In this document: in pieces, positions 1-64,000 of the stretch
How positions within the stretch are numbered: position 1 is the first letter of the stretch
Layout: each line of letters opens with the position of its first letter
Virus record (IMG/VR): IMGVR_UViG_2643221865_000003
Origin: an uncultured virus (IMG/VR IMGVR_UViG_2643221865_000003)
Taxonomy: Duplodnaviria; Heunggongvirae; Uroviricota; Caudoviricetes
Reading direction: 5' to 3' (one strand)
DNA: 64,000 bases
Program-made: the position numbers and the translations under genes
Notes under the pieces: model-generated
Seen by the model: the letters and a program-made list of their open reading frames with translations, nothing else
What the model was told of the DNA's origin: nothing
The model's database searches: none

Positions 1-2
1 AT

Positions 3-215
3 GCGCCGGACAAGTCCTGGCTCGGCCGGACTCGCGACGCCGTCGCAACGAAGATCGCGATGTTCGCGTACCGGTTCATCGCCACACAGTTCTACCGGGA
101 GAACGTCACCGCCGCGTTGACGTTCGGGCTGAAGGATGCCCGTGCCGACTACGAGAAGTCGATCCCGAAGGTGTCCGTCGACGACCTGTTCAATACGAAG
201 CAGCCGCAGCCGTGA
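3..215 (+). CDS. hypothetical protein, 5'-truncated by window edge
   Basis: Open frame 3 with GC3-rich codons ending at TGA 213-215, overlapping the next GTG (GTGA). Confidence 0.6.
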   Translation, partial: APDKSWLGRTRDAVATKIAMFAYRFIATQFYRENVTAALTFGLKDARADYEKSIPKVSVDDLFNTKQPQP

Positions 216-523
216 CCCTCTGGGCCACCGCGCTGATCATCGCGGCGTTCGTCCTCGGCGGAGCGTCCGTCGGCGTCGTAGTGGTGAACCACTTCCGCGG
301 CGACGCGAAAGCCATCTCGGACGCTCAGGTGTGGGCGGTGTTCAACTGGGACTCCGGGGAGCTGTTCAACGTATCTCCGGCAACACAGCTGAACGCAGAG
401 CGGGAGGCTCAGCTCGCCGGGCCCGGGCATGAGGCGTTCGAGATCGTGACCGCCGCGTACCTGCGGCGCGCGTACGCGCACGGCCGCGATGGTGCGCCCG
501 ACCGCCACATGCCTCACGGCTGA
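212..523 (+). CDS. hypothetical membrane protein
   Basis: N-terminal hydrophobic helix; GTGA coupling. Confidence 0.7.
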   Translation: MTLWATALIIAAFVLGGASVGVVVVNHFRGDAKAISDAQVWAVFNWDSGELFNVSPATQLNAEREAQLAGPGHEAFEIVTAAYLRRAYAHGRDGAPDRHMPHG

Positions 524-726
524 TGACATCCAAGAACCCTGTACTCGACGCGTTCCTCAACAACTGGGACGGCTCCGCCTCGGAGGTGTCTGAGGCGATC
601 CACAATCTGGTCACCGACCCGGAGTCCGCTGACGGTCTCGGCTGGAGCAGAGACGAAGTCCGGAACGCGATCGCGAACCTCCGCCGCCTCGAAGCCACGG
701 CAAGCGTCGATGCTGTCCTGGTCTGA
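523..726 (+). CDS. hypothetical protein
   Basis: TGATG coupling; class C motif GCCACATG at 504-511. Confidence 0.7.
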   Translation: MTSKNPVLDAFLNNWDGSASEVSEAIHNLVTDPESADGLGWSRDEVRNAIANLRRLEATASVDAVLV

Positions 727-1132
727 ACGACGGCTGATCCGTCGTGCCCGGAAGGCAGCGGAAGCTTCCCGATGGCTCCACGAAGCGAACCTGCAGGCCA
801 TCCGCGCTGTCCATGAGGCAGAACGCAACGGCTCCTGCCCGTTGGCGTGCTGCTCTTCCTATGCGTACGCGGCGATGCTCGCCTGGGAGCAGGAGAAGCT
901 CGGCGGGTACTACCTGTCCGGCACAGAGCAGGACGCGTTCGAAGCCGGATGGGACGCCCGCGGCCCCGGATGGCGGACCGGGACCCTCACCGTCGACTTC
1001 CAAGTCCTAGCCGGCCCCGCCTCCTACCAGGAGGCCGACGAGAAGATCAGGGCTCTGCTCGAGGAGGCCGGGTACACGATCGGGTCGTTCGGCATCTCCG
1101 GCCAGCTGCCGAAAACCGATCCGTCGGACTGA
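710..1132 (+). CDS. hypothetical protein
   Basis: Overlaps upstream gene; GC3-biased codons. Confidence 0.65.
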   Translation: MLSWSERRLIRRARKAAEASRWLHEANLQAIRAVHEAERNGSCPLACCSSYAYAAMLAWEQEKLGGYYLSGTEQDAFEAGWDARGPGWRTGTLTVDFQVLAGPASYQEADEKIRALLEEAGYTIGSFGISGQLPKTDPSD

Positions 1133-1148
1133 CCGAAAACCAGCCGAT

Positions 1149-1170
1149 CCGCACATGTTCGTGGTGAAGA
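1149..1170 (+). promoter_or_regulatory. class A promoter-like motif CCGCRCATG-N8-(G/A), representative copy
   Basis: Copies start at 1149, 2128, 2964, 4914, 7223, 10144, 13012, 15414, 17096, 19645, 31219, 37829, 40371 (+) and span 47712-47720, 56215-56223, 57397-57405 (-), all upstream of gene starts. Confidence 0.75.
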
Positions 1171-1186
1171 GGAAGGACCACAGACA

Positions 1187-1441
1187 GTGGCTAAGAACGC
1201 AGACCGGATCGTCAAGCACGCCGGGTACAACTACGCATCCATGACGGTGAACGCGTATCGCGCGCAGGGTTCCCAGACCGGTGAGATCAGAGCATTCGGT
1301 CGCACCAACGCTGCGGAGCGTCAGGATCTCGCCGACAAGATGGCGTCCGTCGTGGAGACGGCGACGATCACCGAAATCGAGAAGAGCGTCTGGCGGGTCG
1401 ACTTCGAGGTTACCCACAAGATCGTCCCGATCGCCGCCTAG
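1187..1441 (+). CDS. hypothetical protein
   Basis: GAAGGA RBS, GTG start, follows class A motif. Confidence 0.75.
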   Translation: MAKNADRIVKHAGYNYASMTVNAYRAQGSQTGEIRAFGRTNAAERQDLADKMASVVETATITEIEKSVWRVDFEVTHKIVPIAA

Positions 1442-1453
1442 GAGAACAACCGC

Positions 1454-1690
1454 ATGCCAGAGCTCACTACCCCAGCCCAGACCATTGAACCCTCCCTCGG
1501 AATGGTCGTCACCTTCGACGATCCGTGGTCCAACCCGGAGAACCCCTCGCGCGTCGTCGTCACCTGCCTCGCCCGCACCAGCGAAGACCGAGTCGACGAC
1601 GACCTGTTCTGCTGGAAGGACATCCTCCGCACCGAATGGTCGCTGGCTCAGATCAACGCCGGCCGCCCAGAGATCGAACGGGCCGCGTGA
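1454..1690 (+). CDS. hypothetical protein, 'GMVVTFDDP' paralogue family
   Basis: AGGAG RBS; shares EPxxGxVVTFDD..W.L..IN...PEI with 2165 and 3029. Confidence 0.75.
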   Translation: MPELTTPAQTIEPSLGMVVTFDDPWSNPENPSRVVVTCLARTSEDRVDDDLFCWKDILRTEWSLAQINAGRPEIERAA

Positions 1691-2100
1691 CACCCCTGCG
1701 CCAGACGCCCCCACCGGAAACTGTTGCCGTCCTGAACTCGGACGACCTGTTCACACCTTTCGGGTTCCACCGCGGGAACATCATCACCGACACGTTCGCA
1801 GCTGAGTTCACCGGCGACGACCTCGACATCATCGAAGGCCAGACCCACGCCGTCCTCTACCGGGCCGTCTGCAACCTGCTGCTCCCCGAGGTCCGCAAAG
1901 CCGGCCACGACATCGACGTCATCTGGGCCGACACCGACAACAATCCCGTCCGTGCCACCACAGTCGACGGTGTTTACCTCAGCCGCCAGGACGCGAAGCC
2001 AGATGCGCTGCCATCAGTGTCGGTTGAAGTGAACCGCGACGCGCTCCTCGGAGTGCTCCACTACATTCGGATCGCAACCCGCGTCCCCACCTTCGCCTAG
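1687..2100 (+). CDS. hypothetical protein, paralogue of 19662
   Basis: GTGA coupling; GFxxG, NPVR and VxVxV motifs shared with 19662..20039. Confidence 0.7.
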   Translation: MTPLRQTPPPETVAVLNSDDLFTPFGFHRGNIITDTFAAEFTGDDLDIIEGQTHAVLYRAVCNLLLPEVRKAGHDIDVIWADTDNNPVRATTVDGVYLSRQDAKPDALPSVSVEVNRDALLGVLHYIRIATRVPTFA

Positions 2101-2164
2101 CCCACGCGGGAACAAACCCGCCAGGGTCCGCACATGACGGTTGTGAAGAAAGAAGGATCTCCCT

Positions 2165-2905
2165 ATGAGCACTGACACCAACGGCACCCGCGTGCGATAC
2201 GACGTCCACCTGTTCGTGACCGGCAACGACGGCACCCCGGTCGTCGCCATCCAGGTAGACGACGTCACCGAGAAGCCTCTTGCCGAGGGGATGACCACCG
2301 CCCTGATCGGGATCAGTGTCGCTGAACTTCGCCACCACCCCGTCGCCCGGGCCATCGCCCGCCCCGACAGCTACCCTGCTGACGCCGTCGTCGTGTCCGC
2401 CACCGTCGTCGAATCGACCATCCTCGTGGAGCACACCTCCGCACCGAAGCTCAACGCCGCGCAGATCGCCGAGGACCTCTCCTACGCGAACCAGGCCGGC
2501 ACCTGGTTCCAGTACAACTACCCGGAGGACCCGGAAGCCGACTTCATCGACATCGGCGAGTACAACGACGAAGGCCAGATCTTCCGAACCCACCGCGCCA
2601 CCATCCGAATCGAAACCATCGACCCGGCAGCGGAGAGCACCCCCGTCCAGATCACCGAGCCGGCCGTCGGCATGGTCGTCACGTTCGACGACCCGTACGA
2701 CGGAACAGACGGCCGGTTCACCGCCTCGTTCATCCCCGGTGCTGTCTCCCAGGACGGTGAGTTCATCGACTGCGTCTTCGTGGACGTGTACGGCGGCTCG
2801 TGGAAGCTCGACGTCATCAACGCCAACCACCCCGAGATCATCGTCCCCGGGATCGTCGGCGCGAAGCCGACCACCGGAAGCCGCGTCGGGCCTGTCGATG
2901 AGTGA
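2165..2905 (+). CDS. hypothetical acidic protein, 'GMVVTFDDP' family
   Basis: Class A motif plus GAAGGA RBS; C-terminal domain paralogous to 3029. Confidence 0.8.
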   Translation: MSTDTNGTRVRYDVHLFVTGNDGTPVVAIQVDDVTEKPLAEGMTTALIGISVAELRHHPVARAIARPDSYPADAVVVSATVVESTILVEHTSAPKLNAAQIAEDLSYANQAGTWFQYNYPEDPEADFIDIGEYNDEGQIFRTHRATIRIETIDPAAESTPVQITEPAVGMVVTFDDPYDGTDGRFTASFIPGAVSQDGEFIDCVFVDVYGGSWKLDVINANHPEIIVPGIVGAKPTTGSRVGPVDE

Positions 2906-3028
2906 ATAGCGGCTCTCTCCTATCAGTAGGGCCCTTAGGGCCACTGGGTAAAGCTTCGTCGGTCCGCACATGACAGTGGTGAAGAAGACAGTGCCGCTCA
3001 TGGCCGAACTGAGAAGGAAGCCCAACCC

Positions 3029-3655
3029 TTGATCATCACCCAGACCCCCGCCGTTGACGAGGCAAACCAGCCGATCACCGACCCGGAGCCCGGCTCCACG
3101 TTCGAACTGGAAGCCGTGATCGTCGACAAGACCGGGAAGGGCTTGACCGTCGGCGTGTTCGGGAAGTTCACCGACCTGCACGAAGCCCGCAGCAACGCGG
3201 AGGACATCGCCGGCCTTCCGCTCGACCAGGTCGCAGCATCCGCCGAGTACCGCTCGTTCGGCTTCGACGCCGCCGAGTACGGCTACGACTTCGACGCGGA
3301 CACCCAGGTCGTCGGCGTCACCGTCGTCTGGAACGACGGCGAAGACAACACCTACGCCCACGAGGAGTTCAACGTCAGCACGGCCCGTGCGGAGCCGAAC
3401 ATCGGCCAGGTCGTCACGTTCGACGACCAGTGGGACGAAACCATCCGCATGGTCGCCACCTACGTGCCCGGTTCTGTCGACGAGGACGGCGAGTTCATCT
3501 CGTGTGACTGGGTGGACTCCTACGGCGGCACCTGGGACCTCGACCACATCAACAACAGCCGACCCGAAATCGTCGTCCCCGGTGTTGCCGACGCCCGCGC
3601 CAAGACAATCGCCCGTGGCGCCGGCCGGCTGCAGCCGGGAAGGGTGAGCGCATGA
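3029..3655 (+). CDS. hypothetical acidic protein, 'GxVVTFDD' family
   Basis: AAGGA RBS, TTG start; PG.V..DGEFI.C..VD.YGG.W.LD.IN shared with 2165. Confidence 0.75.
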   Translation: MIITQTPAVDEANQPITDPEPGSTFELEAVIVDKTGKGLTVGVFGKFTDLHEARSNAEDIAGLPLDQVAASAEYRSFGFDAAEYGYDFDADTQVVGVTVVWNDGEDNTYAHEEFNVSTARAEPNIGQVVTFDDQWDETIRMVATYVPGSVDEDGEFISCDWVDSYGGTWDLDHINNSRPEIVVPGVADARAKTIARGAGRLQPGRVSA

Positions 3656-4113
3656 CCGCCAGGCTGATCGTCTACATCGACCTCGACAACACGATCGTCG
3701 ACTTCCCCAGCTCGTTCGAGCGGCTGGAGCAGCGCGTCCACGACGAGTACGACGGCCGCATGGATGAAGTCCCCGGCATCTTCGCGCTCATGGACCCGCT
3801 GCCCGGCGCTATCGAAGCGTTCCACGCCCTCGCCGAGGTGTACGACGTGTACATCCTGTCGACCGCTCCGTGGTTGAACCCGAGTGCCTGGAGCGACAAG
3901 CTCGAATGGGTGCAGCGCCACTTCGGCACCGACGAGGGAACACCCGCGTGGAAGCGTCTGATCCTGTCGCACCACAAGAACCTCAACCGCGGCGATTACC
4001 TCATCGACGATCGCCCCAACAACGGGGCCGCGCAGTTCGAAGGCGAATGGCTGCACTTCGGGCCCGGCAACGCCTACGAGACATGGGCTGACGTCCTGGA
4101 GCGTCTGCTGTGA
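3652..4113 (+). CDS. 5'(3')-deoxyribonucleotidase (NT5C-like HAD family)
   Basis: HAD motif I YIDLDNTIVDF, ILSTAPW, K..W, GDYLIDDR. Confidence 0.9.
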   Translation: MTARLIVYIDLDNTIVDFPSSFERLEQRVHDEYDGRMDEVPGIFALMDPLPGAIEAFHALAEVYDVYILSTAPWLNPSAWSDKLEWVQRHFGTDEGTPAWKRLILSHHKNLNRGDYLIDDRPNNGAAQFEGEWLHFGPGNAYETWADVLERLL

Positions 4114-4475
4114 GCGCCGGCACCCACCCGAACGTCGACGCGATCGTTGTCGCGATCATCGCTGATGCCGTATCGAAGTGGACCGACCCGACCACCGACC
4201 ATGAGCGCCGCAGTCAGGAGATCACGAAGGTGCTCCTCGCCAACCTTCTCGTCCCGGAAGTGCGGTTCTACCTGACGTTCGCCGCCGAACACCCCGGCAG
4301 CCTCCCCAGGGATGCGTCTTTCGCGTGGGCTGAGCTTGGCCGGCTGTCGGCCAATGAACCGACTGTGAAGAACCAGGATGCCGCTGACGATCTGGTCGGA
4401 AAGGTTGCCCATCTCTCCCTGCCAAACGCTGTGTTCACGTACCGGCACGCCGACCTTGAAGGGGTGACCGCATGA
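4110..4475 (+). CDS. hypothetical protein
   Basis: GTGA coupling. Confidence 0.65.
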   Translation: MSAGTHPNVDAIVVAIIADAVSKWTDPTTDHERRSQEITKVLLANLLVPEVRFYLTFAAEHPGSLPRDASFAWAELGRLSANEPTVKNQDAADDLVGKVAHLSLPNAVFTYRHADLEGVTA

Positions 4476-4897
4476 CCGACCTCCTCCCTATGGACGAACT
4501 CACCGAGCGGATCGCTTCCGCTCTGGCCCAGCACTTCCCGACTCGCGGCATGTCCGTGTCGATGGGTGTCACCTGCGAATGCGGGTACTGGACCGGCGCC
4601 GAACCGGAAGCAGGGAAACGCCCGCTCCCGTGGGGTCGTGACCAGCTCGGTCTGCACCGAGCCCGCATCATCCGCGAGCTCCTCGGCCTGCCGACAGAGT
4701 ACGAATACGGAGTCGCCTCACTGGATCTGGACGGCGGCATCTACATCGTCGACCACGCGACCACCACCGCCGACGTACCCGTCCTGCTCCGCTGGGCGCT
4801 TGAAGACATCGCCGATCAGGACCACCTGAGCGACGCCGTCGTCGTGCGCCGCATCGCTCAAGGCGAATGGGAACGGCACGGGGCGACCGCCGTCTGA
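4472..4897 (+). CDS. hypothetical protein with CxCG...H motif
   Basis: ATGA coupling; TCECG. Confidence 0.7.
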   Translation: MTDLLPMDELTERIASALAQHFPTRGMSVSMGVTCECGYWTGAEPEAGKRPLPWGRDQLGLHRARIIRELLGLPTEYEYGVASLDLDGGIYIVDHATTTADVPVLLRWALEDIADQDHLSDAVVVRRIAQGEWERHGATAV

Positions 4898-4961
4898 TCA
4901 AAACACGGATCCTCCGCGCATGTGGGTGGTGACAAAGACACCCCGACGATCCGGAGCTCCG

Positions 4962-5621
4962 ATGACCGATCACTTCCTGCAGCAGCTCGCCGAGAAGATC
5001 TGCACCACCCGAACCGGGCATGTGCTGCTCAGCTACGAACCGTTCGCCGGCGACTACGCCATGGCACGAGCACTCATGCCGATGATCGAGCAGGCCAAGC
5101 AGGACGCCGCCGACGCAGCCCGCGCCAGCTTGTTCGAGTACGGATCCGGCATGCTCTCCCCGGAAGGCACCATCTGGGATGAGGCGCCCGCCTGGGACGT
5201 CACCGACGCTCAGAACCAAGCCGCCCGCGCCAACCTGGAGAACGCCGACGACCCGGACGCCAACCTGTGCGTCCCCATCCGCCGCATACGCGCGAGCAAC
5301 TGGTCGCAGATCCCGGGGATCCCCGCCGACACCGACACCACATTCCCGGTCGTCGGAGAGGGCCTTCGCGCCCACTGGGACGCCCTCATCCCCGCCGGCG
5401 CCGCCTACGAACTGGTCCGCCGCGACAGTCTGAAGCCCGGCGACCATGCCGTCTCCAGCCACTACGGCGCAAGCATCGTCCGTTCGGTCTTCTTTGCCGG
5501 CGACAACAACCAGACCACTGTCATCCAATGGGAGAACAACTCCACCTTCCACCCGTTCTCGGAGCGGTACGACAGCGCCTCCGTCATCCCCCTTCTCACC
5601 CGAGCGGCGGTGTCAGCGTGA
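4962..5621 (+). CDS. hypothetical protein
   Basis: Class A motif at 4914, GGAG RBS, ATG 4962. Confidence 0.75.
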   Translation: MTDHFLQQLAEKICTTRTGHVLLSYEPFAGDYAMARALMPMIEQAKQDAADAARASLFEYGSGMLSPEGTIWDEAPAWDVTDAQNQAARANLENADDPDANLCVPIRRIRASNWSQIPGIPADTDTTFPVVGEGLRAHWDALIPAGAAYELVRRDSLKPGDHAVSSHYGASIVRSVFFAGDNNQTTVIQWENNSTFHPFSERYDSASVIPLLTRAAVSA

Positions 5622-5857
5622 GCCGCCCCGGCCGTCTGCTGAAGGACACGCTGGTGTACACGGTGAAGAGCCGCGGCATCCCGGACAAGCATCAGTACGC
5701 CACCGCCGGCACCACCATCACGGTCCTCCGCGAGAACCCGAACGACCTCGACCACATGTACGGCGGCCGGCACCTGTGGTGGTCCGAGGTTGACGGCCTG
5801 TCCGTCGGCGTCGAAGAGGGCGTCGACTTCGAGTTCACAGACCGGACCGCCGCATGA
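5618..5857 (+). CDS. hypothetical protein
   Basis: GTGA coupling. Confidence 0.65.
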   Translation: MSRPGRLLKDTLVYTVKSRGIPDKHQYATAGTTITVLRENPNDLDHMYGGRHLWWSEVDGLSVGVEEGVDFEFTDRTAA

Positions 5858-6069
5858 CCACGCTCGCCATCGTCCTCATGAGCGTCTTCGCGATCCTCAT
5901 CCCGATCTTCATCGCCTACACCGCCCACGGCTACCTGAACGACGCGGAACGTCTCCGCGGGAAAGCGCCGACCTGCGACAACTGCGGCCGCCGCATCCTC
6001 TGGCAGGACGGAACCGCCGGCGAGCCCTCCGACCGGCTCCGCGACCACACCAAGGCCTGCCTGGCGTAA
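5854..6069 (+). CDS. small membrane protein with Zn-finger-like CxxC..HxxxC
   Basis: TM helix then CDNC...HTKAC; ATGA coupling. Confidence 0.7.
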   Translation: MTTLAIVLMSVFAILIPIFIAYTAHGYLNDAERLRGKAPTCDNCGRRILWQDGTAGEPSDRLRDHTKACLA

Positions 6070-6105
6070 CGCCGGCACCCGCCCGCAACCTGAAACGAGG
6101 ACACC

Positions 6106-6375
6106 ATGACCATCACAGACCCGCTCGCCCCGATCACCGACCTGGACGAGCTCATCAAGGCAGCCGACCACGACCTCGGCCTCACCTCCGCCCGCCTCAC
6201 ACCGGAGGTTCTCCGCACGAAGACGCTGCTGTTCAGCGCCGTCGCGCTGCTGAAGGAAGCCCGCACCGCAACTGTCGCAGACGTCGAACCGGACAAGGAT
6301 TGGGACTGGGCCGATGCGGCCGGCGACGACCTCCGCAACTTCAACGACCCTGACGACGCCGAGGACGACCGATGA
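6106..6375 (+). CDS. hypothetical protein
   Basis: GAGGA RBS. Confidence 0.7.
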   Translation: MTITDPLAPITDLDELIKAADHDLGLTSARLTPEVLRTKTLLFSAVALLKEARTATVADVEPDKDWDWADAAGDDLRNFNDPDDAEDDR

Positions 6376-6899
6376 CGAAGCTCCTCCCCTACTTCTCCTA
6401 CGAGACCATCTCCGAGCTCGACTACGACGGCGGCATAGGCTCCACCACCGGGATCCTCATCGACGGCCACCTCGACCTGTTCGAGGTTGAATGCTTCCTC
6501 GCCCGCGACGCCGAGGAGGAGTTCTACGACGCCCCCAGCCGCGGGTTCGACGTCGAGCATGTCTACTGGCGGACCGAACCGTACGCCGGCGAAGATGGAG
6601 ACAACGAGTACGACTCCTACGTCTACGTGTGGGACAAGGACGATTCCAAGGGCGGGAAACCCGCCACGAAGCTGGAGATCGAAACCACCTGGGATCGGCG
6701 CTGCGTCAACCATGAGTTCGAGGTCGCGAAGTCCGGTGTGCCCATCGCCACCATCGTCGAAAGCCAGCATCACCTCGCCGACGACCACGGGTACATCTAC
6801 CTCTGCGAAGACTGCGCCACCAGCTATGACGCGCGCCTGAAAGCCGCCCGCATCGCCGCGATCGCTGAGCTCTCCGCAGCAATGGAAACGGTCGGATAG
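6372..6899 (+). CDS. hypothetical acidic protein (CxxH..CxxC)
   Basis: ATGA coupling. Confidence 0.75.
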   Translation: MTKLLPYFSYETISELDYDGGIGSTTGILIDGHLDLFEVECFLARDAEEEFYDAPSRGFDVEHVYWRTEPYAGEDGDNEYDSYVYVWDKDDSKGGKPATKLEIETTWDRRCVNHEFEVAKSGVPIATIVESQHHLADDHGYIYLCEDCATSYDARLKAARIAAIAELSAAMETVG

Positions 6900-6902
6900 C
6901 GC

Positions 6903-7202
6903 GTGAGGACTTCAGCAGCGCGTCGCCTCCGCTACCTGGCTGTGGAGCGCATCCGTCGACAGAGGCTCGACGTCGATCTCCCCGGCTTCTACGACCGGAA
7001 CCCGATCGGCGCCCAGCGGTGTGTCGACGGGGGATGGCAGTACGGGTCGTCCGTCTCTGGATACGGTTCGGCCATCGGGCATTGCAAACGTCATCGCCCG
7101 CACCTCACTCGTCTGGCGGCTGAACTGTGCGGGTCACGGTTCGAGTCAGGTGCGCCGTCGTGGGCGTTCTGGAGGGTGTCGCTGGCAGAGCTCCCCAGAT
7201 AG
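6903..7202 (+). CDS. hypothetical protein
   Basis: Fills the gap in the operon; weaker codon bias. Confidence 0.45.
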   Translation: MRTSAARRLRYLAVERIRRQRLDVDLPGFYDRNPIGAQRCVDGGWQYGSSVSGYGSAIGHCKRHRPHLTRLAAELCGSRFESGAPSWAFWRVSLAELPR

Positions 7203-7273
7203 CCTCGCGTTCCTTCCGAGGTCCGCGCATGTAGGTGGAGACGAAGGACATCCGCCACCTCTGAGGAGCCCCA

Positions 7274-7852
7274 ATGACCCTGCTCAACTACGACGCAGCC
7301 GCCCGCGCTGCCTGGAAAGCCATCCACCCCGAAGGCGACTGGGACAGCATCCCGTCCGACGAGCACACCAACTGGATGAGCCTCGTCGGTGACGCCGCCC
7401 GCCGCGCCGAAACCGCAACCACCCGTCAGCGCTCCGGTGAGCCGGACCACATCTACCGCGCCGGGGTCCTCGGCGACACTGAACGCGCCGCCATCGACCG
7501 CGGATACCGGAACCGCACCGAAGTCCGCACCCCCATCACCGTCAACGAGTACGACTTCGCCGTCAAGTGGGACGACGAGCGCACCTTCCCGTTCTTCGAG
7601 GACGAGCAGGCCATCGGCATCTTCGGGTACGGCCACACCGACAAGCAGGCGTTCGCCGCCGCCGTCAACGACTACGACGTGTACGTCGGGAACGTCGACC
7701 CGGGAGAAGCGACCTACGACGCCTCCGTCGTCGAGCACGACTGGGCTGTCGCCTACACGGTGAACGGCGACGTGAACTCCTGGCTGCTGTCCACCCACGA
7801 TGTGACCGAGACCACCAAGGGTGCGTTCCCCGTGACGGTGGTCCCCCGATGA
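7274..7852 (+). CDS. hypothetical protein, tandem paralogue of 7849
   Basis: Class A motif, GAGGAG RBS; AARAAW..HP...WD, PFF.D, GHTD, GAFPVT shared with the next gene. Confidence 0.85.
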   Translation: MTLLNYDAAARAAWKAIHPEGDWDSIPSDEHTNWMSLVGDAARRAETATTRQRSGEPDHIYRAGVLGDTERAAIDRGYRNRTEVRTPITVNEYDFAVKWDDERTFPFFEDEQAIGIFGYGHTDKQAFAAAVNDYDVYVGNVDPGEATYDASVVEHDWAVAYTVNGDVNSWLLSTHDVTETTKGAFPVTVVPR

Positions 7853-8424
7853 CTGTGTTCGAGGAGGCAGCCCGCGCCGCCTGGCAGCACCTCCACCCCG
7901 ACGAGAACTGGGACAACCTCACCCCGGCAGACCAGCGAAGTTGGACACAGTACGTCGGCTGGTCCGTCCGCCAGGCCGAGTACACCACCAACCCGGACCG
8001 GTTCCAGCAGCCTCCGTACATCTACCGCGACGACCGCGACGTCCTCCACAACGGTGTGATCAACGACGTCACCCGACGGTTCCAGGACGACACCGAGGTC
8101 CGCCGGGTGATCGACGTCACCGCTGAGGATTTCCGCACCCAGTGGGATCCGACCACGTCATACCCGTTCTTCGACGACCGCGAAGGAACCGGTATCTACG
8201 GGCACGGGCACACAGACCAGGCCGAGTTCGTCGCAACCGTGAACACCTGGAGCAACTGGTTCAGCGAGGAGGAACCCCGCTACTACGCCGCGGACGTTCA
8301 GCACCTCTGGGGTGTCGCCATGACCACCGGTCCTGACAGCCCCCGCGAGGAGTGGATGCTCCTCCTCGACGAGGTCACCGCTGAGACCCCCGGTGCGTTC
8401 CCCGTGACGGCGATCCTGTGGTGA
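7849..8424 (+). CDS. hypothetical protein, tandem paralogue of 7274
   Basis: ATGA coupling; same motifs. Confidence 0.85.
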   Translation: MTVFEEAARAAWQHLHPDENWDNLTPADQRSWTQYVGWSVRQAEYTTNPDRFQQPPYIYRDDRDVLHNGVINDVTRRFQDDTEVRRVIDVTAEDFRTQWDPTTSYPFFDDREGTGIYGHGHTDQAEFVATVNTWSNWFSEEEPRYYAADVQHLWGVAMTTGPDSPREEWMLLLDEVTAETPGAFPVTAILW

Positions 8425-8825
8425 ACGCGATCATCACCGACATCACCACCGCCCGCCGGCGCCGCGACCTGAACGTGTTGCTGGACCGATGCCGGAATGG
8501 ACTGGATCAGCCGCTGACCGAAGACACTCGCGACCGTATCGTCGAGCTCGTCGCCGACCCGTCCGAGCAGACATGGGATGCAGCCCACGGCGTCTTCGTC
8601 GACGGGCGCACCACGCTCTGGCAGGCGCTGCTCGCTCACACCCGCTACCGGCACGGCGCCGCACCGCAAGACCGGGTCACCGACGCCGGCTTCGAGCCGT
8701 TCCGCCCCCCGCAGATCGCCCGTGTCCGAGGGTGGGAGAAGGTGCCGACGCCTACGCAGGTGCTGGCAGCGATCGGCGCGCAGCTGGACGCCGCCGACAC
8801 GCACCCGCACGAGAACCTCAACTAG
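8421..8825 (+). CDS. hypothetical protein
   Basis: GTGA coupling; TWD.AH...TTLWQA. Confidence 0.7.
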   Translation: MNAIITDITTARRRRDLNVLLDRCRNGLDQPLTEDTRDRIVELVADPSEQTWDAAHGVFVDGRTTLWQALLAHTRYRHGAAPQDRVTDAGFEPFRPPQIARVRGWEKVPTPTQVLAAIGAQLDAADTHPHENLN

Positions 8826-8870
8826 CCAGCAGGGCCGTACTCTGAGCCGTCGCCGAACGAAACGGGAACC

Positions 8871-9074
8871 ATGAAGAAGTACATCCTCGCCGCCGCCATC
8901 ACCCTGGTCGCCACCCTCGCTGTGATGTGGGTTCTCATCCAGGCCGTGCCGAACGCGTCCACCCAGGCGCACCAGCAGTGCTTCCGTGCGACCAGCCACA
9001 ACATGGACCTGTGCAGCGCCATCTTCCCCTTCCCCGGAAACAGCTGGCTCAACGGCACCTCACTGATCGGCTGA
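8871..9074 (+). CDS. small secreted/membrane protein
   Basis: MKK plus hydrophobic helix; two Cys. Confidence 0.7.
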   Translation: MKKYILAAAITLVATLAVMWVLIQAVPNASTQAHQQCFRATSHNMDLCSAIFPFPGNSWLNGTSLIG

Positions 9075-9081
9075 GAACACG

Positions 9082-9124
9082 TCGGCTCGGCTCGGCTCGG
9101 CTCGGCTCGGCTCGGCTCGGCTCG
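9082..9124. repeat. pentanucleotide tandem repeat (TCGGC)x8 + TCG
   Basis: Read directly; intergenic. Confidence 0.95.
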
Positions 9125-9145
9125 ACCGGAAAGCTCCGCGGCAGG

Positions 9146-9164
9146 GCCACACACCTACGAACGC
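9146..9164 (+). promoter_or_regulatory. class B promoter-like motif GCCRCAYACCTA-N6/7-start, representative copy
   Basis: Copies at about 9146, 20992, 25795, 29945, 36057, 38170, 39318, 42829, 44377, 60283 (+) and 15376-15388, 41603-41615 (-); 9 of 12 directly abut an ATG. Confidence 0.75.
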
Positions 9165-10115
9165 ATGACCAAGAACCAGAAGCCAGTCACCCGCCGCGAC
9201 CTCGGCCTCGAGCGACAGGACGGCCACTCCTCCACTGAGTTCGCCGCCCACAAGAACACCGCCGCATCGGCCGCAGCCGCACCCCTCACCGCTCCGCAGC
9301 AGGCGATCGCCGACGCGGAAGCAGCCTGGTGGAACGCCATCGACGAGAAAGCTCGGGTGATGATCGCCGCCCAGAAGACTGTCGACGACGCGAAGGTGGC
9401 GCTGGTCAGCGCGCGGATCACCGCCGTGTACCCGGATGCTGTGTCCGCGAAGTTCGAACTCACCGGCGTGCAGAGTGGCAAATCCCTGCGACTTGTCGAG
9501 GTGACCGCCGGGAACGGATCTCAGACGTTCACACTCCAGGACGGCGACGCCACCCTCTACAACCAGGTCGCCCTCGACCTGAAGAACCTCCATGACGGCT
9601 TCGACGCCATCCCGATCGACACCGGAGGGTGGGGCGGCCGAGGATTCGGCACCATCAACCTCGGCCACAAGCACCGCGCCGACGCCGCCTTCGGAACAGC
9701 TGCCGGTGAACTCGACATGCGCAAGATGATGCCCGGCATCCTGGTGGAAGCCCGGAAGCTGCAGAAGCTCGACGACGAGAAGCTCGCCACGATCACCGAC
9801 GATGACCTGAACTTCGTCTACAACACGACGCTGGCTTTGGCGCTCGGAGACCTGCGGACGATGGAAGCGTCGTACCTGGTCGGGCAAATCCCTGAGGACA
9901 TGGACGGGTTCCTTCGCGAGGTGACCGTTGACGCTCCAGTCATGCATGGGATCTTCGCCCAGCTGAAGGATTGGGGCGTGCTGAGGGACGAGAACCTCGC
10001 AGCCGTCAGCCGAACGCAGGCCACCTGGCTGTACAACTCGTATGTCAAAGGGCCGCTGGAGGACTTCGCCTATGACCTGTGGGCGAAGTACGGAAACGAC
10101 ACCGAAGAGGGCTGA
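9165..10115 (+). CDS. hypothetical protein (class B set)
   Basis: Leaderless after class B motif; N-terminal ERQDGHSSTEFAA. Confidence 0.8.
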   Translation: MTKNQKPVTRRDLGLERQDGHSSTEFAAHKNTAASAAAAPLTAPQQAIADAEAAWWNAIDEKARVMIAAQKTVDDAKVALVSARITAVYPDAVSAKFELTGVQSGKSLRLVEVTAGNGSQTFTLQDGDATLYNQVALDLKNLHDGFDAIPIDTGGWGGRGFGTINLGHKHRADAAFGTAAGELDMRKMMPGILVEARKLQKLDDEKLATITDDDLNFVYNTTLALALGDLRTMEASYLVGQIPEDMDGFLREVTVDAPVMHGIFAQLKDWGVLRDENLAAVSRTQATWLYNSYVKGPLEDFAYDLWAKYGNDTEEG

Positions 10116-10179
10116 CGGTCAGTCAACGCAAAGGGGTCCGCATCCGCGCATGTAGGTGCTGAAAGAGAGGTCCCCTCCC

Positions 10180-10386
10180 ATGGACAGCACCGAACTCGAG
10201 TACAAGGCGAAGTGGCGGAACAACCGCACCGGCCGCACGTACTTCATCAACGCCTGGCACGACACCGACGGCGGATTCATCCAGCTGCTGTCTGATGCTG
10301 AGCCGCAGATGCTGCACTGGCTGACCATCAAGGGGTTCCGCCGCGACTACCGACCCGTCACCGACGAGAACGAGGCATCCGCATGA
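10180..10386 (+). CDS. hypothetical protein
   Basis: Class A motif 10144, GAGG RBS. Confidence 0.7.
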   Translation: MDSTELEYKAKWRNNRTGRTYFINAWHDTDGGFIQLLSDAEPQMLHWLTIKGFRRDYRPVTDENEASA

Positions 10387-10820
10387 TCGACATCGACACC
10401 CTCCCCACTGCTGAGAACAGCATCCCCAACGTCACCCCCCGCGCCGAGGAGATCTACGTCATCGAGACCGGCTACCCGTCCCTCGAAGACGTCGGCTTCG
10501 GCGAGTACACCTATACCCTCGCCACCGAGGAGGGGTTCTTCACCTCTCCGCGAGCAGCGCAGCTAAGGGTCGACGAGCTGAACGACTACGCCGACGACTA
10601 CGCCGTGCACGTGAACACCATCGAGCGGTCCAACTGGAAGGCCCGCGACACGTACAACCAGCTGATGGACCAGCGCGCCTACCTCCGGAAGAACGGGGTG
10701 ATCCCCGCGGGCGACGAGCCGCGCGAGCCGATCCCCGCGAAGCCGCGCGTGCACCACGAGTGGCTCATCATCATGCAGAAGAACCTGCACCGCGCCACGA
10801 AGCTCGGAGCCGCCGCATGA
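10383..10820 (+). CDS. hypothetical protein (family with 12263 and 13866)
   Basis: ATGA coupling; G(F/Y)(F/Y)T...A....D.LN and HEW motifs. Confidence 0.75.
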   Translation: MIDIDTLPTAENSIPNVTPRAEEIYVIETGYPSLEDVGFGEYTYTLATEEGFFTSPRAAQLRVDELNDYADDYAVHVNTIERSNWKARDTYNQLMDQRAYLRKNGVIPAGDEPREPIPAKPRVHHEWLIIMQKNLHRATKLGAAA

Positions 10821-11185
10821 GCACCCCCGTCACCCTCGCCGACGCGCTCGGCGGCGACATGATCACCGTCCAATTCCGTGACACGTACGAGCGGACCACG
10901 GTCATCACCACCGAAGGCGGCGCCCTCTACGCAGACGATCGTGCACTCCGGTCCAAGAACGGACTGATCGGCAAGGACGTCGAGTCGTACACGATCACCC
11001 GCCGCGACCTTCCCGATGATGGAAAGGAACGCGAGTTCGCAATCCGGATGATCGACGGCCGCATCATGAAGCAGTCCGTGTCTCCGACGTACGAGAAGGC
11101 CACCGACTACTTCTCCTCCGACCTCGACACGATCGTGTTCCGCGAGGTCAACCCATGGCAGAACATCGTGGAGGCCACCCGATGA
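10817..11185 (+). CDS. hypothetical protein
   Basis: ATGA coupling. Confidence 0.7.
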   Translation: MSTPVTLADALGGDMITVQFRDTYERTTVITTEGGALYADDRALRSKNGLIGKDVESYTITRRDLPDDGKEREFAIRMIDGRIMKQSVSPTYEKATDYFSSDLDTIVFREVNPWQNIVEATR

Positions 11186-11538
11186 CCGACGACGAGCTCG
11201 ACTACGCCATCTCCGAAACCCGCAACACCCTCACCGAGCTGCTCCAGGACCGCGCCAACCGGAGAGCCGCCCGCGGCGCCGAACTCCTCGCGAAGAACCC
11301 GTGGACGGTCGGCGAGTGGGTGTCCACGAAGTGGTCCGTCCACAACTACAAGGTGCTCTCCCTCAACCCGAAGAGCGTGGTCGTGGAGGCGACGTTCGGG
11401 ATGAAGGAGACGATCCCGCTGCACCGTGTGCACCCGGCGGAAATCACCAAAATCGGCGGGCCCGGCATCCAACTGCCAGCACCGATCAGGCCGCCGGCGC
11501 GCACACCGGGTAACTGGGGCTGGCAAGACGATGAGTGA
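11182..11538 (+). CDS. hypothetical protein
   Basis: GGAGG RBS, ATGA coupling. Confidence 0.7.
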   Translation: MTDDELDYAISETRNTLTELLQDRANRRAARGAELLAKNPWTVGEWVSTKWSVHNYKVLSLNPKSVVVEATFGMKETIPLHRVHPAEITKIGGPGIQLPAPIRPPARTPGNWGWQDDE

Positions 11539-11562
11539 CTTCAGCATCAACGGAGGACCGCC

Positions 11563-11958
11563 ATGGCTCAGCGCCGGAATCTGACGACGATCGAGACCGG
11601 GACGAAGTTCGCCGGTCTGATCAAGTACGCCCGAGTCGTTGAAGGGGATGTTGTCCACTACTCCTTCCGCAGCTTGAACGCCGCGAAGGTCCTTGAGGAA
11701 GCGCAATTCCGGTCCCGATTCCAGGATGAAGCGATCCGAGCCCACAACACCATCGTCGACGGACCATCGGACGCCGCAAGGCAGCGCGCTGACGTCGCCG
11801 ACCTGCTCGCCGCCTACCCCACCGGGAACCCGAAGCTCGACGCGGACATCCTCCGCGCCCGCGACGCCCTCGACAAACTCGACAAGACCATCGCCCACAC
11901 CACCTTGGTCACCGCCATGGCCAACGGGATGACCCTCGAACAGTGGAACAACTCCTGA
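11563..11958 (+). CDS. hypothetical protein
   Basis: GGAGG RBS. Confidence 0.75.
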   Translation: MAQRRNLTTIETGTKFAGLIKYARVVEGDVVHYSFRSLNAAKVLEEAQFRSRFQDEAIRAHNTIVDGPSDAARQRADVADLLAAYPTGNPKLDADILRARDALDKLDKTIAHTTLVTAMANGMTLEQWNNS

Positions 11959-11996
11959 ACCCGGTCGCCCACGACCCTGACACAGAAGAGACACGC

Positions 11997-12266
11997 ATGC
12001 CCAAGACAACCGACCCGCAGGACGCCCTCGCCCAGCTGTTCGACCAGGTGCTCCACACCGCCGGCGATGACGCCGGCCGACAGCTCGCTGTCGACCACTA
12101 CGACCTGATTCGCGACGCCATCACCCTGAACGACGAGGCTCGGGCTGAGAACCGGCGCTGCACCATCAATCACCTCGCCGACCTCGCCGAAACAGGCGAC
12201 GAAGAAGACCACGCCGACAAGTGGGCCCAGTGGCTCCGCAACCAAGCAGACCGAGGCGCCGTATGA
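11997..12266 (+). CDS. hypothetical protein
   Basis: ATG after a purine-rich RBS. Confidence 0.7.
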   Translation: MPKTTDPQDALAQLFDQVLHTAGDDAGRQLAVDHYDLIRDAITLNDEARAENRRCTINHLADLAETGDEEDHADKWAQWLRNQADRGAV

Positions 12267-12991
12267 GCATCTACCTGATCAACCGCACGGCGTACGACCA
12301 CGAGACGGGTGCCTGGGCCACCAGCGCCAACATCGACTCCGGCTACTACACCGACGCGGCGGCTGCAGAAGCGGAAGCCGACCGGCTGAACGCCCGCGAG
12401 CACGAGTACACGACCTACGCCAACATCGAACGCGGCACCATCCGTATGGAGCAGCTCGCCTACGACGAATACCTCCTGCAGAAGAAGGCGATCGCCGACG
12501 CCGGACTCACCTCCACCATCCCCGCCGTGCGTCCGCCGGCCCGAACCGAGCCACTCACTCACGAGCGGTGGCTGCAGGTCCACCCGTCCGACACATACGC
12601 CGTCGTCGAGGTGGGCCCCGCCGGCACCGGTCAGGCCGCCGCGCCCGGAATCCCGTCCCGCGAGGCCCTGGTCGCCGCGTTCACCGAAGCCCGACTCACA
12701 GCGCACAGGTTCCGCGGCGAGGATGGCTACACGTCCGTCGCCATCCACACAGACGAGACCGCCGCCGAGCTGGCCGCAGACGTCGTCATCAAGTTGATCG
12801 GTGCTGCCGACGCGGGCCCGGCCGAAGCCACCGCAGCCGACACCACCGAGACCACCATCGACGAGGAGCAGCCGGTCGCAACCTGGTACGACCTGGACCG
12901 GCACCGCCAGAAGCAGGACTGCTCGTACCGGGACGCCTACAAGTACTTCCGGACCAACGGGTACGACATGGCCGCCGTCCCGGAGCCCTGA
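12263..12991 (+). CDS. hypothetical protein (paralogue of 13866)
   Basis: ATGA coupling; YL.QK.AI..AGLTSTIP.VR shared with 13866. Confidence 0.8.
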   Translation: MSIYLINRTAYDHETGAWATSANIDSGYYTDAAAAEAEADRLNAREHEYTTYANIERGTIRMEQLAYDEYLLQKKAIADAGLTSTIPAVRPPARTEPLTHERWLQVHPSDTYAVVEVGPAGTGQAAAPGIPSREALVAAFTEARLTAHRFRGEDGYTSVAIHTDETAAELAADVVIKLIGAADAGPAEATAADTTETTIDEEQPVATWYDLDRHRQKQDCSYRDAYKYFRTNGYDMAAVPEP

Positions 12992-13046
12992 TCGACAAGA
13001 ATCTCGGCGGTCCGCGCATGTAGGTGTCGAAGAAAGAAGGACACCC

Positions 13047-13325
13047 ATGCCGCAGCCCACCCAGGAGCCCACCGAACCGCCCTGCTCGTTCCAGCCAGAG
13101 ATCTGGTCGATCGAGTTCGTCGACGGCGCCCCCGTGATGCTCTGCAACACCCACGGCCACGCCGGCTGGGGTGAAGTGTACGAGTTCGAGCCCGGCGAAG
13201 CCGTCGGCACCTGCCAGTACTTCGACGACCCCTCCACCGGCGACCTGACCCGGTACGACCAGGACGACGTCCACCGGATGCGCACGAACACCCAGCACGA
13301 CCTGTACTCGGTGGTCGGTCGATGA
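13047..13325 (+). CDS. hypothetical protein
   Basis: Class A motif 13012, GAAGGA RBS. Confidence 0.7.
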   Translation: MPQPTQEPTEPPCSFQPEIWSIEFVDGAPVMLCNTHGHAGWGEVYEFEPGEAVGTCQYFDDPSTGDLTRYDQDDVHRMRTNTQHDLYSVVGR

Positions 13326-13552
13326 GCGCATTCGCTGAAGTCACCATCAACTGCGACGGTCCCGCCCTCAGCCACCGCGCCCCCAACCTCCCCTCCGACC
13401 TCGGCGGCTGCCCCGGCTGGTTCCAGTCCGACACCGCCCGCACCGGCGAAGCCCGCCGGCAAGCGAAACGAGCCGGATGGCGCACCGAACGCGTCGACGG
13501 CCGCACCTACGACATCTGCTTCGCCCACCACCCTGAAGGGAACCCCTCATGA
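13322..13552 (+). CDS. small Cys-containing protein (CD..C..GW..D.C..H)
   Basis: ATGA coupling; starts MSAF like the next gene. Confidence 0.7.
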   Translation: MSAFAEVTINCDGPALSHRAPNLPSDLGGCPGWFQSDTARTGEARRQAKRAGWRTERVDGRTYDICFAHHPEGNPS

Positions 13553-13869
13553 GCGCTTTCGTTGAATGCTTCCTCTGCGACCAGCGGATCACCACCCACG
13601 CAGACCACCTCACCGACAAGCAGATCGCGAAGGAGTTCGCGAAGAAGGGCTGGACGGTCGGACCGAGCCGCTGCCCCGAGCACGTCGGCCTGGACGCAGC
13701 ACCTCCGAAGGAGGACTGCACCCTGGAGCACGACCCGGAACCGATGCTCCGAACCGGCATGGCCGCATCCTGCCAGACCGTATGGATGAAGAAGGCCCGG
13801 TTCTCACCCCGCGAAGGCACCTGCCGCTGGTACGACCACTACGTCACAGACAAGGCAGCAGCAGCATGA
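13549..13869 (+). CDS. small Zn-finger-like protein
   Basis: CxxC...GW....CPEH. Confidence 0.7.
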   Translation: MSAFVECFLCDQRITTHADHLTDKQIAKEFAKKGWTVGPSRCPEHVGLDAAPPKEDCTLEHDPEPMLRTGMAASCQTVWMKKARFSPREGTCRWYDHYVTDKAAAA

Positions 13870-14237
13870 CCATCTTCATGATCGAAGTCGGAACGCTCGA
13901 CAACGACCGATACATGAAGTGGGCGGTCTATCCGGACTTCGGCTACTTCACCGAACGCAAGGACGCTGAGGCGAAGATCGACCGGTTGACCGACCGCACC
14001 GCTGAGTACAAGAAGTACGTCGCCTCCCGGTACCGAGTCACACCAGCCGACACGGAACGGTACGAGTCGTACCTCGCACAGAAGGCAGCGATCGAAGCCG
14101 CCGGCCTCACCTCCACCATCCCCGTTGTTCGGGAGCCGAAGGATGCTGTCGCCGTCAGCTACGAGAAGTGGCTGGCTGGGCAGCCGGCCGACACCAGGTA
14201 CGACGTCTACGAAGTCGAGCCTGGGAAGGCAGCGTAG
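13866..14237 (+). CDS. hypothetical protein (paralogue of 12263)
   Basis: ATGA coupling; shared motif. Confidence 0.8.
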   Translation: MTIFMIEVGTLDNDRYMKWAVYPDFGYFTERKDAEAKIDRLTDRTAEYKKYVASRYRVTPADTERYESYLAQKAAIEAAGLTSTIPVVREPKDAVAVSYEKWLAGQPADTRYDVYEVEPGKAA

Positions 14238-14267
14238 CCGGGCGCTCACGCCACATGGCTCACCTGT

Positions 14268-14654
14268 ATGCCAGTGAAATCCGGACCGATGCACGCGTCC
14301 CGGTGCGATCGCACCGACGTCCACGAACGCCACCGCCACACCTATGGTGTCGACGACGAAGACGGGTACGAAGTCTGCGACGGGATCGAACCGCCCCCGC
14401 CGCCCCGCCTGCTGCCGCCGGAACTGGTGGAGCTCCGCCGTCTCGCGGAAGCCGCAACCGACGGCCCCTGGAACACATACGAGACTCTGCACGGCGAAAA
14501 CCACGTCATCGACGGCCGCGGGTTCCTCGGAGGCGGGATCATCGCCACCACCACGTACAACCGGGAGGACGCTGCGTTCATCGCAGCCGCGAACCCGGAA
14601 GTCGTTCTCGAGCTGATCGCCCGCATCGCGAAGCTCACCGGAGTGAACACGTAG
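14268..14654 (+). CDS. Ead/Ea22-like phage protein
   Basis: LRRLAEAATDGPW...DAAFIAAANPEVVLELI signature; class C motif 10 nt upstream. Confidence 0.75.
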   Translation: MPVKSGPMHASRCDRTDVHERHRHTYGVDDEDGYEVCDGIEPPPPPRLLPPELVELRRLAEAATDGPWNTYETLHGENHVIDGRGFLGGGIIATTTYNREDAAFIAAANPEVVLELIARIAKLTGVNT

Positions 14655-14677
14655 CGACCAAATCCCCAGCAGCACGC

Positions 14678-14717
14678 AGAAGCCCCGCACCAGATGATCT
14701 CGGTGCGGGGTTTCTTG
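14678..14717. terminator. bidirectional intrinsic terminator
   Basis: AGAAGCCCCGCACC...GGTGCGGGGTTTCT between convergent genes. Confidence 0.8.
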
Positions 14718-14728
14718 TTGTCCTGGGG

Positions 14729-15370
14729 TCAGCGTTCGATGAACCCGGCGGGGATCCCGTCGCGGTCGCGGCCGGCGAGGAACTCGCGGAGGTTGGTGAG
14801 GATCGTCTCGTGGTTGTCGCGGGTCATGCCGTCCACCTTGGAGTTGTTGTGGAACCCGTCCACGAGCTCGTCGACTGTGGTCGGGAACGTCCCGCCGAGG
14901 TCTTCGGTGTCGAGCTCGATGATGACGTCCTGCTCCTCCCAGTTGCCGGTGCCGCCGGACTCCAGGCGGGCGTCGTCGAACGCGTCACGGATCCACTGGT
15001 CGATGACGTTGGTCCGGTCGTTCAGGTAGGCGGTGGAGTCCGTGACTCCGGACGGGACCGCGTCGTAGAAGTCGAACCGGACGTGGCCGGTGGCGACGAG
15101 CTCCGAGCCGCCGGTCTCCTCGTAGATCGTGGCGCTCTCATCGGTGCGGAACACCGCGATCGTGTGCAGGGCGTCGTCCTCGACGTCGAACATCCACTCG
15201 GTTCCCTCGCTGATGTCGTCGAAGTCGCTGGCCATCGTGATGTTCAACCCAGCTTCAGGGGAGGTCTGCACGTTCGCGTACCTGCCGTCCTGGTTCCGCA
15301 GGACACCCTCATCGAGGTAGGCGAATGTCCCATCCGGGTTGGTGTGCTTGGGGCGGTTGATGTTGTTCAT
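14729..15370 (-). CDS. acidic hypothetical protein (class B set)
   Basis: Leaderless after minus-strand class B motif; N-terminal HTNPDGTFA and RNQDGRYA. Confidence 0.8.
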   Translation of the reverse strand: MNNINRPKHTNPDGTFAYLDEGVLRNQDGRYANVQTSPEAGLNITMASDFDDISEGTEWMFDVEDDALHTIAVFRTDESATIYEETGGSELVATGHVRFDFYDAVPSGVTDSTAYLNDRTNVIDQWIRDAFDDARLESGGTGNWEEQDVIIELDTEDLGGTFPTTVDELVDGFHNNSKVDGMTRDNHETILTNLREFLAGRDRDGIPAGFIER

Positions 15371-15460
15371 GACCTGTAGGTGTGTGGGCTGGTTCCAGCG
15401 ATTGCCTGGCTGTCCGCACATGTAGGGGGCGAAGAACACTCTCACCGAAGGAGCACGCCT

Positions 15461-15778
15461 GTGCCGACATCCACGAAGTTCACCCACCGCATCCTCGCGG
15501 CGCTCGAGGGCGCCTCAACGGAAGGCGCCACCGGCCGTGAGCTCGCGAAGCAGCTGTGGCCGGACTCCCCCGCCTGGGATCGCCGCACCCGCGGCCGCAG
15601 CGGCAACAGGAACGGCGCCCTCGGCGGAACCCTCCCGATGAAGGGCGCGAAGGCGGGCCACGACATGGTGAACCTCGGGTACGCCCGAGTCCTGTACACC
15701 GAGTACAGCCAGCCGCTGTTCTCGATCACCGACACCGGACGCGCCGTCCTCGCACGAACGGAAAACGTCCCCGCATGA
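15461..15778 (+). CDS. putative winged-helix DNA-binding protein
   Basis: Class A motif, AAGGAG RBS; ATGRELAKQL...ITDTGRAVL. Confidence 0.6.
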   Translation: MPTSTKFTHRILAALEGASTEGATGRELAKQLWPDSPAWDRRTRGRSGNRNGALGGTLPMKGAKAGHDMVNLGYARVLYTEYSQPLFSITDTGRAVLARTENVPA

Positions 15779-16179
15779 CCCATGTACTCACGATCACGAA
15801 CGTCGACCATGACCCGGAGTTCGGGCATCAGGACGACGACGTCGCATGGACGGCGCTGTGCGACAACACCTGCAACCTCTGGTGGGAATGCACGGAGTGC
15901 AGCCCGCCTGCCAACATCGACTCGTACGAGAGCTACGAAGCACACGGCGACGAGCACGAACACCGCGAGGGCTACTGGGCGATCATCAACCAGAAGATCT
16001 GCGCAGTCGGCCAGTGCGACGGCGCCTCCGAGGCGATCAACGATGCGATCAACACTCAGCTGTTCCGCCACAACCGCACATTCGTCGTCGGCGAGACGAT
16101 CCCGTTCGACCTGGACTTCGAGGGCGACGACTACTGGACTGTCACTTTCACCGAGGCCGCAGAGAGTGCGGCAGCCTGA
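15775..16179 (+). CDS. Cys/His-rich hypothetical protein
   Basis: ATGA coupling. Confidence 0.7.
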   Translation: MTHVLTITNVDHDPEFGHQDDDVAWTALCDNTCNLWWECTECSPPANIDSYESYEAHGDEHEHREGYWAIINQKICAVGQCDGASEAINDAINTQLFRHNRTFVVGETIPFDLDFEGDDYWTVTFTEAAESAAA

Positions 16180-16442
16180 TGGGGTTCCGCCGTAAGAGCG
16201 CCCCGTCACGACAGCCGGTGATCCCCGGCGAACGCTGCCCAGCGGTCCGCACGAACTCCTCCCGCGACCCCAACGTCACCACCACCCGCACCCTCCGCGG
16301 TGGCCGGGAAGGAACCACCACCTGCGCCATGTGCGGATCCACCGTCGCCGTGTCGCAGGCCACCTCCGATGACGGCGCCCCGATGACCGCTTGGTACTAC
16401 GGCCCGCACACAGTACCTACGAAGGAAGGCTCGCTGCCATGA
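16179..16442 (+). CDS. small Zn-ribbon protein
   Basis: TGATG coupling; C..CAMC..H. Confidence 0.6.
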   Translation: MGFRRKSAPSRQPVIPGERCPAVRTNSSRDPNVTTTRTLRGGREGTTTCAMCGSTVAVSQATSDDGAPMTAWYYGPHTVPTKEGSLP

Positions 16443-16759
16443 CCACGAAGAAGGTCGGAGAGATCGTCATCCGGATCCCGCTCATGCGCGGCGAAACCGG
16501 ACGAGCAGATTTCATTGAAGCCGGCAACGTCGACATCCTCGCCCTGGACTTGAAGGGCGACAACATCGAACTCGCCCGCAAGGAGCTCGCCGACGGCGAC
16601 TTCTGGGGTGAGACGGACCTGTACCTGAAGGTCCGAGACGCAGTGAACGCCCGCCCGACCGGGCAGGAGATCGCAGCCCAGATCCTCGCGCAGCCCTGGC
16701 TGCAGGAGATCCTCGCCCAGACGCGGGCCGAGCAACACGAAACGAAGCGTGATGCCTGA
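16439..16759 (+). CDS. hypothetical protein
   Basis: ATGA coupling. Confidence 0.7.
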   Translation: MTTKKVGEIVIRIPLMRGETGRADFIEAGNVDILALDLKGDNIELARKELADGDFWGETDLYLKVRDAVNARPTGQEIAAQILAQPWLQEILAQTRAEQHETKRDA

Positions 16760-16946
16760 AACGCGCGCAGCCGAGCACTCTGAGCTCCCCGAGCTCCCCT
16801 ACCTGACCGGACCGAAAGTCGAATGGGGAGTCATCCTCGACGACGTCGGATCCACAGACATCTTCGACACCGAGCATGAAGCCCGCACCGCCCAGCTCGA
16901 CGGCGGGCAACTGGTGAAGATCACCACCGAACCGGTCATCGACTAG
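16752..16946 (+). CDS. hypothetical protein
   Basis: Overlap coupling. Confidence 0.6.
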   Translation: MPETRAAEHSELPELPYLTGPKVEWGVILDDVGSTDIFDTEHEARTAQLDGGQLVKITTEPVID

Positions 16947-17151
16947 AGAGCGGTACGAGCTCCTCCAAGGGTGCTCAGGCGAACCCGTCGTCGCTGTCGC
17001 CTTCGTCGTCCGGACCGTCGTGATCCTCCATGCGGACCGGGACAGCATGCGGTTCCCACAGCACCAGAGCTGGAACGCGCCAGGACTGCTCAATCCCGCA
17101 CATGAAGGAGATGAGGGACGGACCGCCCGGACCTCAGTTCAGGGATTCCTC

Positions 17152-17472
17152 ATGCAGATCGGCGATACTGTCACCACCGAAACGGAACTGCGAGCCCTCC
17201 CGGCTGGCACTGAGTTCATCGACGGACGTGGACGCCCGTGGGATTTCGGTTCCGAGCAGTGGTCCACGGATCTACGTGAACGGCATCTGGTCGTTGGTCT
17301 CATCCCCAACCTCCCCATGCACATTCGGATGCTCCGGCATCCGGCTGAGACATCCCGCCCTGACCTCGTAGCTGAGGCCGACCGGATCCTCCGGCTGTCC
17401 GAGCACGATCGCCGGTGGGCCCTCCTCGACCTCCTGGTCGCGGCAGACCACCCCAACGGGGAATACCGCTGA
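17152..17472 (+). CDS. hypothetical protein
   Basis: Class A motif 17096; ELRALPAGT..D..G..W. Confidence 0.65.
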   Translation: MQIGDTVTTETELRALPAGTEFIDGRGRPWDFGSEQWSTDLRERHLVVGLIPNLPMHIRMLRHPAETSRPDLVAEADRILRLSEHDRRWALLDLLVAADHPNGEYR

Positions 17473-17525
17473 CCGGCGTGCCCCCGATAGCCTCCCACCA
17501 GCCCGACCCGAACGAAGGAGCCACT

Positions 17526-19559
17526 GTGCGCACAGCCGCGCCCACCCGCAACCCCGGCACACGCCGCGCCATCGCCGCCGCCACCACCGCAACCCTCGCC
17601 CTTCTCGGCGGCCTGCTCAGTGCAGCGCCAGCCCATGCTGATGAGGACACCGCTGTTCCCCTCGTGACCGCGAGCAACATCTCTGTCACCAGCAGCTACA
17701 ACGGCGCCGACTACGACGTCCATGTCGCCTACGACGCCGCCTTCGCGGACACCTGCACGTACGGTCAAGTGAACCCGGTCGTCATCACCCCGAACCCGTC
17801 CGGCTTCGACGACCCCGCCTACCGGGTCCAGGACAACGGTTGGGTGGACGTGACCGCCAGCGGCGCGAACACCGTCGACTTCACCCTGCCCGCCGCCGGC
17901 ACCTACCAGCTCGGCATGTTCACCGCTGTGAACGCTGCCGGCAGCTGCGACGTGACCAGCGACGTGAACCCGACCCTCGCCGGCACGGCTGACTTCACTG
18001 TCGTCGCCCCGGTCACCCGCAACGAGACCGCACCCACGATCTCCGGCACCGCAACGGTCGGGAAGACCCTGACTGCGACCCCCGGCACGTACTGGCCGGG
18101 CACCGCTGTCGTCACCTACCAGTGGAACCGGAACGGCGCGCCGATTGCCGGAGCGACCAACTTGGCGTACGCGCTCAGCGCAGCCGACAGCAAGACGAAG
18201 GTCACCGTCACCACCACAGGCGCAGACGAGCAGTTCGGTTCCGCATCCGCGACCTCCGCCGCTGTCACCGTGCAGCCAGGGACGATCACCGCGTTCACCC
18301 CCACCATCACCGGCACGAAGACGGTCGGGCAGACGCTGACCGCTGTCACGCCCGCCGGTCTCACCTACACCTACCAGTGGTACCGCGGGTCGTCGAAGAT
18401 CTCCGGAGCCACCGGACGCACCTACAAGCTGGTGACCGCTGACGGCGGGACCACCGTGAAGGTGGCCGTGGTCGGCTCCAAGTCCGGGTACACCTCCCTG
18501 ACCCGCACCTCCGCATCGACCAGCACCATCGTGAAGCTGCTCACTGCGACTCCAACCCCGAAGATCACCGGCACCGTGAAGGTTGGCTACAAGCTGACCG
18601 CTGTCGCCAGCACCTGGGCTCCCGCAACCGTCTCGTTGAAGTACCAGTGGTACCGCGACGGTGCCGCGATCAGCGGCGCCACCGGCTCGACCTACACTGT
18701 TGCCGGGTCCAGCGCCGGGAAGCGCATCACCGTGAAGGTGACCGGAGCCAAGACCGGGTACGCAACCGTCGCCAAGACGTCCAAGTCCACCGCCGCCGTC
18801 GCGAAGGGCACCATCACGATGGGCGCCCCGAAGATCAGCGGAACCGTGAAGGTCGGGTACACGCTGACCGCCGCACGAGCCTCCTCCGCACCCACCACCG
18901 GCGTCACCTACAAGTACCAGTGGTACCTGAACGGCGCAGCAGTCTCCGGAGCAACCAGCTCCAAGCTGGGGTTGAAGACGTCCATGCAGGGCAAGCAGGT
19001 CCAGGTGCGGGTCACCGCGTCCGCGACCGGCTACGGCACTCTCGGGGTGTCATCGGCGAAGACCGTTGCTGTCGCAGCGGCCGCATCCGCCATCAAGGGC
19101 GACGGCACCTACCGTGTCGGCATCGACGTGAAGGCCGGCACCTACTACACCGCCTCCACCACCAACTGCTACTGGGAGCGGTCGTCCTCCAGCCGCGACA
19201 TCATCGACAACAACTTCGGCTCCGGCCGACAGATGGTGACGATCTCCGCGACGGACAAGTACTTCGAGTCCGACCGTTGCGGTGCGTGGTACCGGTACGA
19301 CGGCACCGGCAAGAACGCCTCCTCGTTCCCCGGTGACGGCATGTACGCAGTCGGGGTTGACGTCCGCCCGGGCACGTACAAGTCCTCCGGCGGGAATGGT
19401 GGCTGGTGCTACATCGCATCACTTTCTACCCTCTCCGGAGGCTACGACGACATCATCGACAACGACGGCAGCGGCAGCGGAACCAAGTACTGGGAAGTGC
19501 ACGCCGGCGAGTTCGTCGACACCAGCGGCTGCGGAACCTGGACACGCGTCAGCAACTAG
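17526..19559 (+). CDS. secreted surface protein with four Ig-like 'P.I.G...VG.TL...YQW' repeats and a duplicated C-terminal 'GDG.Y.VG.DV..GTY' domain
   Basis: AAGGAG RBS, signal peptide ending PAHA, repeats visible in the translation. Confidence 0.85.
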   Translation: MRTAAPTRNPGTRRAIAAATTATLALLGGLLSAAPAHADEDTAVPLVTASNISVTSSYNGADYDVHVAYDAAFADTCTYGQVNPVVITPNPSGFDDPAYRVQDNGWVDVTASGANTVDFTLPAAGTYQLGMFTAVNAAGSCDVTSDVNPTLAGTADFTVVAPVTRNETAPTISGTATVGKTLTATPGTYWPGTAVVTYQWNRNGAPIAGATNLAYALSAADSKTKVTVTTTGADEQFGSASATSAAVTVQPGTITAFTPTITGTKTVGQTLTAVTPAGLTYTYQWYRGSSKISGATGRTYKLVTADGGTTVKVAVVGSKSGYTSLTRTSASTSTIVKLLTATPTPKITGTVKVGYKLTAVASTWAPATVSLKYQWYRDGAAISGATGSTYTVAGSSAGKRITVKVTGAKTGYATVAKTSKSTAAVAKGTITMGAPKISGTVKVGYTLTAARASSAPTTGVTYKYQWYLNGAAVSGATSSKLGLKTSMQGKQVQVRVTASATGYGTLGVSSAKTVAVAAAASAIKGDGTYRVGIDVKAGTYYTASTTNCYWERSSSSRDIIDNNFGSGRQMVTISATDKYFESDRCGAWYRYDGTGKNASSFPGDGMYAVGVDVRPGTYKSSGGNGGWCYIASLSTLSGGYDDIIDNDGSGSGTKYWEVHAGEFVDTSGCGTWTRVSN

Positions 19560-19573
19560 CCGAGGAACTGAAT

Positions 19574-19608
19574 GAACGGCGGGCACCCTCATGGTGTCCG
19601 CCGTTCGT
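19574..19608 (+). terminator. hairpin terminator
   Basis: GAACGGCGGGCACC..GGTGTCCGCCGTTC. Confidence 0.65.
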
Positions 19609-19661
19609 CACTCTCAGCCCCTACGTCGGCAGATCTGGTCACGACCGCACATGATGGTGAC

Positions 19662-20039
19662 ATGAACGACGAAGCCCAGCCGGCATCCCTCACCCTCGAT
19701 GGCAGCAGCCTGCTGTCGAAGTGGGGTTTCGGCGACGGTGACCTTGTCCACGACTGGTACGCAGATCAGGCGACTGTGGGATGGTGGCCCAGGCCTTTCG
19801 ACCACCACGACGTTCTCATCGACCTGGTCAAAACCCACCTGATTCCTGCGGTCGCGGCCGCCGGCCATGCCTTCATCGTCTACGTCATCCCTACGAACCA
19901 CAACCCGATCCGGTTCAGCGAGCTCGACGGGCAGATCGTCGAACACAGGCGATCGAAGCTGACCATCGACGTGTACGTGACGGTGACCCCGGAGCAGATC
20001 CAGGAAGCGATCGACCGAGTGAAGGGGGCCGCAGCATGA
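19662..20039 (+). CDS. hypothetical protein (paralogue of 1687)
   Basis: Leaderless, 8 nt after class A motif; SKWGFGDGD, HNPIR. Confidence 0.75.
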   Translation: MNDEAQPASLTLDGSSLLSKWGFGDGDLVHDWYADQATVGWWPRPFDHHDVLIDLVKTHLIPAVAAAGHAFIVYVIPTNHNPIRFSELDGQIVEHRRSKLTIDVYVTVTPEQIQEAIDRVKGAAA

Positions 20040-20404
20040 CCACCAAGTACCACGGCTACGACCTGGTGTACGAGGACGGGCGCACCTTGGTCCGCGGCCG
20101 CCACCCCCGCGGCCTGTACCAGGTGTTCATCGGCTTCACCACGGAGAACATGTCGAGCTCCTCCGACGAGGAAGCTGCGACTTTCCGTCGTGCGAAGAGG
20201 ATCGCGCGCAGGCTGCGACGACGCCACGGGTACCACACGAGGATCCTGTACAGCACCTACCGGTACGACTTCGACGCACCGGATAGCTTCTGGGACTCCC
20301 TCGCCAGCCTGGTGCGCCCATCGACACGCGACGAATGGGATCAAGCAGCCACCGCGAGCCTTGCGGCCGCGACCACGGCAGCCACCGTTTCAAGCATCAT
20401 CTGA
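20036..20404 (+). CDS. hypothetical protein
   Basis: ATGA coupling. Confidence 0.65.
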   Translation: MTTKYHGYDLVYEDGRTLVRGRHPRGLYQVFIGFTTENMSSSSDEEAATFRRAKRIARRLRRRHGYHTRILYSTYRYDFDAPDSFWDSLASLVRPSTRDEWDQAATASLAAATTAATVSSII

Positions 20405-20440
20405 CCCGTCATCGCCGCACCCGATATGGAAGAGACCAGC

Positions 20441-20956
20441 ATGAACACATCCCCGACTGACGAGCGTCTCGCCGACAGCGGACCCACGTACCGGTGGGCC
20501 ATGCCCGCCTGGTGGCTTCCGTTCTCGACTGCGCTCCTGCTGTTCATGGTCGTCTGCGGCGCCTGGGGAGCTCCTCGGATGATCGAGAAGAACGGATGGC
20601 CTGCCGCCCTGTTCATGGCTGCATGGTTCGGTGCTTTCCTCTGGAATGTGTACTGGTGGTACTTCCGGGTCGCCTACAAGCTCGAGCTGGACGGTGACAC
20701 CCTCCGCTGGCAGGCGCCGCTTGCCCGCGGGGAGCTGTCGGTGCATTCGATCACTGGCGTCACCCCGTTCCTGAACACCCAGGAGCAGATACCCACCATC
20801 CGCGCCGTCGGTCACCGCAGCATCCCCGTGTTCGCCCGCGGTGACCTGTCCTCGTTCCTGGCCCGCCTGAACGTCATCAACACCGCCGTCCCCGACCGCG
20901 TCGGCGGGTTCTCCGGGTTCTTCGACAGGGCCGGCAGCCGCAAACGTCCCCAGTAG
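20441..20956 (+). CDS. membrane protein, 2 TM plus possible bacterial PH-like domain
   Basis: Two hydrophobic helices followed by a beta-rich segment. Confidence 0.7.
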   Translation: MNTSPTDERLADSGPTYRWAMPAWWLPFSTALLLFMVVCGAWGAPRMIEKNGWPAALFMAAWFGAFLWNVYWWYFRVAYKLELDGDTLRWQAPLARGELSVHSITGVTPFLNTQEQIPTIRAVGHRSIPVFARGDLSSFLARLNVINTAVPDRVGGFSGFFDRAGSRKRPQ

Positions 20957-21010
20957 CGAGCCGGCAGCCTCGCGACAACAACCCGTTCGCGCCCACACAC
21001 CTACGGTCGC

Positions 21011-21733
21011 ATGAACTCCAAGAAGATCCCGGCCAACGCCGAGCTGTGCACCTCCGATTGCCGGAACAGCAGCGGGACGAAGATCCAGTACCACTTCCGC
21101 GGTGAGCAAGCGCTGACCGACTGCCGAAACCGACGCGACAACGACGTCAGTCTGGTGGCCGACCTTCAGGTGATCGAGCCGCTCAACGCCTCCTTGGGCG
21201 ATCTCACCGTCATCTGGTCCCGCTACGTCGGTGGTCTCATCGGTCACGAAGAGGACATCGAAGACGTCACCGAGATCCCCGATGACGTGATGCACGCGGT
21301 GCACGCGGCAGCGCTCCAGCACCTCAGCTCCGCCACCCTCGACGTGGAGACGTTCATCCGACACACCGGTGTGAAGGTCAACTACAAGAACCCGCACAAT
21401 GACGAGCTCATGCGAGCAGTCCGGCTTCTCCATTCTCTGACTCGTGTTGGTAGAGCCAAGACCGAGCTCGCCCACCCGGAATACGACGAGGCCGCCGTGT
21501 ACGAGAACGCGCCGTTCGCTTGGCCGGACGTCTACGAGGACGAAGCCTGGGACGCCGCGCAGGCGACGTTGGACAAGCGTGACCGTCTCCGCAGCAAGCA
21601 GCCCAGAAACGACGAGATGACGGCGCTGCAGATGAAAGAGAAGCAGAAGGCTGACGCCTGGCAGGAGAAGCAGTACGCCGACCGGACGGCGCCTCGGAAG
21701 CGTGGTTTCTGGTCCCGGCTGATCGGCCGATAG
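21011..21733 (+). CDS. hypothetical protein with N-terminal Cys/His module (class B set)
   Basis: Leaderless after class B motif; IPANAELCTSDCRNS.GTKI.YHFRGE.ALT.CR. Confidence 0.8.
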   Translation: MNSKKIPANAELCTSDCRNSSGTKIQYHFRGEQALTDCRNRRDNDVSLVADLQVIEPLNASLGDLTVIWSRYVGGLIGHEEDIEDVTEIPDDVMHAVHAAALQHLSSATLDVETFIRHTGVKVNYKNPHNDELMRAVRLLHSLTRVGRAKTELAHPEYDEAAVYENAPFAWPDVYEDEAWDAAQATLDKRDRLRSKQPRNDEMTALQMKEKQKADAWQEKQYADRTAPRKRGFWSRLIGR

Positions 21734-21737
21734 CCTC

Positions 21738-22547
21738 ATGCCGGGAATCCCCGCCAACGCGGAGCTGTGCACGTCCGACTGCCGGAACAGCAACGGCACC
21801 AAGATCCGCTACCACTTCCGGGGCGAGGCAGCCCTGACCGAATGCCGCGCCCGCACCAGCGGTGACCTCGGTCCCGCCTCCCTCACATTCGAGGAGCACC
21901 CCCGGATCACCGATGCGCAGTTCCACGAGTTCATCGACAAGATCTGCGGCAGGCCGTTCGGCAGCCATGGGCTGTGGGCGAAGTTCTACGGCGAGTTCGG
22001 CGGTGAATGGGAAGGCAGCATCCGTGACTCCGCCGGCAACGCAGTCGGCTGGTTCATGCGCTCATTCAAAGACGACGGCACCGTCCGGAACAACAACCTG
22101 GACATCGCCGCGGAACACCAAGGAACCGGGTTCGCCACCGCATTCAACAATGCCGCCATGGAGCTGTACGCGGAGATGGGGATCCGGGAAGTGAAACTGA
22201 TGGCGACCGACGACGGTGCTTACGTGTGGGCGAAATCAGGGTGGCTGTTCGACGACACCGACGACGGATACAGCGACGGAACCGCCGCGAAAGCCAGGAA
22301 CGGCATCGCCGACAACATGATCGGGTGCGCTGACGGAACTGCGGAGAACAGCGACGGGACTCCCCTCGCGGAGGCCGACCGAGTGCTCATCCACGAGCTC
22401 GCCGAACAGTTCCGCGCCAGCGACGACACCGTCACCATCCAGGACATCGCCAACCTCACCGCCGAAGGACGCCCCAAGCTCGGGGAGGACATCCTGAAAA
22501 GCGGTGTGAAGTGGCCGGCACGACAACCAGTGTCGGCGGCCCAGTAA
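21738..22547 (+). CDS. Cys/His module plus GNAT-like acetyltransferase domain
   Basis: Same N-terminal module; acetyl-CoA-type loop EHQGTGFA; paralogue of 42847. Confidence 0.75.
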   Translation: MPGIPANAELCTSDCRNSNGTKIRYHFRGEAALTECRARTSGDLGPASLTFEEHPRITDAQFHEFIDKICGRPFGSHGLWAKFYGEFGGEWEGSIRDSAGNAVGWFMRSFKDDGTVRNNNLDIAAEHQGTGFATAFNNAAMELYAEMGIREVKLMATDDGAYVWAKSGWLFDDTDDGYSDGTAAKARNGIADNMIGCADGTAENSDGTPLAEADRVLIHELAEQFRASDDTVTIQDIANLTAEGRPKLGEDILKSGVKWPARQPVSAAQ

Positions 22548-22582
22548 CCAGTGGATCTTCGATCCCCAGCGGCGGACGTCTT

Positions 22583-22601
22583 GCCACATGCCCTCACGGT
22601 G
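22583..22601 (+). promoter_or_regulatory. class C promoter-like motif GCCACATG-N10-start, representative copy
   Basis: Copies at about 504, 14250, 22583, 28785, 36004, 40710, 45334, 46019, 47753, 53714, 59323, 62050, 63821 (+) and 57875-57882, 58763-58770 (-). Exactly 10 nt to ATG/GTG at 14268, 28803, 36022, 45352, 46037, 53732, 58752, 62068. Confidence 0.75.
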
Positions 22602-22623
22602 AATCCACCGGAGGAGAACAAGA

Positions 22624-25600
22624 ATGCTGCGCCTGCGCCACGCCATCACCGCTAGCCGCGCAGCCATTGACCTGGCCTCCATCATGGTGGGCGTGATCGT
22701 CATCGCGATCGTCAGTGGAATCATCGGAGTGTCAGTGTTCGCGGTGATCCCATGGGCACACGAGCAGGCGGCGAAGTCGAACCTGCAGTCGGTGGTCCTC
22801 GCCGAGCAGACAGCACGGGTCCCATCAGCGGTGTGTGAGAAGTCCGGCAGGTACCTGAGCCGTTCCGACCTGAACGAATGCCATTTCCTGGACGCACCCG
22901 ACAACGTGACGGTCGGCGCTCCCGCAGACGGCTCCTGCTACCTCGGCATCGCCACAACCGGGAACAAGGTCTTCTGGGTCGACAACAAGACGCCCACTAT
23001 CCACGACGCCAAGACCGAACCGGGAACCAACGACTGCGTCAACTTCGCCGAGCTGCTCGCCGAGCTCGCCCCCGCGCAAGCCCCGGAACCGGTGCCGGTC
23101 GCAGACCCGTTCACCGTCCTCACGAAGTACGACCACCGAACCCCGATCTCCTCGAAATGGGCCGCGGTGGACATGTCCACGGACGGCGCAGTGATGGTCG
23201 CCGCTCTCACCGACGGTGCCCTGTACCGGTCCACCGACGTCGGCCAGACCTGGGATCCGATGACGGCGGCCGGGCAGCTGGCCTGGTCGTCCATCGCTGT
23301 GTCCCCGAACGGCGACCACATCATCGCGTCGGTCACCGGCGGTGACCTGTGGACGTCAGACGACAACGGAAAGCACTGGAAGGCGCTGGGTGTCGGAACC
23401 CAGGACTGGACCGACGTCCAAGTGTCCTCCGACGGGAAGACCGTCATCGGCACAGCCCGCGGCCAGAACATCTTCCACTCCGAAGATGCCGGCTCCACCT
23501 GGACGACAACCCCGACCGGCGAGTTCACCGCCGTGGCCACCTCCAAGGACGGCGCCCACTTGGCAGCGGCAGTCAAAGACGGACCGCTGTACACGTCAGC
23601 TGACTCCGGGAAGCATTGGGCAGTTCGGACGGCCGCCGGCCAGCTCACCTGGTCTGGTCTGACCTCATCCCAGGACGGCGACATGCTGGTCGCTTCCGTC
23701 GCCAATGGGTTCCTGTACCGGTCCACGGACTACGGCAAGACGTGGACCCCGCTCCTCTCGGACTCCGCCCGAAACTGGTCGTCGGTGTCCTCTTCGTACA
23801 ACGGACAGAAGATCGTCGCAACCGTCTCCGGCGGCACCGTGTGGCACTCCACTGACGGCGGGGCGAACTGGGTGCAGCGCACCAACCCGACCGGCACCAT
23901 CACCTGGTCAAGCTCCGCGTACGCCGGCAACGGCAGCATGTTCATCGTCGGGAACCTGACCGGCAACCCGTACACCTCCGTCGACGGTGGTGCGACATTC
24001 ACGAAGCAGACGGCAGGCGGAAGCCTCATCAACGCTGTCGCCGCGAACAAGGACGGGTCGAGGATCGCAGCGTCCCGCTCCGGATCCTCGGCGGCCGTGT
24101 ACTCATCATCGAACGGCGGGACCAACTGGGTCACCAGCAGCAACTCCCCAGCAGCCTCGTCGATCGCCATCGACCCGGACGGCACCACAATCCTCGCGGG
24201 CCGTGCGACATTCGCCGAGTACTACCTGGCGGTGTCAACGAACGGGACAACCTTCACCGACCAGACGCAGGAGCGTAAACGCGACTGGGGCCCCATCGCC
24301 CTTGCCGACGGCGGGAAGATGATCGCCGGAGTCAGCGGAGCAACCGGGCAGATCATCCTGTCCTCGAACAGCGGCACCACCTTGCGATCAGTCGGTTCCG
24401 ATCCGGCGTCCTGGGAGGACGTCGACATGTCCGACGACGGTGTGCACGCCGTAGCCGGGCAGAACACAGGGACGTTCGGGGCAGCAACCACTGACGACGG
24501 CGGGTTCACCTGGCGTGCGGCTACATCTCCCGCAACCGCGGAAGCTGTTGCCATCTCCACTGACGGCCAGCGCGTCCTCGCCTCCCGGAACTCAGGCAAC
24601 TACGCCTATGTGTACCTGTCCACGGACGGCGGAGTGACATTCTCCCAGACAGGCTCGCAAGCGCACGTACCCACCGTCGCATGCGACAAGGACTGCAAGG
24701 CGATGTACTCCCCGAAGATCTTCAACGCCACCCAGGGCTACGACCTGTACAGGTCGCCGGACGGCGGAGCAACATGGCCTAGCGTCGGGAACCTGCTCAA
24801 CAATGAGAGCCTCTACCAGTCGATCGCCATGTCCAAAGGCGATGAAGGCAAGATCGCCGTCATGGCTACAGCCGGCACAGTCGGACAAGTGTTCGTCAGC
24901 ACTGACAGCGGCACCACCTGGCGGACAACAAACCTCCGCGCGGGCGGCTGGACTGCCGTGTCCGCATCCGATGACGGCAGTCACCTCGTCGCGGGGATCA
25001 GCACATCCAGTCAGTACCTGTACGAGTCGAACGACGCCGGACAGACATGGTCGCAGCGCACCACTTCGTCGGACATCACGACGGCGGCGATCAGCGGCGA
25101 CGGCAAAAAGATCTTGGTCCGAGCCAACACCAGCTACCGCAGGGTCGACGCGGACGGCGGTGCTTGGACGGCGATGACGGGAGGAGGGGGCACCGCAAAG
25201 GTCGCAGCGCTCAACCGAGACGGCTCCATCGCCTACACCGGCTCCTGGTTCTCTGCCACGACCGGGTACGGCCTCTACCGCGGCAACACGACAGCGATGA
25301 CCACCACCGGAGTCACCAACTCGCTCTGGACTGGGTTGGACACCAGCTCCGACGGGAAGCTGGTGCTGGCACCGGTGAAGACCGGGCAGATCTTCCGCAC
25401 CGTCGACGGAACAGCCACCACGCCCGTCTGGACACCCGTCGGCCCCACCGCAACCTGGAAGGGTGCGACCATCGCATCCGGCGACAGCACCATCGCCTAC
25501 GCCGTCGCCGACAACCGCAAGGTGGTGAAGTCCACCGACAGCGGAGCCACCTGGTCTGACAAGGAGTCTGGTGAGCACCCGTTCGTCGGAGTGGCCACCT

Positions 25601-25791
25601 CTTCGGACGGCTCCAAGGTCGTAGCTGCCGCATCGGACGGACACATCCACACCTCCGTCAACGGCGGTACGGCCTGGCACGACTGGGATGCTCCCGGCGC
25701 CTGGCAGTCGGTGGCGATGTCCGGAGACGGGGCACACATCTACCTGCAGTCCGCTGACGGCGTCGTCCGGTACGACTTCAACCAGGGCTGA
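22624..25791 (+). CDS. prepilin-like N-terminus plus multi Asp-box (BNR) beta-propeller adhesin
   Basis: AIDLASIMVGVIVIAIV...FAVIPW pilin-like helix; many SxDxGxTW Asp boxes; GGAGG RBS. Confidence 0.85.
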   Translation: MLRLRHAITASRAAIDLASIMVGVIVIAIVSGIIGVSVFAVIPWAHEQAAKSNLQSVVLAEQTARVPSAVCEKSGRYLSRSDLNECHFLDAPDNVTVGAPADGSCYLGIATTGNKVFWVDNKTPTIHDAKTEPGTNDCVNFAELLAELAPAQAPEPVPVADPFTVLTKYDHRTPISSKWAAVDMSTDGAVMVAALTDGALYRSTDVGQTWDPMTAAGQLAWSSIAVSPNGDHIIASVTGGDLWTSDDNGKHWKALGVGTQDWTDVQVSSDGKTVIGTARGQNIFHSEDAGSTWTTTPTGEFTAVATSKDGAHLAAAVKDGPLYTSADSGKHWAVRTAAGQLTWSGLTSSQDGDMLVASVANGFLYRSTDYGKTWTPLLSDSARNWSSVSSSYNGQKIVATVSGGTVWHSTDGGANWVQRTNPTGTITWSSSAYAGNGSMFIVGNLTGNPYTSVDGGATFTKQTAGGSLINAVAANKDGSRIAASRSGSSAAVYSSSNGGTNWVTSSNSPAASSIAIDPDGTTILAGRATFAEYYLAVSTNGTTFTDQTQERKRDWGPIALADGGKMIAGVSGATGQIILSSNSGTTLRSVGSDPASWEDVDMSDDGVHAVAGQNTGTFGAATTDDGGFTWRAATSPATAEAVAISTDGQRVLASRNSGNYAYVYLSTDGGVTFSQTGSQAHVPTVACDKDCKAMYSPKIFNATQGYDLYRSPDGGATWPSVGNLLNNESLYQSIAMSKGDEGKIAVMATAGTVGQVFVSTDSGTTWRTTNLRAGGWTAVSASDDGSHLVAGISTSSQYLYESNDAGQTWSQRTTSSDITTAAISGDGKKILVRANTSYRRVDADGGAWTAMTGGGGTAKVAALNRDGSIAYTGSWFSATTGYGLYRGNTTAMTTTGVTNSLWTGLDTSSDGKLVLAPVKTGQIFRTVDGTATTPVWTPVGPTATWKGATIASGDSTIAYAVADNRKVVKSTDSGATWSDKESGEHPFVGVATSSDGSKVVAAASDGHIHTSVNGGTAWHDWDAPGAWQSVAMSGDGAHIYLQSADGVVRYDFNQG

Positions 25792-25834
25792 CCCGCCGCA
25801 CACCTACGTTTCGAAACCCTGAGGAGGGAGACGA

Positions 25835-26452
25835 ATGACCGAACAGAAGCGCGGCAACAAGACCGTGATCACCAACCCCGACGGCACCACACAGATCGTC
25901 GACAACGCTGGCGCGTTCGCCGGCAAGGACGCGCCTGGCGCGAGCGAGTCCAGCGTGTCGAACCCGCTGGCCGGCCTCGGCAGCAAGCCGGTGCCCGCGT
26001 CTGCGTTCACCGAGCAGTTCACCGGCCACTTCAAGAAGGACGGCGTCTACCGCCCGAACGAGTTCCCGCAGTTCGCCACCGCGGATGAGATCCCCGATGA
26101 CATCCCCGCGAACCGAATCTGGTCCGCCACCTCCACCGCCGGCGAGGTCGCGTACACCCCGGGTGTGCAGCCCGGTGCGACGTCCTTCACGGTCACCGAT
26201 GAGCCGCACTCGTTCAACACCCCGTACACGTTCGACCAGTTCGACAACTTCTACGAGCAGGTCGAGACGATGGACGGCGATTTCGCCCAGTACGACACCA
26301 TCGACCAGGTACCCGACGGGTACGACCCGTCGGAGATCTTCGCTCTACGCGACAGCAACGTCACCGACCCCCGCGGCCCCGAGTACGAGGTGGAGTTCGT
26401 CCACGGGTACGACCAGGACGCCATCTACTACACGGTCGCGGTCGCGAAGTAG
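25835..26452 (+). CDS. acidic hypothetical protein (class B set)
   Basis: Class B motif, GAGGAG RBS; N-terminal NPDGTT..DNAGAFAGK. Confidence 0.8.
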   Translation: MTEQKRGNKTVITNPDGTTQIVDNAGAFAGKDAPGASESSVSNPLAGLGSKPVPASAFTEQFTGHFKKDGVYRPNEFPQFATADEIPDDIPANRIWSATSTAGEVAYTPGVQPGATSFTVTDEPHSFNTPYTFDQFDNFYEQVETMDGDFAQYDTIDQVPDGYDPSEIFALRDSNVTDPRGPEYEVEFVHGYDQDAIYYTVAVAK

Positions 26453-26465
26453 GCAGCGGAACGAC

Positions 26466-26499
26466 GCCGGCCGTTGGAGAGATCCACGGCCGGCTTTCT
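26466..26499. terminator. terminator hairpin between convergent genes
   Basis: GCCGGCCGT.GGA...TCCACGGCCGGCTTT. Confidence 0.65.
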
Positions 26500-26503
26500 G
26501 CGT

Positions 26504-26893
26504 CTAGTAGTTGACGGCTTCCCCACCGAGCTCCGACTGGTATTTGCCGGGGTTCTCGTCTTCGGGTGCGATGACCCAGTTCTCTCCGACGAGCAGGTGC
26601 CTTCCGAGTCCCAGGTCGTTGTCCTTCATCTTCTTCAGGAACGCATCCTGCTGGTCGGTGTCCTCGAACAGCGCCAGCCGTGACTCGCCACCGTTGCAGT
26701 CGCCGTAGGCCATCGTGAACGCCGGGCGCTCCCCGATCTTGCTTTCGGTCAGCAGGCCGCATTCACCGTCGGCGGCCATGTAGTCCTGCCGCAGCTCCTC
26801 CAGGGTGTCGTACGCCTTCGACGGCTGAGGCGCAGCTGCGGCGCATCCGACTGTCACGAGCACGAGCAGGACGACGGGAAGGAGCTTGAGCAT
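26504..26893 (-). CDS. putative lipoprotein
   Basis: Signal peptide with lipobox-like VTVGC. Confidence 0.75.
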   Translation of the reverse strand: MLKLLPVVLLVLVTVGCAAAAPQPSKAYDTLEELRQDYMAADGECGLLTESKIGERPAFTMAYGDCNGGESRLALFEDTDQQDAFLKKMKDNDLGLGRHLLVGENWVIAPEDENPGKYQSELGGEAVNY

Positions 26894-26952
26894 CCCGGCA
26901 GTCTACGAAGCACGGGAACGCGGCGTACACGCCCAGTCCGGGGGCGGGCCTT

Positions 26953-28248
26953 TCACCTCGCGTACGCCACTGCCAGTTCATCCCAGTGCGTGGTCGCTCG
27001 CGGGCTGAGCTGCTCCCGTCGCATCTTCCATACCGGACCTTTCCGGATCCCACCGAGCCCGAGCCCGATCGCGCCGGTGCCGACCTTCTTGGTGACTGAG
27101 TCGATGACCGCCCCCAGGTCTTTCTGGTCGTACAGCGGGGTGAACGGTTCCAGGAATGCATGCGACGCCTTCGGCGTGATCCCGGTCAGGATGACGCCGG
27201 CCCGCACGTACTTCGCACCCGGCACCAGCTGCGGACCCAACGACTGGATGGCTGCTTTCGACAAGGTGATCGGGTCGTCCGTCGGGACGGAGAGTGTGAC
27301 GGACACGGCCGGGTAGGACTGGACGGCGTCCGGGTTGAACCCGTGCGTGCCCGCGAACACTTGCAGGTGCTGGGCGACGGACCCTTGCTTCCTGAGCCTG
27401 GCTGATGCCCGTTGGGCGTAGACGGACAGCATCTGCTCCATGTCCTCCGCCCGGGTGACCGGCTGCCCGAACATGCGGGAGTAGATCAGCTGCTCCTTCG
27501 CCGCCCGCGTCGGTTCGGTGACGATCGCGTCCGTGCCGCGGAGCTCGTACACGGTGCGCTGCAGCACGACGCTGAACTTGGTGCGGATTAGCTTCGGGTC
27601 GGCGTCCCGCAGGTCCTTGATCGTGTGGATGTCGAGGACGTTGAGTCGCTTCTCGGTGCGGCCGGCGACACCCCAGATTTCGGTCACCGGCAGGCTGTCC
27701 ATGATCACGTCCTGCTGGGCGGGTGTGTACGCATCCCAGTGAGCGACGCCGCCCAACGCGGGTGTCTTCTTGGCGCCGTGGTTCGCCAGCTTGGACAATG
27801 TGCGGCTTCCGCCGAAGCCGACGCAGACCGGCAGGCCAACGTTCCGGAGGACCGCGGCGCGGATCTTCCGTCCGGCGGCTACGAGCTCGTCGACGTTCCC
27901 CCGCAGATGGACGAAAGCTTCATCAATACTGTACGGCTCAACACCGGCACAGAACCGGCCGATCACTTCGAATGCCCTCGAGCTGAGGTCGCCGTACAAC
28001 TCGTAATTGCTGGACCGGTGCTGCAGGTTCCAGTGTTTCGCGAGCGGCGCCAACTGGAACCATGGGTCGCCCATCTTGATGCCGAGGGCTTTCGCTTCGG
28101 CGCTGCGGGCGACGACACACCCGTCGTTGTTGCTGAGGACGACGGTGGGGACGCCATGAAGTTTCGGGTCGAACACCCGCTCGCAGGACACGAAGAAGTT
28201 GTTGACGTCGACGAGGCCTATGCGGCGGGGGCCTCGGTCACCGGACAT
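26953..28248 (-). CDS. umuC: Y-family DNA polymerase V subunit UmuC
   Basis: [31 protein letters not shown]-terminal W.MRRE.LSP..TT.W. Confidence 0.95.
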
Positions 28249-28672
28249 GGTGCAGGCAGATGGTGACGACGCCCCAGATGCTGAGGTTCGCGTCGCCGCG
28301 CAAGATGATGTCGGGGAAGTCGGGGTTCTCGGCGTGCAGGGCGACGGACCCGCCCCGCATGCGCAGGCGTTTCAGGGTGAGGTCGCCGTCGAGGATGGCG
28401 ATGACCACCGACCCGTCGGTCGGGGTGAGGGACCGGTCGACGATCACTTCGTCCCCGTCGTAGATGCCGACACCGGTCATGGATTCGCCGGACACCCTGA
28501 TGATGAACGTCGAGGTCGGGTCTTGGATGAGGTGGGTGTTCAGGTCGACGGGCCCGTTGTAGTAATCCTGGGCTGGGGATGGGAAGCCGGCTGGGACGGC
28601 GACGGGTGCGTAGAGCGGCAGTTGGCGGCGGAGTGACTTAGCCGGGTCGATGGGGAGCACGGCGAGGGTCAT
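28238..28672 (-). CDS. umuD: UmuD/S24 peptidase
   Basis: [12 protein letters not shown] cleavage site, GESM serine, TLKRL lysine; overlaps umuC. Confidence 0.93.
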
Positions 28673-28687
28673 GCGGTCTCCCTTCCA

Positions 28688-28703
28688 TCGAACAAGCCTT
28701 CGA
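28688..28703. promoter_or_regulatory. LexA (SOS) box
   Basis: TCGAAC-AAGC-CTTCGA, one mismatch to the actinobacterial TCGAAC-N4-GTTCGA, 15 nt upstream of umuD. Confidence 0.8.
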
Positions 28704-28846
28704 AAGTCTGATGGTACGCGCGACGGCTGACGGAAGGAAGTTGAGGGACGCTCCCCAGTACGGGGACGCGGCTTGCTACCGTTTGCCACATGGCCTCTAC
28801 TCGTGACTACCCCAACGACGCAGAAGACCCCGCACAGAGTGCTGGC

Positions 28847-28966
28847 ATGAGCGAACGACGTCCACCGAACTGGCCTTTGGCGATCACACTGAGCGCCATC
28901 CTCATCGCCGGCCTGACGGTGCTCGCAGTGTTCTTCATCGCGGTCATGCCCACTCTGGGCCCGTAG
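28847..28966 (+). CDS. 39-aa membrane peptide
   Basis: MSERRPPNWPLAITLSAILIAGLTVLAVFFIAVMPTLGP; ATGA-coupled to a 15-codon ORF at 28803. Confidence 0.5.
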   Translation: MSERRPPNWPLAITLSAILIAGLTVLAVFFIAVMPTLGP

Positions 28967-29013
28967 CCCACGCGACCGCACCTCGGCCCGCCGCGAGAGA
29001 ACGGAACAGCAAC

Positions 29014-29247
29014 GTGCTCGAAATCCTGCCCGCCGTGTTCGATGCGCTCACGGTAGTTACCGCCCGGCAGCGCGGAACCCGAGCTCAGCGCGCTGCGGCA
29101 CGTGCAGCGGGACGTCGCCTGAACTTCACCGGGCACCCGTCTGGGCTCTCCGCCGTGCTGTCTCCTACCAAGTACCGGGAGGAGTTGGAGGCGTGGAAAG
29201 CCCGCGAGGACGCCGCCAACAGACGACCCGATTCACCCGCGCAGTAA
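29014..29247 (+). CDS. hypothetical protein
   Basis: Plausible short ORF. Confidence 0.45.
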   Translation: MLEILPAVFDALTVVTARQRGTRAQRAAARAAGRRLNFTGHPSGLSAVLSPTKYREELEAWKAREDAANRRPDSPAQ

Positions 29248-29292
29248 CCGCGGTGACGTGTCCCCACACTGCCGGTGCCCGGTGGTCGATGT

Positions 29293-29907
29293 TCACGGTT
29301 GCTGTTTCTCGTATCGCCAGGCGATCAGCTTCTTGAACCATTCCGGGTCGTCATCGCCGACGACATAGTCGTCGAGTGCTGATCTCCGGTGGGGCAGCCC
29401 TTGCTCTTCCCGCCAGGCGTATTCGATCTGCGCCCGCTTCTCCGTCTTGGCGATGATCTGGACGATCTTGAGGTGAGCTCGGGCGTCTGGGTCGTTGTAC
29501 CACTCGACAGCTTGGGCGAACGCGGCTGCCATCCGTTGCGGGTCCGGCTCACCGTACGGGGCGTCGCTTCTGACCTGGTTGCAGTACTGGTGGACGACAC
29601 GGACGTTCCCCCAGATGTCCGGGCCCAAGTCGACCTGCGGGATGATGTGGTCAACCTCGGCCGCGCCGGGGTGCGGACGGCGCAGGTCAATGTCGATCGG
29701 CGTCTCGCAGATGTCGCATCGACCGCCGAACGCGGCGTGCAGGAACACTGCCACCAGGCGCCGGTCTTTCGGGACCGGCGTCTTCAACCAGACGTTGTAC
29801 GCGACGACATCGGCAGGGTCCGGGTGAGCGTTCTTCGCGGCGAACTTCGCTGCGAGCTCCTGCTCGTACCACCGGGTTTCTTCCGGGTCGGTGGGCACGT
29901 ATTTCAT
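29293..29907 (-). CDS. HNH endonuclease
   Basis: CDIC...EVDHIIP...GN...HQYCN. Confidence 0.85.
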   Translation of the reverse strand: MKYVPTDPEETRWYEQELAAKFAAKNAHPDPADVVAYNVWLKTPVPKDRRLVAVFLHAAFGGRCDICETPIDIDLRRPHPGAAEVDHIIPQVDLGPDIWGNVRVVHQYCNQVRSDAPYGEPDPQRMAAAFAQAVEWYNDPDARAHLKIVQIIAKTEKRAQIEYAWREEQGLPHRRSALDDYVVGDDDPEWFKKLIAWRYEKQQP

Positions 29908-29963
29908 CCCCGCAGGCTACTGGCGGTCGCCGACACGCTCCCCCGCCACACACCTAGGAACGC

Positions 29964-31049
29964 ATGACCGTCGACGTACGCAACAACATCCATGACCTCC
30001 TCGGCCGGTTCGCCGGCAAGGTCCCCACCGCCTCCAACTCCGTCCTCACCGCACTCACGCCGGTGGACACCACAGCCCCGCAGTTCGACGGGTTCACCTA
30101 CCAGGGCATCCACTTCGTCGACGAGTTCTCCCTCCTCGAACACATCGAAGACACCACCGGCGGGTACCGACCCGAGAACCTCCAGGAAGTGATGGAGAAC
30201 CTCACCCACCGCTACGGGGGCGCAGCCGCCACAAACTCCTACGTGTTCCCGCTCGCTGGAGCCGGCATCGACCCCGAGCAGGTCCCAGCATCCGACGCCC
30301 TCTACGGTGCCGTCGGATGGGACTACGAATCCCAGCCGGTCGACCACGACGAGGTCGTCGGCAACCTCACCCGCAACCACCCGGACGAAGCCCACCGCGT
30401 GAACTCCGACGGTCTCCACCGCACCACCGAGCAGTTCATCGTCGCGATGGCCGTCGAGCTCGGCATCGACCTGACCGACCAGAGCTCCTACGACGTCGAC
30501 GACTTCCCGAAGCCGATCGCATCCGAAGCTGTGGGCGCGGCCGACCTGCCCGCCCTCCGCCTCCCGTACTTCTCCGTCGACCACGGCCCGGAGACCGGAG
30601 AGTACGAAGAGCTGAACCCGACCGCCCACACTCTCCAGGACTGGGTCGACAAGTACGACGACGAGATCGGCGACTTCGGCCAGCGCGGCCAGCTCCTCGA
30701 CGGCGTCAACTGGCACGAAGACCCCATCCACTGCCTCGAAACCATCAGGGAGAACGCCGCCAAGCACAACATCGACCTCGACGCCCTCGGCGTGGAGCTC
30801 CCGAAGCCGCACAACTTCTGGCGCACCCCCAACGGGTTCCTCGCCACAGCCCAGGACGCCCTCGACGAGTGGGTGAACAACGCCGAGTTCCCCGAGTACG
30901 GCGACGCGAACCTGTCCGACGTCCTCTGGGACGGCACCGACTACGCACGCCGCGACATGGGCTGGAACATCCGCCAGATCCGCTTCAACGCGAAGAACCT
31001 CGGCATCGACCTGGACAGCTTCGGCACGAAGTTCCCGCAGGAGGTCTGA
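29964..31049 (+). CDS. acidic hypothetical protein (class B set)
   Basis: Leaderless after class B motif; N-terminal IHDLLGRFAGK. Confidence 0.8.
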   Translation: MTVDVRNNIHDLLGRFAGKVPTASNSVLTALTPVDTTAPQFDGFTYQGIHFVDEFSLLEHIEDTTGGYRPENLQEVMENLTHRYGGAAATNSYVFPLAGAGIDPEQVPASDALYGAVGWDYESQPVDHDEVVGNLTRNHPDEAHRVNSDGLHRTTEQFIVAMAVELGIDLTDQSSYDVDDFPKPIASEAVGAADLPALRLPYFSVDHGPETGEYEELNPTAHTLQDWVDKYDDEIGDFGQRGQLLDGVNWHEDPIHCLETIRENAAKHNIDLDALGVELPKPHNFWRTPNGFLATAQDALDEWVNNAEFPEYGDANLSDVLWDGTDYARRDMGWNIRQIRFNAKNLGIDLDSFGTKFPQEV

Positions 31050-31076
31050 ACGACTGCCGACCGACACGTTGCATGA

Positions 31077-31113
31077 AGCCGCTGCCGCCCATCACCCGGG
31101 CGCAGCGGCTTTT
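31077..31113 (+). terminator. intrinsic terminator
   Basis: AAGCCGCTGC...GCAGCGGCTTTT. Confidence 0.65.
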
Positions 31114-31139
31114 GCGTTGCCCCAGCTGGTCGCACTCAC

Positions 31140-32563
31140 TAACAGGTAGCGCGGATGCCCCCGGGATTCAGCCCGGGGAGGAAGCACTGCCTGTCACGTC
31201 TGACATTTCGGTGCAATGCCGCACATGAATGCACTGATGATTCGCCGTTATCGCTACGAGATCATGCCGGGCCCTGCCGCCCAGCAGTCTCTGGCGCGCG
31301 CCTTCGGGTGCGCACGAGTGGTGTTCAACGACTACGTCGCCGCGAACCGTGCCCGACACCTGAACAATCAGCCGTTCCTGTCCGATGTGGAAGCCCAACG
31401 CCTCCTGATCACGGCAGCGAAAAAGGCCCCGGAACGGGAATGGCTGGCTGAAGTGTCTGTCGTGTTGCTGCAGCAGTCGATCCGTGATGCCGGCACCGCG
31501 TACCGGAACTTCTTCAACTCCCTCTCCGGCCGCCGCAAGGGACGCCGGGTGGGGCTGCCGAAGTTCAAGTCCAAGCACCAGGGCGAGCAGTCGATCCGGT
31601 TCACCGTGAACGGGTTCTCCATCCGTGGCGGCCACACCAACACCCACCCGGACAACCCCACACCGGGACGCCTGTATCTGGCGAAGATCGGCACCATCCC
31701 CGTGCGCTGGTCACGAGCACTCCCGTCGGCACCGAAGTCGGTGACGATCACCCACACCCCGGATGGACGCTACTTCGCCTCCTTCACCGTCGACGTGCCC
31801 GAGAAGGCTGCGGTTGCGCCTGCCCATCCGGGCCGGGTCGCCGGCATCGACCTGGGGTTGAACGAGTTCGCTGCTGTGGTGTACTCCGACGGCACCCGGG
31901 AGATCATCGACAACCCTCGCTTTGCTCGTGCTGCCGCCCGCCGGCTGTCCCGAGCGCAGAAGTCCCTGAACCGTAAGGTGAAGGGCAGCAAGAACCGTGC
32001 CAAGCAGAAGCGCCGTGTGGCTTCTCTGCATCGGCACGTCGCCAATCAACGCCTCGACCACGCCCACCAGGTCGCTGCCCGGCTGATCCGTGAGAACCAA
32101 ACGATCGCCGTGGAGACCCTGAGCATCACCGGGCTGGCCAGGACGAGTCTGGCGAAATCCATCCACGATGCCGGCTGGGGCCAGTTCCTCAGCATCCTCG
32201 GCGCGAAAGCGGTCGAGCAGAACCGCACCGTGGCAGCAGCACCCGCCGGGTTCCCATCCACCCGGGCCTGCACCCTGTGCGGGACCAACAGCGGTGCGAA
32301 ACCGTTGCATGTGCGCATCTGGACGTGCGCGTGCGGTGCGGTCCTGGACCGCGACTACAACGCCGCCACCAACCTGCTGATGGTCGCCGGAGGACATTCG
32401 GAGACCCTAAACGCCTGTGGAGCAGATGTCAGACGACACCTCGCCCGACCCCGGTCGGACCGAGATGCCGCAATCCGCGACGAAGCAGGAACCCGCCCCA
32501 CCCGCACCCCCTCGAGGGTGCGGTAGAGGGAATCCCCGGCATTCATGCCGGGGAGGATGTCAA
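31140..32563 (+). mobile_element. IS200/IS605-family element, tnpB-only (non-autonomous)
   Basis: Related subterminal hairpins CCCCGGGATTCAGCCCGGGGAGGA (~31158-31182) and CCCCGGCATTCATGCCGGGGAGGA (~32534-32557); right end ...GATGTCAA. Left boundary approximate. Confidence 0.85.
31237..32526 (+). CDS. tnpB: RNA-guided endonuclease TnpB
   Basis: AFGCARVVFN; RuvC motifs GIDLG, IAVE, DRDYNAA; CTLC..CAC Zn finger. Confidence 0.95.
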   Translation: MIRRYRYEIMPGPAAQQSLARAFGCARVVFNDYVAANRARHLNNQPFLSDVEAQRLLITAAKKAPEREWLAEVSVVLLQQSIRDAGTAYRNFFNSLSGRRKGRRVGLPKFKSKHQGEQSIRFTVNGFSIRGGHTNTHPDNPTPGRLYLAKIGTIPVRWSRALPSAPKSVTITHTPDGRYFASFTVDVPEKAAVAPAHPGRVAGIDLGLNEFAAVVYSDGTREIIDNPRFARAAARRLSRAQKSLNRKVKGSKNRAKQKRRVASLHRHVANQRLDHAHQVAARLIRENQTIAVETLSITGLARTSLAKSIHDAGWGQFLSILGAKAVEQNRTVAAAPAGFPSTRACTLCGTNSGAKPLHVRIWTCACGAVLDRDYNAATNLLMVAGGHSETLNACGADVRRHLARPRSDRDAAIRDEAGTRPTRTPSRVR

Positions 32564-32645
32564 GAATCTGACAGCCGACATTCAGGCTCGCGCATAGGAA
32601 CAGGGAGGCACTACCCCGCACTCCCCGCCCAACGAAGGACCAGCT

Positions 32646-33020
32646 ATGCGAAACACCCTGAACCGTCTCCGCCGCGACCAGCGCGGAGCCATCAATGTCA
32701 TGAGCGTCATGGGCGCCATGTTCGTCGTCGCCGCTGTCGTCGGCTTGACCCTCGCGATCGTCGCCACTGTCTGGGTCCAGAACCTTCACGACGATCTTCG
32801 TGACGACATCCGTCACGCCGCAAGCCAGGAGTACGGGCTCAAGCTGACCGATGCGCAGGCGGAGAAGTTGATGCCGTACGACGCTCGACGCTCTGACGTC
32901 GAGGTTCACCCCGAGTACGGCGTGAAGATCGACGGCAAGCAGTACACCGTCCACTACGTCGACTCGACCGACGGTCCGCGTCTCGTCCAGCCGGACGGAA
33001 CGGAGCTGCCGAAGTCATGA
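32646..33020 (+). CDS. prepilin-like membrane protein, array member 1
   Basis: RLRRDQRG|A plus hydrophobic helix; C-terminal YGLKL..DG..PDGTELPK. Confidence 0.8.
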   Translation: MRNTLNRLRRDQRGAINVMSVMGAMFVVAAVVGLTLAIVATVWVQNLHDDLRDDIRHAASQEYGLKLTDAQAEKLMPYDARRSDVEVHPEYGVKIDGKQYTVHYVDSTDGPRLVQPDGTELPKS

Positions 33021-33184
33021 AGACCATCCTCAGCTTCCTCGACCACGGCCGTCCGGGAGGCATCGACCTCGTGTCCGTCTCGATCGGCGTGATCGCGATC
33101 CTGCTCGTGTCAGTCATCGCGACCGCAGCCATTGCTGGGCTCACCAACGCACTCGTCGGCCACGACGTCATCGTCTGGGGCTAA
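33017..33184 (+). CDS. 55-aa pilin-like hydrophobic peptide
   Basis: ATGA-coupled; GGIDLVSVSIGVIAILLV resembles AIDLASIMVGVIVI of 22624. Confidence 0.6.
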   Translation: MKTILSFLDHGRPGGIDLVSVSIGVIAILLVSVIATAAIAGLTNALVGHDVIVWG

Positions 33185-33284
33185 CAGCCACGACGCATCG
33201 CGGCCCATCCGCTGAATGCCAAAGGTCGCGCAGTAATCCAGCATCCCAACTCCCCTGACCCCGCACCTCGAAGGACAACCACCT

Positions 33285-33716
33285 ATGAACGACATCACCA
33301 CCCTCGGCGGCATCACCCTCAGCGCTGCAGACACATTCTGGCTCAACAGCATGACTGTCGCCTGCTTCTTCATCGCCTTCATCGCCGTCTGGTCGACCGC
33401 CAGCACTGCCTCTGAAGGCATGGCTAAGACGGCGGCAATCTCCGCCGTCGTGCTCGTCCTGGCCATCGTTGGCGGGATCGTCGGTGCGACCAGCGTCGGA
33501 AGCGCGGAGAGCAAGGCAGACAGCGCCAACCAGAAGTCCGTCATCGAGTGGGCTGGGGACCGGTACGACGTGGATCTGTCGAAGAACGCAGCAAACCTCC
33601 TCATCGACGGCGAGGTCGTCGCCGTCGACGGTGCCGGCGTGAAGCTCACCGTCGGCCAGGACGACGGCTACTACCTGCTGAACGTCAAGGGGCTCGTCGA
33701 GCTCCCCGTTAAGTAA
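33285..33716 (+). CDS. membrane protein, array member 2
   Basis: 2 TM; WAGDRYDVDL...VELPVK. Confidence 0.8.
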   Translation: MNDITTLGGITLSAADTFWLNSMTVACFFIAFIAVWSTASTASEGMAKTAAISAVVLVLAIVGGIVGATSVGSAESKADSANQKSVIEWAGDRYDVDLSKNAANLLIDGEVVAVDGAGVKLTVGQDDGYYLLNVKGLVELPVK

Positions 33717-33747
33717 CCCAACCCCGCATCTTCTGAAAGGCATCATC

Positions 33748-34188
33748 ATGCTGCACCTCAACAACGGCGGATTCGCCTTCACACTCCTCAAGCCCGACAT
33801 GACCGCGCCGCTGGTTGCGGCCGTCGCCCTCATCGTTCTCAGCGCAGCCGCAGCGGTCATCGCGTACATGTTCCCGACCGGGCGCATCAAGGCCGCCCTC
33901 GTCGTTGGGATCGGCGCCGTGCTGCTCTTTGCCGGCGGGGTCACAACCTTCGCCGTGTTGGCCGGAAATGTGATCTACGCCCAGCAGGATGCCCTCGCCG
34001 CGGACCACGCCCGGTTCATCGACTGGGCTGCCGACCGGTACGACATCACCCTCGACCAGGACACCGCCGACCAGATCATCTCCGGCCACACCATCCTCGT
34101 GAACGGCCGCGGCATCAGCTTCATCAAGTCCACCGACAAGAGCTACTACCTGCTCGCCGACGGCACCGAGCTGCCGCGCGCCCACTAA
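33748..34188 (+). CDS. membrane protein, array member 3
   Basis: 2 TM; WAADRYDITL...DGTELPR. Confidence 0.8.
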   Translation: MLHLNNGGFAFTLLKPDMTAPLVAAVALIVLSAAAAVIAYMFPTGRIKAALVVGIGAVLLFAGGVTTFAVLAGNVIYAQQDALAADHARFIDWAADRYDITLDQDTADQIISGHTILVNGRGISFIKSTDKSYYLLADGTELPRAH

Positions 34189-34231
34189 CGACGACCCCAG
34201 CGTCACCCATCCACTTTCGAAAGGCATTCCC

Positions 34232-34642
34232 ATGCGAACCATCCGGAACCGTCTCCGCCACGACCAGCGCGGAGCGATCACCCTTGAGGCAATCGCCTCC
34301 GCCGTCATGCTCCTCTGCATCGCCGGCCTCATCACGTTCGTCGCAGTGACTCTCGTCCAGGAGCAGCAGCACAGAGCGGAAGTCCAGGCGGAGTCCATCG
34401 CGGCCGAGGCTGCACAGAAGGCCGCATGGGACGACGCCACCGATCAGCTGCGCACCGGCGCCGCCCTCGACTACGGGCTGAAGCTCTCCGCACGCCAGGT
34501 GGACCGGCTCGTCAGCAGTAGCCACAACGAGGTCTCCGTCACCGTGAACGGCGAGCAGTTCACAGTCCACGCCGTCCCCGACCGCGGCGGGGACCTGGTG
34601 CTCGTCATCCCCGACGGCACTGAACTGCCGCACATCAACTGA
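34232..34642 (+). CDS. prepilin-like membrane protein, array member 4
   Basis: RLRHDQRG|AITLE with Glu at +5; YGLKL...PDGTELPH. Confidence 0.8.
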   Translation: MRTIRNRLRHDQRGAITLEAIASAVMLLCIAGLITFVAVTLVQEQQHRAEVQAESIAAEAAQKAAWDDATDQLRTGAALDYGLKLSARQVDRLVSSSHNEVSVTVNGEQFTVHAVPDRGGDLVLVIPDGTELPHIN

Positions 34643-34689
34643 TCGTCACCGACTGGCCCGTAACTCCACCTCCGAAAGGCACCATCCTC

Positions 34690-35139
34690 ATGCTTCACCT
34701 GAACACCACCGCCGGCTTCGTCAGCCAGAACCTCCCCCTGTTCCTCATCATCGCCATCTACGGCGCTGTCGGCGGCATCCTGCTCGCCGGCCTCATCTGG
34801 ACCGCCGGATGGGTCGCGAAGAAGGCGGTCACCAACCGGGCGCCCGGCTGGATCCTCAACAAGACCGCCAAGGGCACGACCATCGCCGCCGGCGCCCTCC
34901 TCTTCGTGTCCTTCTTCGGAACAGCCATCGGCGTCCCCGCCACCGCGGCCGCGAACACCGCCAGCATCACCGGCTGGGCTGCCGACCGCTACAACGTCGA
35001 CCTGACCGGGGACCTCGCCGAGCACCTGATGCGGCACGGCACCGTCAAGGTCGACGGCCGCACCCTCGCTCTCGCCCTCTCCGACGACGGCTCCTCCTAC
35101 CTGGTGTCCGGCGGCCACGAACTCCCGACCGTCAAGTAG
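34690..35139 (+). CDS. membrane protein, array member 5
   Basis: MLHLN start like 33748; WAADRYNVDL...GHELPTVK. Confidence 0.8.
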   Translation: MLHLNTTAGFVSQNLPLFLIIAIYGAVGGILLAGLIWTAGWVAKKAVTNRAPGWILNKTAKGTTIAAGALLFVSFFGTAIGVPATAAANTASITGWAADRYNVDLTGDLAEHLMRHGTVKVDGRTLALALSDDGSSYLVSGGHELPTVK

Positions 35140-35166
35140 CACACCACCCACGAAAGGCATGAACCC

Positions 35167-35499
35167 ATGAGCACCACCCAGGAACTCAATCGACGCATCT
35201 TCCGCAAGCGGATCGGCATCGGCGTCGCGGTCGCTGTTGTCGTGGCCGGAGCGGCCGTAGCACTCGGCTCCGCCGCAGGCTCCTACAACGAACGCGACGC
35301 AGCCATCCAGGCCACAGCGGCGGAGTACGGCATCACCCTCACCACGAACGACGCCGGCAAGCTCGCCGGGCACTCCGAATGGAACGAGACCACCCCGGTG
35401 CGCGCCAACGGGAAGATCGTCGACGTGACCGTCATCCACCTCAACAACGGCGAGTACGCGATCGTCAACGCTGACGGCAACGAACTGCCGAAGCGCTGA
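35167..35499 (+). CDS. membrane protein, array member 6
   Basis: 1 TM; AAEYGITL...ADGNELPKR. Confidence 0.8.
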   Translation: MSTTQELNRRIFRKRIGIGVAVAVVVAGAAVALGSAAGSYNERDAAIQATAAEYGITLTTNDAGKLAGHSEWNETTPVRANGKIVDVTVIHLNNGEYAIVNADGNELPKR

Positions 35500-35570
35500 C
35501 ACGCCTCGTCCGCACCACAGCGCCAAAATCCCCCGCACCCACCAACCGCGCAACCCCGAAGGAACCCCTC

Positions 35571-35909
35571 ATGCCCGCACCAGGCAAACAGGAATCAACC
35601 GGCCGCACCCACTGGCCCACCGTCTTTGCCGTCTTCGGCACCGTCCTGAGCCTGGCGGTTGTCGTCACGTTCGTCCTCGCCTGGTCAGTCGCCTCCCGAT
35701 CGCACTACGCAGCCATCGAAACAGCCGCAGCGGAGTACGGGATCGTCTTGAGCACCAAGGACGCGAACACCCTCGAGTCTACGATGGCCGACCACGGAAC
35801 CATCCCCGTGCGGATCGACGGGGAGGTCGTCCAGGTGGGGCTCGTGAAGCTCGCCGGCGGCGAGTACGCCCTCGTCGACGCTGACGGTGACGAGCTCACC
35901 AAGCGATAG
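35571..35909 (+). CDS. membrane protein, array member 7
   Basis: 1 TM; AAEYGIVL...ADGDELTKR. Confidence 0.8.
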   Translation: MPAPGKQESTGRTHWPTVFAVFGTVLSLAVVVTFVLAWSVASRSHYAAIETAAAEYGIVLSTKDANTLESTMADHGTIPVRIDGEVVQVGLVKLAGGEYALVDADGDELTKR

Positions 35910-36100
35910 CGCCACAAGCCCCGTCGCGGGACGACCCGCGTACGGGACACGGGGCCGCTCCTCCGCGTCCGAGCACTCGCCCAGCAGACAGCCTGAGCCC
36001 TTCGCCACATGTCGAACACACGTGGCAGGGCTCAGGCCCACTGGGCTGTGCTCATCGCCGCATACCTAAGGATGTGCGTCCGTAGGAGGGGCGAAGACAC

Positions 36101-37744
36101 ATGAAATCATTCACCAGCAAGGCAGCCATCGCCTGCACCATCATCGCCGCCATCACCTTCAACGGTGTCGGCGCGTACGCCGCCACCCTTTCAGACGCAC
36201 CCGAGCTGTCGGCGCAGTCCGCAGAAACCGCTCCTGCAACCGACAAGTACAACTTCGCGGCCGCGTACCGGGCGTCGAACGCCTTCAGCGCTTCCGCTGC
36301 CACCATCGCCGAACTCGTCGCCGCGGCCGACGCCTTGAAAGCTGCGATCGACACCGATTCAGACGATGAGACCCTCACCGGCCTGATGAGCTCCACCGAT
36401 GTTGCGTTGGCCGCAGTCCAGAAGTCCGTTGCGGTCTACGCCACAGCCCGGACGGCTCTCGCTGACCAGACCTCGTTGACCGCCAAGGACCTGCCGAAGG
36501 GCACCATCGACGCGCAGAGGACCACCGCTGCAGCACTCACGAAAGCGCTCACCGACCTGGCGCCCGACGCCACCGTCAGCGCAGCGACGAAGACAGTTAC
36601 GGCCTGGACCACGAACGTCCGCGGCTACCGGCCAGCGAAAGCAGCAGCCACCACCGTCTCCACCCAGATCACCGCGCTGCGGAAGGCGAAGGCCTACCCC
36701 GCAGCGACGATCGTCACGACAAACGAGGCGGCGAACGCACTGAACGCCGTCAACGCAGCGCTGAACGCCACCGTCCCGCAGACCGTCACACTGAACGCAG
36801 CCACCACCCGCGGGAAGAACGCCGTCGCCGCCTGGAAGAAGAGCGACGCCGACCGCGCCGCCACCTACAAGACAGCCGGCACCGTCTACAGCGCCGCATC
36901 CGCCACCTACAAGAAGTACGCCACGACCGTCAGCACCGTGTACTCGAACCCGCTGAAGACGACGATGGCAGCTCTCGCCGCAGGGATCCACACGGCCACC
37001 CCGTCGCAGCTGACGACGCTCACCAGCAAGGCGAAGACCGCCACCGCCAACGTCACCGCGGCCGCCGCGAAGCTCGCCATCGCGAAGACAACATTCGCGA
37101 ACGGGTCGACCTCACAGAAGGTGTACACCAGGGTTCCCGCTGCGCAGAAGGCCGCACTGGCGAAGGCTCTTGCTGCGCTGAAGTCGTCGATCAACGCCAA
37201 GTCGTCACCGGCGACGCTGCAGGTTCACATCACCGACGTGAGCTCGAAAGCTGCAGCTGTCAAGCAGGCCCACATCAACGCCCCGGTGCGTGAACAGCTG
37301 GAATGGGTGTCCGCGTATGCGTGGGCTCGCGGGTACGGCTGGGGTCACGAGTACATCTACAACGAGGACTGCGCCAACTTCGCATCCCACTCCCTCTACA
37401 TCCGTGGTCTCGGACCGCAGGTGCTGAACATCTCCTCCACCGCCCTTCGCAACCACCTCGTCGGCCGCGGGTTCCGGGAGACTGCAGACAGCCAGGCTGC
37501 TCGCCGTGCCGTGAAGCTCGGAGATGTGATCCAGTTCGATTGGCAGCCGAACGGGAACACCTCGGACCGTGACCACACCGGCATCGTCACCCGGATCGAC
37601 AAGAACGCCAACGGCACGATCACCATCCGGTACACCGCTCACACCGACCCTGGGAACGACCCGAAGGTGAACCAGACCATCGAGGCGTCCCTCGCCGACA
37701 ACGGTCACGACCGCAACGGCCGGGTGTACTTCATCAGCATCTAA
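36101..37744 (+). CDS. secreted Ala/Thr-rich helical protein with C-terminal amidase (Amidase_6/NlpC-P60-like) domain
   Basis: Signal peptide ending AYA; DCANFAS, GDVIQFDW, DHTGIVT, YTAHT. Confidence 0.8.
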   Translation: MKSFTSKAAIACTIIAAITFNGVGAYAATLSDAPELSAQSAETAPATDKYNFAAAYRASNAFSASAATIAELVAAADALKAAIDTDSDDETLTGLMSSTDVALAAVQKSVAVYATARTALADQTSLTAKDLPKGTIDAQRTTAAALTKALTDLAPDATVSAATKTVTAWTTNVRGYRPAKAAATTVSTQITALRKAKAYPAATIVTTNEAANALNAVNAALNATVPQTVTLNAATTRGKNAVAAWKKSDADRAATYKTAGTVYSAASATYKKYATTVSTVYSNPLKTTMAALAAGIHTATPSQLTTLTSKAKTATANVTAAAAKLAIAKTTFANGSTSQKVYTRVPAAQKAALAKALAALKSSINAKSSPATLQVHITDVSSKAAAVKQAHINAPVREQLEWVSAYAWARGYGWGHEYIYNEDCANFASHSLYIRGLGPQVLNISSTALRNHLVGRGFRETADSQAARRAVKLGDVIQFDWQPNGNTSDRDHTGIVTRIDKNANGTITIRYTAHTDPGNDPKVNQTIEASLADNGHDRNGRVYFISI

Positions 37745-37761
37745 CCCGACAGCACGAAGAC

Positions 37762-37799
37762 GGAAGCCGGCCGCGGCCCACACTGCGCGGTCGGCTTTC
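37762..37799 (+). terminator. intrinsic terminator
   Basis: GAAGCCGGCCGCG...CGCGGTCGGCTTTC. Confidence 0.65.
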
Positions 37800-37845
37800 G
37801 GCATCCTCCGAGGCTGAAATCCAGTCATCCGCACATGTTGGTGGC

Positions 37846-38169
37846 ATGAAGAAGAACTCACGCCAGGCCCGATCCGCTGAACGACGCCTCAGTCGGGTCG
37901 TCCAGATCTCCACCATGTCGAAGAAGCGTGCCTACGCTGCACCGCTGATCGCCTTGACGTCCGGGGCAGCTGTGTTCCTCATCGCCATGGCCGGGCTTGC
38001 GATCTCCGATCTGAACGGGACCAGCGAGGAGCTGTTCAACCCGGTCGCAGCCATCGGGTCGCTCCTACTGCTCGCCGGGTTCGGGATGGTGCTCCGTCTG
38101 CACTACATGGACGTCCACGCGGAGATCCTGCACGCCGAAAGCCGCCTCGACCGCGCCACCAACGCCTGA
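37846..38169 (+). CDS. membrane protein (2 TM)
   Basis: Leaderless, 8 nt after class A motif. Confidence 0.75.
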   Translation: MKKNSRQARSAERRLSRVVQISTMSKKRAYAAPLIALTSGAAVFLIAMAGLAISDLNGTSEELFNPVAAIGSLLLLAGFGMVLRLHYMDVHAEILHAESRLDRATNA

Positions 38170-38205
38170 GCCGCACACCTACGAGAGCAACGGGAAGGTC
38201 ACCAC

Positions 38206-39249
38206 ATGTCCGAGTTCAACGCCCAGCATCCGCGCCGCAACGACGGCACCAAGGAGCGGACCCTGTTCGCCGTGAAGGACCAGCCTGCCGGCGCCCCGAT
38301 CGACCCGACCCCCACTCCGCAGGAGCGGATCGAGGCGACCGTGGAAGTCCAGTGGATGGACTACTCGAAGAAGCCGAAGAACGGCGACCTCCGCACCGGA
38401 GAAGCCACCATCGGAGTGGACTCGTACACCTCGGACGAAGCCCCGATCGCATTCGTCGCCACAGTCAGCTCATACCGTTCCGACGAGAACGGCGAGCCGG
38501 CATTCGTTCCGGTGCAGCACCTGTTCCGTGAGATCGACGGTGAGCTGTACGGGCAGCACTTCGAGGGCCGTTTCCGCGACAACCCTGTCGCCGTGGACGC
38601 CGCCTGGTTCGAGAGGAAGGCAGGCGAGCTCTCCTACCGAGGCGAACGGTCCATCGAATCGGCGGCCCGCACCGCCGAGCTCCGCATCCAGGACTTCATC
38701 GCCATCGACGGGCAGCTGTGGGAGAAGACCCGCGAGCCCGCCTACCAGGTGATCACGTTCGGTCTCAGCGGCCCGAACAGCACCAGCCTCTCCATCGTGA
38801 ACGCACCCCACCCGGAGGACAACGAAGACAGTTGGGACGACAACGTCTCGGATGAGTGCTACTTCCCGGCAGACCAGTACGAAGCCGCCGTCGAGTACGC
38901 GCTGAAGGTCGCGGAGAAGCGCGGCGACACCGGCGCTCTTGGGCGCATCCGCGGCACCGTCCCGATCGAGATCACCGGCGGCTACAAGCCCGGGACCGTC
39001 TGGACTCCCGCACCTCGCCTCGACTACGTCCCCGTCTACGACTCCCGGTTCGGCACCGCGGACTTCGCTGAATCGCTCGCCGATTTCCGCCGGCAGCTTG
39101 CAGAGCTCCCCGGCGTTGTCACCCGGACCGACGACGGGTTCGGCGGCACGAGCGTCACCATCGACTACTCGAAGCTCACGACACGTCAGGCAGGCGACTA
39201 CAAGGAGTACCTGGCCCGCGAAGAGGAGCTCCGCCGACTCGGGCGCTGA
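38206..39249 (+). CDS. hypothetical protein (class B set)
   Basis: Class B motif 38170; N-terminal FNAQHPRRNDGT...FAVK. Confidence 0.8.
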   Translation: MSEFNAQHPRRNDGTKERTLFAVKDQPAGAPIDPTPTPQERIEATVEVQWMDYSKKPKNGDLRTGEATIGVDSYTSDEAPIAFVATVSSYRSDENGEPAFVPVQHLFREIDGELYGQHFEGRFRDNPVAVDAAWFERKAGELSYRGERSIESAARTAELRIQDFIAIDGQLWEKTREPAYQVITFGLSGPNSTSLSIVNAPHPEDNEDSWDDNVSDECYFPADQYEAAVEYALKVAEKRGDTGALGRIRGTVPIEITGGYKPGTVWTPAPRLDYVPVYDSRFGTADFAESLADFRRQLAELPGVVTRTDDGFGGTSVTIDYSKLTTRQAGDYKEYLAREEELRRLGR

Positions 39250-39335
39250 ACCCGCCACACATGTAAGGGGATGGTCGGGCGTTCATCGACACTGGTCTGG
39301 GCGCCCGATACACCCTCGCCACACACTTACAGGTC

Positions 39336-40238
39336 ATGACCACTTCGAAGCGCACCCCTGGCCCCCGCACCGGCACGTTCTGGCACCTGGAACAGGATCC
39401 TCGAACCGGCGCCCCCGTGAAGGTTCTCCGGGACGAGGCCGGCAAGTGGGCCGATGCCCCGTCCGAGCCTGGCGTGGAACTTGTCAGCCCGTCGGCAGCC
39501 GCTGGTACCTTCTCCGATGTGAACTCTCAACGCGACAGCCGGTACCTCCTCGAACGAGTCCTCGCCTACGACGTGTTCCAGTCGACGTTGTGGGGGATGT
39601 GGAACGACGGTGACGTCCCCGTGAACGCTCAGGCGAACGAGACACCGTCCCCGAAGGACGACGCCTGGGTGAAGTCCGTTGTCGCGCAGGCGACGCTGGA
39701 CCCGAACTTCCAGAAGTTCGAGGACATCTCCGACCTGACCGAAAGCTCCGCCGAGCTCGACGACGTGAACGACCTGTCGTACGCCCTGATGCAGGACGCG
39801 ATCATCACGGTGGGCCGGATCGGATCCGCCGGTGGCGACGTCCGCCCGGCCGTGGACGAGAGCGTCTACCTGACGCTCCCCGCCGGCGCCGAGACGTCGG
39901 TTGTGCAGCGCGTGAAGCTGACGCAGGTCAGCGGCGAGGAGACGCTGATCATCGCTGAGCAGCGGATCGACTTCTCCCACGGCGTACCTGCCGGCGCCGA
40001 CAAGGCCGCCTGGCTGAAGGAGAACGGCGACCGGATCATCGACGACCTCCGCAACGAGCTCCACGTCACCCCGTCGGCCGACAACACCACCTGGGATGAG
40101 GACGGCCGCATCTGGATGTCCGCCCAGCCCATCCGACACTTCGGCCCTCTCACCACCGAGCTCGCAGTCGCCCGCGCGCTGCACGAGACACCACTCCTCG
40201 AGCTGTTCGACATCGACGAGGAACCCATCGAAATCTGA
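39336..40238 (+). CDS. acidic hypothetical protein (class B set)
   Basis: Leaderless after class B motif; N-terminal RTGTFW...RDEAGKWA. Confidence 0.8.
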   Translation: MTTSKRTPGPRTGTFWHLEQDPRTGAPVKVLRDEAGKWADAPSEPGVELVSPSAAAGTFSDVNSQRDSRYLLERVLAYDVFQSTLWGMWNDGDVPVNAQANETPSPKDDAWVKSVVAQATLDPNFQKFEDISDLTESSAELDDVNDLSYALMQDAIITVGRIGSAGGDVRPAVDESVYLTLPAGAETSVVQRVKLTQVSGEETLIIAEQRIDFSHGVPAGADKAAWLKENGDRIIDDLRNELHVTPSADNTTWDEDGRIWMSAQPIRHFGPLTTELAVARALHETPLLELFDIDEEPIEI

Positions 40239-40424
40239 GCGCATCGCGCCTTCAGCTTCCTGGCAGCGTTCCGCCTCCGGCCTCCCGTACCCTATGGGAG
40301 GCCGTTGTGGTGTGCGCCTGTTTGCGCTTCACTAGCCGATTCCGCGACGACTGCCCATAACCGGGTGAGTCCGCTCATGTAGGTGGTGAGATGAAAGACG
40401 TCTCCACACAATTTGCTCCAAAGG

Positions 40425-40649
40425 ATGTACCCACAGATGAAGAACGAGATCGTCAACGGCACCAGCTTCAAGGTTTGGCCGAAGCTGAACGGAGACCAGC
40501 AGGTCGGAGGGAGCTACAAGTGCGAGGCCTGCGGCACACGTCGTGAGTACGTGTCGATGAGCTCCGCAACGAAGTTCATGGAGGAGCACTCGACGCCGGG
40601 CCCGTTCGCCTGCAAGAACCTGCCGGCTGAGACCGCAGCTGCCGTCTGA
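40425..40649 (+). CDS. small Zn-ribbon protein
   Basis: Class A variant at 40371; CEAC..H..C. Confidence 0.6.
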   Translation: MYPQMKNEIVNGTSFKVWPKLNGDQQVGGSYKCEACGTRREYVSMSSATKFMEEHSTPGPFACKNLPAETAAAV

Positions 40650-40781
40650 AGGCGGCTTGTAACGAACTGATCACAACCTGATCAGATACTGGGTGGACCC
40701 TGTGAGCCCGCCACATGCCTTATCTGTGAAGCGCCGAACACGATGAAGTGATCGGCGTTTCGTTGTCCCAGCGGTGAGTCC

Positions 40782-41597
40782 TCAGAACCGGTCGTACACG
40801 TGCAGGTAGTACTGGTCGTCCTGGTAGTCGTCGTCGGTGTAGTCGTCCTCATCCTCGAACGGCTTCAGCATCTCGCCGGACTCCAGGTCCCTCTGCTCGG
40901 CACGGGACCGGAATCGTTTCGGCACGCGGTCACCGGCCTCCCAGATGTTCGAGTCGATCGCCACCTCGGCGTCTGCTTCTACGAGGACGACGGGCACCCA
41001 CGTCATTCCGAGCTCGATGGCCGCGGCGAGGCGATGTCCGCCGTCGCAGAACATCGGCTCGTACTCATCCGACCAGCGTGCGGTGAGCGAGCGGACCCAA
41101 CCGTTCTCCGCCAACGACTGCTTGATCCCCTCGTATCGCGGGTCTGCTCGCTTCACCTCGAGGAGAGCTCCCCACAGCACGTTCGGATCCTCGGACTCTG
41201 CCGCGGCGACGTACTGCTCCAACGCAGCGATCTTCGCTCGGAGCGCCGCAGCGACTTCCTCATCGCCGTCCTCCACCGCCATGCCCAGGTCATCCCTGGC
41301 GTCCGCGAGCTCTCCCGCCGCGTTCACCTTCAGCTGTGCGCCGTCCATCGACACCCATTCGGACAGGATGCCGGCAATCGAGACGGGGCGTTCCTCGTCG
41401 ACGTCCCAGTAGGTGAAGTCGTGCAGCGATCCGTCAGAGATCTCCCTCCCGTCCTCTGTCAGCGGCGGCAGTGTCGACAGTTGGTTGAACACGGCATCGT
41501 CGGCGCGGCCGCCGTTCGTCATGTCGATGCCGGGAAGGACACGACCGTTCGCCAGTCGATGCTGGACGGTGTTTCCTTGGACGAGGGGTGACGGCAT
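40782..41597 (-). CDS. ParB/Srx-like domain protein (class B set)
   Basis: DGGHRLAAA.ELG...VPV; leaderless after class B motif; N-terminal QHRLANGR. Confidence 0.8.
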   Translation of the reverse strand: MPSPLVQGNTVQHRLANGRVLPGIDMTNGGRADDAVFNQLSTLPPLTEDGREISDGSLHDFTYWDVDEERPVSIAGILSEWVSMDGAQLKVNAAGELADARDDLGMAVEDGDEEVAAALRAKIAALEQYVAAAESEDPNVLWGALLEVKRADPRYEGIKQSLAENGWVRSLTARWSDEYEPMFCDGGHRLAAAIELGMTWVPVVLVEADAEVAIDSNIWEAGDRVPKRFRSRAEQRDLESGEMLKPFEDEDDYTDDDYQDDQYYLHVYDRF

Positions 41598-41683
41598 GCG
41601 CCGTATGTGTGTGGCCGGACCGCGAACTGGGGGCCGCGCTGCCTGCCGTCCCGTCCGTAGTGTGGTCAGCCGAGGAGGGCTTC

Positions 41684-42244
41684 TTGACCGCACCAACGCC
41701 CGCAGCAGCATGGTTCCCTGACCCGCTCGACGCCACCCGTCAGAGATGGTGGGACGGGACGAAGTGGACCGACCACCTCCACGTTCCGGAGCCTGTTCCG
41801 GTGCCGGCACTGCTGCCGGCATACGCCTCGTTCCCGCCGCCGGCGGCGGCAACCGTGGTGTCCGCCCCTGCCGCGGTGGCAGCAGAGCCGTCACTGCCCG
41901 CCGAAGAGCCAGCGCAGCTTCGGCCGCGCGGCGCCGACCGAGTTGCAGCTCCTCCACCCAAGGGGAAGTCGAAGCTGTACTGGTCGAACCTGCTGTCATT
42001 CCGGCAGTACTGGTTCACCCTCGCCAGCACGTTGGTGATCGCGTTCGTCGTGACGTTGATCATCCCGCCGGTCGGGCCGGTGATGATCCTCTTGGCGCCG
42101 CTGATCTTCTGGGCGTTCCTGCATGTTCAGATGCGCTGCCACCACTGCGGTTCGGCGCTGAACACCAGCAAGGTCGGCGGGGTGGAAGTCTGCAAGCGAT
42201 GCCAGCAGCCGACCGATGCTGGTCTGGCCGCAGGGCGCGGCTAG
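41684..42244 (+). CDS. DUF2510-like membrane protein with C-terminal Zn ribbon
   Basis: AWFPDP....RWWDGTKWT; Pro-rich linker; 2 TM; CHHC..CKRC; GAGGAG RBS. Confidence 0.8.
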   Translation: MTAPTPAAAWFPDPLDATRQRWWDGTKWTDHLHVPEPVPVPALLPAYASFPPPAAATVVSAPAAVAAEPSLPAEEPAQLRPRGADRVAAPPPKGKSKLYWSNLLSFRQYWFTLASTLVIAFVVTLIIPPVGPVMILLAPLIFWAFLHVQMRCHHCGSALNTSKVGGVEVCKRCQQPTDAGLAAGRG

Positions 42245-42780
42245 ACGACCGGGGAGACTGCAGCCAGCAGCTCTGTCAGCCCGTCCCAGATCCGTCCGCT
42301 GAACTTCCCGTCGTCGCCGCTCAACACCTCGGCTGCGACGTTGTCGTCACGGGAATGCTGGATGCTGAACCGGCGGCCGTCGACGCCGAGCGCGAGGACG
42401 ATCTTCACCTCGACCCTGTTCGGGTGATCCCGAACACCGTTCGTCGCCAGCCACCCTTGCAGGTCGTCGGAGGCGGGGCCGTTCTTCACCCGCACCTCCC
42501 AACCTTCGGTGAACAACGCCACCCCGTCCAGGGTGGCGCCGGCTGAATCCAGTTGGTCGTGGAGGCCGGGGGTGCCGCCGAGAATCCTCGCCAGGATCGG
42601 CAGCATCTGATGGACCTCCACCCTCTCCCAGAGCTCGTCCGGAATCGGGATCGGATCCACCTCCAGGATGCCGTCATGCGAGATCAGGAGCGCCACGGAA
42701 GGCCGCCCATCCCAGCTGTTCACAGCCGCCTCCGCGGCGGCGAGAGCGGCGAGAGTGTCGAGAATGGTTGCGGGCTGCAT
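42241..42780 (-). CDS. hypothetical protein
   Basis: AAGGA RBS; WDG.P, EGW, HPNRVE motifs. Confidence 0.7.
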   Translation of the reverse strand: MQPATILDTLAALAAAEAAVNSWDGRPSVALLISHDGILEVDPIPIPDELWERVEVHQMLPILARILGGTPGLHDQLDSAGATLDGVALFTEGWEVRVKNGPASDDLQGWLATNGVRDHPNRVEVKIVLALGVDGRRFSIQHSRDDNVAAEVLSGDDGKFSGRIWDGLTELLAAVSPVV

Positions 42781-42846
42781 CCGGTCCTTTCTGCGGAAGC
42801 TCCAGTATCCAGGTCGGCTGCGACATCGGCCACGCACATACGCACA

Positions 42847-43614
42847 ATGGCGATCACCCGAAACCGTGCAGGTCAGCTGTACTCCACCGCAGACGGCCGG
42901 TGGGTCGAAGACCAGACCGCGGCCGCGAACGAGGCCGCCCTTCGCGACCCCCTGCCGGAGCTCACGTTGGGCGGACAGACGGCAGCCGTACCGGATGCTT
43001 CCAAGGGTGAAGTTGAGGCGTTCGCCGCCAGGATCTCAAACAGGCCTTTCGGGTCTGACGGGTTCACCGTGGATATCGACGGGATCTACCCGTGGAGGTC
43101 GGGCGATGGGCCCTGGTCGACCGAGTTCAGCGGCATCGTCCGTGACGCTGGCGGTGAGGCAGTCGGCTCGTTCACGCGCACCTTCGACGGTGAGCTCGGC
43201 ACTGTCGCCCACAACAACCTCTACATCGATGAGGACTTCCAAGGGACTGGGTTTGCGACCGAGTTCAACGCGGCGGCGTTCGAGCTCTACGCAGAGATGG
43301 GCTACACAGCTGTAACCACTATCACCGACGATGATGGCGGGTACGTGTGGGCGAAAGCCGGCTCCGGGTTCGAGTTCAATAGCGACCACGACATGGCCGA
43401 CGGAGCGCGCCTGTCAATCGCCCAGTCCATCAATCGGCATGCAGGAGGGCCGGATCTGGACGTGTTGCTTGCAATGGCCGACGAGTTCAGGTCAGGCGAT
43501 GGTGGCACGACCATCCATGACATCGCAGCGCTCCGCACGAAGGAGAACCCGAACCTCGGCAAGGACATCCTCACGGGCATCAACTGGCCTGGAATCAAGA
43601 GATTCGCTAACTAG
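42847..43614 (+). CDS. GNAT-like domain protein (class B set), paralogue of 21738
   Basis: Leaderless; N-terminal RNRAGQL..ADGRW; NNL.I...QGTGFAT.FN.AA.ELYAEMG. Confidence 0.8.
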   Translation: MAITRNRAGQLYSTADGRWVEDQTAAANEAALRDPLPELTLGGQTAAVPDASKGEVEAFAARISNRPFGSDGFTVDIDGIYPWRSGDGPWSTEFSGIVRDAGGEAVGSFTRTFDGELGTVAHNNLYIDEDFQGTGFATEFNAAAFELYAEMGYTAVTTITDDDGGYVWAKAGSGFEFNSDHDMADGARLSIAQSINRHAGGPDLDVLLAMADEFRSGDGGTTIHDIAALRTKENPNLGKDILTGINWPGIKRFAN

Positions 43615-43684
43615 GCTAGTAACTCTCAAGATTCCGGACATGGATGCAACACGCGTGCGTGGGCGCCGTGACATTCTGATGCGG

Positions 43685-44359
43685 ATGTCTCCCGAACACC
43701 TCCCCCAGGTCGCTGCCACCCCGTTACCGCGGCGCGGTTCGTCGTACTCAGACGGCTGGGATGCGATCCGCACCTACGCCGCGAAGAACGGCCACGCTCA
43801 CCCGCCGCGCGGTACATCGTCCGGCGGGCTCGACCTTGGATCGTGGGTGGCGCAGCGCCGCAAGGAGTACCGCTCAGGGAAACTGACCGCAGATGAGATC
43901 GCCGAGTTCGAACAGCTCCCGTTCTGGTCGTGGGACCCGCGGACGGAGATGTTCTCCGAAGGGATCCACGCACTCGACGCGTACATCGCCCGGGAAGGCC
44001 ACGCCCGCGTCACCTCCATGCACATGGAGGCTGGGTTCGCTCTCGGCCGTTGGGTGATCGACCGGCGCACCGAATATCGCCGCGGACAACTGACCGAAGG
44101 CCGAATCAAAGCGCTCGAAGAACGCCAAGGCTGGGTCTGGGATGCCGTCGCAGACAACCGCCGCGCCGGCCAGGAAGCGCTGCTGGCGTTCTACACCCGC
44201 GAAGGCCACGCCCGTGTCCCGGCCGAGCACATCGAGGGATTCGTCAACCTCGGGTCCTTCGTGCGATGGCGCCGCCGCGAATACCAAGCCGGCACCATGT
44301 CGGAGGAACGCATCCGCCGCCTGGAATCGCTGCACGGGTGGGTGTGGGAAGCGCGCTGA
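43685..44359 (+). CDS. stand-alone triple helicase-associated (HA) domain protein
   Basis: Three repeats of GHA...LG.W/F....R..Y..G.L....I..LE...W.W; start uncertain (43640, 43679 or 43685). Confidence 0.85.
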   Translation: MSPEHLPQVAATPLPRRGSSYSDGWDAIRTYAAKNGHAHPPRGTSSGGLDLGSWVAQRRKEYRSGKLTADEIAEFEQLPFWSWDPRTEMFSEGIHALDAYIAREGHARVTSMHMEAGFALGRWVIDRRTEYRRGQLTEGRIKALEERQGWVWDAVADNRRAGQEALLAFYTREGHARVPAEHIEGFVNLGSFVRWRRREYQAGTMSEERIRRLESLHGWVWEAR

Positions 44360-44395
44360 CGCGCTGAACCTGGCGGGCCACATACCTAAGGAGGT

Positions 44396-45331
44396 ATGCC
44401 CTCCAACACCGTCACCCGTCTGCACCCGGACGGCTCTTGGCGACTCATCGCGAACGGTCAGTTCACGTTCGCGCCGGGCAGCAGATTCGAACCGGCCGTC
44501 GAGGTCAAGCATGTCGCGACCCTGGAGAGCTGGTTCGCATCAGAGGACTCCGGAAGCCCGGACGAGTTTCTTCTCACATCCCTCGGGCTGCATCATGAAC
44601 CAGAGACGCAAGCCGAACTCAGCGCGGCCGCCTCCGGCCTCCCCGCCATCGCCGATGACATCTCCGACACCGTGTTCGCCCTGGGTGTGGATGGAGTCTC
44701 CTCCGCCGTACACAACCTCCTCGCGGATGCCGCCACGCTGCGGTTCCGGATCATCGATGACGTCTTCACCCTCACCGGCGCCGAAGACCGGGACGGCACC
44801 ACCATCTGGCGTCACAACACCACTGACACCCGGACGGACCGAGCCGTGAGCACAGCCGTGGCGGAGTTCGCCCCGTTCCTCCGGCACGGATCCAACCTCC
44901 GGTTCGGCCTGGCGGAGCACCCCGACGGGTCCGTCACAGTTCCCGCGGCCGCAGACGACGATGACAGCTACGACCACATGGACCGTCAAGGACTGGACGG
45001 CATCCGCGCGAAGATCGCACGCGTCGCACCGCTCACCACCGCCGTCAAACGGCTCGCCGCCGTCACCGCGGAGCGCGGCATCAGGGAGGCAGCCCTGGAC
45101 TGTGTTCCGAACGTGGCCACCGTCGAAGTCATCCACGACAGCGGGCGCGCAACCATCGGGACTCTCCGCGATCACAACAGCTCCGCCCTCCACCCGACCG
45201 GGCGGTTCTGGGACGCAACCGAACCGTTCGAGCATCTCCTCAGCCACGTCAGCCCAGACACCATCACCCAGTACGCAGCAACCCCGGACGGCACCGTCCG
45301 CACCTGGACCGGGTACATCCTCGGCACCTGA
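44396..45331 (+). CDS. hypothetical protein (class B set)
   Basis: Class B motif; N-terminal LHPDGSW..ANGQFTF. Confidence 0.75.
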   Translation: MPSNTVTRLHPDGSWRLIANGQFTFAPGSRFEPAVEVKHVATLESWFASEDSGSPDEFLLTSLGLHHEPETQAELSAAASGLPAIADDISDTVFALGVDGVSSAVHNLLADAATLRFRIIDDVFTLTGAEDRDGTTIWRHNTTDTRTDRAVSTAVAEFAPFLRHGSNLRFGLAEHPDGSVTVPAAADDDDSYDHMDRQGLDGIRAKIARVAPLTTAVKRLAAVTAERGIREAALDCVPNVATVEVIHDSGRATIGTLRDHNSSALHPTGRFWDATEPFEHLLSHVSPDTITQYAATPDGTVRTWTGYILGT

Positions 45332-45351
45332 TCGCCACATGCCCACTGGAC

Positions 45352-45885
45352 ATGGAACACCCCGCACCACTTGAACTGATCCAGCGCGCCACCGACTCGA
45401 CCGACCCCGTCGAGCTGCTCCACCTCGCCGACAGCTACGCCACCACCACGGTGACTGTCGCGGTTGCAGGCAACCCCGCCATCGACGACGAGACTGTCGG
45501 TCTGCTGATGGCTGAGGACTCCAAGGTCCGAGCCCAGTTGGCGAAGAACCCAGCCACCGGCCGCCGGCACCTGGACGTTCTCCTGAAGGACGGGCGGATG
45601 CGTGCCCACCTCGCCCAGCGCGTCGGAGACCCTGACGTGCTCCGCGAGGTGTACCTCGGCGGCCGTGACGACGAAGTGGTGTCCTGGATCTGCCAGAACC
45701 CCTCCACCCCCGCTGACGTGCTCGCAAGCGTCGCCCGCGACGAGAAGGCGTACCGGCGGATCGCGCTGGCCCACAGTGTCCGCGGTCCTCACACCGGGGA
45801 GATCCTCACCGCCCTCGCCGACGACCGCAACCCAAAGGTGCGCTACGAAGCCGTCCGGATGCTGACTCTGCTCCAGGCGGCATGA
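45352..45885 (+). CDS. LRV/HEAT-like helical repeat protein
   Basis: Repeats AVAGNP, LAKNP, QNPSTP, LADD....VR; class C motif 10 nt upstream. Confidence 0.75.
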   Translation: MEHPAPLELIQRATDSTDPVELLHLADSYATTTVTVAVAGNPAIDDETVGLLMAEDSKVRAQLAKNPATGRRHLDVLLKDGRMRAHLAQRVGDPDVLREVYLGGRDDEVVSWICQNPSTPADVLASVARDEKAYRRIALAHSVRGPHTGEILTALADDRNPKVRYEAVRMLTLLQAA

Positions 45886-46040
45886 CGGACAGCCGGCCGA
45901 TCGTCCGGGCTGTCGCGCTCTGGCTGGTCGCCCTGTTCCTGTTCGGATCCCTGCTGACCTCTGTCGACTCCCACCGACGTCGAGCAGCCGAGCACTGGAT
46001 CGACGCTGACGGCGCCTCGCCACATGCCCAGAAGGCATGA
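45882..46040 (+). CDS. 52-aa membrane peptide
   Basis: ATGA-coupled at both ends; one TM. Confidence 0.5.
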   Translation: MTDSRPIVRAVALWLVALFLFGSLLTSVDSHRRRAAEHWIDADGASPHAQKA

Positions 46041-46186
46041 GCGACAACTACGACAAGAAGAAGCTGCAGCGCGACCAAGCCGAGTCGGTGTTCACCTCCG
46101 GCATCGGTGTGATCGCCGTAGCCATCCTGCTCGCCGGCGGCATCGTCTACACGATCGTCAACACGATCATCGGGGCGGTCCAGTGA
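46037..46186 (+). CDS. 49-aa membrane peptide
   Basis: ATG 10 nt after class C motif; MSDNYDKKKLQ...TM; GTGA-coupled to the next gene. Confidence 0.65.
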   Translation: MSDNYDKKKLQRDQAESVFTSGIGVIAVAILLAGGIVYTIVNTIIGAVQ

Positions 46187-46782
46187 CCACCCCACGGGTG
46201 TACGGGAACGCCGGCGGGTCGCTCGAGGGCGGAACGTTCGCTGCGAACAAGCACGTCGCCCGTTTCGGAGCCGCCGGAGAGAAGAAGACCGCGGCGTTGC
46301 TCGCTGAGCTGGCCGCCACGGGCCCCACTGTCCTGCATGACCTGAAGATCCCGAACCAGAAGTTCACCGCGAACATCGACCACGCCATCGTCTCCGGCAA
46401 CAAGGTCGTCCTGGTGGACACGAAAGCGTGGGCGGGGAACTTCTACTGGACGTTCGCCGGAGCCACCTACCGCGGCCTGAAGCGTTTCGCCACCGTCGAC
46501 AAGCAGGGGAAGACCACATTCCCGGCCGAGAAGAAGACGTTGCCGATGGCGAAGGACGCGATCGCTGCGTACCTCGGCGTCCCGAAGGAGAACATCCGGC
46601 TCGCCCTCATCATCTGGCCGACCGGGAAGAAGCCCCTCACCACATGGCTGATGCGTTCACCTGGCGGAGCCACAGTCCTGAACGGGCCTGTGCTCACTGT
46701 CGGACGACTCCGCTCCCTGGCAGGTAAGAAGGAAGCGAACGAGTTCATCGTCCGGAAGCTCGCCCAGCTGGTGATCCGCTAG
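46183..46782 (+). CDS. NERD (nuclease-related domain) protein
   Basis: G..GE, VLHDL, NIDH, VDTK motifs. Confidence 0.85.
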   Translation: MTTPRVYGNAGGSLEGGTFAANKHVARFGAAGEKKTAALLAELAATGPTVLHDLKIPNQKFTANIDHAIVSGNKVVLVDTKAWAGNFYWTFAGATYRGLKRFATVDKQGKTTFPAEKKTLPMAKDAIAAYLGVPKENIRLALIIWPTGKKPLTTWLMRSPGGATVLNGPVLTVGRLRSLAGKKEANEFIVRKLAQLVIR

Positions 46783-46784
46783 CT

Positions 46785-47438
46785 GTGAACGAATCTCACC
46801 ACTCGCCGCCGAGAAGCAGTGCGTCCGTGCTTGGTGAGATCAAAGCGACCGTAGACAGGCATGCTCGGAACTTCGAGGCTGCCGTGGGGCAACGAATGGT
46901 CGACATGGAGCTCGACAACCACGACCACCACCTGGCCTATCGGCTACTTGGGGTGGGATCGACAGATGGGCAGTCCATCGACCGACATCAGAACACTGGT
47001 CGATTCCTCTACCGGCACGCCGGGTCACTCATGGAAGAGGTCACCATCGCCTGCTTCGCACACGCCTTCCCCGGGTCTGGAAAACAGATGATCGACAACA
47101 CTGTCGGGACAAAACCCGCGCAGTTCGAGATCGACTGCCTCGTCGGACAGGACGCGATTGAGATCAAGTGGCGCGACGCGACGACGGACGGAGATCACGT
47201 CTCCAAGGAGCTGGCCCGACTCACGACAATCGCGGCAGCGGGCCTTCGGCCGGTTCGGCTGATGTACTTCGAGCCCCAGAGGCAGCAAGCGCGTAAGATC
47301 CAAGGTCGTCTCCGCGAGAGCTACCTGCAATCGGGCGGTGAGTACCATAGCGGCGACGACGCGTGGATCTACGTCGAGAGCCGAACCACCGTCGACCTCC
47401 GCTCCGTCCTCGAAGATCTTTCATCGCACCTTCGCTAG
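46785..47438 (+). CDS. ApaLI-like type II restriction endonuclease
   Basis: QN.GRFLY..AGS.EE and FEIDCLVG..A.EIKWRDATTDGDH, recalled family signature. Confidence 0.75.
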   Translation: MNESHHSPPRSSASVLGEIKATVDRHARNFEAAVGQRMVDMELDNHDHHLAYRLLGVGSTDGQSIDRHQNTGRFLYRHAGSLMEEVTIACFAHAFPGSGKQMIDNTVGTKPAQFEIDCLVGQDAIEIKWRDATTDGDHVSKELARLTTIAAAGLRPVRLMYFEPQRQQARKIQGRLRESYLQSGGEYHSGDDAWIYVESRTTVDLRSVLEDLSSHLR

Positions 47439-47451
47439 TGCGCCCCTACTT

Positions 47452-47685
47452 TCAGCGCCCGGCGGCGTAACCCTTCGCGAACGCCTCACGGAACGCCAAC
47501 ACCGTCATCGTCTGCGTGTACTCGCCGTGAGGGAACTCAGACTCGGCAAGCTCGTCGACGTTCCCGTCCGGGGCGGTGTACCCGCGGATGAAAGCGTCGC
47601 GGAATGCAGCGAGGATCGCTACGTGCAGGTCCCCGGTCTGAGGGAAGGCAGCCTCGGCGGCTGACTGAGCTGGATCGAACGGCAT
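47452..47685 (-). CDS. hypothetical protein with internal duplication (AFR.AF..GY)
   Basis: Minus-strand class A motif and AAGGAG RBS. Confidence 0.7.
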   Translation of the reverse strand: MPFDPAQSAAEAAFPQTGDLHVAILAAFRDAFIRGYTAPDGNVDELAESEFPHGEYTQTMTVLAFREAFAKGYAAGR

Positions 47686-47837
47686 AGGTGGGTCTCCTTC
47701 TTCACCACCATCATGCGCGGCGCCGCCGATTTCCGCGAAACACCCCGGACTTGCCACATGTCTTCATGTCGGTTGCACCGGATGTCGACGTAGTAGTCCC
47801 AGCCTGTGCGACCCGCTACCAGGAGGACCCACCCCGC

Positions 47838-50800
47838 ATGGCTTCGAGAGCTCAGACTCCAGAACCGACTACGAACATCGCACCGTACGTGGCGCTGCTC
47901 GGCATCGCCGGCGCCGGCGTCGCGCTCTTCTACCAGTACCCCGGCTTCGCCCTCCTCTACATCGCGTTCATCGCGGCCGGCCACCTCGCCACCCCGCCCG
48001 TCCTGACCGGCCTGATGGGCCGCACCAAGGACTCCGGTGCCAAGCCCGGCAACCCGCAGGAGCAGAAGCAACTGCAGACATACCGGCTGTGGTCGAGCCT
48101 GAAATGGTCGCTGATCACCCCGAAGCCCACCTGGATGCCGTTCTGGCCGGGAAAGCGACGCCAGCCGGTCGGATGGATGGCGAACTCGAAGTTCAAGCCG
48201 CTCCAGATCCTCTCCGGCGTCACCCTGTCCCAGGTTGAGACGCAGTTCACGTTCTACATCGCGCTGGGCGCCGCCGTCATCGCATCCGCGTTCCCCACCA
48301 CCCCGCTCGGCGAATACGCCGGAATCGGGCGGATCGCAGACGCCGTCGGCATCTACATCGTCATCATGCAGGTGTCCGCCGCATTCCGGCAGAACTCCGC
48401 ACCTGAGGATGCAGCACCGTCCGCAGGGTTCGAGCACTACCTCGCCATGTTCAACAACCCTGAAACTCGCGGCAAGGCGATCGGGGCGGGAGTCGCTGCG
48501 ATCATCGTCTCCGGCATCGCCTGCCTCGGCTTCGGCATCTGGGCCACCAAGTACGACCTCTGGTACGACGTGTACCCGACCCAGCTGTGGCAGATCACGC
48601 TGGGCATCTGCGCCGTCGTGACCGGTCTGATCCTCCACGCGGCGACCCGCGGATCCGCGCTTCAGGAATGGCGGGACCTGGTGCAAGCCCGCGCCGAATG
48701 GGAGCCGCGCTGGCAGGCGTCGGAGTTCAAACTGGACACCCCTCCTCGGATGACCTCGCACAAGCTGATCGCCGACATGGTCACCGTCGACTCATTCGAA
48801 GTGCCACCGACAGGCGGCGGCGCTTCCAACCTCATGATGATGACGTCACAGCTGAGCATCCTCATGGGCTCCGGCCGGAAGATCGCCATCCTCGAAGAGC
48901 CGGACGTGGACGTGCAGGGGCAGCCGGTTCCCGGGTCCATGCACCCGCTCCGGTTCCGGGTCGTCTGCTGGCTCACCGGCGAGCTGCCGGACCTGTCAAC
49001 CTCCGACGTGGACCCGGAACTGCTGAACCTCGCCGTCGCCAGCGCATTCACATGGGCTGTCACCGACGACGGCAAAATGGGCCGCTGCATCCCGATGGCG
49101 ATCGACAACATCGCCGCCGGAGTCGCCGACGCCGGCGACCAGCCCGTCTGGGAAGGCGAAGCCGCGACCGGCGAGGACATGTACGAGGACATCGACGCTG
49201 ACGGTGAGCCAGAAGTGTTCCAGCCGGGCCCGCCGCCCGTGCAGCGGATCCCCGGAGCGTGGGCCTCCCAGTGGGCGTTCCCTGACGGTGGACAGCTCGG
49301 CTACGTCCAGATGTCGCAGGGCGGCATCGGTGCGTACCTCGGCGTTGAAGTGATCGTCGACGCGAAAGCGGGCGTCGCCTACTTCGGTGCACTCACATCC
49401 GGAGCTCCGGAGTTCACCGACCCGGGCCTCGCGAAGCACTTCGTCGAGATGGAAACCGAACAGCGATGGAACCGACGCTGGACCGACATTCTCAAAATGG
49501 GCGCGAGGCAACCGGTCCCGCAGCACAACGTGTACATGGAGGAGAAGATCCCCGTCGGCCCTGGTGGTCGCAAGGAGACCATCAAGTGCCAGCCGATGGT
49601 GATCCCACAGGGTGTGTCCATCCTGGAGTACCTGCAGCCGCCGAAGCCGTACGAGCCGCAGCTGTCCACCACCCTGGTCGCCGCACCGTTCGTCTCCATC
49701 ACCGGCCTCAGCGGACTGTCCGGCATCAAGCCGGGCGACCGTCACCAGCAGGCGATCGCCGTGTACTGGTCAGAGCGCCAGCTGCCGAACAGCCCCGACC
49801 AGGTGATCCCGTCCGACAACAACCGGGCCGCCGGCTGGCTCCTCGCTGCGCTCGTCAACAACGCCTTCGATGTGTCCCGACTCGCCCGCCCGGAACTGAT
49901 CGACGCGCAGCCGATGTCCGAGAAGACCAGCCGCGGTCACATGTGGAAGATGCGCATCAAGCTGTACGGCGGCGTCACCATCGGCGAGGTCCGCAACAAC
50001 CAGCAGAAGATCAAGCAGACGCTGCGGTCCCAGTGGCTCCGCGTCGCTGACGCCGGCGAAGGTGTCGTCGTCCTCGTCGCCGGCGTCGACCCGGCAAGTG
50101 CCGGCTTCAAGTTCGCTGAGGTCCGCGGACGCCGGATGCCGCACCAGGATTACGTCACCAGCCTCGACTGGGAGCAGGCGTTCCTGGTGTCGAAGGTGGT
50201 CGGCGACGGCGGAAAGCTGCCCGTGCTGTTCAAGTCGGCGACGCTGCCGAAGAACGAAGACGTTGCCGTCCTCGACTTCGAGCTCCCCGCCGGTGTCGAC
50301 CCCCGCCAGATCAAGTCCGCGGTGCCCGCGCTCCGGTCAGCGACCGACAACTCCTACGTCGACGTCCGCCCGTCCCCGAACGGCGCGAAGCAGGTGCGTC
50401 TGCTGGTGGCGAAGAACAGCCCGCTCCCGAACGGCGCCCCTGTCGACTGGGAAGTCATGGAGCAGGCCGACGGCGTCCTCCCGTTCGCCACGGGTGTCGA
50501 AGGTGAACCGGTCGTGTTCAACCCGCGAGAGACCCCTCATGTGCTGGTCGCCGGAATGTCAGGTGGTGGAAAGGCGCAGCCGCTGTCTGCTCTCATCCCT
50601 GTGCCGGTCTCCGAACGGTTCCCGACCGGCTGGGCCACCAACCGTGACCTCACCGTCGGTGACATGGTCTACACGGCGAACGGCGCCACCACCCGGATCA
50701 TCGACTTCTCCCCCGTTACCGTCGAGACCGCCTACGACATCACCTTCGCCGACGGCCAGGTCGTCCGCACCGGAGCGAACCACCTGTGGAAGGTGACCCG

Positions 50801-53684
50801 CACCAACGGCCTCACCGGCGCCCCAGAACGCGGCGACGACTTCCGCGCACGGGCCAGGAGCCTCCGAGATGCAGCTGCCGGCTACACGGCTGGTACGGTC
50901 GCCTCCCTCGAAGCGATCGCACAGATTGCCGGCTACGCGCCGCTGTCCCTGTTCCAGGTGGAAGAGATCCGGCCGCTTGCCGTGAAGGCACTCCGCCCCA
51001 CCCAGAAGCCAGCACAGGTCTTCGACGGAAACGCCATCCACGCCTACCTCCGCTCAGCGGCGATCAAGCGCGGCGGAACCACCACCTTCGCAGGCACGTC
51101 ATTGACCGTTGAGATGATCGACAAGTCTGACCTCCGCGGCCAGTGGCTCTCCATCCGCGACCTCGCCGAGCTCGTCATCGGAGAAGTCTCCGCGCGCCGG
51201 CACCGGTACGCGGCGAAGAGCGTCGTCACGAACAGCGGCGCCGAAGCCCGACCCGGCTACGCAAAGTCGCTGGTCACCGCCTACCCCGTCGATGAGGTCC
51301 TGCATCTGCTCGCCGACCGCCTCGACACCCAGGCCGGCCGACGCCCGGCAGAGACGATCCTCGACACTAAGGGGATCGCCTCCGCGAAGCACAGCTACTC
51401 CGTCCGGGTCGCCTCACCCATCCCCGGCGACGATGTCGAGCTACCGGTCTCCCCAGGCCTGCTCGGAGCGATGGTCGTCGTCGAAGGTGCCCGCATCACA
51501 CCGGAGTACCTCCGCGCCTCCGAGGCGCAGCGACGGGAGCTGCTGGACTCCATCGCAGCCGCCTCCGGCTTCCCGTCCGACGACGTGGTCACCCTCATGC
51601 TCGGCGACGCCGACGTAGCTGAGAACGTCACAGAGCTGGTCCGATCCCTCGGCCACTACGCCACCACGACCGGACGAGTCGTCGCGTACAGCACCCAGAC
51701 CCGGAACCGGATCGTGGACGTCACCGAGGTCGGCACCGACGAGATGCGCTGCATCATGGTCGAAGACCCGGAGCACCTGTACCTCACCCACCAGTTCATC
51801 CCCACCCACAACTCCGTCTCCCTCCAGGTGTTGCTCTACCCGGCCGCGTTGCAGGGGAACGAGATCTACGTCGTAGACCCGACCAAGGGTGGTGCCGACT
51901 TCGGTTTCGTGAAGCCGTACGCGAAGGCGTTCGCCACGACTGTCGATGAGGCGGCAGCGTTGATGCGTCACCTGTACGGCGAAGTGGTGCGCCGCAAGGA
52001 GCTGAACATGACGCACAACGTCGGTTCGTACCGCGACCTGCCGGAGGAGATCCGCCCCGCCCACGTGTACCTGCTGATGGATGAGTTCACCTCGTTGATG
52101 CAGCCGGACCCGGTGTCGAAGACCCCGTCGGACGACCCGGAAGTGGAAGCGGACCGTCTCGCTCAGCTGCAGTCGAACACCGCGAAGCAGTACATCGGAA
52201 CGATGACCGGAAAGATCGCCCGTGAGGCCCGATCCGCCGGCGTCACCCTGATCCTCGCCACGCAGAAGCTGACCGCGAAGATGCTCGACACCATCCCGGG
52301 CAGCGGTGACCTGAAGACGAACCTGAGCCGCATGCTGCTCGGAAACGCCACCCAGGGCGACCGTGCGTCCGCTCTGAAGAACTTCACCGACGCCCCGTCC
52401 CTCGGAGACACCATCCCGAAGGGCCGCGGCCTGTACGAAGGCGAAGGCATCGCCGAGATCATCCAGGTGTGGTTCGAAGCATCCCAGGAGACGTACGCGG
52501 CGAAGCTCGCGGAACGTCTCACACCGCTCACCCCTGACGAGCAGGTGGACCTGCACGCCCTCATCCCGAAGCCGACGCAGGTGTCTGAGTTCAGCATCGA
52601 AGGCGGCGCCCCGCCGAAGGATGACACCGCAGCGGCGCAGCCGTCCGGGGAAGGCGAGACCATCCACGTCATCGACATGGGCGAGATCGAGGTGGACTTC
52701 GCTGCGTTCCTCGCAGAGATGGAAGCCGAGCAGGAAGAAGCGGTCGACGTCGCCACCGCCGCGGTCGACGAAGCCGGAGAGTCGATCCCGATCCCCCGCG
52801 GTGACTACGAGATCAGCGAGTTCGGCGGGCAGGCGTTCGATGAGGACGTCGCAGTCGATGAGGAAGATGAAGAAGAGGACACCATGACCGACCACCAGCC
52901 CGCCGTCCGGGTCAACAACCACCCGAACCAGCTGTTGCTGCTCTCCGTCGACGGTGTCATCGCCCCGCTCGGAGGGAACCCCGGAGACCCCGGCTACGGC
53001 GACTGGCAACCCGTCGACGTCCCCGGCACCGGGGTCCGCGGTGTCAGCCGTTCGATGCTCCGACGCATCGGTGAGATGAACGCGAAGATCGTCTGGGCGA
53101 CCGACTGGCAGGGTGACGCGAACAGCATCCTCGCCGAAGCTGTCGGCCGCGGCGAACTGCCGGTCCTCACACCGGCCGGGGAGTCCGAGTACGGCTGGTG
53201 GAAGATCGACGCTGTCCTCCGGCACCTCGAAGCGAACCCCAGCATCCGCCGTGTCTTGTGGGTCGACCACAAGCTCCCGGAGGAGGACCCGATGGGTCTC
53301 ACCTACGGCGAGCTCGCTCAGGAGGCGCTGGAGGACACCGGTGTGGAGCTGCTCCTCGCCCCCACCCAAGGCAGCCTCGGGTTGCGGATCTCCGAGCTCG
53401 AATACATCGAATGGTGGCTCGACCAGGGTGAGCACTTCACAGCGGCGGAGGCCGCGGCTGAGCTGCTGTACCAGCCGGCCGAAGAGCCCTCTGGGCCGGC
53501 GGTCACCGATGACGGGTTCGCGTCCATGGAGGATGCGCTCGACTGGGCCGAGGAGCTCTTGCCGAAGGGCCCCGTCGCGCCGTCTTCGCTGGAAGCGGCG
53601 CCGGTCTTCGATGACGACGACGACGACCCCGGATTCACGAAGCCGCAGTCCCGCCGCACCCTGAACGTCGACCGTGACTTGTGA
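47838..53684 (+). CDS. large membrane-anchored FtsK/SpoIIIE ATPase with intein and C-terminal HAD-like domain
   Basis: AGGAGG RBS; N-terminal TMs; PHVLVAGMSGGGK[intein]S; YLLMDE; ARSAGV.LILATQ; C-terminal SVDGV/WATDW/WWK/WVD. Confidence 0.9.
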   Translation: MASRAQTPEPTTNIAPYVALLGIAGAGVALFYQYPGFALLYIAFIAAGHLATPPVLTGLMGRTKDSGAKPGNPQEQKQLQTYRLWSSLKWSLITPKPTWMPFWPGKRRQPVGWMANSKFKPLQILSGVTLSQVETQFTFYIALGAAVIASAFPTTPLGEYAGIGRIADAVGIYIVIMQVSAAFRQNSAPEDAAPSAGFEHYLAMFNNPETRGKAIGAGVAAIIVSGIACLGFGIWATKYDLWYDVYPTQLWQITLGICAVVTGLILHAATRGSALQEWRDLVQARAEWEPRWQASEFKLDTPPRMTSHKLIADMVTVDSFEVPPTGGGASNLMMMTSQLSILMGSGRKIAILEEPDVDVQGQPVPGSMHPLRFRVVCWLTGELPDLSTSDVDPELLNLAVASAFTWAVTDDGKMGRCIPMAIDNIAAGVADAGDQPVWEGEAATGEDMYEDIDADGEPEVFQPGPPPVQRIPGAWASQWAFPDGGQLGYVQMSQGGIGAYLGVEVIVDAKAGVAYFGALTSGAPEFTDPGLAKHFVEMETEQRWNRRWTDILKMGARQPVPQHNVYMEEKIPVGPGGRKETIKCQPMVIPQGVSILEYLQPPKPYEPQLSTTLVAAPFVSITGLSGLSGIKPGDRHQQAIAVYWSERQLPNSPDQVIPSDNNRAAGWLLAALVNNAFDVSRLARPELIDAQPMSEKTSRGHMWKMRIKLYGGVTIGEVRNNQQKIKQTLRSQWLRVADAGEGVVVLVAGVDPASAGFKFAEVRGRRMPHQDYVTSLDWEQAFLVSKVVGDGGKLPVLFKSATLPKNEDVAVLDFELPAGVDPRQIKSAVPALRSATDNSYVDVRPSPNGAKQVRLLVAKNSPLPNGAPVDWEVMEQADGVLPFATGVEGEPVVFNPRETPHVLVAGMSGGGKAQPLSALIPVPVSERFPTGWATNRDLTVGDMVYTANGATTRIIDFSPVTVETAYDITFADGQVVRTGANHLWKVTRTNGLTGAPERGDDFRARARSLRDAAAGYTAGTVASLEAIAQIAGYAPLSLFQVEEIRPLAVKALRPTQKPAQVFDGNAIHAYLRSAAIKRGGTTTFAGTSLTVEMIDKSDLRGQWLSIRDLAELVIGEVSARRHRYAAKSVVTNSGAEARPGYAKSLVTAYPVDEVLHLLADRLDTQAGRRPAETILDTKGIASAKHSYSVRVASPIPGDDVELPVSPGLLGAMVVVEGARITPEYLRASEAQRRELLDSIAAASGFPSDDVVTLMLGDADVAENVTELVRSLGHYATTTGRVVAYSTQTRNRIVDVTEVGTDEMRCIMVEDPEHLYLTHQFIPTHNSVSLQVLLYPAALQGNEIYVVDPTKGGADFGFVKPYAKAFATTVDEAAALMRHLYGEVVRRKELNMTHNVGSYRDLPEEIRPAHVYLLMDEFTSLMQPDPVSKTPSDDPEVEADRLAQLQSNTAKQYIGTMTGKIAREARSAGVTLILATQKLTAKMLDTIPGSGDLKTNLSRMLLGNATQGDRASALKNFTDAPSLGDTIPKGRGLYEGEGIAEIIQVWFEASQETYAAKLAERLTPLTPDEQVDLHALIPKPTQVSEFSIEGGAPPKDDTAAAQPSGEGETIHVIDMGEIEVDFAAFLAEMEAEQEEAVDVATAAVDEAGESIPIPRGDYEISEFGGQAFDEDVAVDEEDEEEDTMTDHQPAVRVNNHPNQLLLLSVDGVIAPLGGNPGDPGYGDWQPVDVPGTGVRGVSRSMLRRIGEMNAKIVWATDWQGDANSILAEAVGRGELPVLTPAGESEYGWWKIDAVLRHLEANPSIRRVLWVDHKLPEEDPMGLTYGELAQEALEDTGVELLLAPTQGSLGLRISELEYIEWWLDQGEHFTAAEAAAELLYQPAEEPSGPAVTDDGFASMEDALDWAEELLPKGPVAPSSLEAAPVFDDDDDDPGFTKPQSRRTLNVDRDL
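50574..51812 (+). other. intein (413 aa, Ala1, class 3 signature) inserted between K and S of Walker A
   Basis: Starts AQPL; block B TGANHLW; block F MRCI; ends THN before Ser+1. Confidence 0.9.
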
Positions 53685-53731
53685 GCTTCACCGGGTGATT
53701 TCCCAGGGGTTCTGCCACATGCCTGACAGGT

Positions 53732-54862
53732 ATGAGCAGAACCCCTGATCCGGAATCATTCACCCACGCCATCGACTGGGCCGTGGTCGACCACGGCGGC
53801 GTCTTCTTCGCCTCCGACGAGCTCGGCGAACCCGTCGAGCTGCCACTGGCCGTCACCGCGCACACCCTCATCTCCGGCCCGGAGACCACCGCCCGGACTC
53901 GTGCCCTGAACACCGTCGGCTACGCCGCGCTGGTGAACGGCTACGACGTGCATCTGATCGCCCCGTCGAGCGGTGGCGCCCACGCACCCCTCGAGCCGTA
54001 CCTGGCCGGGTACGCGACCAGCCTGGACGCCGCCGAGGCGTTGACCGCAGACCTGGTCGCCGAGGTGAAGCGCCGGGCAGCGCTGACGGACCCGGAACAC
54101 GTGCGTCCCATCCTGGTGATCGTCGACTACCTTCCCGCCCTACTCACCCTCGAGAAGCTCCCGCGCAAGGGCAGCTCCGCAGTCGAAGAGGAACGCAACG
54201 AGATCGGCAGCCGCAACCTCGTCCGGAAGTCGATCGCATCCGATCTGGGCATGCTCGGACAGGCCGGAGCACCCGCCGGTATCCACTTGGTCCTCGGCAC
54301 CGACTCCCCCGACAAGCTGCGCTCCCACCTGCCAGCCGCAGCAGCGTTCGACCTGACCCGCCTGACGACCGGCCCTGGCAACCTGGCTGGCCTCACCGTC
54401 GCCGGCCACCAGGACAGCATCCACATCTGGGAGGCGAGCGACACCGAACTGGTCGTGAACCTCCTCGGACGCCTCACCCCGACGGTGGCCGCAGGCCCGG
54501 AGCCCGAGGCTGCCGAACAACCTCACCACGCGTCCAAGGCCAGCGACACCGTCACCCTGTCGCGGCCTGTGTTCAACACCGCCGTCGTCCTCGGAGCAGC
54601 ACTTCTGGCGTTCAGCGTCGGGACCACCGCTGCTGTCCTCGGCGGCCACGGCCCCCACCAGCACTCCGAGTTGCGGGGTCACCACACCCACTGGGTGCAC
54701 GAGCAACAGGTCCCGCAGGACGGCTGGACGTTCCAGTACGAGCACGACACACCCAGGGTCACGCCGGACTTCGGCGCACCGGACATCGCAGTGGACCCCG
54801 GCCCACTGCACGACCCGTACACGGCGCCAGGCGGGCCGGAATGGGTCCCCGTCGAACGGTGA
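53732..54862 (+). CDS. degenerate FtsK-like ATPase with C-terminal TM
   Basis: HTLISGPETTART (no GKS), LVIVDY, GAPAGIHLVLGT; class C motif 10 nt upstream. Confidence 0.7.
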   Translation: MSRTPDPESFTHAIDWAVVDHGGVFFASDELGEPVELPLAVTAHTLISGPETTARTRALNTVGYAALVNGYDVHLIAPSSGGAHAPLEPYLAGYATSLDAAEALTADLVAEVKRRAALTDPEHVRPILVIVDYLPALLTLEKLPRKGSSAVEEERNEIGSRNLVRKSIASDLGMLGQAGAPAGIHLVLGTDSPDKLRSHLPAAAAFDLTRLTTGPGNLAGLTVAGHQDSIHIWEASDTELVVNLLGRLTPTVAAGPEPEAAEQPHHASKASDTVTLSRPVFNTAVVLGAALLAFSVGTTAAVLGGHGPHQHSELRGHHTHWVHEQQVPQDGWTFQYEHDTPRVTPDFGAPDIAVDPGPLHDPYTAPGGPEWVPVER

Positions 54863-54922
54863 TGCCCTACGAACGTCGCGGGTGGTGACGGACGGTCCAG
54901 ACCGTTGTCAGCCGTGAACGCA

Positions 54923-54957
54923 AGAAGCCCCGCCATTGCTGGCGGGGCTTCCTGTTT
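54923..54957. terminator. bidirectional terminator
   Basis: GAAGCCCCGCCA..TGGCGGGGCTTC between convergent genes. Confidence 0.8.
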
Positions 54958-54973
54958 GGGGCGAGGTTACTGC

Positions 54974-55591
54974 TTACGCAGCGGCGACAGCAGCCGCCTC
55001 AGCCGGACGCTCCACCTTGGGCGGGACGACGTACGACTCGACCTTGCCGAGGTCCTTGAACAGACGGACGACGCGGACGTTCTTCGAACCGTTGCCGATC
55101 GGCTCGTTGATCTTGTAGAACACGGCGCGGTGTCCCACGAGGCCGGAAGCCTGCGCGGCGAGGTTGTAGCCGTCGATCGCGTCGGTGCGCTGGGTGCGGA
55201 TGCACTCCAGTCCCTCGGGGAGCTGGTACTGCTGGCCGTTGGCGCGAGCCGCGACGAACGCCTTGTGGTGCGCGAGCACCGTCTGGAAGTCGAACGTGGG
55301 GACGGGCGTCTCGCCCTGGCCGACGCGCGGCAGGACCTGGAAGTACACGAGGCCGCGGGTGGAGCTGCGCTCCGGACGGACCAGCGAGACGAGAGCGACG
55401 AACTTCGCCGACTCCTCGATCTCCTCGATCGCCTTCGCGAAGATGTTCGTGTCGTCGCCGAGGATCGCGGTGATCTGGCGCGACCCGGCGAGAACGCGGG
55501 CCTCCCAGTCCTCGATGCTGTCTCCGACGGGGCCTGCGCCGCTGATGGCGCTGAGGATGATGGAGTCCTTCACTGCCTTGTCGAGTGCCAT
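54974..55591 (-). CDS. hypothetical protein
   Basis: AAAGG RBS; strong codon bias. Confidence 0.8.
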   Translation of the reverse strand: MALDKAVKDSIILSAISGAGPVGDSIEDWEARVLAGSRQITAILGDDTNIFAKAIEEIEESAKFVALVSLVRPERSSTRGLVYFQVLPRVGQGETPVPTFDFQTVLAHHKAFVAARANGQQYQLPEGLECIRTQRTDAIDGYNLAAQASGLVGHRAVFYKINEPIGNGSKNVRVVRLFKDLGKVESYVVPPKVERPAEAAAVAAA

Positions 55592-55678
55592 GGTGGTTTA
55601 CCTTTCAGTTGGGTGATGTGCCGGAGGCGGGCGCCTGCCGACGTTTCTTCTTCTTTGGTGAAGTTGTTGGGCCGCCGG

Positions 55679-57388
55679 TCAGGCTGCGGCCTTCCTTGCG
55701 ACCGTGGCGGGGCTCGGAGCCGCGACAGGGAGCAGGGCGGAGTAGGACGGCTCGGGGATGACGTCGAGCTGGTTGTAGGTGCGGATCGCCTTCGTGACGA
55801 AGACGTGGGTGCGCTTGGTGGCCTTCGCCCTCCACGCCTTCCACTCGTCCTCGCTGGTGGCGTCCCACGGGAGCGGGAGCGTCTCGAGGGTCGTGCGGAG
55901 GGCACCGCGGATGCGGGTGTTGATCCCCGCTGCCCAGTCGAACTCGCCGCCGCGGAGCGGCTTCTGGACGTCGACGATGATTCCAGCGAGCAGGTCGGTG
56001 AGCGCGTCCACAGATGCGCCGGTGATGTCGCGGCCTGCCTCGTGGAGGAGCTCGCCGGCCATCTGCGGGAGGCTGATGACGGCGATGGCAGCGTACGAAG
56101 CGCCGTTCAGGGTGCCGTTGATGGTCGGCTCCCAGGGCTTGCCGTCAGAGAAAATTGCGGCGGGGTTGGTCACGATGTCTTCCTTTGCGTATGTGGGGTA
56201 CTTGTCGTTACCTGCATGTGCGGATCCGGCCGGTTCTGCTGCGGTGGCGACGTCAGACCAGGGGATGTCGGCGTACGGGTCGGTGGGCGTAGACACGGCG
56301 GAAGCGGCGATCTGGTGCAGCTTCTGGGCGACGTCGACAACGACCGGGGCGACCGGTGGGAGCTTCGAGCCGAACTTCTTGGCGTCGGGTCGGATGGTCG
56401 GGATTCCCAGCTGAACAGCCGGGTAGGCGGTCGCCTCCAATGTGGGGTCGACGACACGGCGGCCGTTCACCTTGGTGGTGTTGGTCAGGTCGACCTTGCC
56501 GGCGGCTTTCGCTGCGGGGCAGGCGTTCACCAGTGGGCACCAGCCGCAGAGCGGTCCGACCTCGGTGGTGAACTCGCCGGTCTCCATCACCTTGTTGTGG
56601 GTGTCCCAGGCGGATCGGAACTGCTCACGGGTCTTCTGCATCGCCGCGTCGGTGAGGGGGATGTCGCGTGCGACGCCGAACTGGGTGTAGTGGATGCGGC
56701 CGATGGCTGCAGGCTTGCCGGTGACCTCGCGGATCGCGTCGGAGTACAGACGGATCTGGTCGCCGTGGTCGTCGCCGTGCTTGTTCAGCTCGAAGGCGTT
56801 CTTCATCTTCCCGGTCTTCAGGTCGATGACGAGGTACTCGTCCTTGTCTGCGACCTTGACGACCTCAACACGGTCGATGAAGCCCATCGCGGGCACACCA
56901 GCGATGTGGACGCCGTCGAACGGCAGCTCCGTCTTGTAAGTGGTGACCTGTGTCGGGTCGGTAATGTCGAACTCACCGAGCCCGAGACGGCTGACTTCGT
57001 CGATCCAGAACTGGCGCTTGCCGGCCCACGCCTCCGGGGTCTCCTCCGCTTCGAGGCGAGCTTTCTCGCTCCACATCTCGTCCGCGTGCTTGTCGCGGAT
57101 CTCCAGGAACTTCAGCTTCGTGCGCTTCTTCGGGGTGACGTTGTAGAGGTCTTCGAGGACGGCGTGGGTGGAGGTTCCGAGGGCGGAGACGGTGAACGGG
57201 TCGTCGTCGCGCGGGAGGAGTTTCTCGCCGGCGAAACGGGCGAGGCATCCCTTCATGGACTTGGACGTGGACGCCGACAGGGCCTTGCGGCGGATCCTGT
57301 CGTCGACCACGTCAGGGTCAATGGCGACCAGGTTTTTACCTGACCAGGCCACACCCTGTAGGAGTGGTTCTGTTGCTGTGATTCTCAT
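55679..57388 (-). CDS. PD-(D/E)XK nuclease (RecB/AddB/Cas4-like) with C-terminal extra domain
   Basis: GT..H..LE, GFIDRV, IDLKTG, Q..LY; Cys 1+3 pattern (GC...CGWC.....C); leaderless after class A motif. Confidence 0.85.
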   Translation of the reverse strand: MRITATEPLLQGVAWSGKNLVAIDPDVVDDRIRRKALSASTSKSMKGCLARFAGEKLLPRDDDPFTVSALGTSTHAVLEDLYNVTPKKRTKLKFLEIRDKHADEMWSEKARLEAEETPEAWAGKRQFWIDEVSRLGLGEFDITDPTQVTTYKTELPFDGVHIAGVPAMGFIDRVEVVKVADKDEYLVIDLKTGKMKNAFELNKHGDDHGDQIRLYSDAIREVTGKPAAIGRIHYTQFGVARDIPLTDAAMQKTREQFRSAWDTHNKVMETGEFTTEVGPLCGWCPLVNACPAAKAAGKVDLTNTTKVNGRRVVDPTLEATAYPAVQLGIPTIRPDAKKFGSKLPPVAPVVVDVAQKLHQIAASAVSTPTDPYADIPWSDVATAAEPAGSAHAGNDKYPTYAKEDIVTNPAAIFSDGKPWEPTINGTLNGASYAAIAVISLPQMAGELLHEAGRDITGASVDALTDLLAGIIVDVQKPLRGGEFDWAAGINTRIRGALRTTLETLPLPWDATSEDEWKAWRAKATKRTHVFVTKAIRTYNQLDVIPEPSYSALLPVAAPSPATVARKAAA

Positions 57389-57488
57389 ACCACCTGCATG
57401 TGCGGTATGAGTTGGGAATGTTGGGTTGGCTATGGAAGTTCTGAGCTCTGACAACCAAGGTGGAGCATGTCGAGGTCCGGGGTTCTAC

Positions 57489-57842
57489 CTAAGGGGTGGA
57501 AAGCAGAAGGGCTGCCACGAGTTCCGGGTTCTCCGTCCGCCAACGCTCCCAATCAGGGTCGACCAGCAGGTGGCCCGCCAGTCCCGGTAGCTCCGGCTTC
57601 GGAGCGACGCCACGGTGATAGTGGATTTCGGTGAGGTGGGCCCAGCAGAAAAACAGTCCGCAGCCCGGTGCGATGACCTCTTCCATGGACTCCATGTCTG
57701 GGTCCCACCGGTATCGGAAGTGCTCGTCACAGAGTTGTGCGGGGCCACGGTCAATCACTTCAGAACAGCTGGGATGGTCGCAGTGGGCGGGGACGCCGCG
57801 GCCGATCCAACGGCCGTCTCTGCGTTCTAGCGTGTTCTCCAC
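57489..57842 (-). CDS. Cys-rich phage-type hypothetical protein
   Basis: IG.GVPA.CDHP.C...IDRG...GCGLFFC..H; class C motif and GGAGG RBS. Confidence 0.7.
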   Translation of the reverse strand: MENTLERRDGRWIGRGVPAHCDHPSCSEVIDRGPAQLCDEHFRYRWDPDMESMEEVIAPGCGLFFCWAHLTEIHYHRGVAPKPELPGLAGHLLVDPDWERWRTENPELVAALLLSTP

Positions 57843-57891
57843 TCGAACCTCCAGGTCAGCGTCCGTGCAGTGGACATGTGGCGCAGCTGGG

Positions 57892-58752
57892 TCACGTGAG
57901 TATGGCTCGGAGGCTGTCGAGCTCGTCGAGACGTGAGGCGATATCGTCACCGCGTGCTGCATGCGTGCAGGCCTGACGGAATCGCTTCACCCACACCACT
58001 CGGTCGAGGACCCTCTGGTCGAAACTCAGCGGTCCGTACCCGGCGAAGAACTGCGCTACCGCGCCCTCATCTCGAAGGTGGTGCCGGTATGACAGCAGGC
58101 CAGTTGCGAGGTCGACCGTGCTCGGACCTGGCGACGATGAGTCGAAGTCGATCAGCACCAGTCCATCGGTGGTGGAAAGCAGATTGTGGTTCAAGGAGTC
58201 GCCATGCAGGGCGACGTTTGGAAGTTCGCCTTCTGCTTCCAGGAACGTCTCTGCGTCCGTCAGATAGGTACGCAGCACATGTGCGGTCGATCGGTCAACG
58301 GAACACAGTTGATCGATCCGGCGCCGGGCGGCCGACAGTTGGTCATTCGCTGCGAAACGTTCGTCGCCGCGCAGGCTGACGCGGTCGTGGAGCCGCCTCA
58401 AAACCTGCCCGTGTTCGAAGGCATGAGCGCCCGTGACTTCGCCGGACGCGACCACGTGCTCCCACACCGTCGCCGTCCAGGATTCGAATCGGATCGGAAC
58501 TGCAAGGAGTGGCCGTTGAACTTTGACGTGCTCGGCAAAGCGCAATGCCCAGTCCAGTTCCGTTTCAGCCGGTTGGATCCGGTCGTCACCTGTGTCGGCG
58601 CATCGGACCACGAAGCCGGTGTCGGACAGTGCTGTCCACCGCTTGCTTCCACCTCCGCGACCTGCATCGTCGAATGGGGTGAGAGTGCCAGCTTCGAAAC
58701 CCGCCAGGGAGAGGGCTGCGAGAAGGGCCGGAATGTGGGGAGCGGCGTCCAT
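57892..58752 (-). CDS. aminoglycoside phosphotransferase/choline kinase-like protein
   Basis: Brenner motif HGDSLNHN, LIDFD, DLA; class C motif 10 nt upstream. Confidence 0.8.
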   Translation of the reverse strand: MDAAPHIPALLAALSLAGFEAGTLTPFDDAGRGGGSKRWTALSDTGFVVRCADTGDDRIQPAETELDWALRFAEHVKVQRPLLAVPIRFESWTATVWEHVVASGEVTGAHAFEHGQVLRRLHDRVSLRGDERFAANDQLSAARRRIDQLCSVDRSTAHVLRTYLTDAETFLEAEGELPNVALHGDSLNHNLLSTTDGLVLIDFDSSSPGPSTVDLATGLLSYRHHLRDEGAVAQFFAGYGPLSFDQRVLDRVVWVKRFRQACTHAARGDDIASRLDELDSLRAILT

Positions 58753-58799
58753 GTATTCATGGCATGTGGCGACCGCGTTGGCTACGTCACCCCCAGATG

Positions 58800-59240
58800 A
58801 GGGTGGCCGCGTAACCGTCGACTCAAGTTACCCAGCTACCCGAAACGAGTCGATTCATTAGCTGCGGTGATGGTTTCGACCGACTCGTAAGCTGTGCTTA
58901 TGAATGCCCGAAGTAAACCCTGTGGGGTGAATGGAGCGCGCAGCGCAAAAATGCTGCCTCAGGATGGGGCTCATCGACGAATTACTGCCCGGCGTCACCC
59001 GGATCACCCAGAGTTACCACCTCTGGGTAACGCCGAAATCCCAGTAAATACAAGGCCTCTAAGTACTACTTACTACTACTGAAACCTTGTTACCTATTAA
59101 GTTAAGTAGTTAAGGGAGACCAAGCTCTTTCTTTCATCCAGAGGCAAGCAAGTGTCTATGCCCTCATATCTATATACCCTCCCCTCCGGCAGGTAACTGG
59201 GTAACGCCCTCTGGAACCGCACTCCCATCAGGGAAAATGC
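58800..59240. other. non-coding region with AT-rich core and CTGGGTAAC repeats (candidate origin)
   Basis: AT-rich 59045-59176; CTGGGTAACGCC at 59023 and 59197; inverted GTTACCCAG at 58827. Confidence 0.45.
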
Positions 59241-59385
59241 CGTGACCCACGGGCGGTATCAGTTGGTGACACGGGTACCGAGCACCGCAGCAAGCGCCTG
59301 CCGGCTGCAAAGTCGAGGATGTGCCACATGTCTCACCGACAGCCCGGCGCACCCTGAAGCCGGCCGACACTTCTGGACCACGAAC

Positions 59386-60279
59386 ATGGAAACCCGCCGC
59401 CGGCAGTACCTCACCAACCCAGGTGAGTCGCTCGTCCTTCCCCTCGTCGCGCACGACGTCATCGACCGTCGCATCGAATGGGCCGCTACCGTCGGAACCC
59501 CCGGAATCGACATCGTCACCTCCGCCCTCGTCTCCATCCCCATCCCCCTTCGAGCCCCCGGCGCCAAGCACCACCCCGACACCAACGCGGCGGCGTTCTG
59601 GCACCCGATCCTCTGGCTCGGAGACCACCTCGCCCACCCGATCCCCGGCGAGCCTCTCGATGTCTGGGCTGTTCGGGTCGCACTCGAACTCACCTACACC
59701 GGCGCCTACGACGCCGAGACCGGCACCTTCGTCGACATCCTCTCCATCTTCGAGCTCGACTCCGACGACCCGGTCGTCCAGGCGCGGATCACCGAATGGC
59801 TGGCCGGCGCCCCAGACAAGGAACTCGACAGCGTCACCTTCGCTGCAGCATTCGGTGCCCCCGAAGATCTCGGCCAGCAGCTGCTTCACGCCACCGAGTA
59901 CACCGACTACCTCCGACCTGCATCCTGGGCAGTCATGACCAACAGCCTCCTCGAGATCAGCTACGCCGCCGCGGCCGACCCGGAGATCAACGCCGAGATC
60001 CTCGCAGCCGTCGCAACCCGCATCATCCACCTGGCACAAGCCACCCTCGGCGAGTCCATCCCTTCCGTCGAAGGTGAAGTGCCCGCCCACTCGCTCTGGC
60101 AGCAGGTGCTCGACGACACCGTCCACTGGGAAGCCCGCCCCATGCAGGCGAACATCGACGGGCCCTGGAACGCACTCATCGAATCGCTCAGTTCCATCCG
60201 GTCCGACTACTGGGTGTTCGTCGACGCGCTCCGCGAAGTCGAGAACGACGCGCCTGCTCGCACGGCCGAAACCGTCTAG
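59386..60279 (+). CDS. hypothetical protein
   Basis: Downstream of class C motif 59323; strong codon bias from ATG 59386. Confidence 0.75.
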   Translation: METRRRQYLTNPGESLVLPLVAHDVIDRRIEWAATVGTPGIDIVTSALVSIPIPLRAPGAKHHPDTNAAAFWHPILWLGDHLAHPIPGEPLDVWAVRVALELTYTGAYDAETGTFVDILSIFELDSDDPVVQARITEWLAGAPDKELDSVTFAAAFGAPEDLGQQLLHATEYTDYLRPASWAVMTNSLLEISYAAAADPEINAEILAAVATRIIHLAQATLGESIPSVEGEVPAHSLWQQVLDDTVHWEARPMQANIDGPWNALIESLSSIRSDYWVFVDALREVENDAPARTAETV

Positions 60280-60300
60280 GCGGCCGCACACCTACGCTGC

Positions 60301-61245
60301 ATGACAATCACGCAGCCCCGTCTCGCCGGCGGACAGTTCACCTTCTGGGACGGCCTCCCGTCCGACGCCGCACTCTCCCACCGCAACCCCGACGAGGTCT
60401 TCACCGCTACCGGCGGCGAAAAGGACGGCCGCTGGTTCGTCCAGTCGCTCCAGACTCACCCGGCACCGGTGCAGGATGGCGCGTTCATGCGCTACACCCT
60501 CCACATCGGCGGCCAGCCGCACGTCAACGCTCGCATGTCCACCGCCGCAGCTCTCGTCCCCGACGAAGTCAAGGCAGAAGCCACCGAGAAAACCCACGAG
60601 CTCGCCACCGCCGGAGAGCGCTTCACCGTCCTCTCCGAAGTCGACGGGACCGTCCGCATCGACGAGCTCCGCGGCTACGTCAACGGCTCCAGCGTGTACG
60701 GGCTGGTGAAGAACAGCCGGACCAAGGGCATCGCCCTCGACAAGCTGAACATCCTCGCCGTCGAGAAGGGGTACGGCAAGCAGGAGAAGCTCGCAGCCAA
60801 GTTCGACCGAGTTGCCTCCACCGTCCCCGTCACCGAGGAAGTCACCTTCGACGGCATCCCCGACCTCGGCGAAGACTACTCCGAGACCACCGAGTTCGCC
60901 GCCGCCTACCTCGTCGACGGCCCCAACTTCGGCACAGCAGCACCCGGCTGCGTGTTCCTTGCCACCGACATCCAGGCCGAGGACGGCATCGTCAACGGAT
61001 TCCTCTGGGCCCCGAACGACACCCAGCTGTTCAGCGAGTTCGGCTCCCAGTACACCGACAACGTGCACTACGACGAGGAGAACTCCCGCGGCATCAAGGT
61101 GACCAAGACCCGCCTCGGCCTGAAGCGCATGGGCGGCCGCATCCGCGACTTCGACCCCGCCAAGGTGGACCTCAACACGTTCTACGGGACCGTCCCCGAG
61201 GACCGCGCCGATGGCTACCGCTTCATCATGGGACAGGACAGCTGA
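60301..61245 (+). CDS. hypothetical protein (class B set)
   Basis: Leaderless after class B motif; N-terminal QPRLAGGQFTF. Confidence 0.8.
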   Translation: MTITQPRLAGGQFTFWDGLPSDAALSHRNPDEVFTATGGEKDGRWFVQSLQTHPAPVQDGAFMRYTLHIGGQPHVNARMSTAAALVPDEVKAEATEKTHELATAGERFTVLSEVDGTVRIDELRGYVNGSSVYGLVKNSRTKGIALDKLNILAVEKGYGKQEKLAAKFDRVASTVPVTEEVTFDGIPDLGEDYSETTEFAAAYLVDGPNFGTAAPGCVFLATDIQAEDGIVNGFLWAPNDTQLFSEFGSQYTDNVHYDEENSRGIKVTKTRLGLKRMGGRIRDFDPAKVDLNTFYGTVPEDRADGYRFIMGQDS

Positions 61246-61979
61246 TGGCTGACGTCAACGACCGCAGCCGGCACGACAACGGTCAGTTCGCCACCGAAGC
61301 CGAGACGAAGACCGCCGCTGGACAGTTGGACGGTCTGACGGCCGCCCCGACAATCTTCACGATCGACGCCAGCATGGTCCGCGCCGGCGACTCCGTGTTC
61401 CTCGACGGCGAGTTCGTCGGCCACGCCATGCAGGTGTCCCCGAAGATCGGCGGCGGCACCTCCATCCGCATCCACAACGGCGGGATCGTCACCGCGGACG
61501 AGGACGACGTCGTCGGGATCGAACGAGCCACCCAGCCGATGGAGTGGGACGAGAACCTCACCTACTGGGACAAGGTCTACTACGCCAACCACCAGCTCAC
61601 CGACACGGATGGGCTCCAGCACATCCTCGACACCGAAGCTGAAGACGACTTCATGTTCGCCGTCGCCAGCCACCGGAACGCCACTCCCGACCAGATCGAG
61701 CAGGCCTCGAAGCACCACTCCCTGTGGGTGCGGACCGCTGCACTCGACAACCCGCTCTGCCCGCAGCACACCGCCAAGCGGATCCTCGCCGAATCCCTCC
61801 ACCTCGCTGAGGCGGAACGCGCAGTGATCCACAAGGAGGGCCGGAACCCGATGACCCCGTACCGCGAGGAGCAGGTCAAGGCCTACGTGAACCTCGCCGA
61901 CCTTGCCACAGCGCGTCTCGATGAGTTCCTGGCAGCAGCCCGCATCAACGAGATGCTCACGGCTGCCGAAGCCGAGTAG
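61245..61979 (+). CDS. hypothetical protein with LRV-like repeats (class B operon)
   Basis: TGATG coupling; N-terminal SRHDNGQFA; VASHRNATP, ALDNPLCP. Confidence 0.8.
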   Translation: MADVNDRSRHDNGQFATEAETKTAAGQLDGLTAAPTIFTIDASMVRAGDSVFLDGEFVGHAMQVSPKIGGGTSIRIHNGGIVTADEDDVVGIERATQPMEWDENLTYWDKVYYANHQLTDTDGLQHILDTEAEDDFMFAVASHRNATPDQIEQASKHHSLWVRTAALDNPLCPQHTAKRILAESLHLAEAERAVIHKEGRNPMTPYREEQVKAYVNLADLATARLDEFLAAARINEMLTAAEAE

Positions 61980-62067
61980 AACCACCCACGGAGGCTCAGT
62001 CTCCGACGCTCGAACACGGTGAAAGCCGCTGCTTCGGCGCCGGGGACTTGCCACATGTCTTGATCCC

Positions 62068-63777
62068 GTGCCCACGCAAATCGAGAAAGCGACGTTGAAG
62101 CTTCCGCCGGACTTCAACCCGGACACTCACGCGCGCCTTCTCGACAAGTACGTCCTCCAGAAACTCGGCGAGGGCTGGGAGGTCGACTACATGACGATCG
62201 GCGATGGAACCGTCACCGCATCACGGCAGATGGTCGTCCACTCCGTCGGCGAGGAGTCGAAGAACTCCAACGTGAAGCAGGTCAGCCTGAAGCGCGGCAC
62301 GAAGCCGGCCGAAGGCGACAAGATCGCCACCAAGCTCGAATCTGACGCCCCCGGCTTCTTCATGACGAAGTTCGAGCCTTACCTCGGGTGGGCTGAGCTC
62401 TCCCGCATGCGACCCGAGACTGTGCGGGCCCGCGGTGCCATCGCCCAGGTGCTCGGCGTCAAGCCCTGGGATGTCGGGATCAGCGACCGCGCTGACGGCG
62501 GGTTCGACATCGCCCTGCCATCCAACAAGTACTCCTCCGCGAAGCACGATGAGAAGCTGCAGGCGACGGTGGAGACGGACATCGGCCGCGAGGGCTGGTA
62601 CATCAAGACGGACTCGAACCGGCTGACCGCTGAGATCATCCCGAGCGAGCCGCCGACCTTCAGCCCGATGATCGGATACCCGATCCAGAACCTCGGCCGC
62701 CTCAGCCGTGAGTTCACCCCGTTCGGGATGAAGCTTCCGAAGCCGGGCGAGGAGACCGGCGAGCTCGCCGGCATCGACTGGGTCAGCCAAGCGTTCGGAA
62801 TCGTCGCCGGAACCCCCGGCGCCGGCAAGTCGGTGACCCTGAACGCCCTGATCGCAGGAGCCCTTGCAACCGGCGCGATCCTCAGCATCGTCGACTTGCC
62901 CGAGAAGGCCATCGACTTCTACCACTACCGCGACATGTGCGGCCCGCACCTGTGGGGATGCGACAGCCTGTCATCGGCCGTCACGACCCTCTCTCTGATC
63001 TACGAAGAGGGGAAGCGCCGGTCAGAGATCCTCGCCGAGAACGGTGTCGTGAACTGGCTGGAACTCCCGAAGTCCCAGCAGTTCCAGCCGATCCTCTGCG
63101 TCGTCGACGAAGTCTCCGGCCTCCTGGTGACCGACAAGATCCCTGCCGGCGTCCCACGCGATCACCCGCTCGCCGTCGAGGTGGCAGAGGAGAACCTGCT
63201 GAAGGTCGCACTCGCATCGTTGATCACGAAGATCATCTCGCAGCAACGCTTCGTCGGAATGCGAATGATCCTCAGCACTCAGGTCCAGAACAACAACACC
63301 GGCATCGGCCCGAGCCTCAAGGCGAAGATCGGCCACAAGATCCTGCAGGGCGTCAACCCGTCGAAGACGCAGCGCGCCCAGGCCTACAACGACGAGACTG
63401 CGGTCCCCCTCATCCCCGCCAACATCCGCGCTGACGCGAAAGTTGCGAAGGGTGTTGGAGCTGCCGAGCTCGAAGGATCCGAACCCTTCATCTACAAGTC
63501 GTTCTACGCTCCTGCGTCCGCCTACCGCGAAGCCCTTCTCGGCATGGGCGTCCCCACCATCAGCAACTTCGCGCCCACCCCGGAGCAAATCGACAAGTTC
63601 GCGCCCCGCCTCGAAGCGCCGGAGGAGCGCACCGCTCGACCCAAGTCCCGGTTCGATGAAGGCGGCTTCGGCCACACCACCGACCGCGAGGAGCCTCGCC
63701 TCCGGGGAGCGGCTGCCGCAGCGCATCAGCTGAAGATGGAAGAACAAGCACACCGGATGGGCGCCGTCACATTCTGA
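62068..63777 (+). CDS. FtsK/SpoIIIE-family ATPase
   Basis: Walker A GTPGAGKS, Walker B CVVDE, RFVGMRMILSTQ; GTG 10 nt after class C motif. Confidence 0.9.
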   Translation: MPTQIEKATLKLPPDFNPDTHARLLDKYVLQKLGEGWEVDYMTIGDGTVTASRQMVVHSVGEESKNSNVKQVSLKRGTKPAEGDKIATKLESDAPGFFMTKFEPYLGWAELSRMRPETVRARGAIAQVLGVKPWDVGISDRADGGFDIALPSNKYSSAKHDEKLQATVETDIGREGWYIKTDSNRLTAEIIPSEPPTFSPMIGYPIQNLGRLSREFTPFGMKLPKPGEETGELAGIDWVSQAFGIVAGTPGAGKSVTLNALIAGALATGAILSIVDLPEKAIDFYHYRDMCGPHLWGCDSLSSAVTTLSLIYEEGKRRSEILAENGVVNWLELPKSQQFQPILCVVDEVSGLLVTDKIPAGVPRDHPLAVEVAEENLLKVALASLITKIISQQRFVGMRMILSTQVQNNNTGIGPSLKAKIGHKILQGVNPSKTQRAQAYNDETAVPLIPANIRADAKVAKGVGAAELEGSEPFIYKSFYAPASAYREALLGMGVPTISNFAPTPEQIDKFAPRLEAPEERTARPKSRFDEGGFGHTTDREEPRLRGAAAAAHQLKMEEQAHRMGAVTF

Positions 63778-63873
63778 GCTCCGGGCCACCTCTGATCTTT
63801 CAGCTTCCTCCCAGTTTTCTCCACATGTCCTCAGGTTGTCGCGACGACGCGACCTGACCCTGGGGAGATCACC

Positions 63874-64000
63874 TTGTCCAACGTTTCGAGCGTTTCGAAC
63901 ACTGAGCTGCACGCGAAGGTGCAGTACTACGTTCCGCGCCTCATCATCGGTGCGGTTGTCGCCGTCGCCGGCGTGCTGATCTTCGCGATCATCACCGGCA
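63874..64000 (+). CDS. membrane protein, 3'-truncated by window edge
   Basis: Class C motif 63821, GGGGAG RBS, TTG, open hydrophobic frame. Confidence 0.55.
   Translation, partial: MSNVSSVSNTELHAKVQYYVPRLIIGAVVAVAGVLIFAIITG

Follow-up and report, generated by a model that had tools for sequence, protein, structure and literature searches.

The question raised by this locus is whether unrelated proteins encoded next to scattered copies of one DNA box, here called class B, share a short N-terminal G-x-aromatic peptide, and what such a peptide would be for. The window, which means the whole analysed stretch of 64,000 nucleotides (IMG/VR record IMGVR_UViG_2643221865_000003), belongs to contig C5, a 701-kb megaplasmid-like actinobacterial replicon. 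The original prediction had read the peptide as a tag on cargo proteins loaded into a particle or transferred with the DNA.

Class B boxes and the peptide in the window

The class B box, GCCRCACACCTAC, lies 5–6 nt upstream of an ATG and is a candidate promoter element. A weight matrix made from ten window sites of the original prediction, and therefore circular for the window and not elsewhere, recovered 12 sites in the window, the number first counted. The same matrix found 94 sites on C5 (13.4 per 100 kb) and only 25 in the remaining ten contigs (3.84 Mb). The spacing to the ATG on C5 is exactly 5 nt at 37 of the 94 sites and 6 nt at 23, with genes and start codons assigned by our own codon-score caller.

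Coordinates in the window refer to the plus strand unless marked (-). The box at 15376..15388(-), 5 nt upstream of the ATG at 15370(-), leads a protein (14729-15370(-)) with two tag cores, HTNPDGTFA and RNQDGRYA, at aa 9-32 (15275..15346(-)). The box at 25795..25807 is 27 nt upstream of the ATG at 25835, with a Shine-Dalgarno-like GGAGGG in the gap, and the protein of 25835-26452 carries DNAGAFAGK at aa 23-31 (25901..25927). The top match in the window is HDLLGRFAGK, aa 10-19 (29991..30020) of the protein of 29964-31049, whose ATG follows its box (29945..29957) by 6 nt. Two cores, PRTGTFW and RDEAGKWA, lie at aa 10-39 (39363..39452) of the protein of 39336-40238, with the box at 39318..39330, 5 nt upstream of the ATG. 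The boxes at 42829..42841 and 44377..44389, 5 and 6 nt upstream of ATG 42847 and ATG 44396, lead proteins with RNRAGQLYSTADGRW at aa 5-19 (42859..42903; gene 42847-43614) and HPDGSWRLIANGQFTF at aa 10-25 (44423..44470; gene 44396-45331). The box at 60283..60295, 5 nt upstream of ATG 60301, precedes a gene (60301-61245) whose product bears QPRLAGGQFTF at aa 5-15 (60313..60345), and the coupled gene 61245-61979 has RHDNGQFA at aa 9-16 (61269..61292) without a box of its own. Upstream of gene 60301 lies a conserved acidic backbone protein of 297 aa and no known family (59386..60279). The tagged pair is followed by an FtsK/SpoIIIE-family ATPase of 569 aa (62068..63777), referred to below as FtsK-569. 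A giant FtsK/SpoIIIE-family protein of 1948 aa (47838..53684), which has a faint TraB-like match, is kept in related elements.

The looser tags of the window are of uneven quality. The protein of 38206-39249, with its box at 38170..38182 (23 nt upstream of the ATG), carries FNAQHPRRNDGTKERTLFAVK at aa 4-24 (38215..38277), in which the canonical HPR is retained and an insertion stands ahead of the aromatic residue. The tags of two others are weak: RQDGHSSTEFAA at aa 17-28 (9213..9248) of the 316-aa protein of 9165-10115 falls outside the strict pattern defined below (box GCCACACACCTAC, 9146..9158, 6 nt upstream of the ATG), and HRLANGRVL at aa 13-21 (41535..41561(-)) of the protein of 40782-41597(-) is no strict match either (box 41603..41615(-), 5 nt upstream of the ATG). 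All strings first quoted for ten lead genes and for 61245 were found in the translations. The two lead genes left out at that stage indeed lack the peptide, namely 21011-21733 (box 20992..21004) and 36101-37744 (box 36057..36069, 11.4 bits, 31 nt upstream); the product of the latter combines a hydrophobic N-terminus with CHAP and amidase domains. The domain labels fared less well: at E≤0.01 Pfam matched neither the supposed ParB-like nor the supposed GNAT-like domain, and the LRV repeats belong to gene 45352, which is not a lead gene.

Enrichment of the peptide on the replicon

The G-x-aromatic peptide is real. A strict pattern, G-[QRKTSEDH]-[FYW] within residues 6-50, was scored in proteins of at least 100 aa with all other C5 genes as controls, and was present in 41 of 70 lead proteins outside the window compared with 62 of 634 other C5 proteins (Fisher p 4e-20), which confirms the shared peptide on class B lead proteins. 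Chromosomal proteins had it in 288 of 3249 cases and residues 101-145 of the same lead proteins in 9 of 75. When residues 6-50 were shuffled 1000 times, the mean was 9.4 (sd 2.9, largest 19) and the observed count was 47/82, so that the peptide is commoner than chance. Within the window 6 of 12 lead proteins have the strict pattern; our own 19-column peptide matrix was overfitted and reached 6 bits or more in only 5 of these 12. The flanks are also biased in a way that agrees with the canonical motif described below, with K at G+4 to G+6 in 14/47 tagged lead proteins versus 21/350 controls (p 6e-6) and R or H at G-7 to G-3 in 30/47 versus 128/350 (p 3.5e-4).

The peptide is supported as a portable N-terminal extension carried by unrelated proteins. 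On C5 it stands ahead of known domains, with ArdC-N beginning at residue 50, a CCA-enzyme head domain at 76 and LigA domain Ia at 66. The core occurs in 42/63 class B genes with a box spacing of 4–6 nt versus 5/20 other class B genes (p 0.0016), and is absent from 21/63 apparently leaderless lead proteins. About seven downstream genes in class B clusters are also tagged, and lead genes are thus not the sole carriers.

The canonical motif in phages and plasmids

The canonical motif spans about 17 residues, [WF]-D-E-x-x-H-P-R-x3-G-[KRQ]-[FW], often with K or a Gly-rich linker next, and is always N-terminal to a protein module. To judge from the sequences, the C5 peptide is an eroded, degenerate local form of it. 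The protein of gene 60301 and its Glaciihabitans ortholog (40% identity) align QPRLAGGQFTF with HPRIADGTFTD, the ortholog having LLHPRIADGTFTD at the same place. The canonical profile did not detect the tags of C5 itself, giving two weak matches among 4342 proteins and one at E 0.023; the case for homology of the C5 tags is therefore built on a single ortholog pair together with the flank statistics. Free variation of the codons for the invariant P, R and G indicates that selection acts on the peptide. The motif was found neither in Pfam, nor by a PDB profile search, nor in literature searches, and is apparently undescribed so far. When the tag alone was modelled by AlphaFold2 (AF2), residues 11-20 reached a pLDDT of about 80 and R11 and F17 formed a bridge. 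AF2 modelled the protein of gene 60301 poorly (mean pLDDT 48), and the apparent disorder of its residues 1-35 is therefore weak evidence.

A profile search found the motif in 1155 protein cluster representatives at E≤0.001. The best 150 of these comprise giant polyvalent proteins with up to 17 stretches and 30 small proteins with a single, always N-terminal copy. The giants have 2–17 copies each, one ahead of each module at a median spacing of 266 aa and followed by Gly-rich linkers. As many as 17 copies in a chain exceeds what a delivery signal would need, a point against such a function. The 145 top matches contain 490 copies, the spacer from HPR to G being three residues in 457, and their last copy lies at least 27 residues (median 265) from the C-terminal end. 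Pfam families were present in 16 of 23 giants scanned; ten of the 16 have polyvalent-type families (ART-PolyVal 7, InPase 2, Kinase-PolyVal 1, MuF 2) and the other six have ADP-ribosyltransferase, zeta-toxin, NUDIX, topoisomerase IB, FtsK/SpoIIIE and similar families. Some giants are encoded in phage head modules, on IMG/VR contigs of 50–60% GC, in the order portal, head morphogenesis, tagged protein, capsid. On such contigs, products of genes located between those for portal/head morphogenesis and the one for the major capsid protein have the motif close to their N-terminus, which bears out the original suggestion that HPRxxxGxF peptides begin some phage head-associated proteins.

Related actinobacterial plasmids and islands with a paired FtsK-like ATPase backbone carry the intact motif in one N-terminal copy on 2–16 separately encoded proteins each. 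Tagged genes of such megaplasmids and islands are for the most part apparently leaderless, with a short conserved box ahead of them. Canonical tags number 16 in I. croceus, 16 in pACHL01, nine in O. murale, eight in Glaciihabitans, seven in Curtobacterium pS16, three in a Cellulomonas MAG and two in Aeromicrobium, and profile matches reach E 1e-19. The eight of Glaciihabitans all lie within 92.9–119.0 kb, adjoining Tad and FtsK genes. Three of the replicons were seen to have Tad-like pilus genes: C5, the Glaciihabitans plasmid and Curtobacterium pS16. Other elements also encode tagged ArdC-like, CCA-adding and DprA-like proteins (P0013, P0014 and P0020), and in the relatives they occur beside the conserved FtsK-like ATPase.

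Possible functions of the motif

The best explanation, held tentatively, is that the motif marks effector modules as cargo that would be delivered together with the DNA of the element. Polyvalent proteins have been proposed as a class that is co-injected with DNA (PMC5512222). The present carriers share several features with that class: multi-copy carriers have ART-PolyVal, Kinase-PolyVal, InPase, LPD3 and MuF domains and lie in head modules of IMG/VR contigs, and the plasmid tagged set has an ArdC-N and MPTase protein. The window proteins, in contrast, are single-module and separately encoded. The main text of Iyer, Burroughs, Anantharaman and Aravind (2017; PMC5512222) does not contain 'HPR'.

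Other systems are alike in part. No capsid genes were present among the scanned plasmid proteins. The T4 capsid targeting sequence is a short N-terminal peptide on unrelated internal proteins (IPI-III and Alt), which include anti-restriction and ADP-ribosylating proteins, are packed in the head and are injected with the DNA; the prohead protease removes it. The present motif is likewise short, N-terminal and on unrelated proteins but has no sequence likeness to it. Known type IV coupling protein signals are mostly C-terminal and charge-based, whereas the present tag is N-terminal. With such systems (TcpA type, PDB 6o1w) the locus shares an FtsK/HerA-type ATPase adjoining the putative cargo genes; neither a relaxase nor VirB4 was seen on the plasmid. 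Type IV prepilin (class III) leaders resemble the tag in being short, N-terminal and furnished with G and F, and the replicon also encodes an A24 prepilin peptidase. The tag differs in its spacing, G-x-F in place of G|F, and is followed by no hydrophobic helix. The demarcating motifs of polymorphic toxins (VENN, PxxxxDPxGL) are similarly short conserved peptides at the junction to a variable module. They occur as a single copy ahead of the C-terminal toxin, unlike the present motif, which is ahead of every module and also N-terminal.

FtsK-569 is a candidate tag receptor. In three elements (the present one, Glaciihabitans and O. murale) its gene comes after a tagged one, and it has a weak TcpA match (E 0.0026), with no membrane segment seen in its sequence. 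The connection of the tag with the FtsK and pilin machinery, which the original prediction had offered as a possible route of transfer, is one of gene adjacency only. Relatives of FtsK-569 occur in pMP7017, which had no tag profile matches at E≤0.05, and in G437, which had no profile match, box or visible tag in 20 kb. The gene was not seen in the examined stretches of phages with the motif, and a single receptor common to all carriers is therefore unlikely. The cargo reading is partly supported, by association, through the portable extension and the occurrence of the motif in proteins encoded in phage head modules and in giant polyvalent proteins.

An unlikely alternative is a processing site, at which a protease would recognise or cut the motif and split polyvalent proteins into modules, the tag of single-module proteins being a removable propeptide. 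The single copy ahead of each module and the Gly-rich linkers would suit it, parts of tagged phage proteins match 'head maturation protease' families, P0035 contains a C39 peptidase domain, and the C5 tagged set itself has an ArdC-like M78/MPTase protein. Iyer et al. propose that MPTases process polyvalent proteins (PMC5512222). However, about 17 conserved residues are above the needs of most protease sites, 54% of giants have a copy in their first 70 residues, the copy of single-domain proteins is at residue 1-10, so that a cut there would free few residues, and no single protease family is common to the 23 giants scanned.

Distinctly unlikely, too, is docking of the motif to a conserved machine of the recipient host, by which each effector would be put in place or activated there. 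One motif across different delivery routes (phage head modules and actinobacterial plasmids), flanking flexible linkers and a small predicted turn are in keeping with such docking, but NUDIX, ART and ligase effectors are unlikely to share one location. No PDB chain with the motif came up in the profile search, and the motif is not known to resemble hub-binding peptides of the clamp, SSB tail and ClpX tag types.

Little probability is given to a nascent-chain element that acts in the ribosomal tunnel and pauses translation at module starts for folding or co-translational capture. It would account for the association with apparently leaderless genes, seen in the core frequency at the 4–6 nt spacing; the ribosome is the sole partner common to all hosts, and conserved aromatic, P, R, G and aromatic residues extend across about 17 aa. 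Yet downstream genes led by Shine-Dalgarno sequences are also tagged, the specificity for delivered-effector classes is left without a reason, and we know of no arrest peptide with sequence likeness to the motif.

Scarcely probable, too, is a degron or stability switch that would keep an effector short-lived or unstable unless loaded, perhaps through an F, Y, W or L N-degron after a cut. Bacterial N-degron residues are F, Y, W and L, the same as those found on C5 at the aromatic position, which varies between F, Y, W and sometimes L. ART and zeta toxin are examples of cargo domains that seem liable to harm the producer. In the canonical motif, however, 434 of 490 copies have F at this position and 55 have W, with Y and L almost absent. 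A last reading, chance or composition, would derive the pattern from the starts of apparently leaderless genes, which are A/C-rich and T/N/Q/K/P-rich, and the presence of the looser G.[FYW] in 22% of control N-termini might point to it. This reading is refuted by the held-out enrichment and same-residue shuffles, by the profile matches down to E 1e-19, and by free codon variation, the tag being kept in orthologs and other genera with different codons.

Under the preferred reading as a cargo tag, the motif would be a small hairpin-like docking handle on an effector module. In phages the capsid would be the delivery route of the tagged modules. On the plasmid the transfer apparatus would provide the receptor, the likeliest candidates being FtsK-569 and the small acidic protein next to it, and a role on entry into a new cell would suit the tagged ArdC-like, DprA-like, CCA-adding and ligase proteins.

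The tagged lead proteins of the C5 replicon

The window occupies G000:C5:380655-444654 of a 701-kb contig with 65.2% GC, compared with 68–69% in the other contigs of at least 65 kb. The contig is treated here as a megaplasmid-like replicon, and its backbone is common to actinobacterial plasmids. Genes were taken from our own codon-score caller (90 in the window, 854 on C5), and the start codons of the control genes are hence approximate. The class B box, GCCRCACACCTAC, is common to ten gene starts named in the original prediction and mostly lies 5–6 nt upstream of the ATG. A weight matrix of those ten window sites gave 12 sites in the window, 94 on C5 (13.4 per 100 kb) and 25 in the other 3.84 Mb, the distance to the ATG on C5 being 5 nt in 37 and 6 nt in 23 (60/94 at 5–6 nt). 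A lead protein, the first behind the box, was assigned to 83 of the 94 boxes. These proteins had been predicted to share a short N-terminal G-x-aromatic peptide, and because that prediction was made from the window only, the 70 lead proteins of at least 100 aa outside it constitute a held-out set. The core of the peptide, G[QRKTSEDH][FYW] within residues 6–50, was found in 41 of these 70 and in 6 of the 12 window lead proteins, against 62 of 634 other C5 proteins (Fisher p 4e-20 for the held-out set) and 288 of 3249 chromosomal proteins; in residues 101–145 of the same lead proteins the count was 9 of 75. Shuffling of residues 6–50 gave 9.4 ± 2.9 matches (maximum 19), compared with 47 of 82 in the real sequences. 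Both the shared peptide and its enrichment over other and shuffled proteins have therefore been confirmed, and the reading that the peptide arose by chance, to which we give a negligible probability, is rejected. A 19-column peptide weight matrix was overfitted and was dropped.

The G of the core stands at residue 11–33 (median 21), and the core was present in 42 of 63 lead proteins with a box spacing of 4–6 nt versus 5 of 20 elsewhere (p 0.0016). It also occurs in about seven SD-led downstream genes of class B clusters, including 61245 (genes are named by their start in the window). Tagged proteins are somewhat more acidic than other C5 proteins, with a median pI of 4.72 versus 5.24. Of the 64 lead proteins from outside the window that were scanned, 54 gave no Pfam family, and neither did the window lead proteins, which are 205–361 aa long, apart from a CHAP protein. 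The ParB-like and GNAT-like labels of the original prediction are without Pfam support, and the LRV repeats ascribed to a lead gene lie instead in 45352, a second gene. Where a family could be assigned to a tagged C5 protein, its domain begins well inside the chain (ArdC-N at residue 50, the head domain of the CCA enzyme at 76, domain Ia of LigA at 66), and the tag is thus an addition to the N-terminus. Other elements likewise encode tagged proteins of the ArdC-like, CCA-adding and DprA kinds (P0013, P0014 and P0020, recovered by the searches), and in the single-copy proteins among the best 150 profile matches the copy was N-terminal in 30 of 30.

The box itself is a plausible, unproven leaderless promoter. 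No conserved −35-like block was found upstream of the 94 C5 boxes. Many boxes lie only 10–15 nt behind the previous stop codon, so that the box may instead be an RNA-processing or translation signal. The exact 13-mer GCCACACACCTAC occurs 21 times in G000, the genome containing C5, compared with 0–1 times per genome in 400 genomes of the same family; the exact box is therefore private to the C5 replicon. A CCGCRCAC core about 10 nt upstream of the ATG recurs in C5, Glaciihabitans, Curtobacterium, pACHL01 and Ornithinimicrobium murale. Two sigma-70-family proteins encoded on C5 (102730-102945 and 303087-303287) are candidate readers of plasmid-specific boxes; a search for the T7-like RNA polymerase family gave no match on G000, but as the control genomes were equally silent this result carries no weight. 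Box strand changes in blocks along C5 (minus at 17–57, plus at 59–90, minus at 134–271, plus at 369–498 and minus at 511–693 kb), which suggests large co-oriented gene arrays. At G000:C5:559650 (-) and 559675 (+) two divergent boxes stand back to back, 12 nt apart and each 5 nt from its ATG, and a run of about 8 GGCTC pentamers (window 9085-9125) lies just upstream of box 9146.

Most window proteins have no Pfam family. Other genes in the window include a plasmid-borne pair at 26953-28672 (-), UmuC-like (IMS, IMS_C, DUF4113) and UmuD-like (Peptidase_S24); an IS605-family TnpB (OrfB_IS605, Cas12f1-like TNB) between class B units at 31216-32526 (+); and, at 46198-47438 (+), a NERD nuclease-related gene kept in related elements and, behind it, the gene of an ApaLI-like restriction endonuclease (E 9e-61). 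Divergent from the tagged gene 41597(-), a DUF2510 protein with another short G/W-rich N-terminal module is encoded at 41609-42244 (+). C5 carries 42 tRNA genes, from a genome total of 97 aragorn tRNA lines, and one tmRNA gene. A single array at 5.9–22 kb holds 39 of these 43 RNA genes (G000:C5:5894-22352, outside the window), with 38 tRNA genes and the tmRNA (tag ANASRSDFALAA) inside 16.5 kb. Such an array is unusual for a plasmid and resembles those of jumbo phages and mycobacterial plasmids.

The canonical tag in plasmids and phage head modules

On the 149-kb Glaciihabitans sp. INWT7 plasmid the 60301 protein has an ortholog (37–40% identity), likewise encoded just upstream of an FtsK/SpoIIIE gene, which is 65% identical to window 62068-63777 (+), the gene of a 569-aa ATPase (FtsK-569). 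This plasmid contains nine boxes (GCCRCACAnnTAn), all at 93–119 kb and adjoining Tad-like pilus genes, and eight of its proteins start x3-8 [DE]HPR x2-5 G x F x [DE]K x Q x x P E x x L. Following the FtsK gene to its relatives uncovered loci in O. murale and Isoptericola croceus, where apparently leaderless genes behind other box sequences carry the same N-terminal tag. Box, apparently leaderless start and tag form a conserved unit in which the box differs by plasmid lineage, and this points to element-specific control. A profile of 14 tags (A3) gave 16 matches in I. croceus, 9 in O. murale, 3 in a Cellulomonas MAG, 2 in Aeromicrobium and none in C. cellasea. A further profile (A6) found 16 tags on Pseudarthrobacter chlorophenolicus pACHL01, of the form RQP[KR]G[IV]PxGGQFAAT.H.EP, 7 on Curtobacterium pS16 and none on Bifidobacterium pMP7017, a distant relative called conjugative in the consulted part of PMC10832533. 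Outside C5 the tag occurs on actinobacterial plasmids and islands, among them those of Glaciihabitans, I. croceus and O. murale, pACHL01 and pS16. A tblastn search with a 40-aa tag gave, besides chance IS21 matches, only Glaciihabitans and a weak Curtobacterium match in plasmids, and no match in phages.

On C5 the canonical profiles (A3, A4, A6; form [WF]DExxHPRx3G[KRQ][FW]) gave only weak matches, 2 at E<=1 among 4342 proteins in one search and a best of 0.023 in another, and the window 38206 protein scored E 0.85. The C5 tags are nevertheless best regarded, from sequence comparison, as eroded versions of the canonical tag, because the alignment of the 60301 protein with the Glaciihabitans ortholog runs across the tag and the flanks are shared: K stands at G+4..6 in 14 of 47 tagged proteins versus 21 of 350 controls, and R/H at G-7..-3 in 30 of 47 versus 128 of 350. 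The sole canonical-profile tag match in G000 (E 3.3e-5) is on a chromosomal contig, within an open frame of 55 aa at G000:C1:416805-416894 (-), and may be a remnant of another element.

The motif is also present in giant proteins, some of them encoded in phage head modules. A search of 1.84 billion cluster representatives with profile A4, built from 35 tags, matched 1155 proteins at E<=0.001 (115 of them at 1e-10, 3 at 1e-30). The best matches are giants that reach 7334 aa and contain as many as 17 stretches. In 145 top matches 490 motif copies were counted, with the consensus [WF]-D-E-S-K-H-P-R-x3-G-[KRQ]-[FW]-[GAT] and a Gly-rich stretch behind it; 457 of the 490 have a spacing of 3 residues between HPR and G. 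Copies are separated by a median of 266 aa, the first falls among the initial 70 residues in 54% of these proteins, and the last is always at least 27 residues (median 265) from the C-terminus. Pfam families were found in 16 of 23 giants scanned and none in the other seven: ART-PolyVal in 7, ADP-ribosyltransferase exoenzyme in 4, MuF, InPase, zeta toxin and FtsK/SpoIIIE in 2 each, and NUDIX, topoisomerase IB, Kinase-PolyVal and C39 peptidase, among others, in one each. P0021, a tag-profile match, has three internal copies, and its relatives in IMG/VR contigs (GC 50–60%) carry the motif (DAEFNEADHPRAEDGKFGSGGG) near the N-terminus together with LPD3, NUDIX, DUF2213, DUF5710 or topoisomerase IB. 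In three contigs with recognizable head genes (L061, L063, L064) the gene of the tagged protein follows those of the portal and 'head morphogenesis' proteins; in L064 it also precedes the major capsid gene. The statement in the original prediction that similar peptides begin some phage head-associated proteins has held up in the IMG/VR head-module proteins. The motif was absent from a Rhizobium phage giant protein matching P0021 and from MuF/ART proteins of Microbacterium and Gordonia phages.

The multi-copy giants are polyvalent proteins of Iyer et al. (2017), which have at least two disparate domains per polypeptide; the window lead proteins lack this feature and are comparable to the 'solo' forms mentioned in the consulted part of PMC5512222. 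The same part proposes that polyvalent proteins are injected with the DNA, and the consulted part of a 2026 preprint (10.64898/2026.04.10.717836) reports one polyvalent protein in phi24B virions by proteomics. The string 'HPR' is absent from the main text of PMC5512222, its FTP supplements apart. Canonical tags matched no family in Pfam at E<=10, a PDB profile search of the tag gave a single chance match (E 0.62), and a literature search by motif strings and capsid-targeting terms found nothing relevant. The HPR-GxF motif thus appears to be undescribed.

Possible functions of the tag

Several known N-terminal signals have been compared with the tag. A type IV prepilin leader, in which G immediately precedes F/M and some 20 hydrophobic residues with E5 come next, was rejected because the sequence behind the aromatic residue is polar, e.g. 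GRFAGKVPTASNS and GQFATEAETK. A Sec/Tat signal peptide (a hydrophobic core after a basic N-region, with twin arginine for Tat) was rejected from the sequences read; hydrophobic starts occur only in untagged lead proteins (36101 in the window; 261294, 601955 and 671450 on C5). The T4-type capsid targeting sequence is removed by the prohead protease and targets the scaffold core, and we know of no sequence likeness between it and the tag.

The motif invariably stands ahead of a module, its conservation spans about 17 residues and a flexible linker comes next; a model of the tag predicts a small turn with an R11-F17 bridge (pLDDT ~80). Together these features fit a docking handle, and each effector module would carry its own. 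An AF2 model of the 60301 protein, from 3 sequences, was too poor for a fold search. The same conserved stretch before each module could be a protease processing site, which we consider improbable, or a peptide docking to a host hub, which is less probable again. Codons vary freely at the invariant P, R and G, which argues that selection acts on the peptide. Of two further readings, a translation-pause element is very unlikely, and a role as a degron ranks slightly below that.

The reading placed first, with rather less than even confidence, is that the tag is a cargo handle for co-delivery with DNA, because the class to which its carriers belong is believed to be delivered, the tagged plasmid proteins would suit a role in entry and the tagged genes cluster with the FtsK/Tad backbone. 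The cargo-targeting interpretation of the original prediction has thus been supported in part: the association stands and now extends to phage and polyvalent carriers, entry-type functions and FtsK/Tad clustering, and the targeting itself stays an interpretation. The core is missing from 21 of 63 apparently leaderless lead proteins, which, like the overfitting of the wider peptide matrix, counts against the cargo reading. FtsK-569 is a candidate T4CP-type receptor of the tag, as a tagged gene lies directly upstream of it in three elements and it weakly matches the TcpA coupling protein. Next to FtsK-569 there is usually an acidic protein of 174 aa (pI 4.05; C5 469803-470327), and the backbone further includes the giant FtsK and a 297-aa protein at window 59386-60279. 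A single FtsK receptor is opposed by the phage carriers and by the FtsK-569 relatives in pMP7017 and genome G437, in which no tag is visible. Intein-like inserts were seen in FtsK genes of related DNA stretches (L026 7676-10936, L028 7472-10960, L102 12381-17516); in the FtsK-569 homologs of Aeromicrobium and I. croceus the insert follows the P-loop (LAGLIDADG-type blocks, ending HNS), and the giant FtsK of G437 appears to have two.

Polyvalent proteins and injected effectors are already known, but the literature searched yielded no sequence mark common to their modules. The broader proposal, more tentative than the cargo handle, is that proteins co-delivered with DNA share the motif as an address label which a conserved partner reads. 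Phage heads and the poorly known FtsK/Tad-type transfer system of actinobacterial megaplasmids would then use one label. If this is true, the approximately 1155 clusters with the motif amount to a ready list of injected effectors, whose folds are mostly unknown, and the 17 residues make up a loading tag that can be moved between proteins. A short motif before each module would offer a direct route to finding delivered effectors in phages and plasmids, with a yield of about 50 proteins on the C5 replicon alone. How FtsK/Tad-type actinobacterial megaplasmids become established in new hosts could then be tested with a single peptide and mutants of it.
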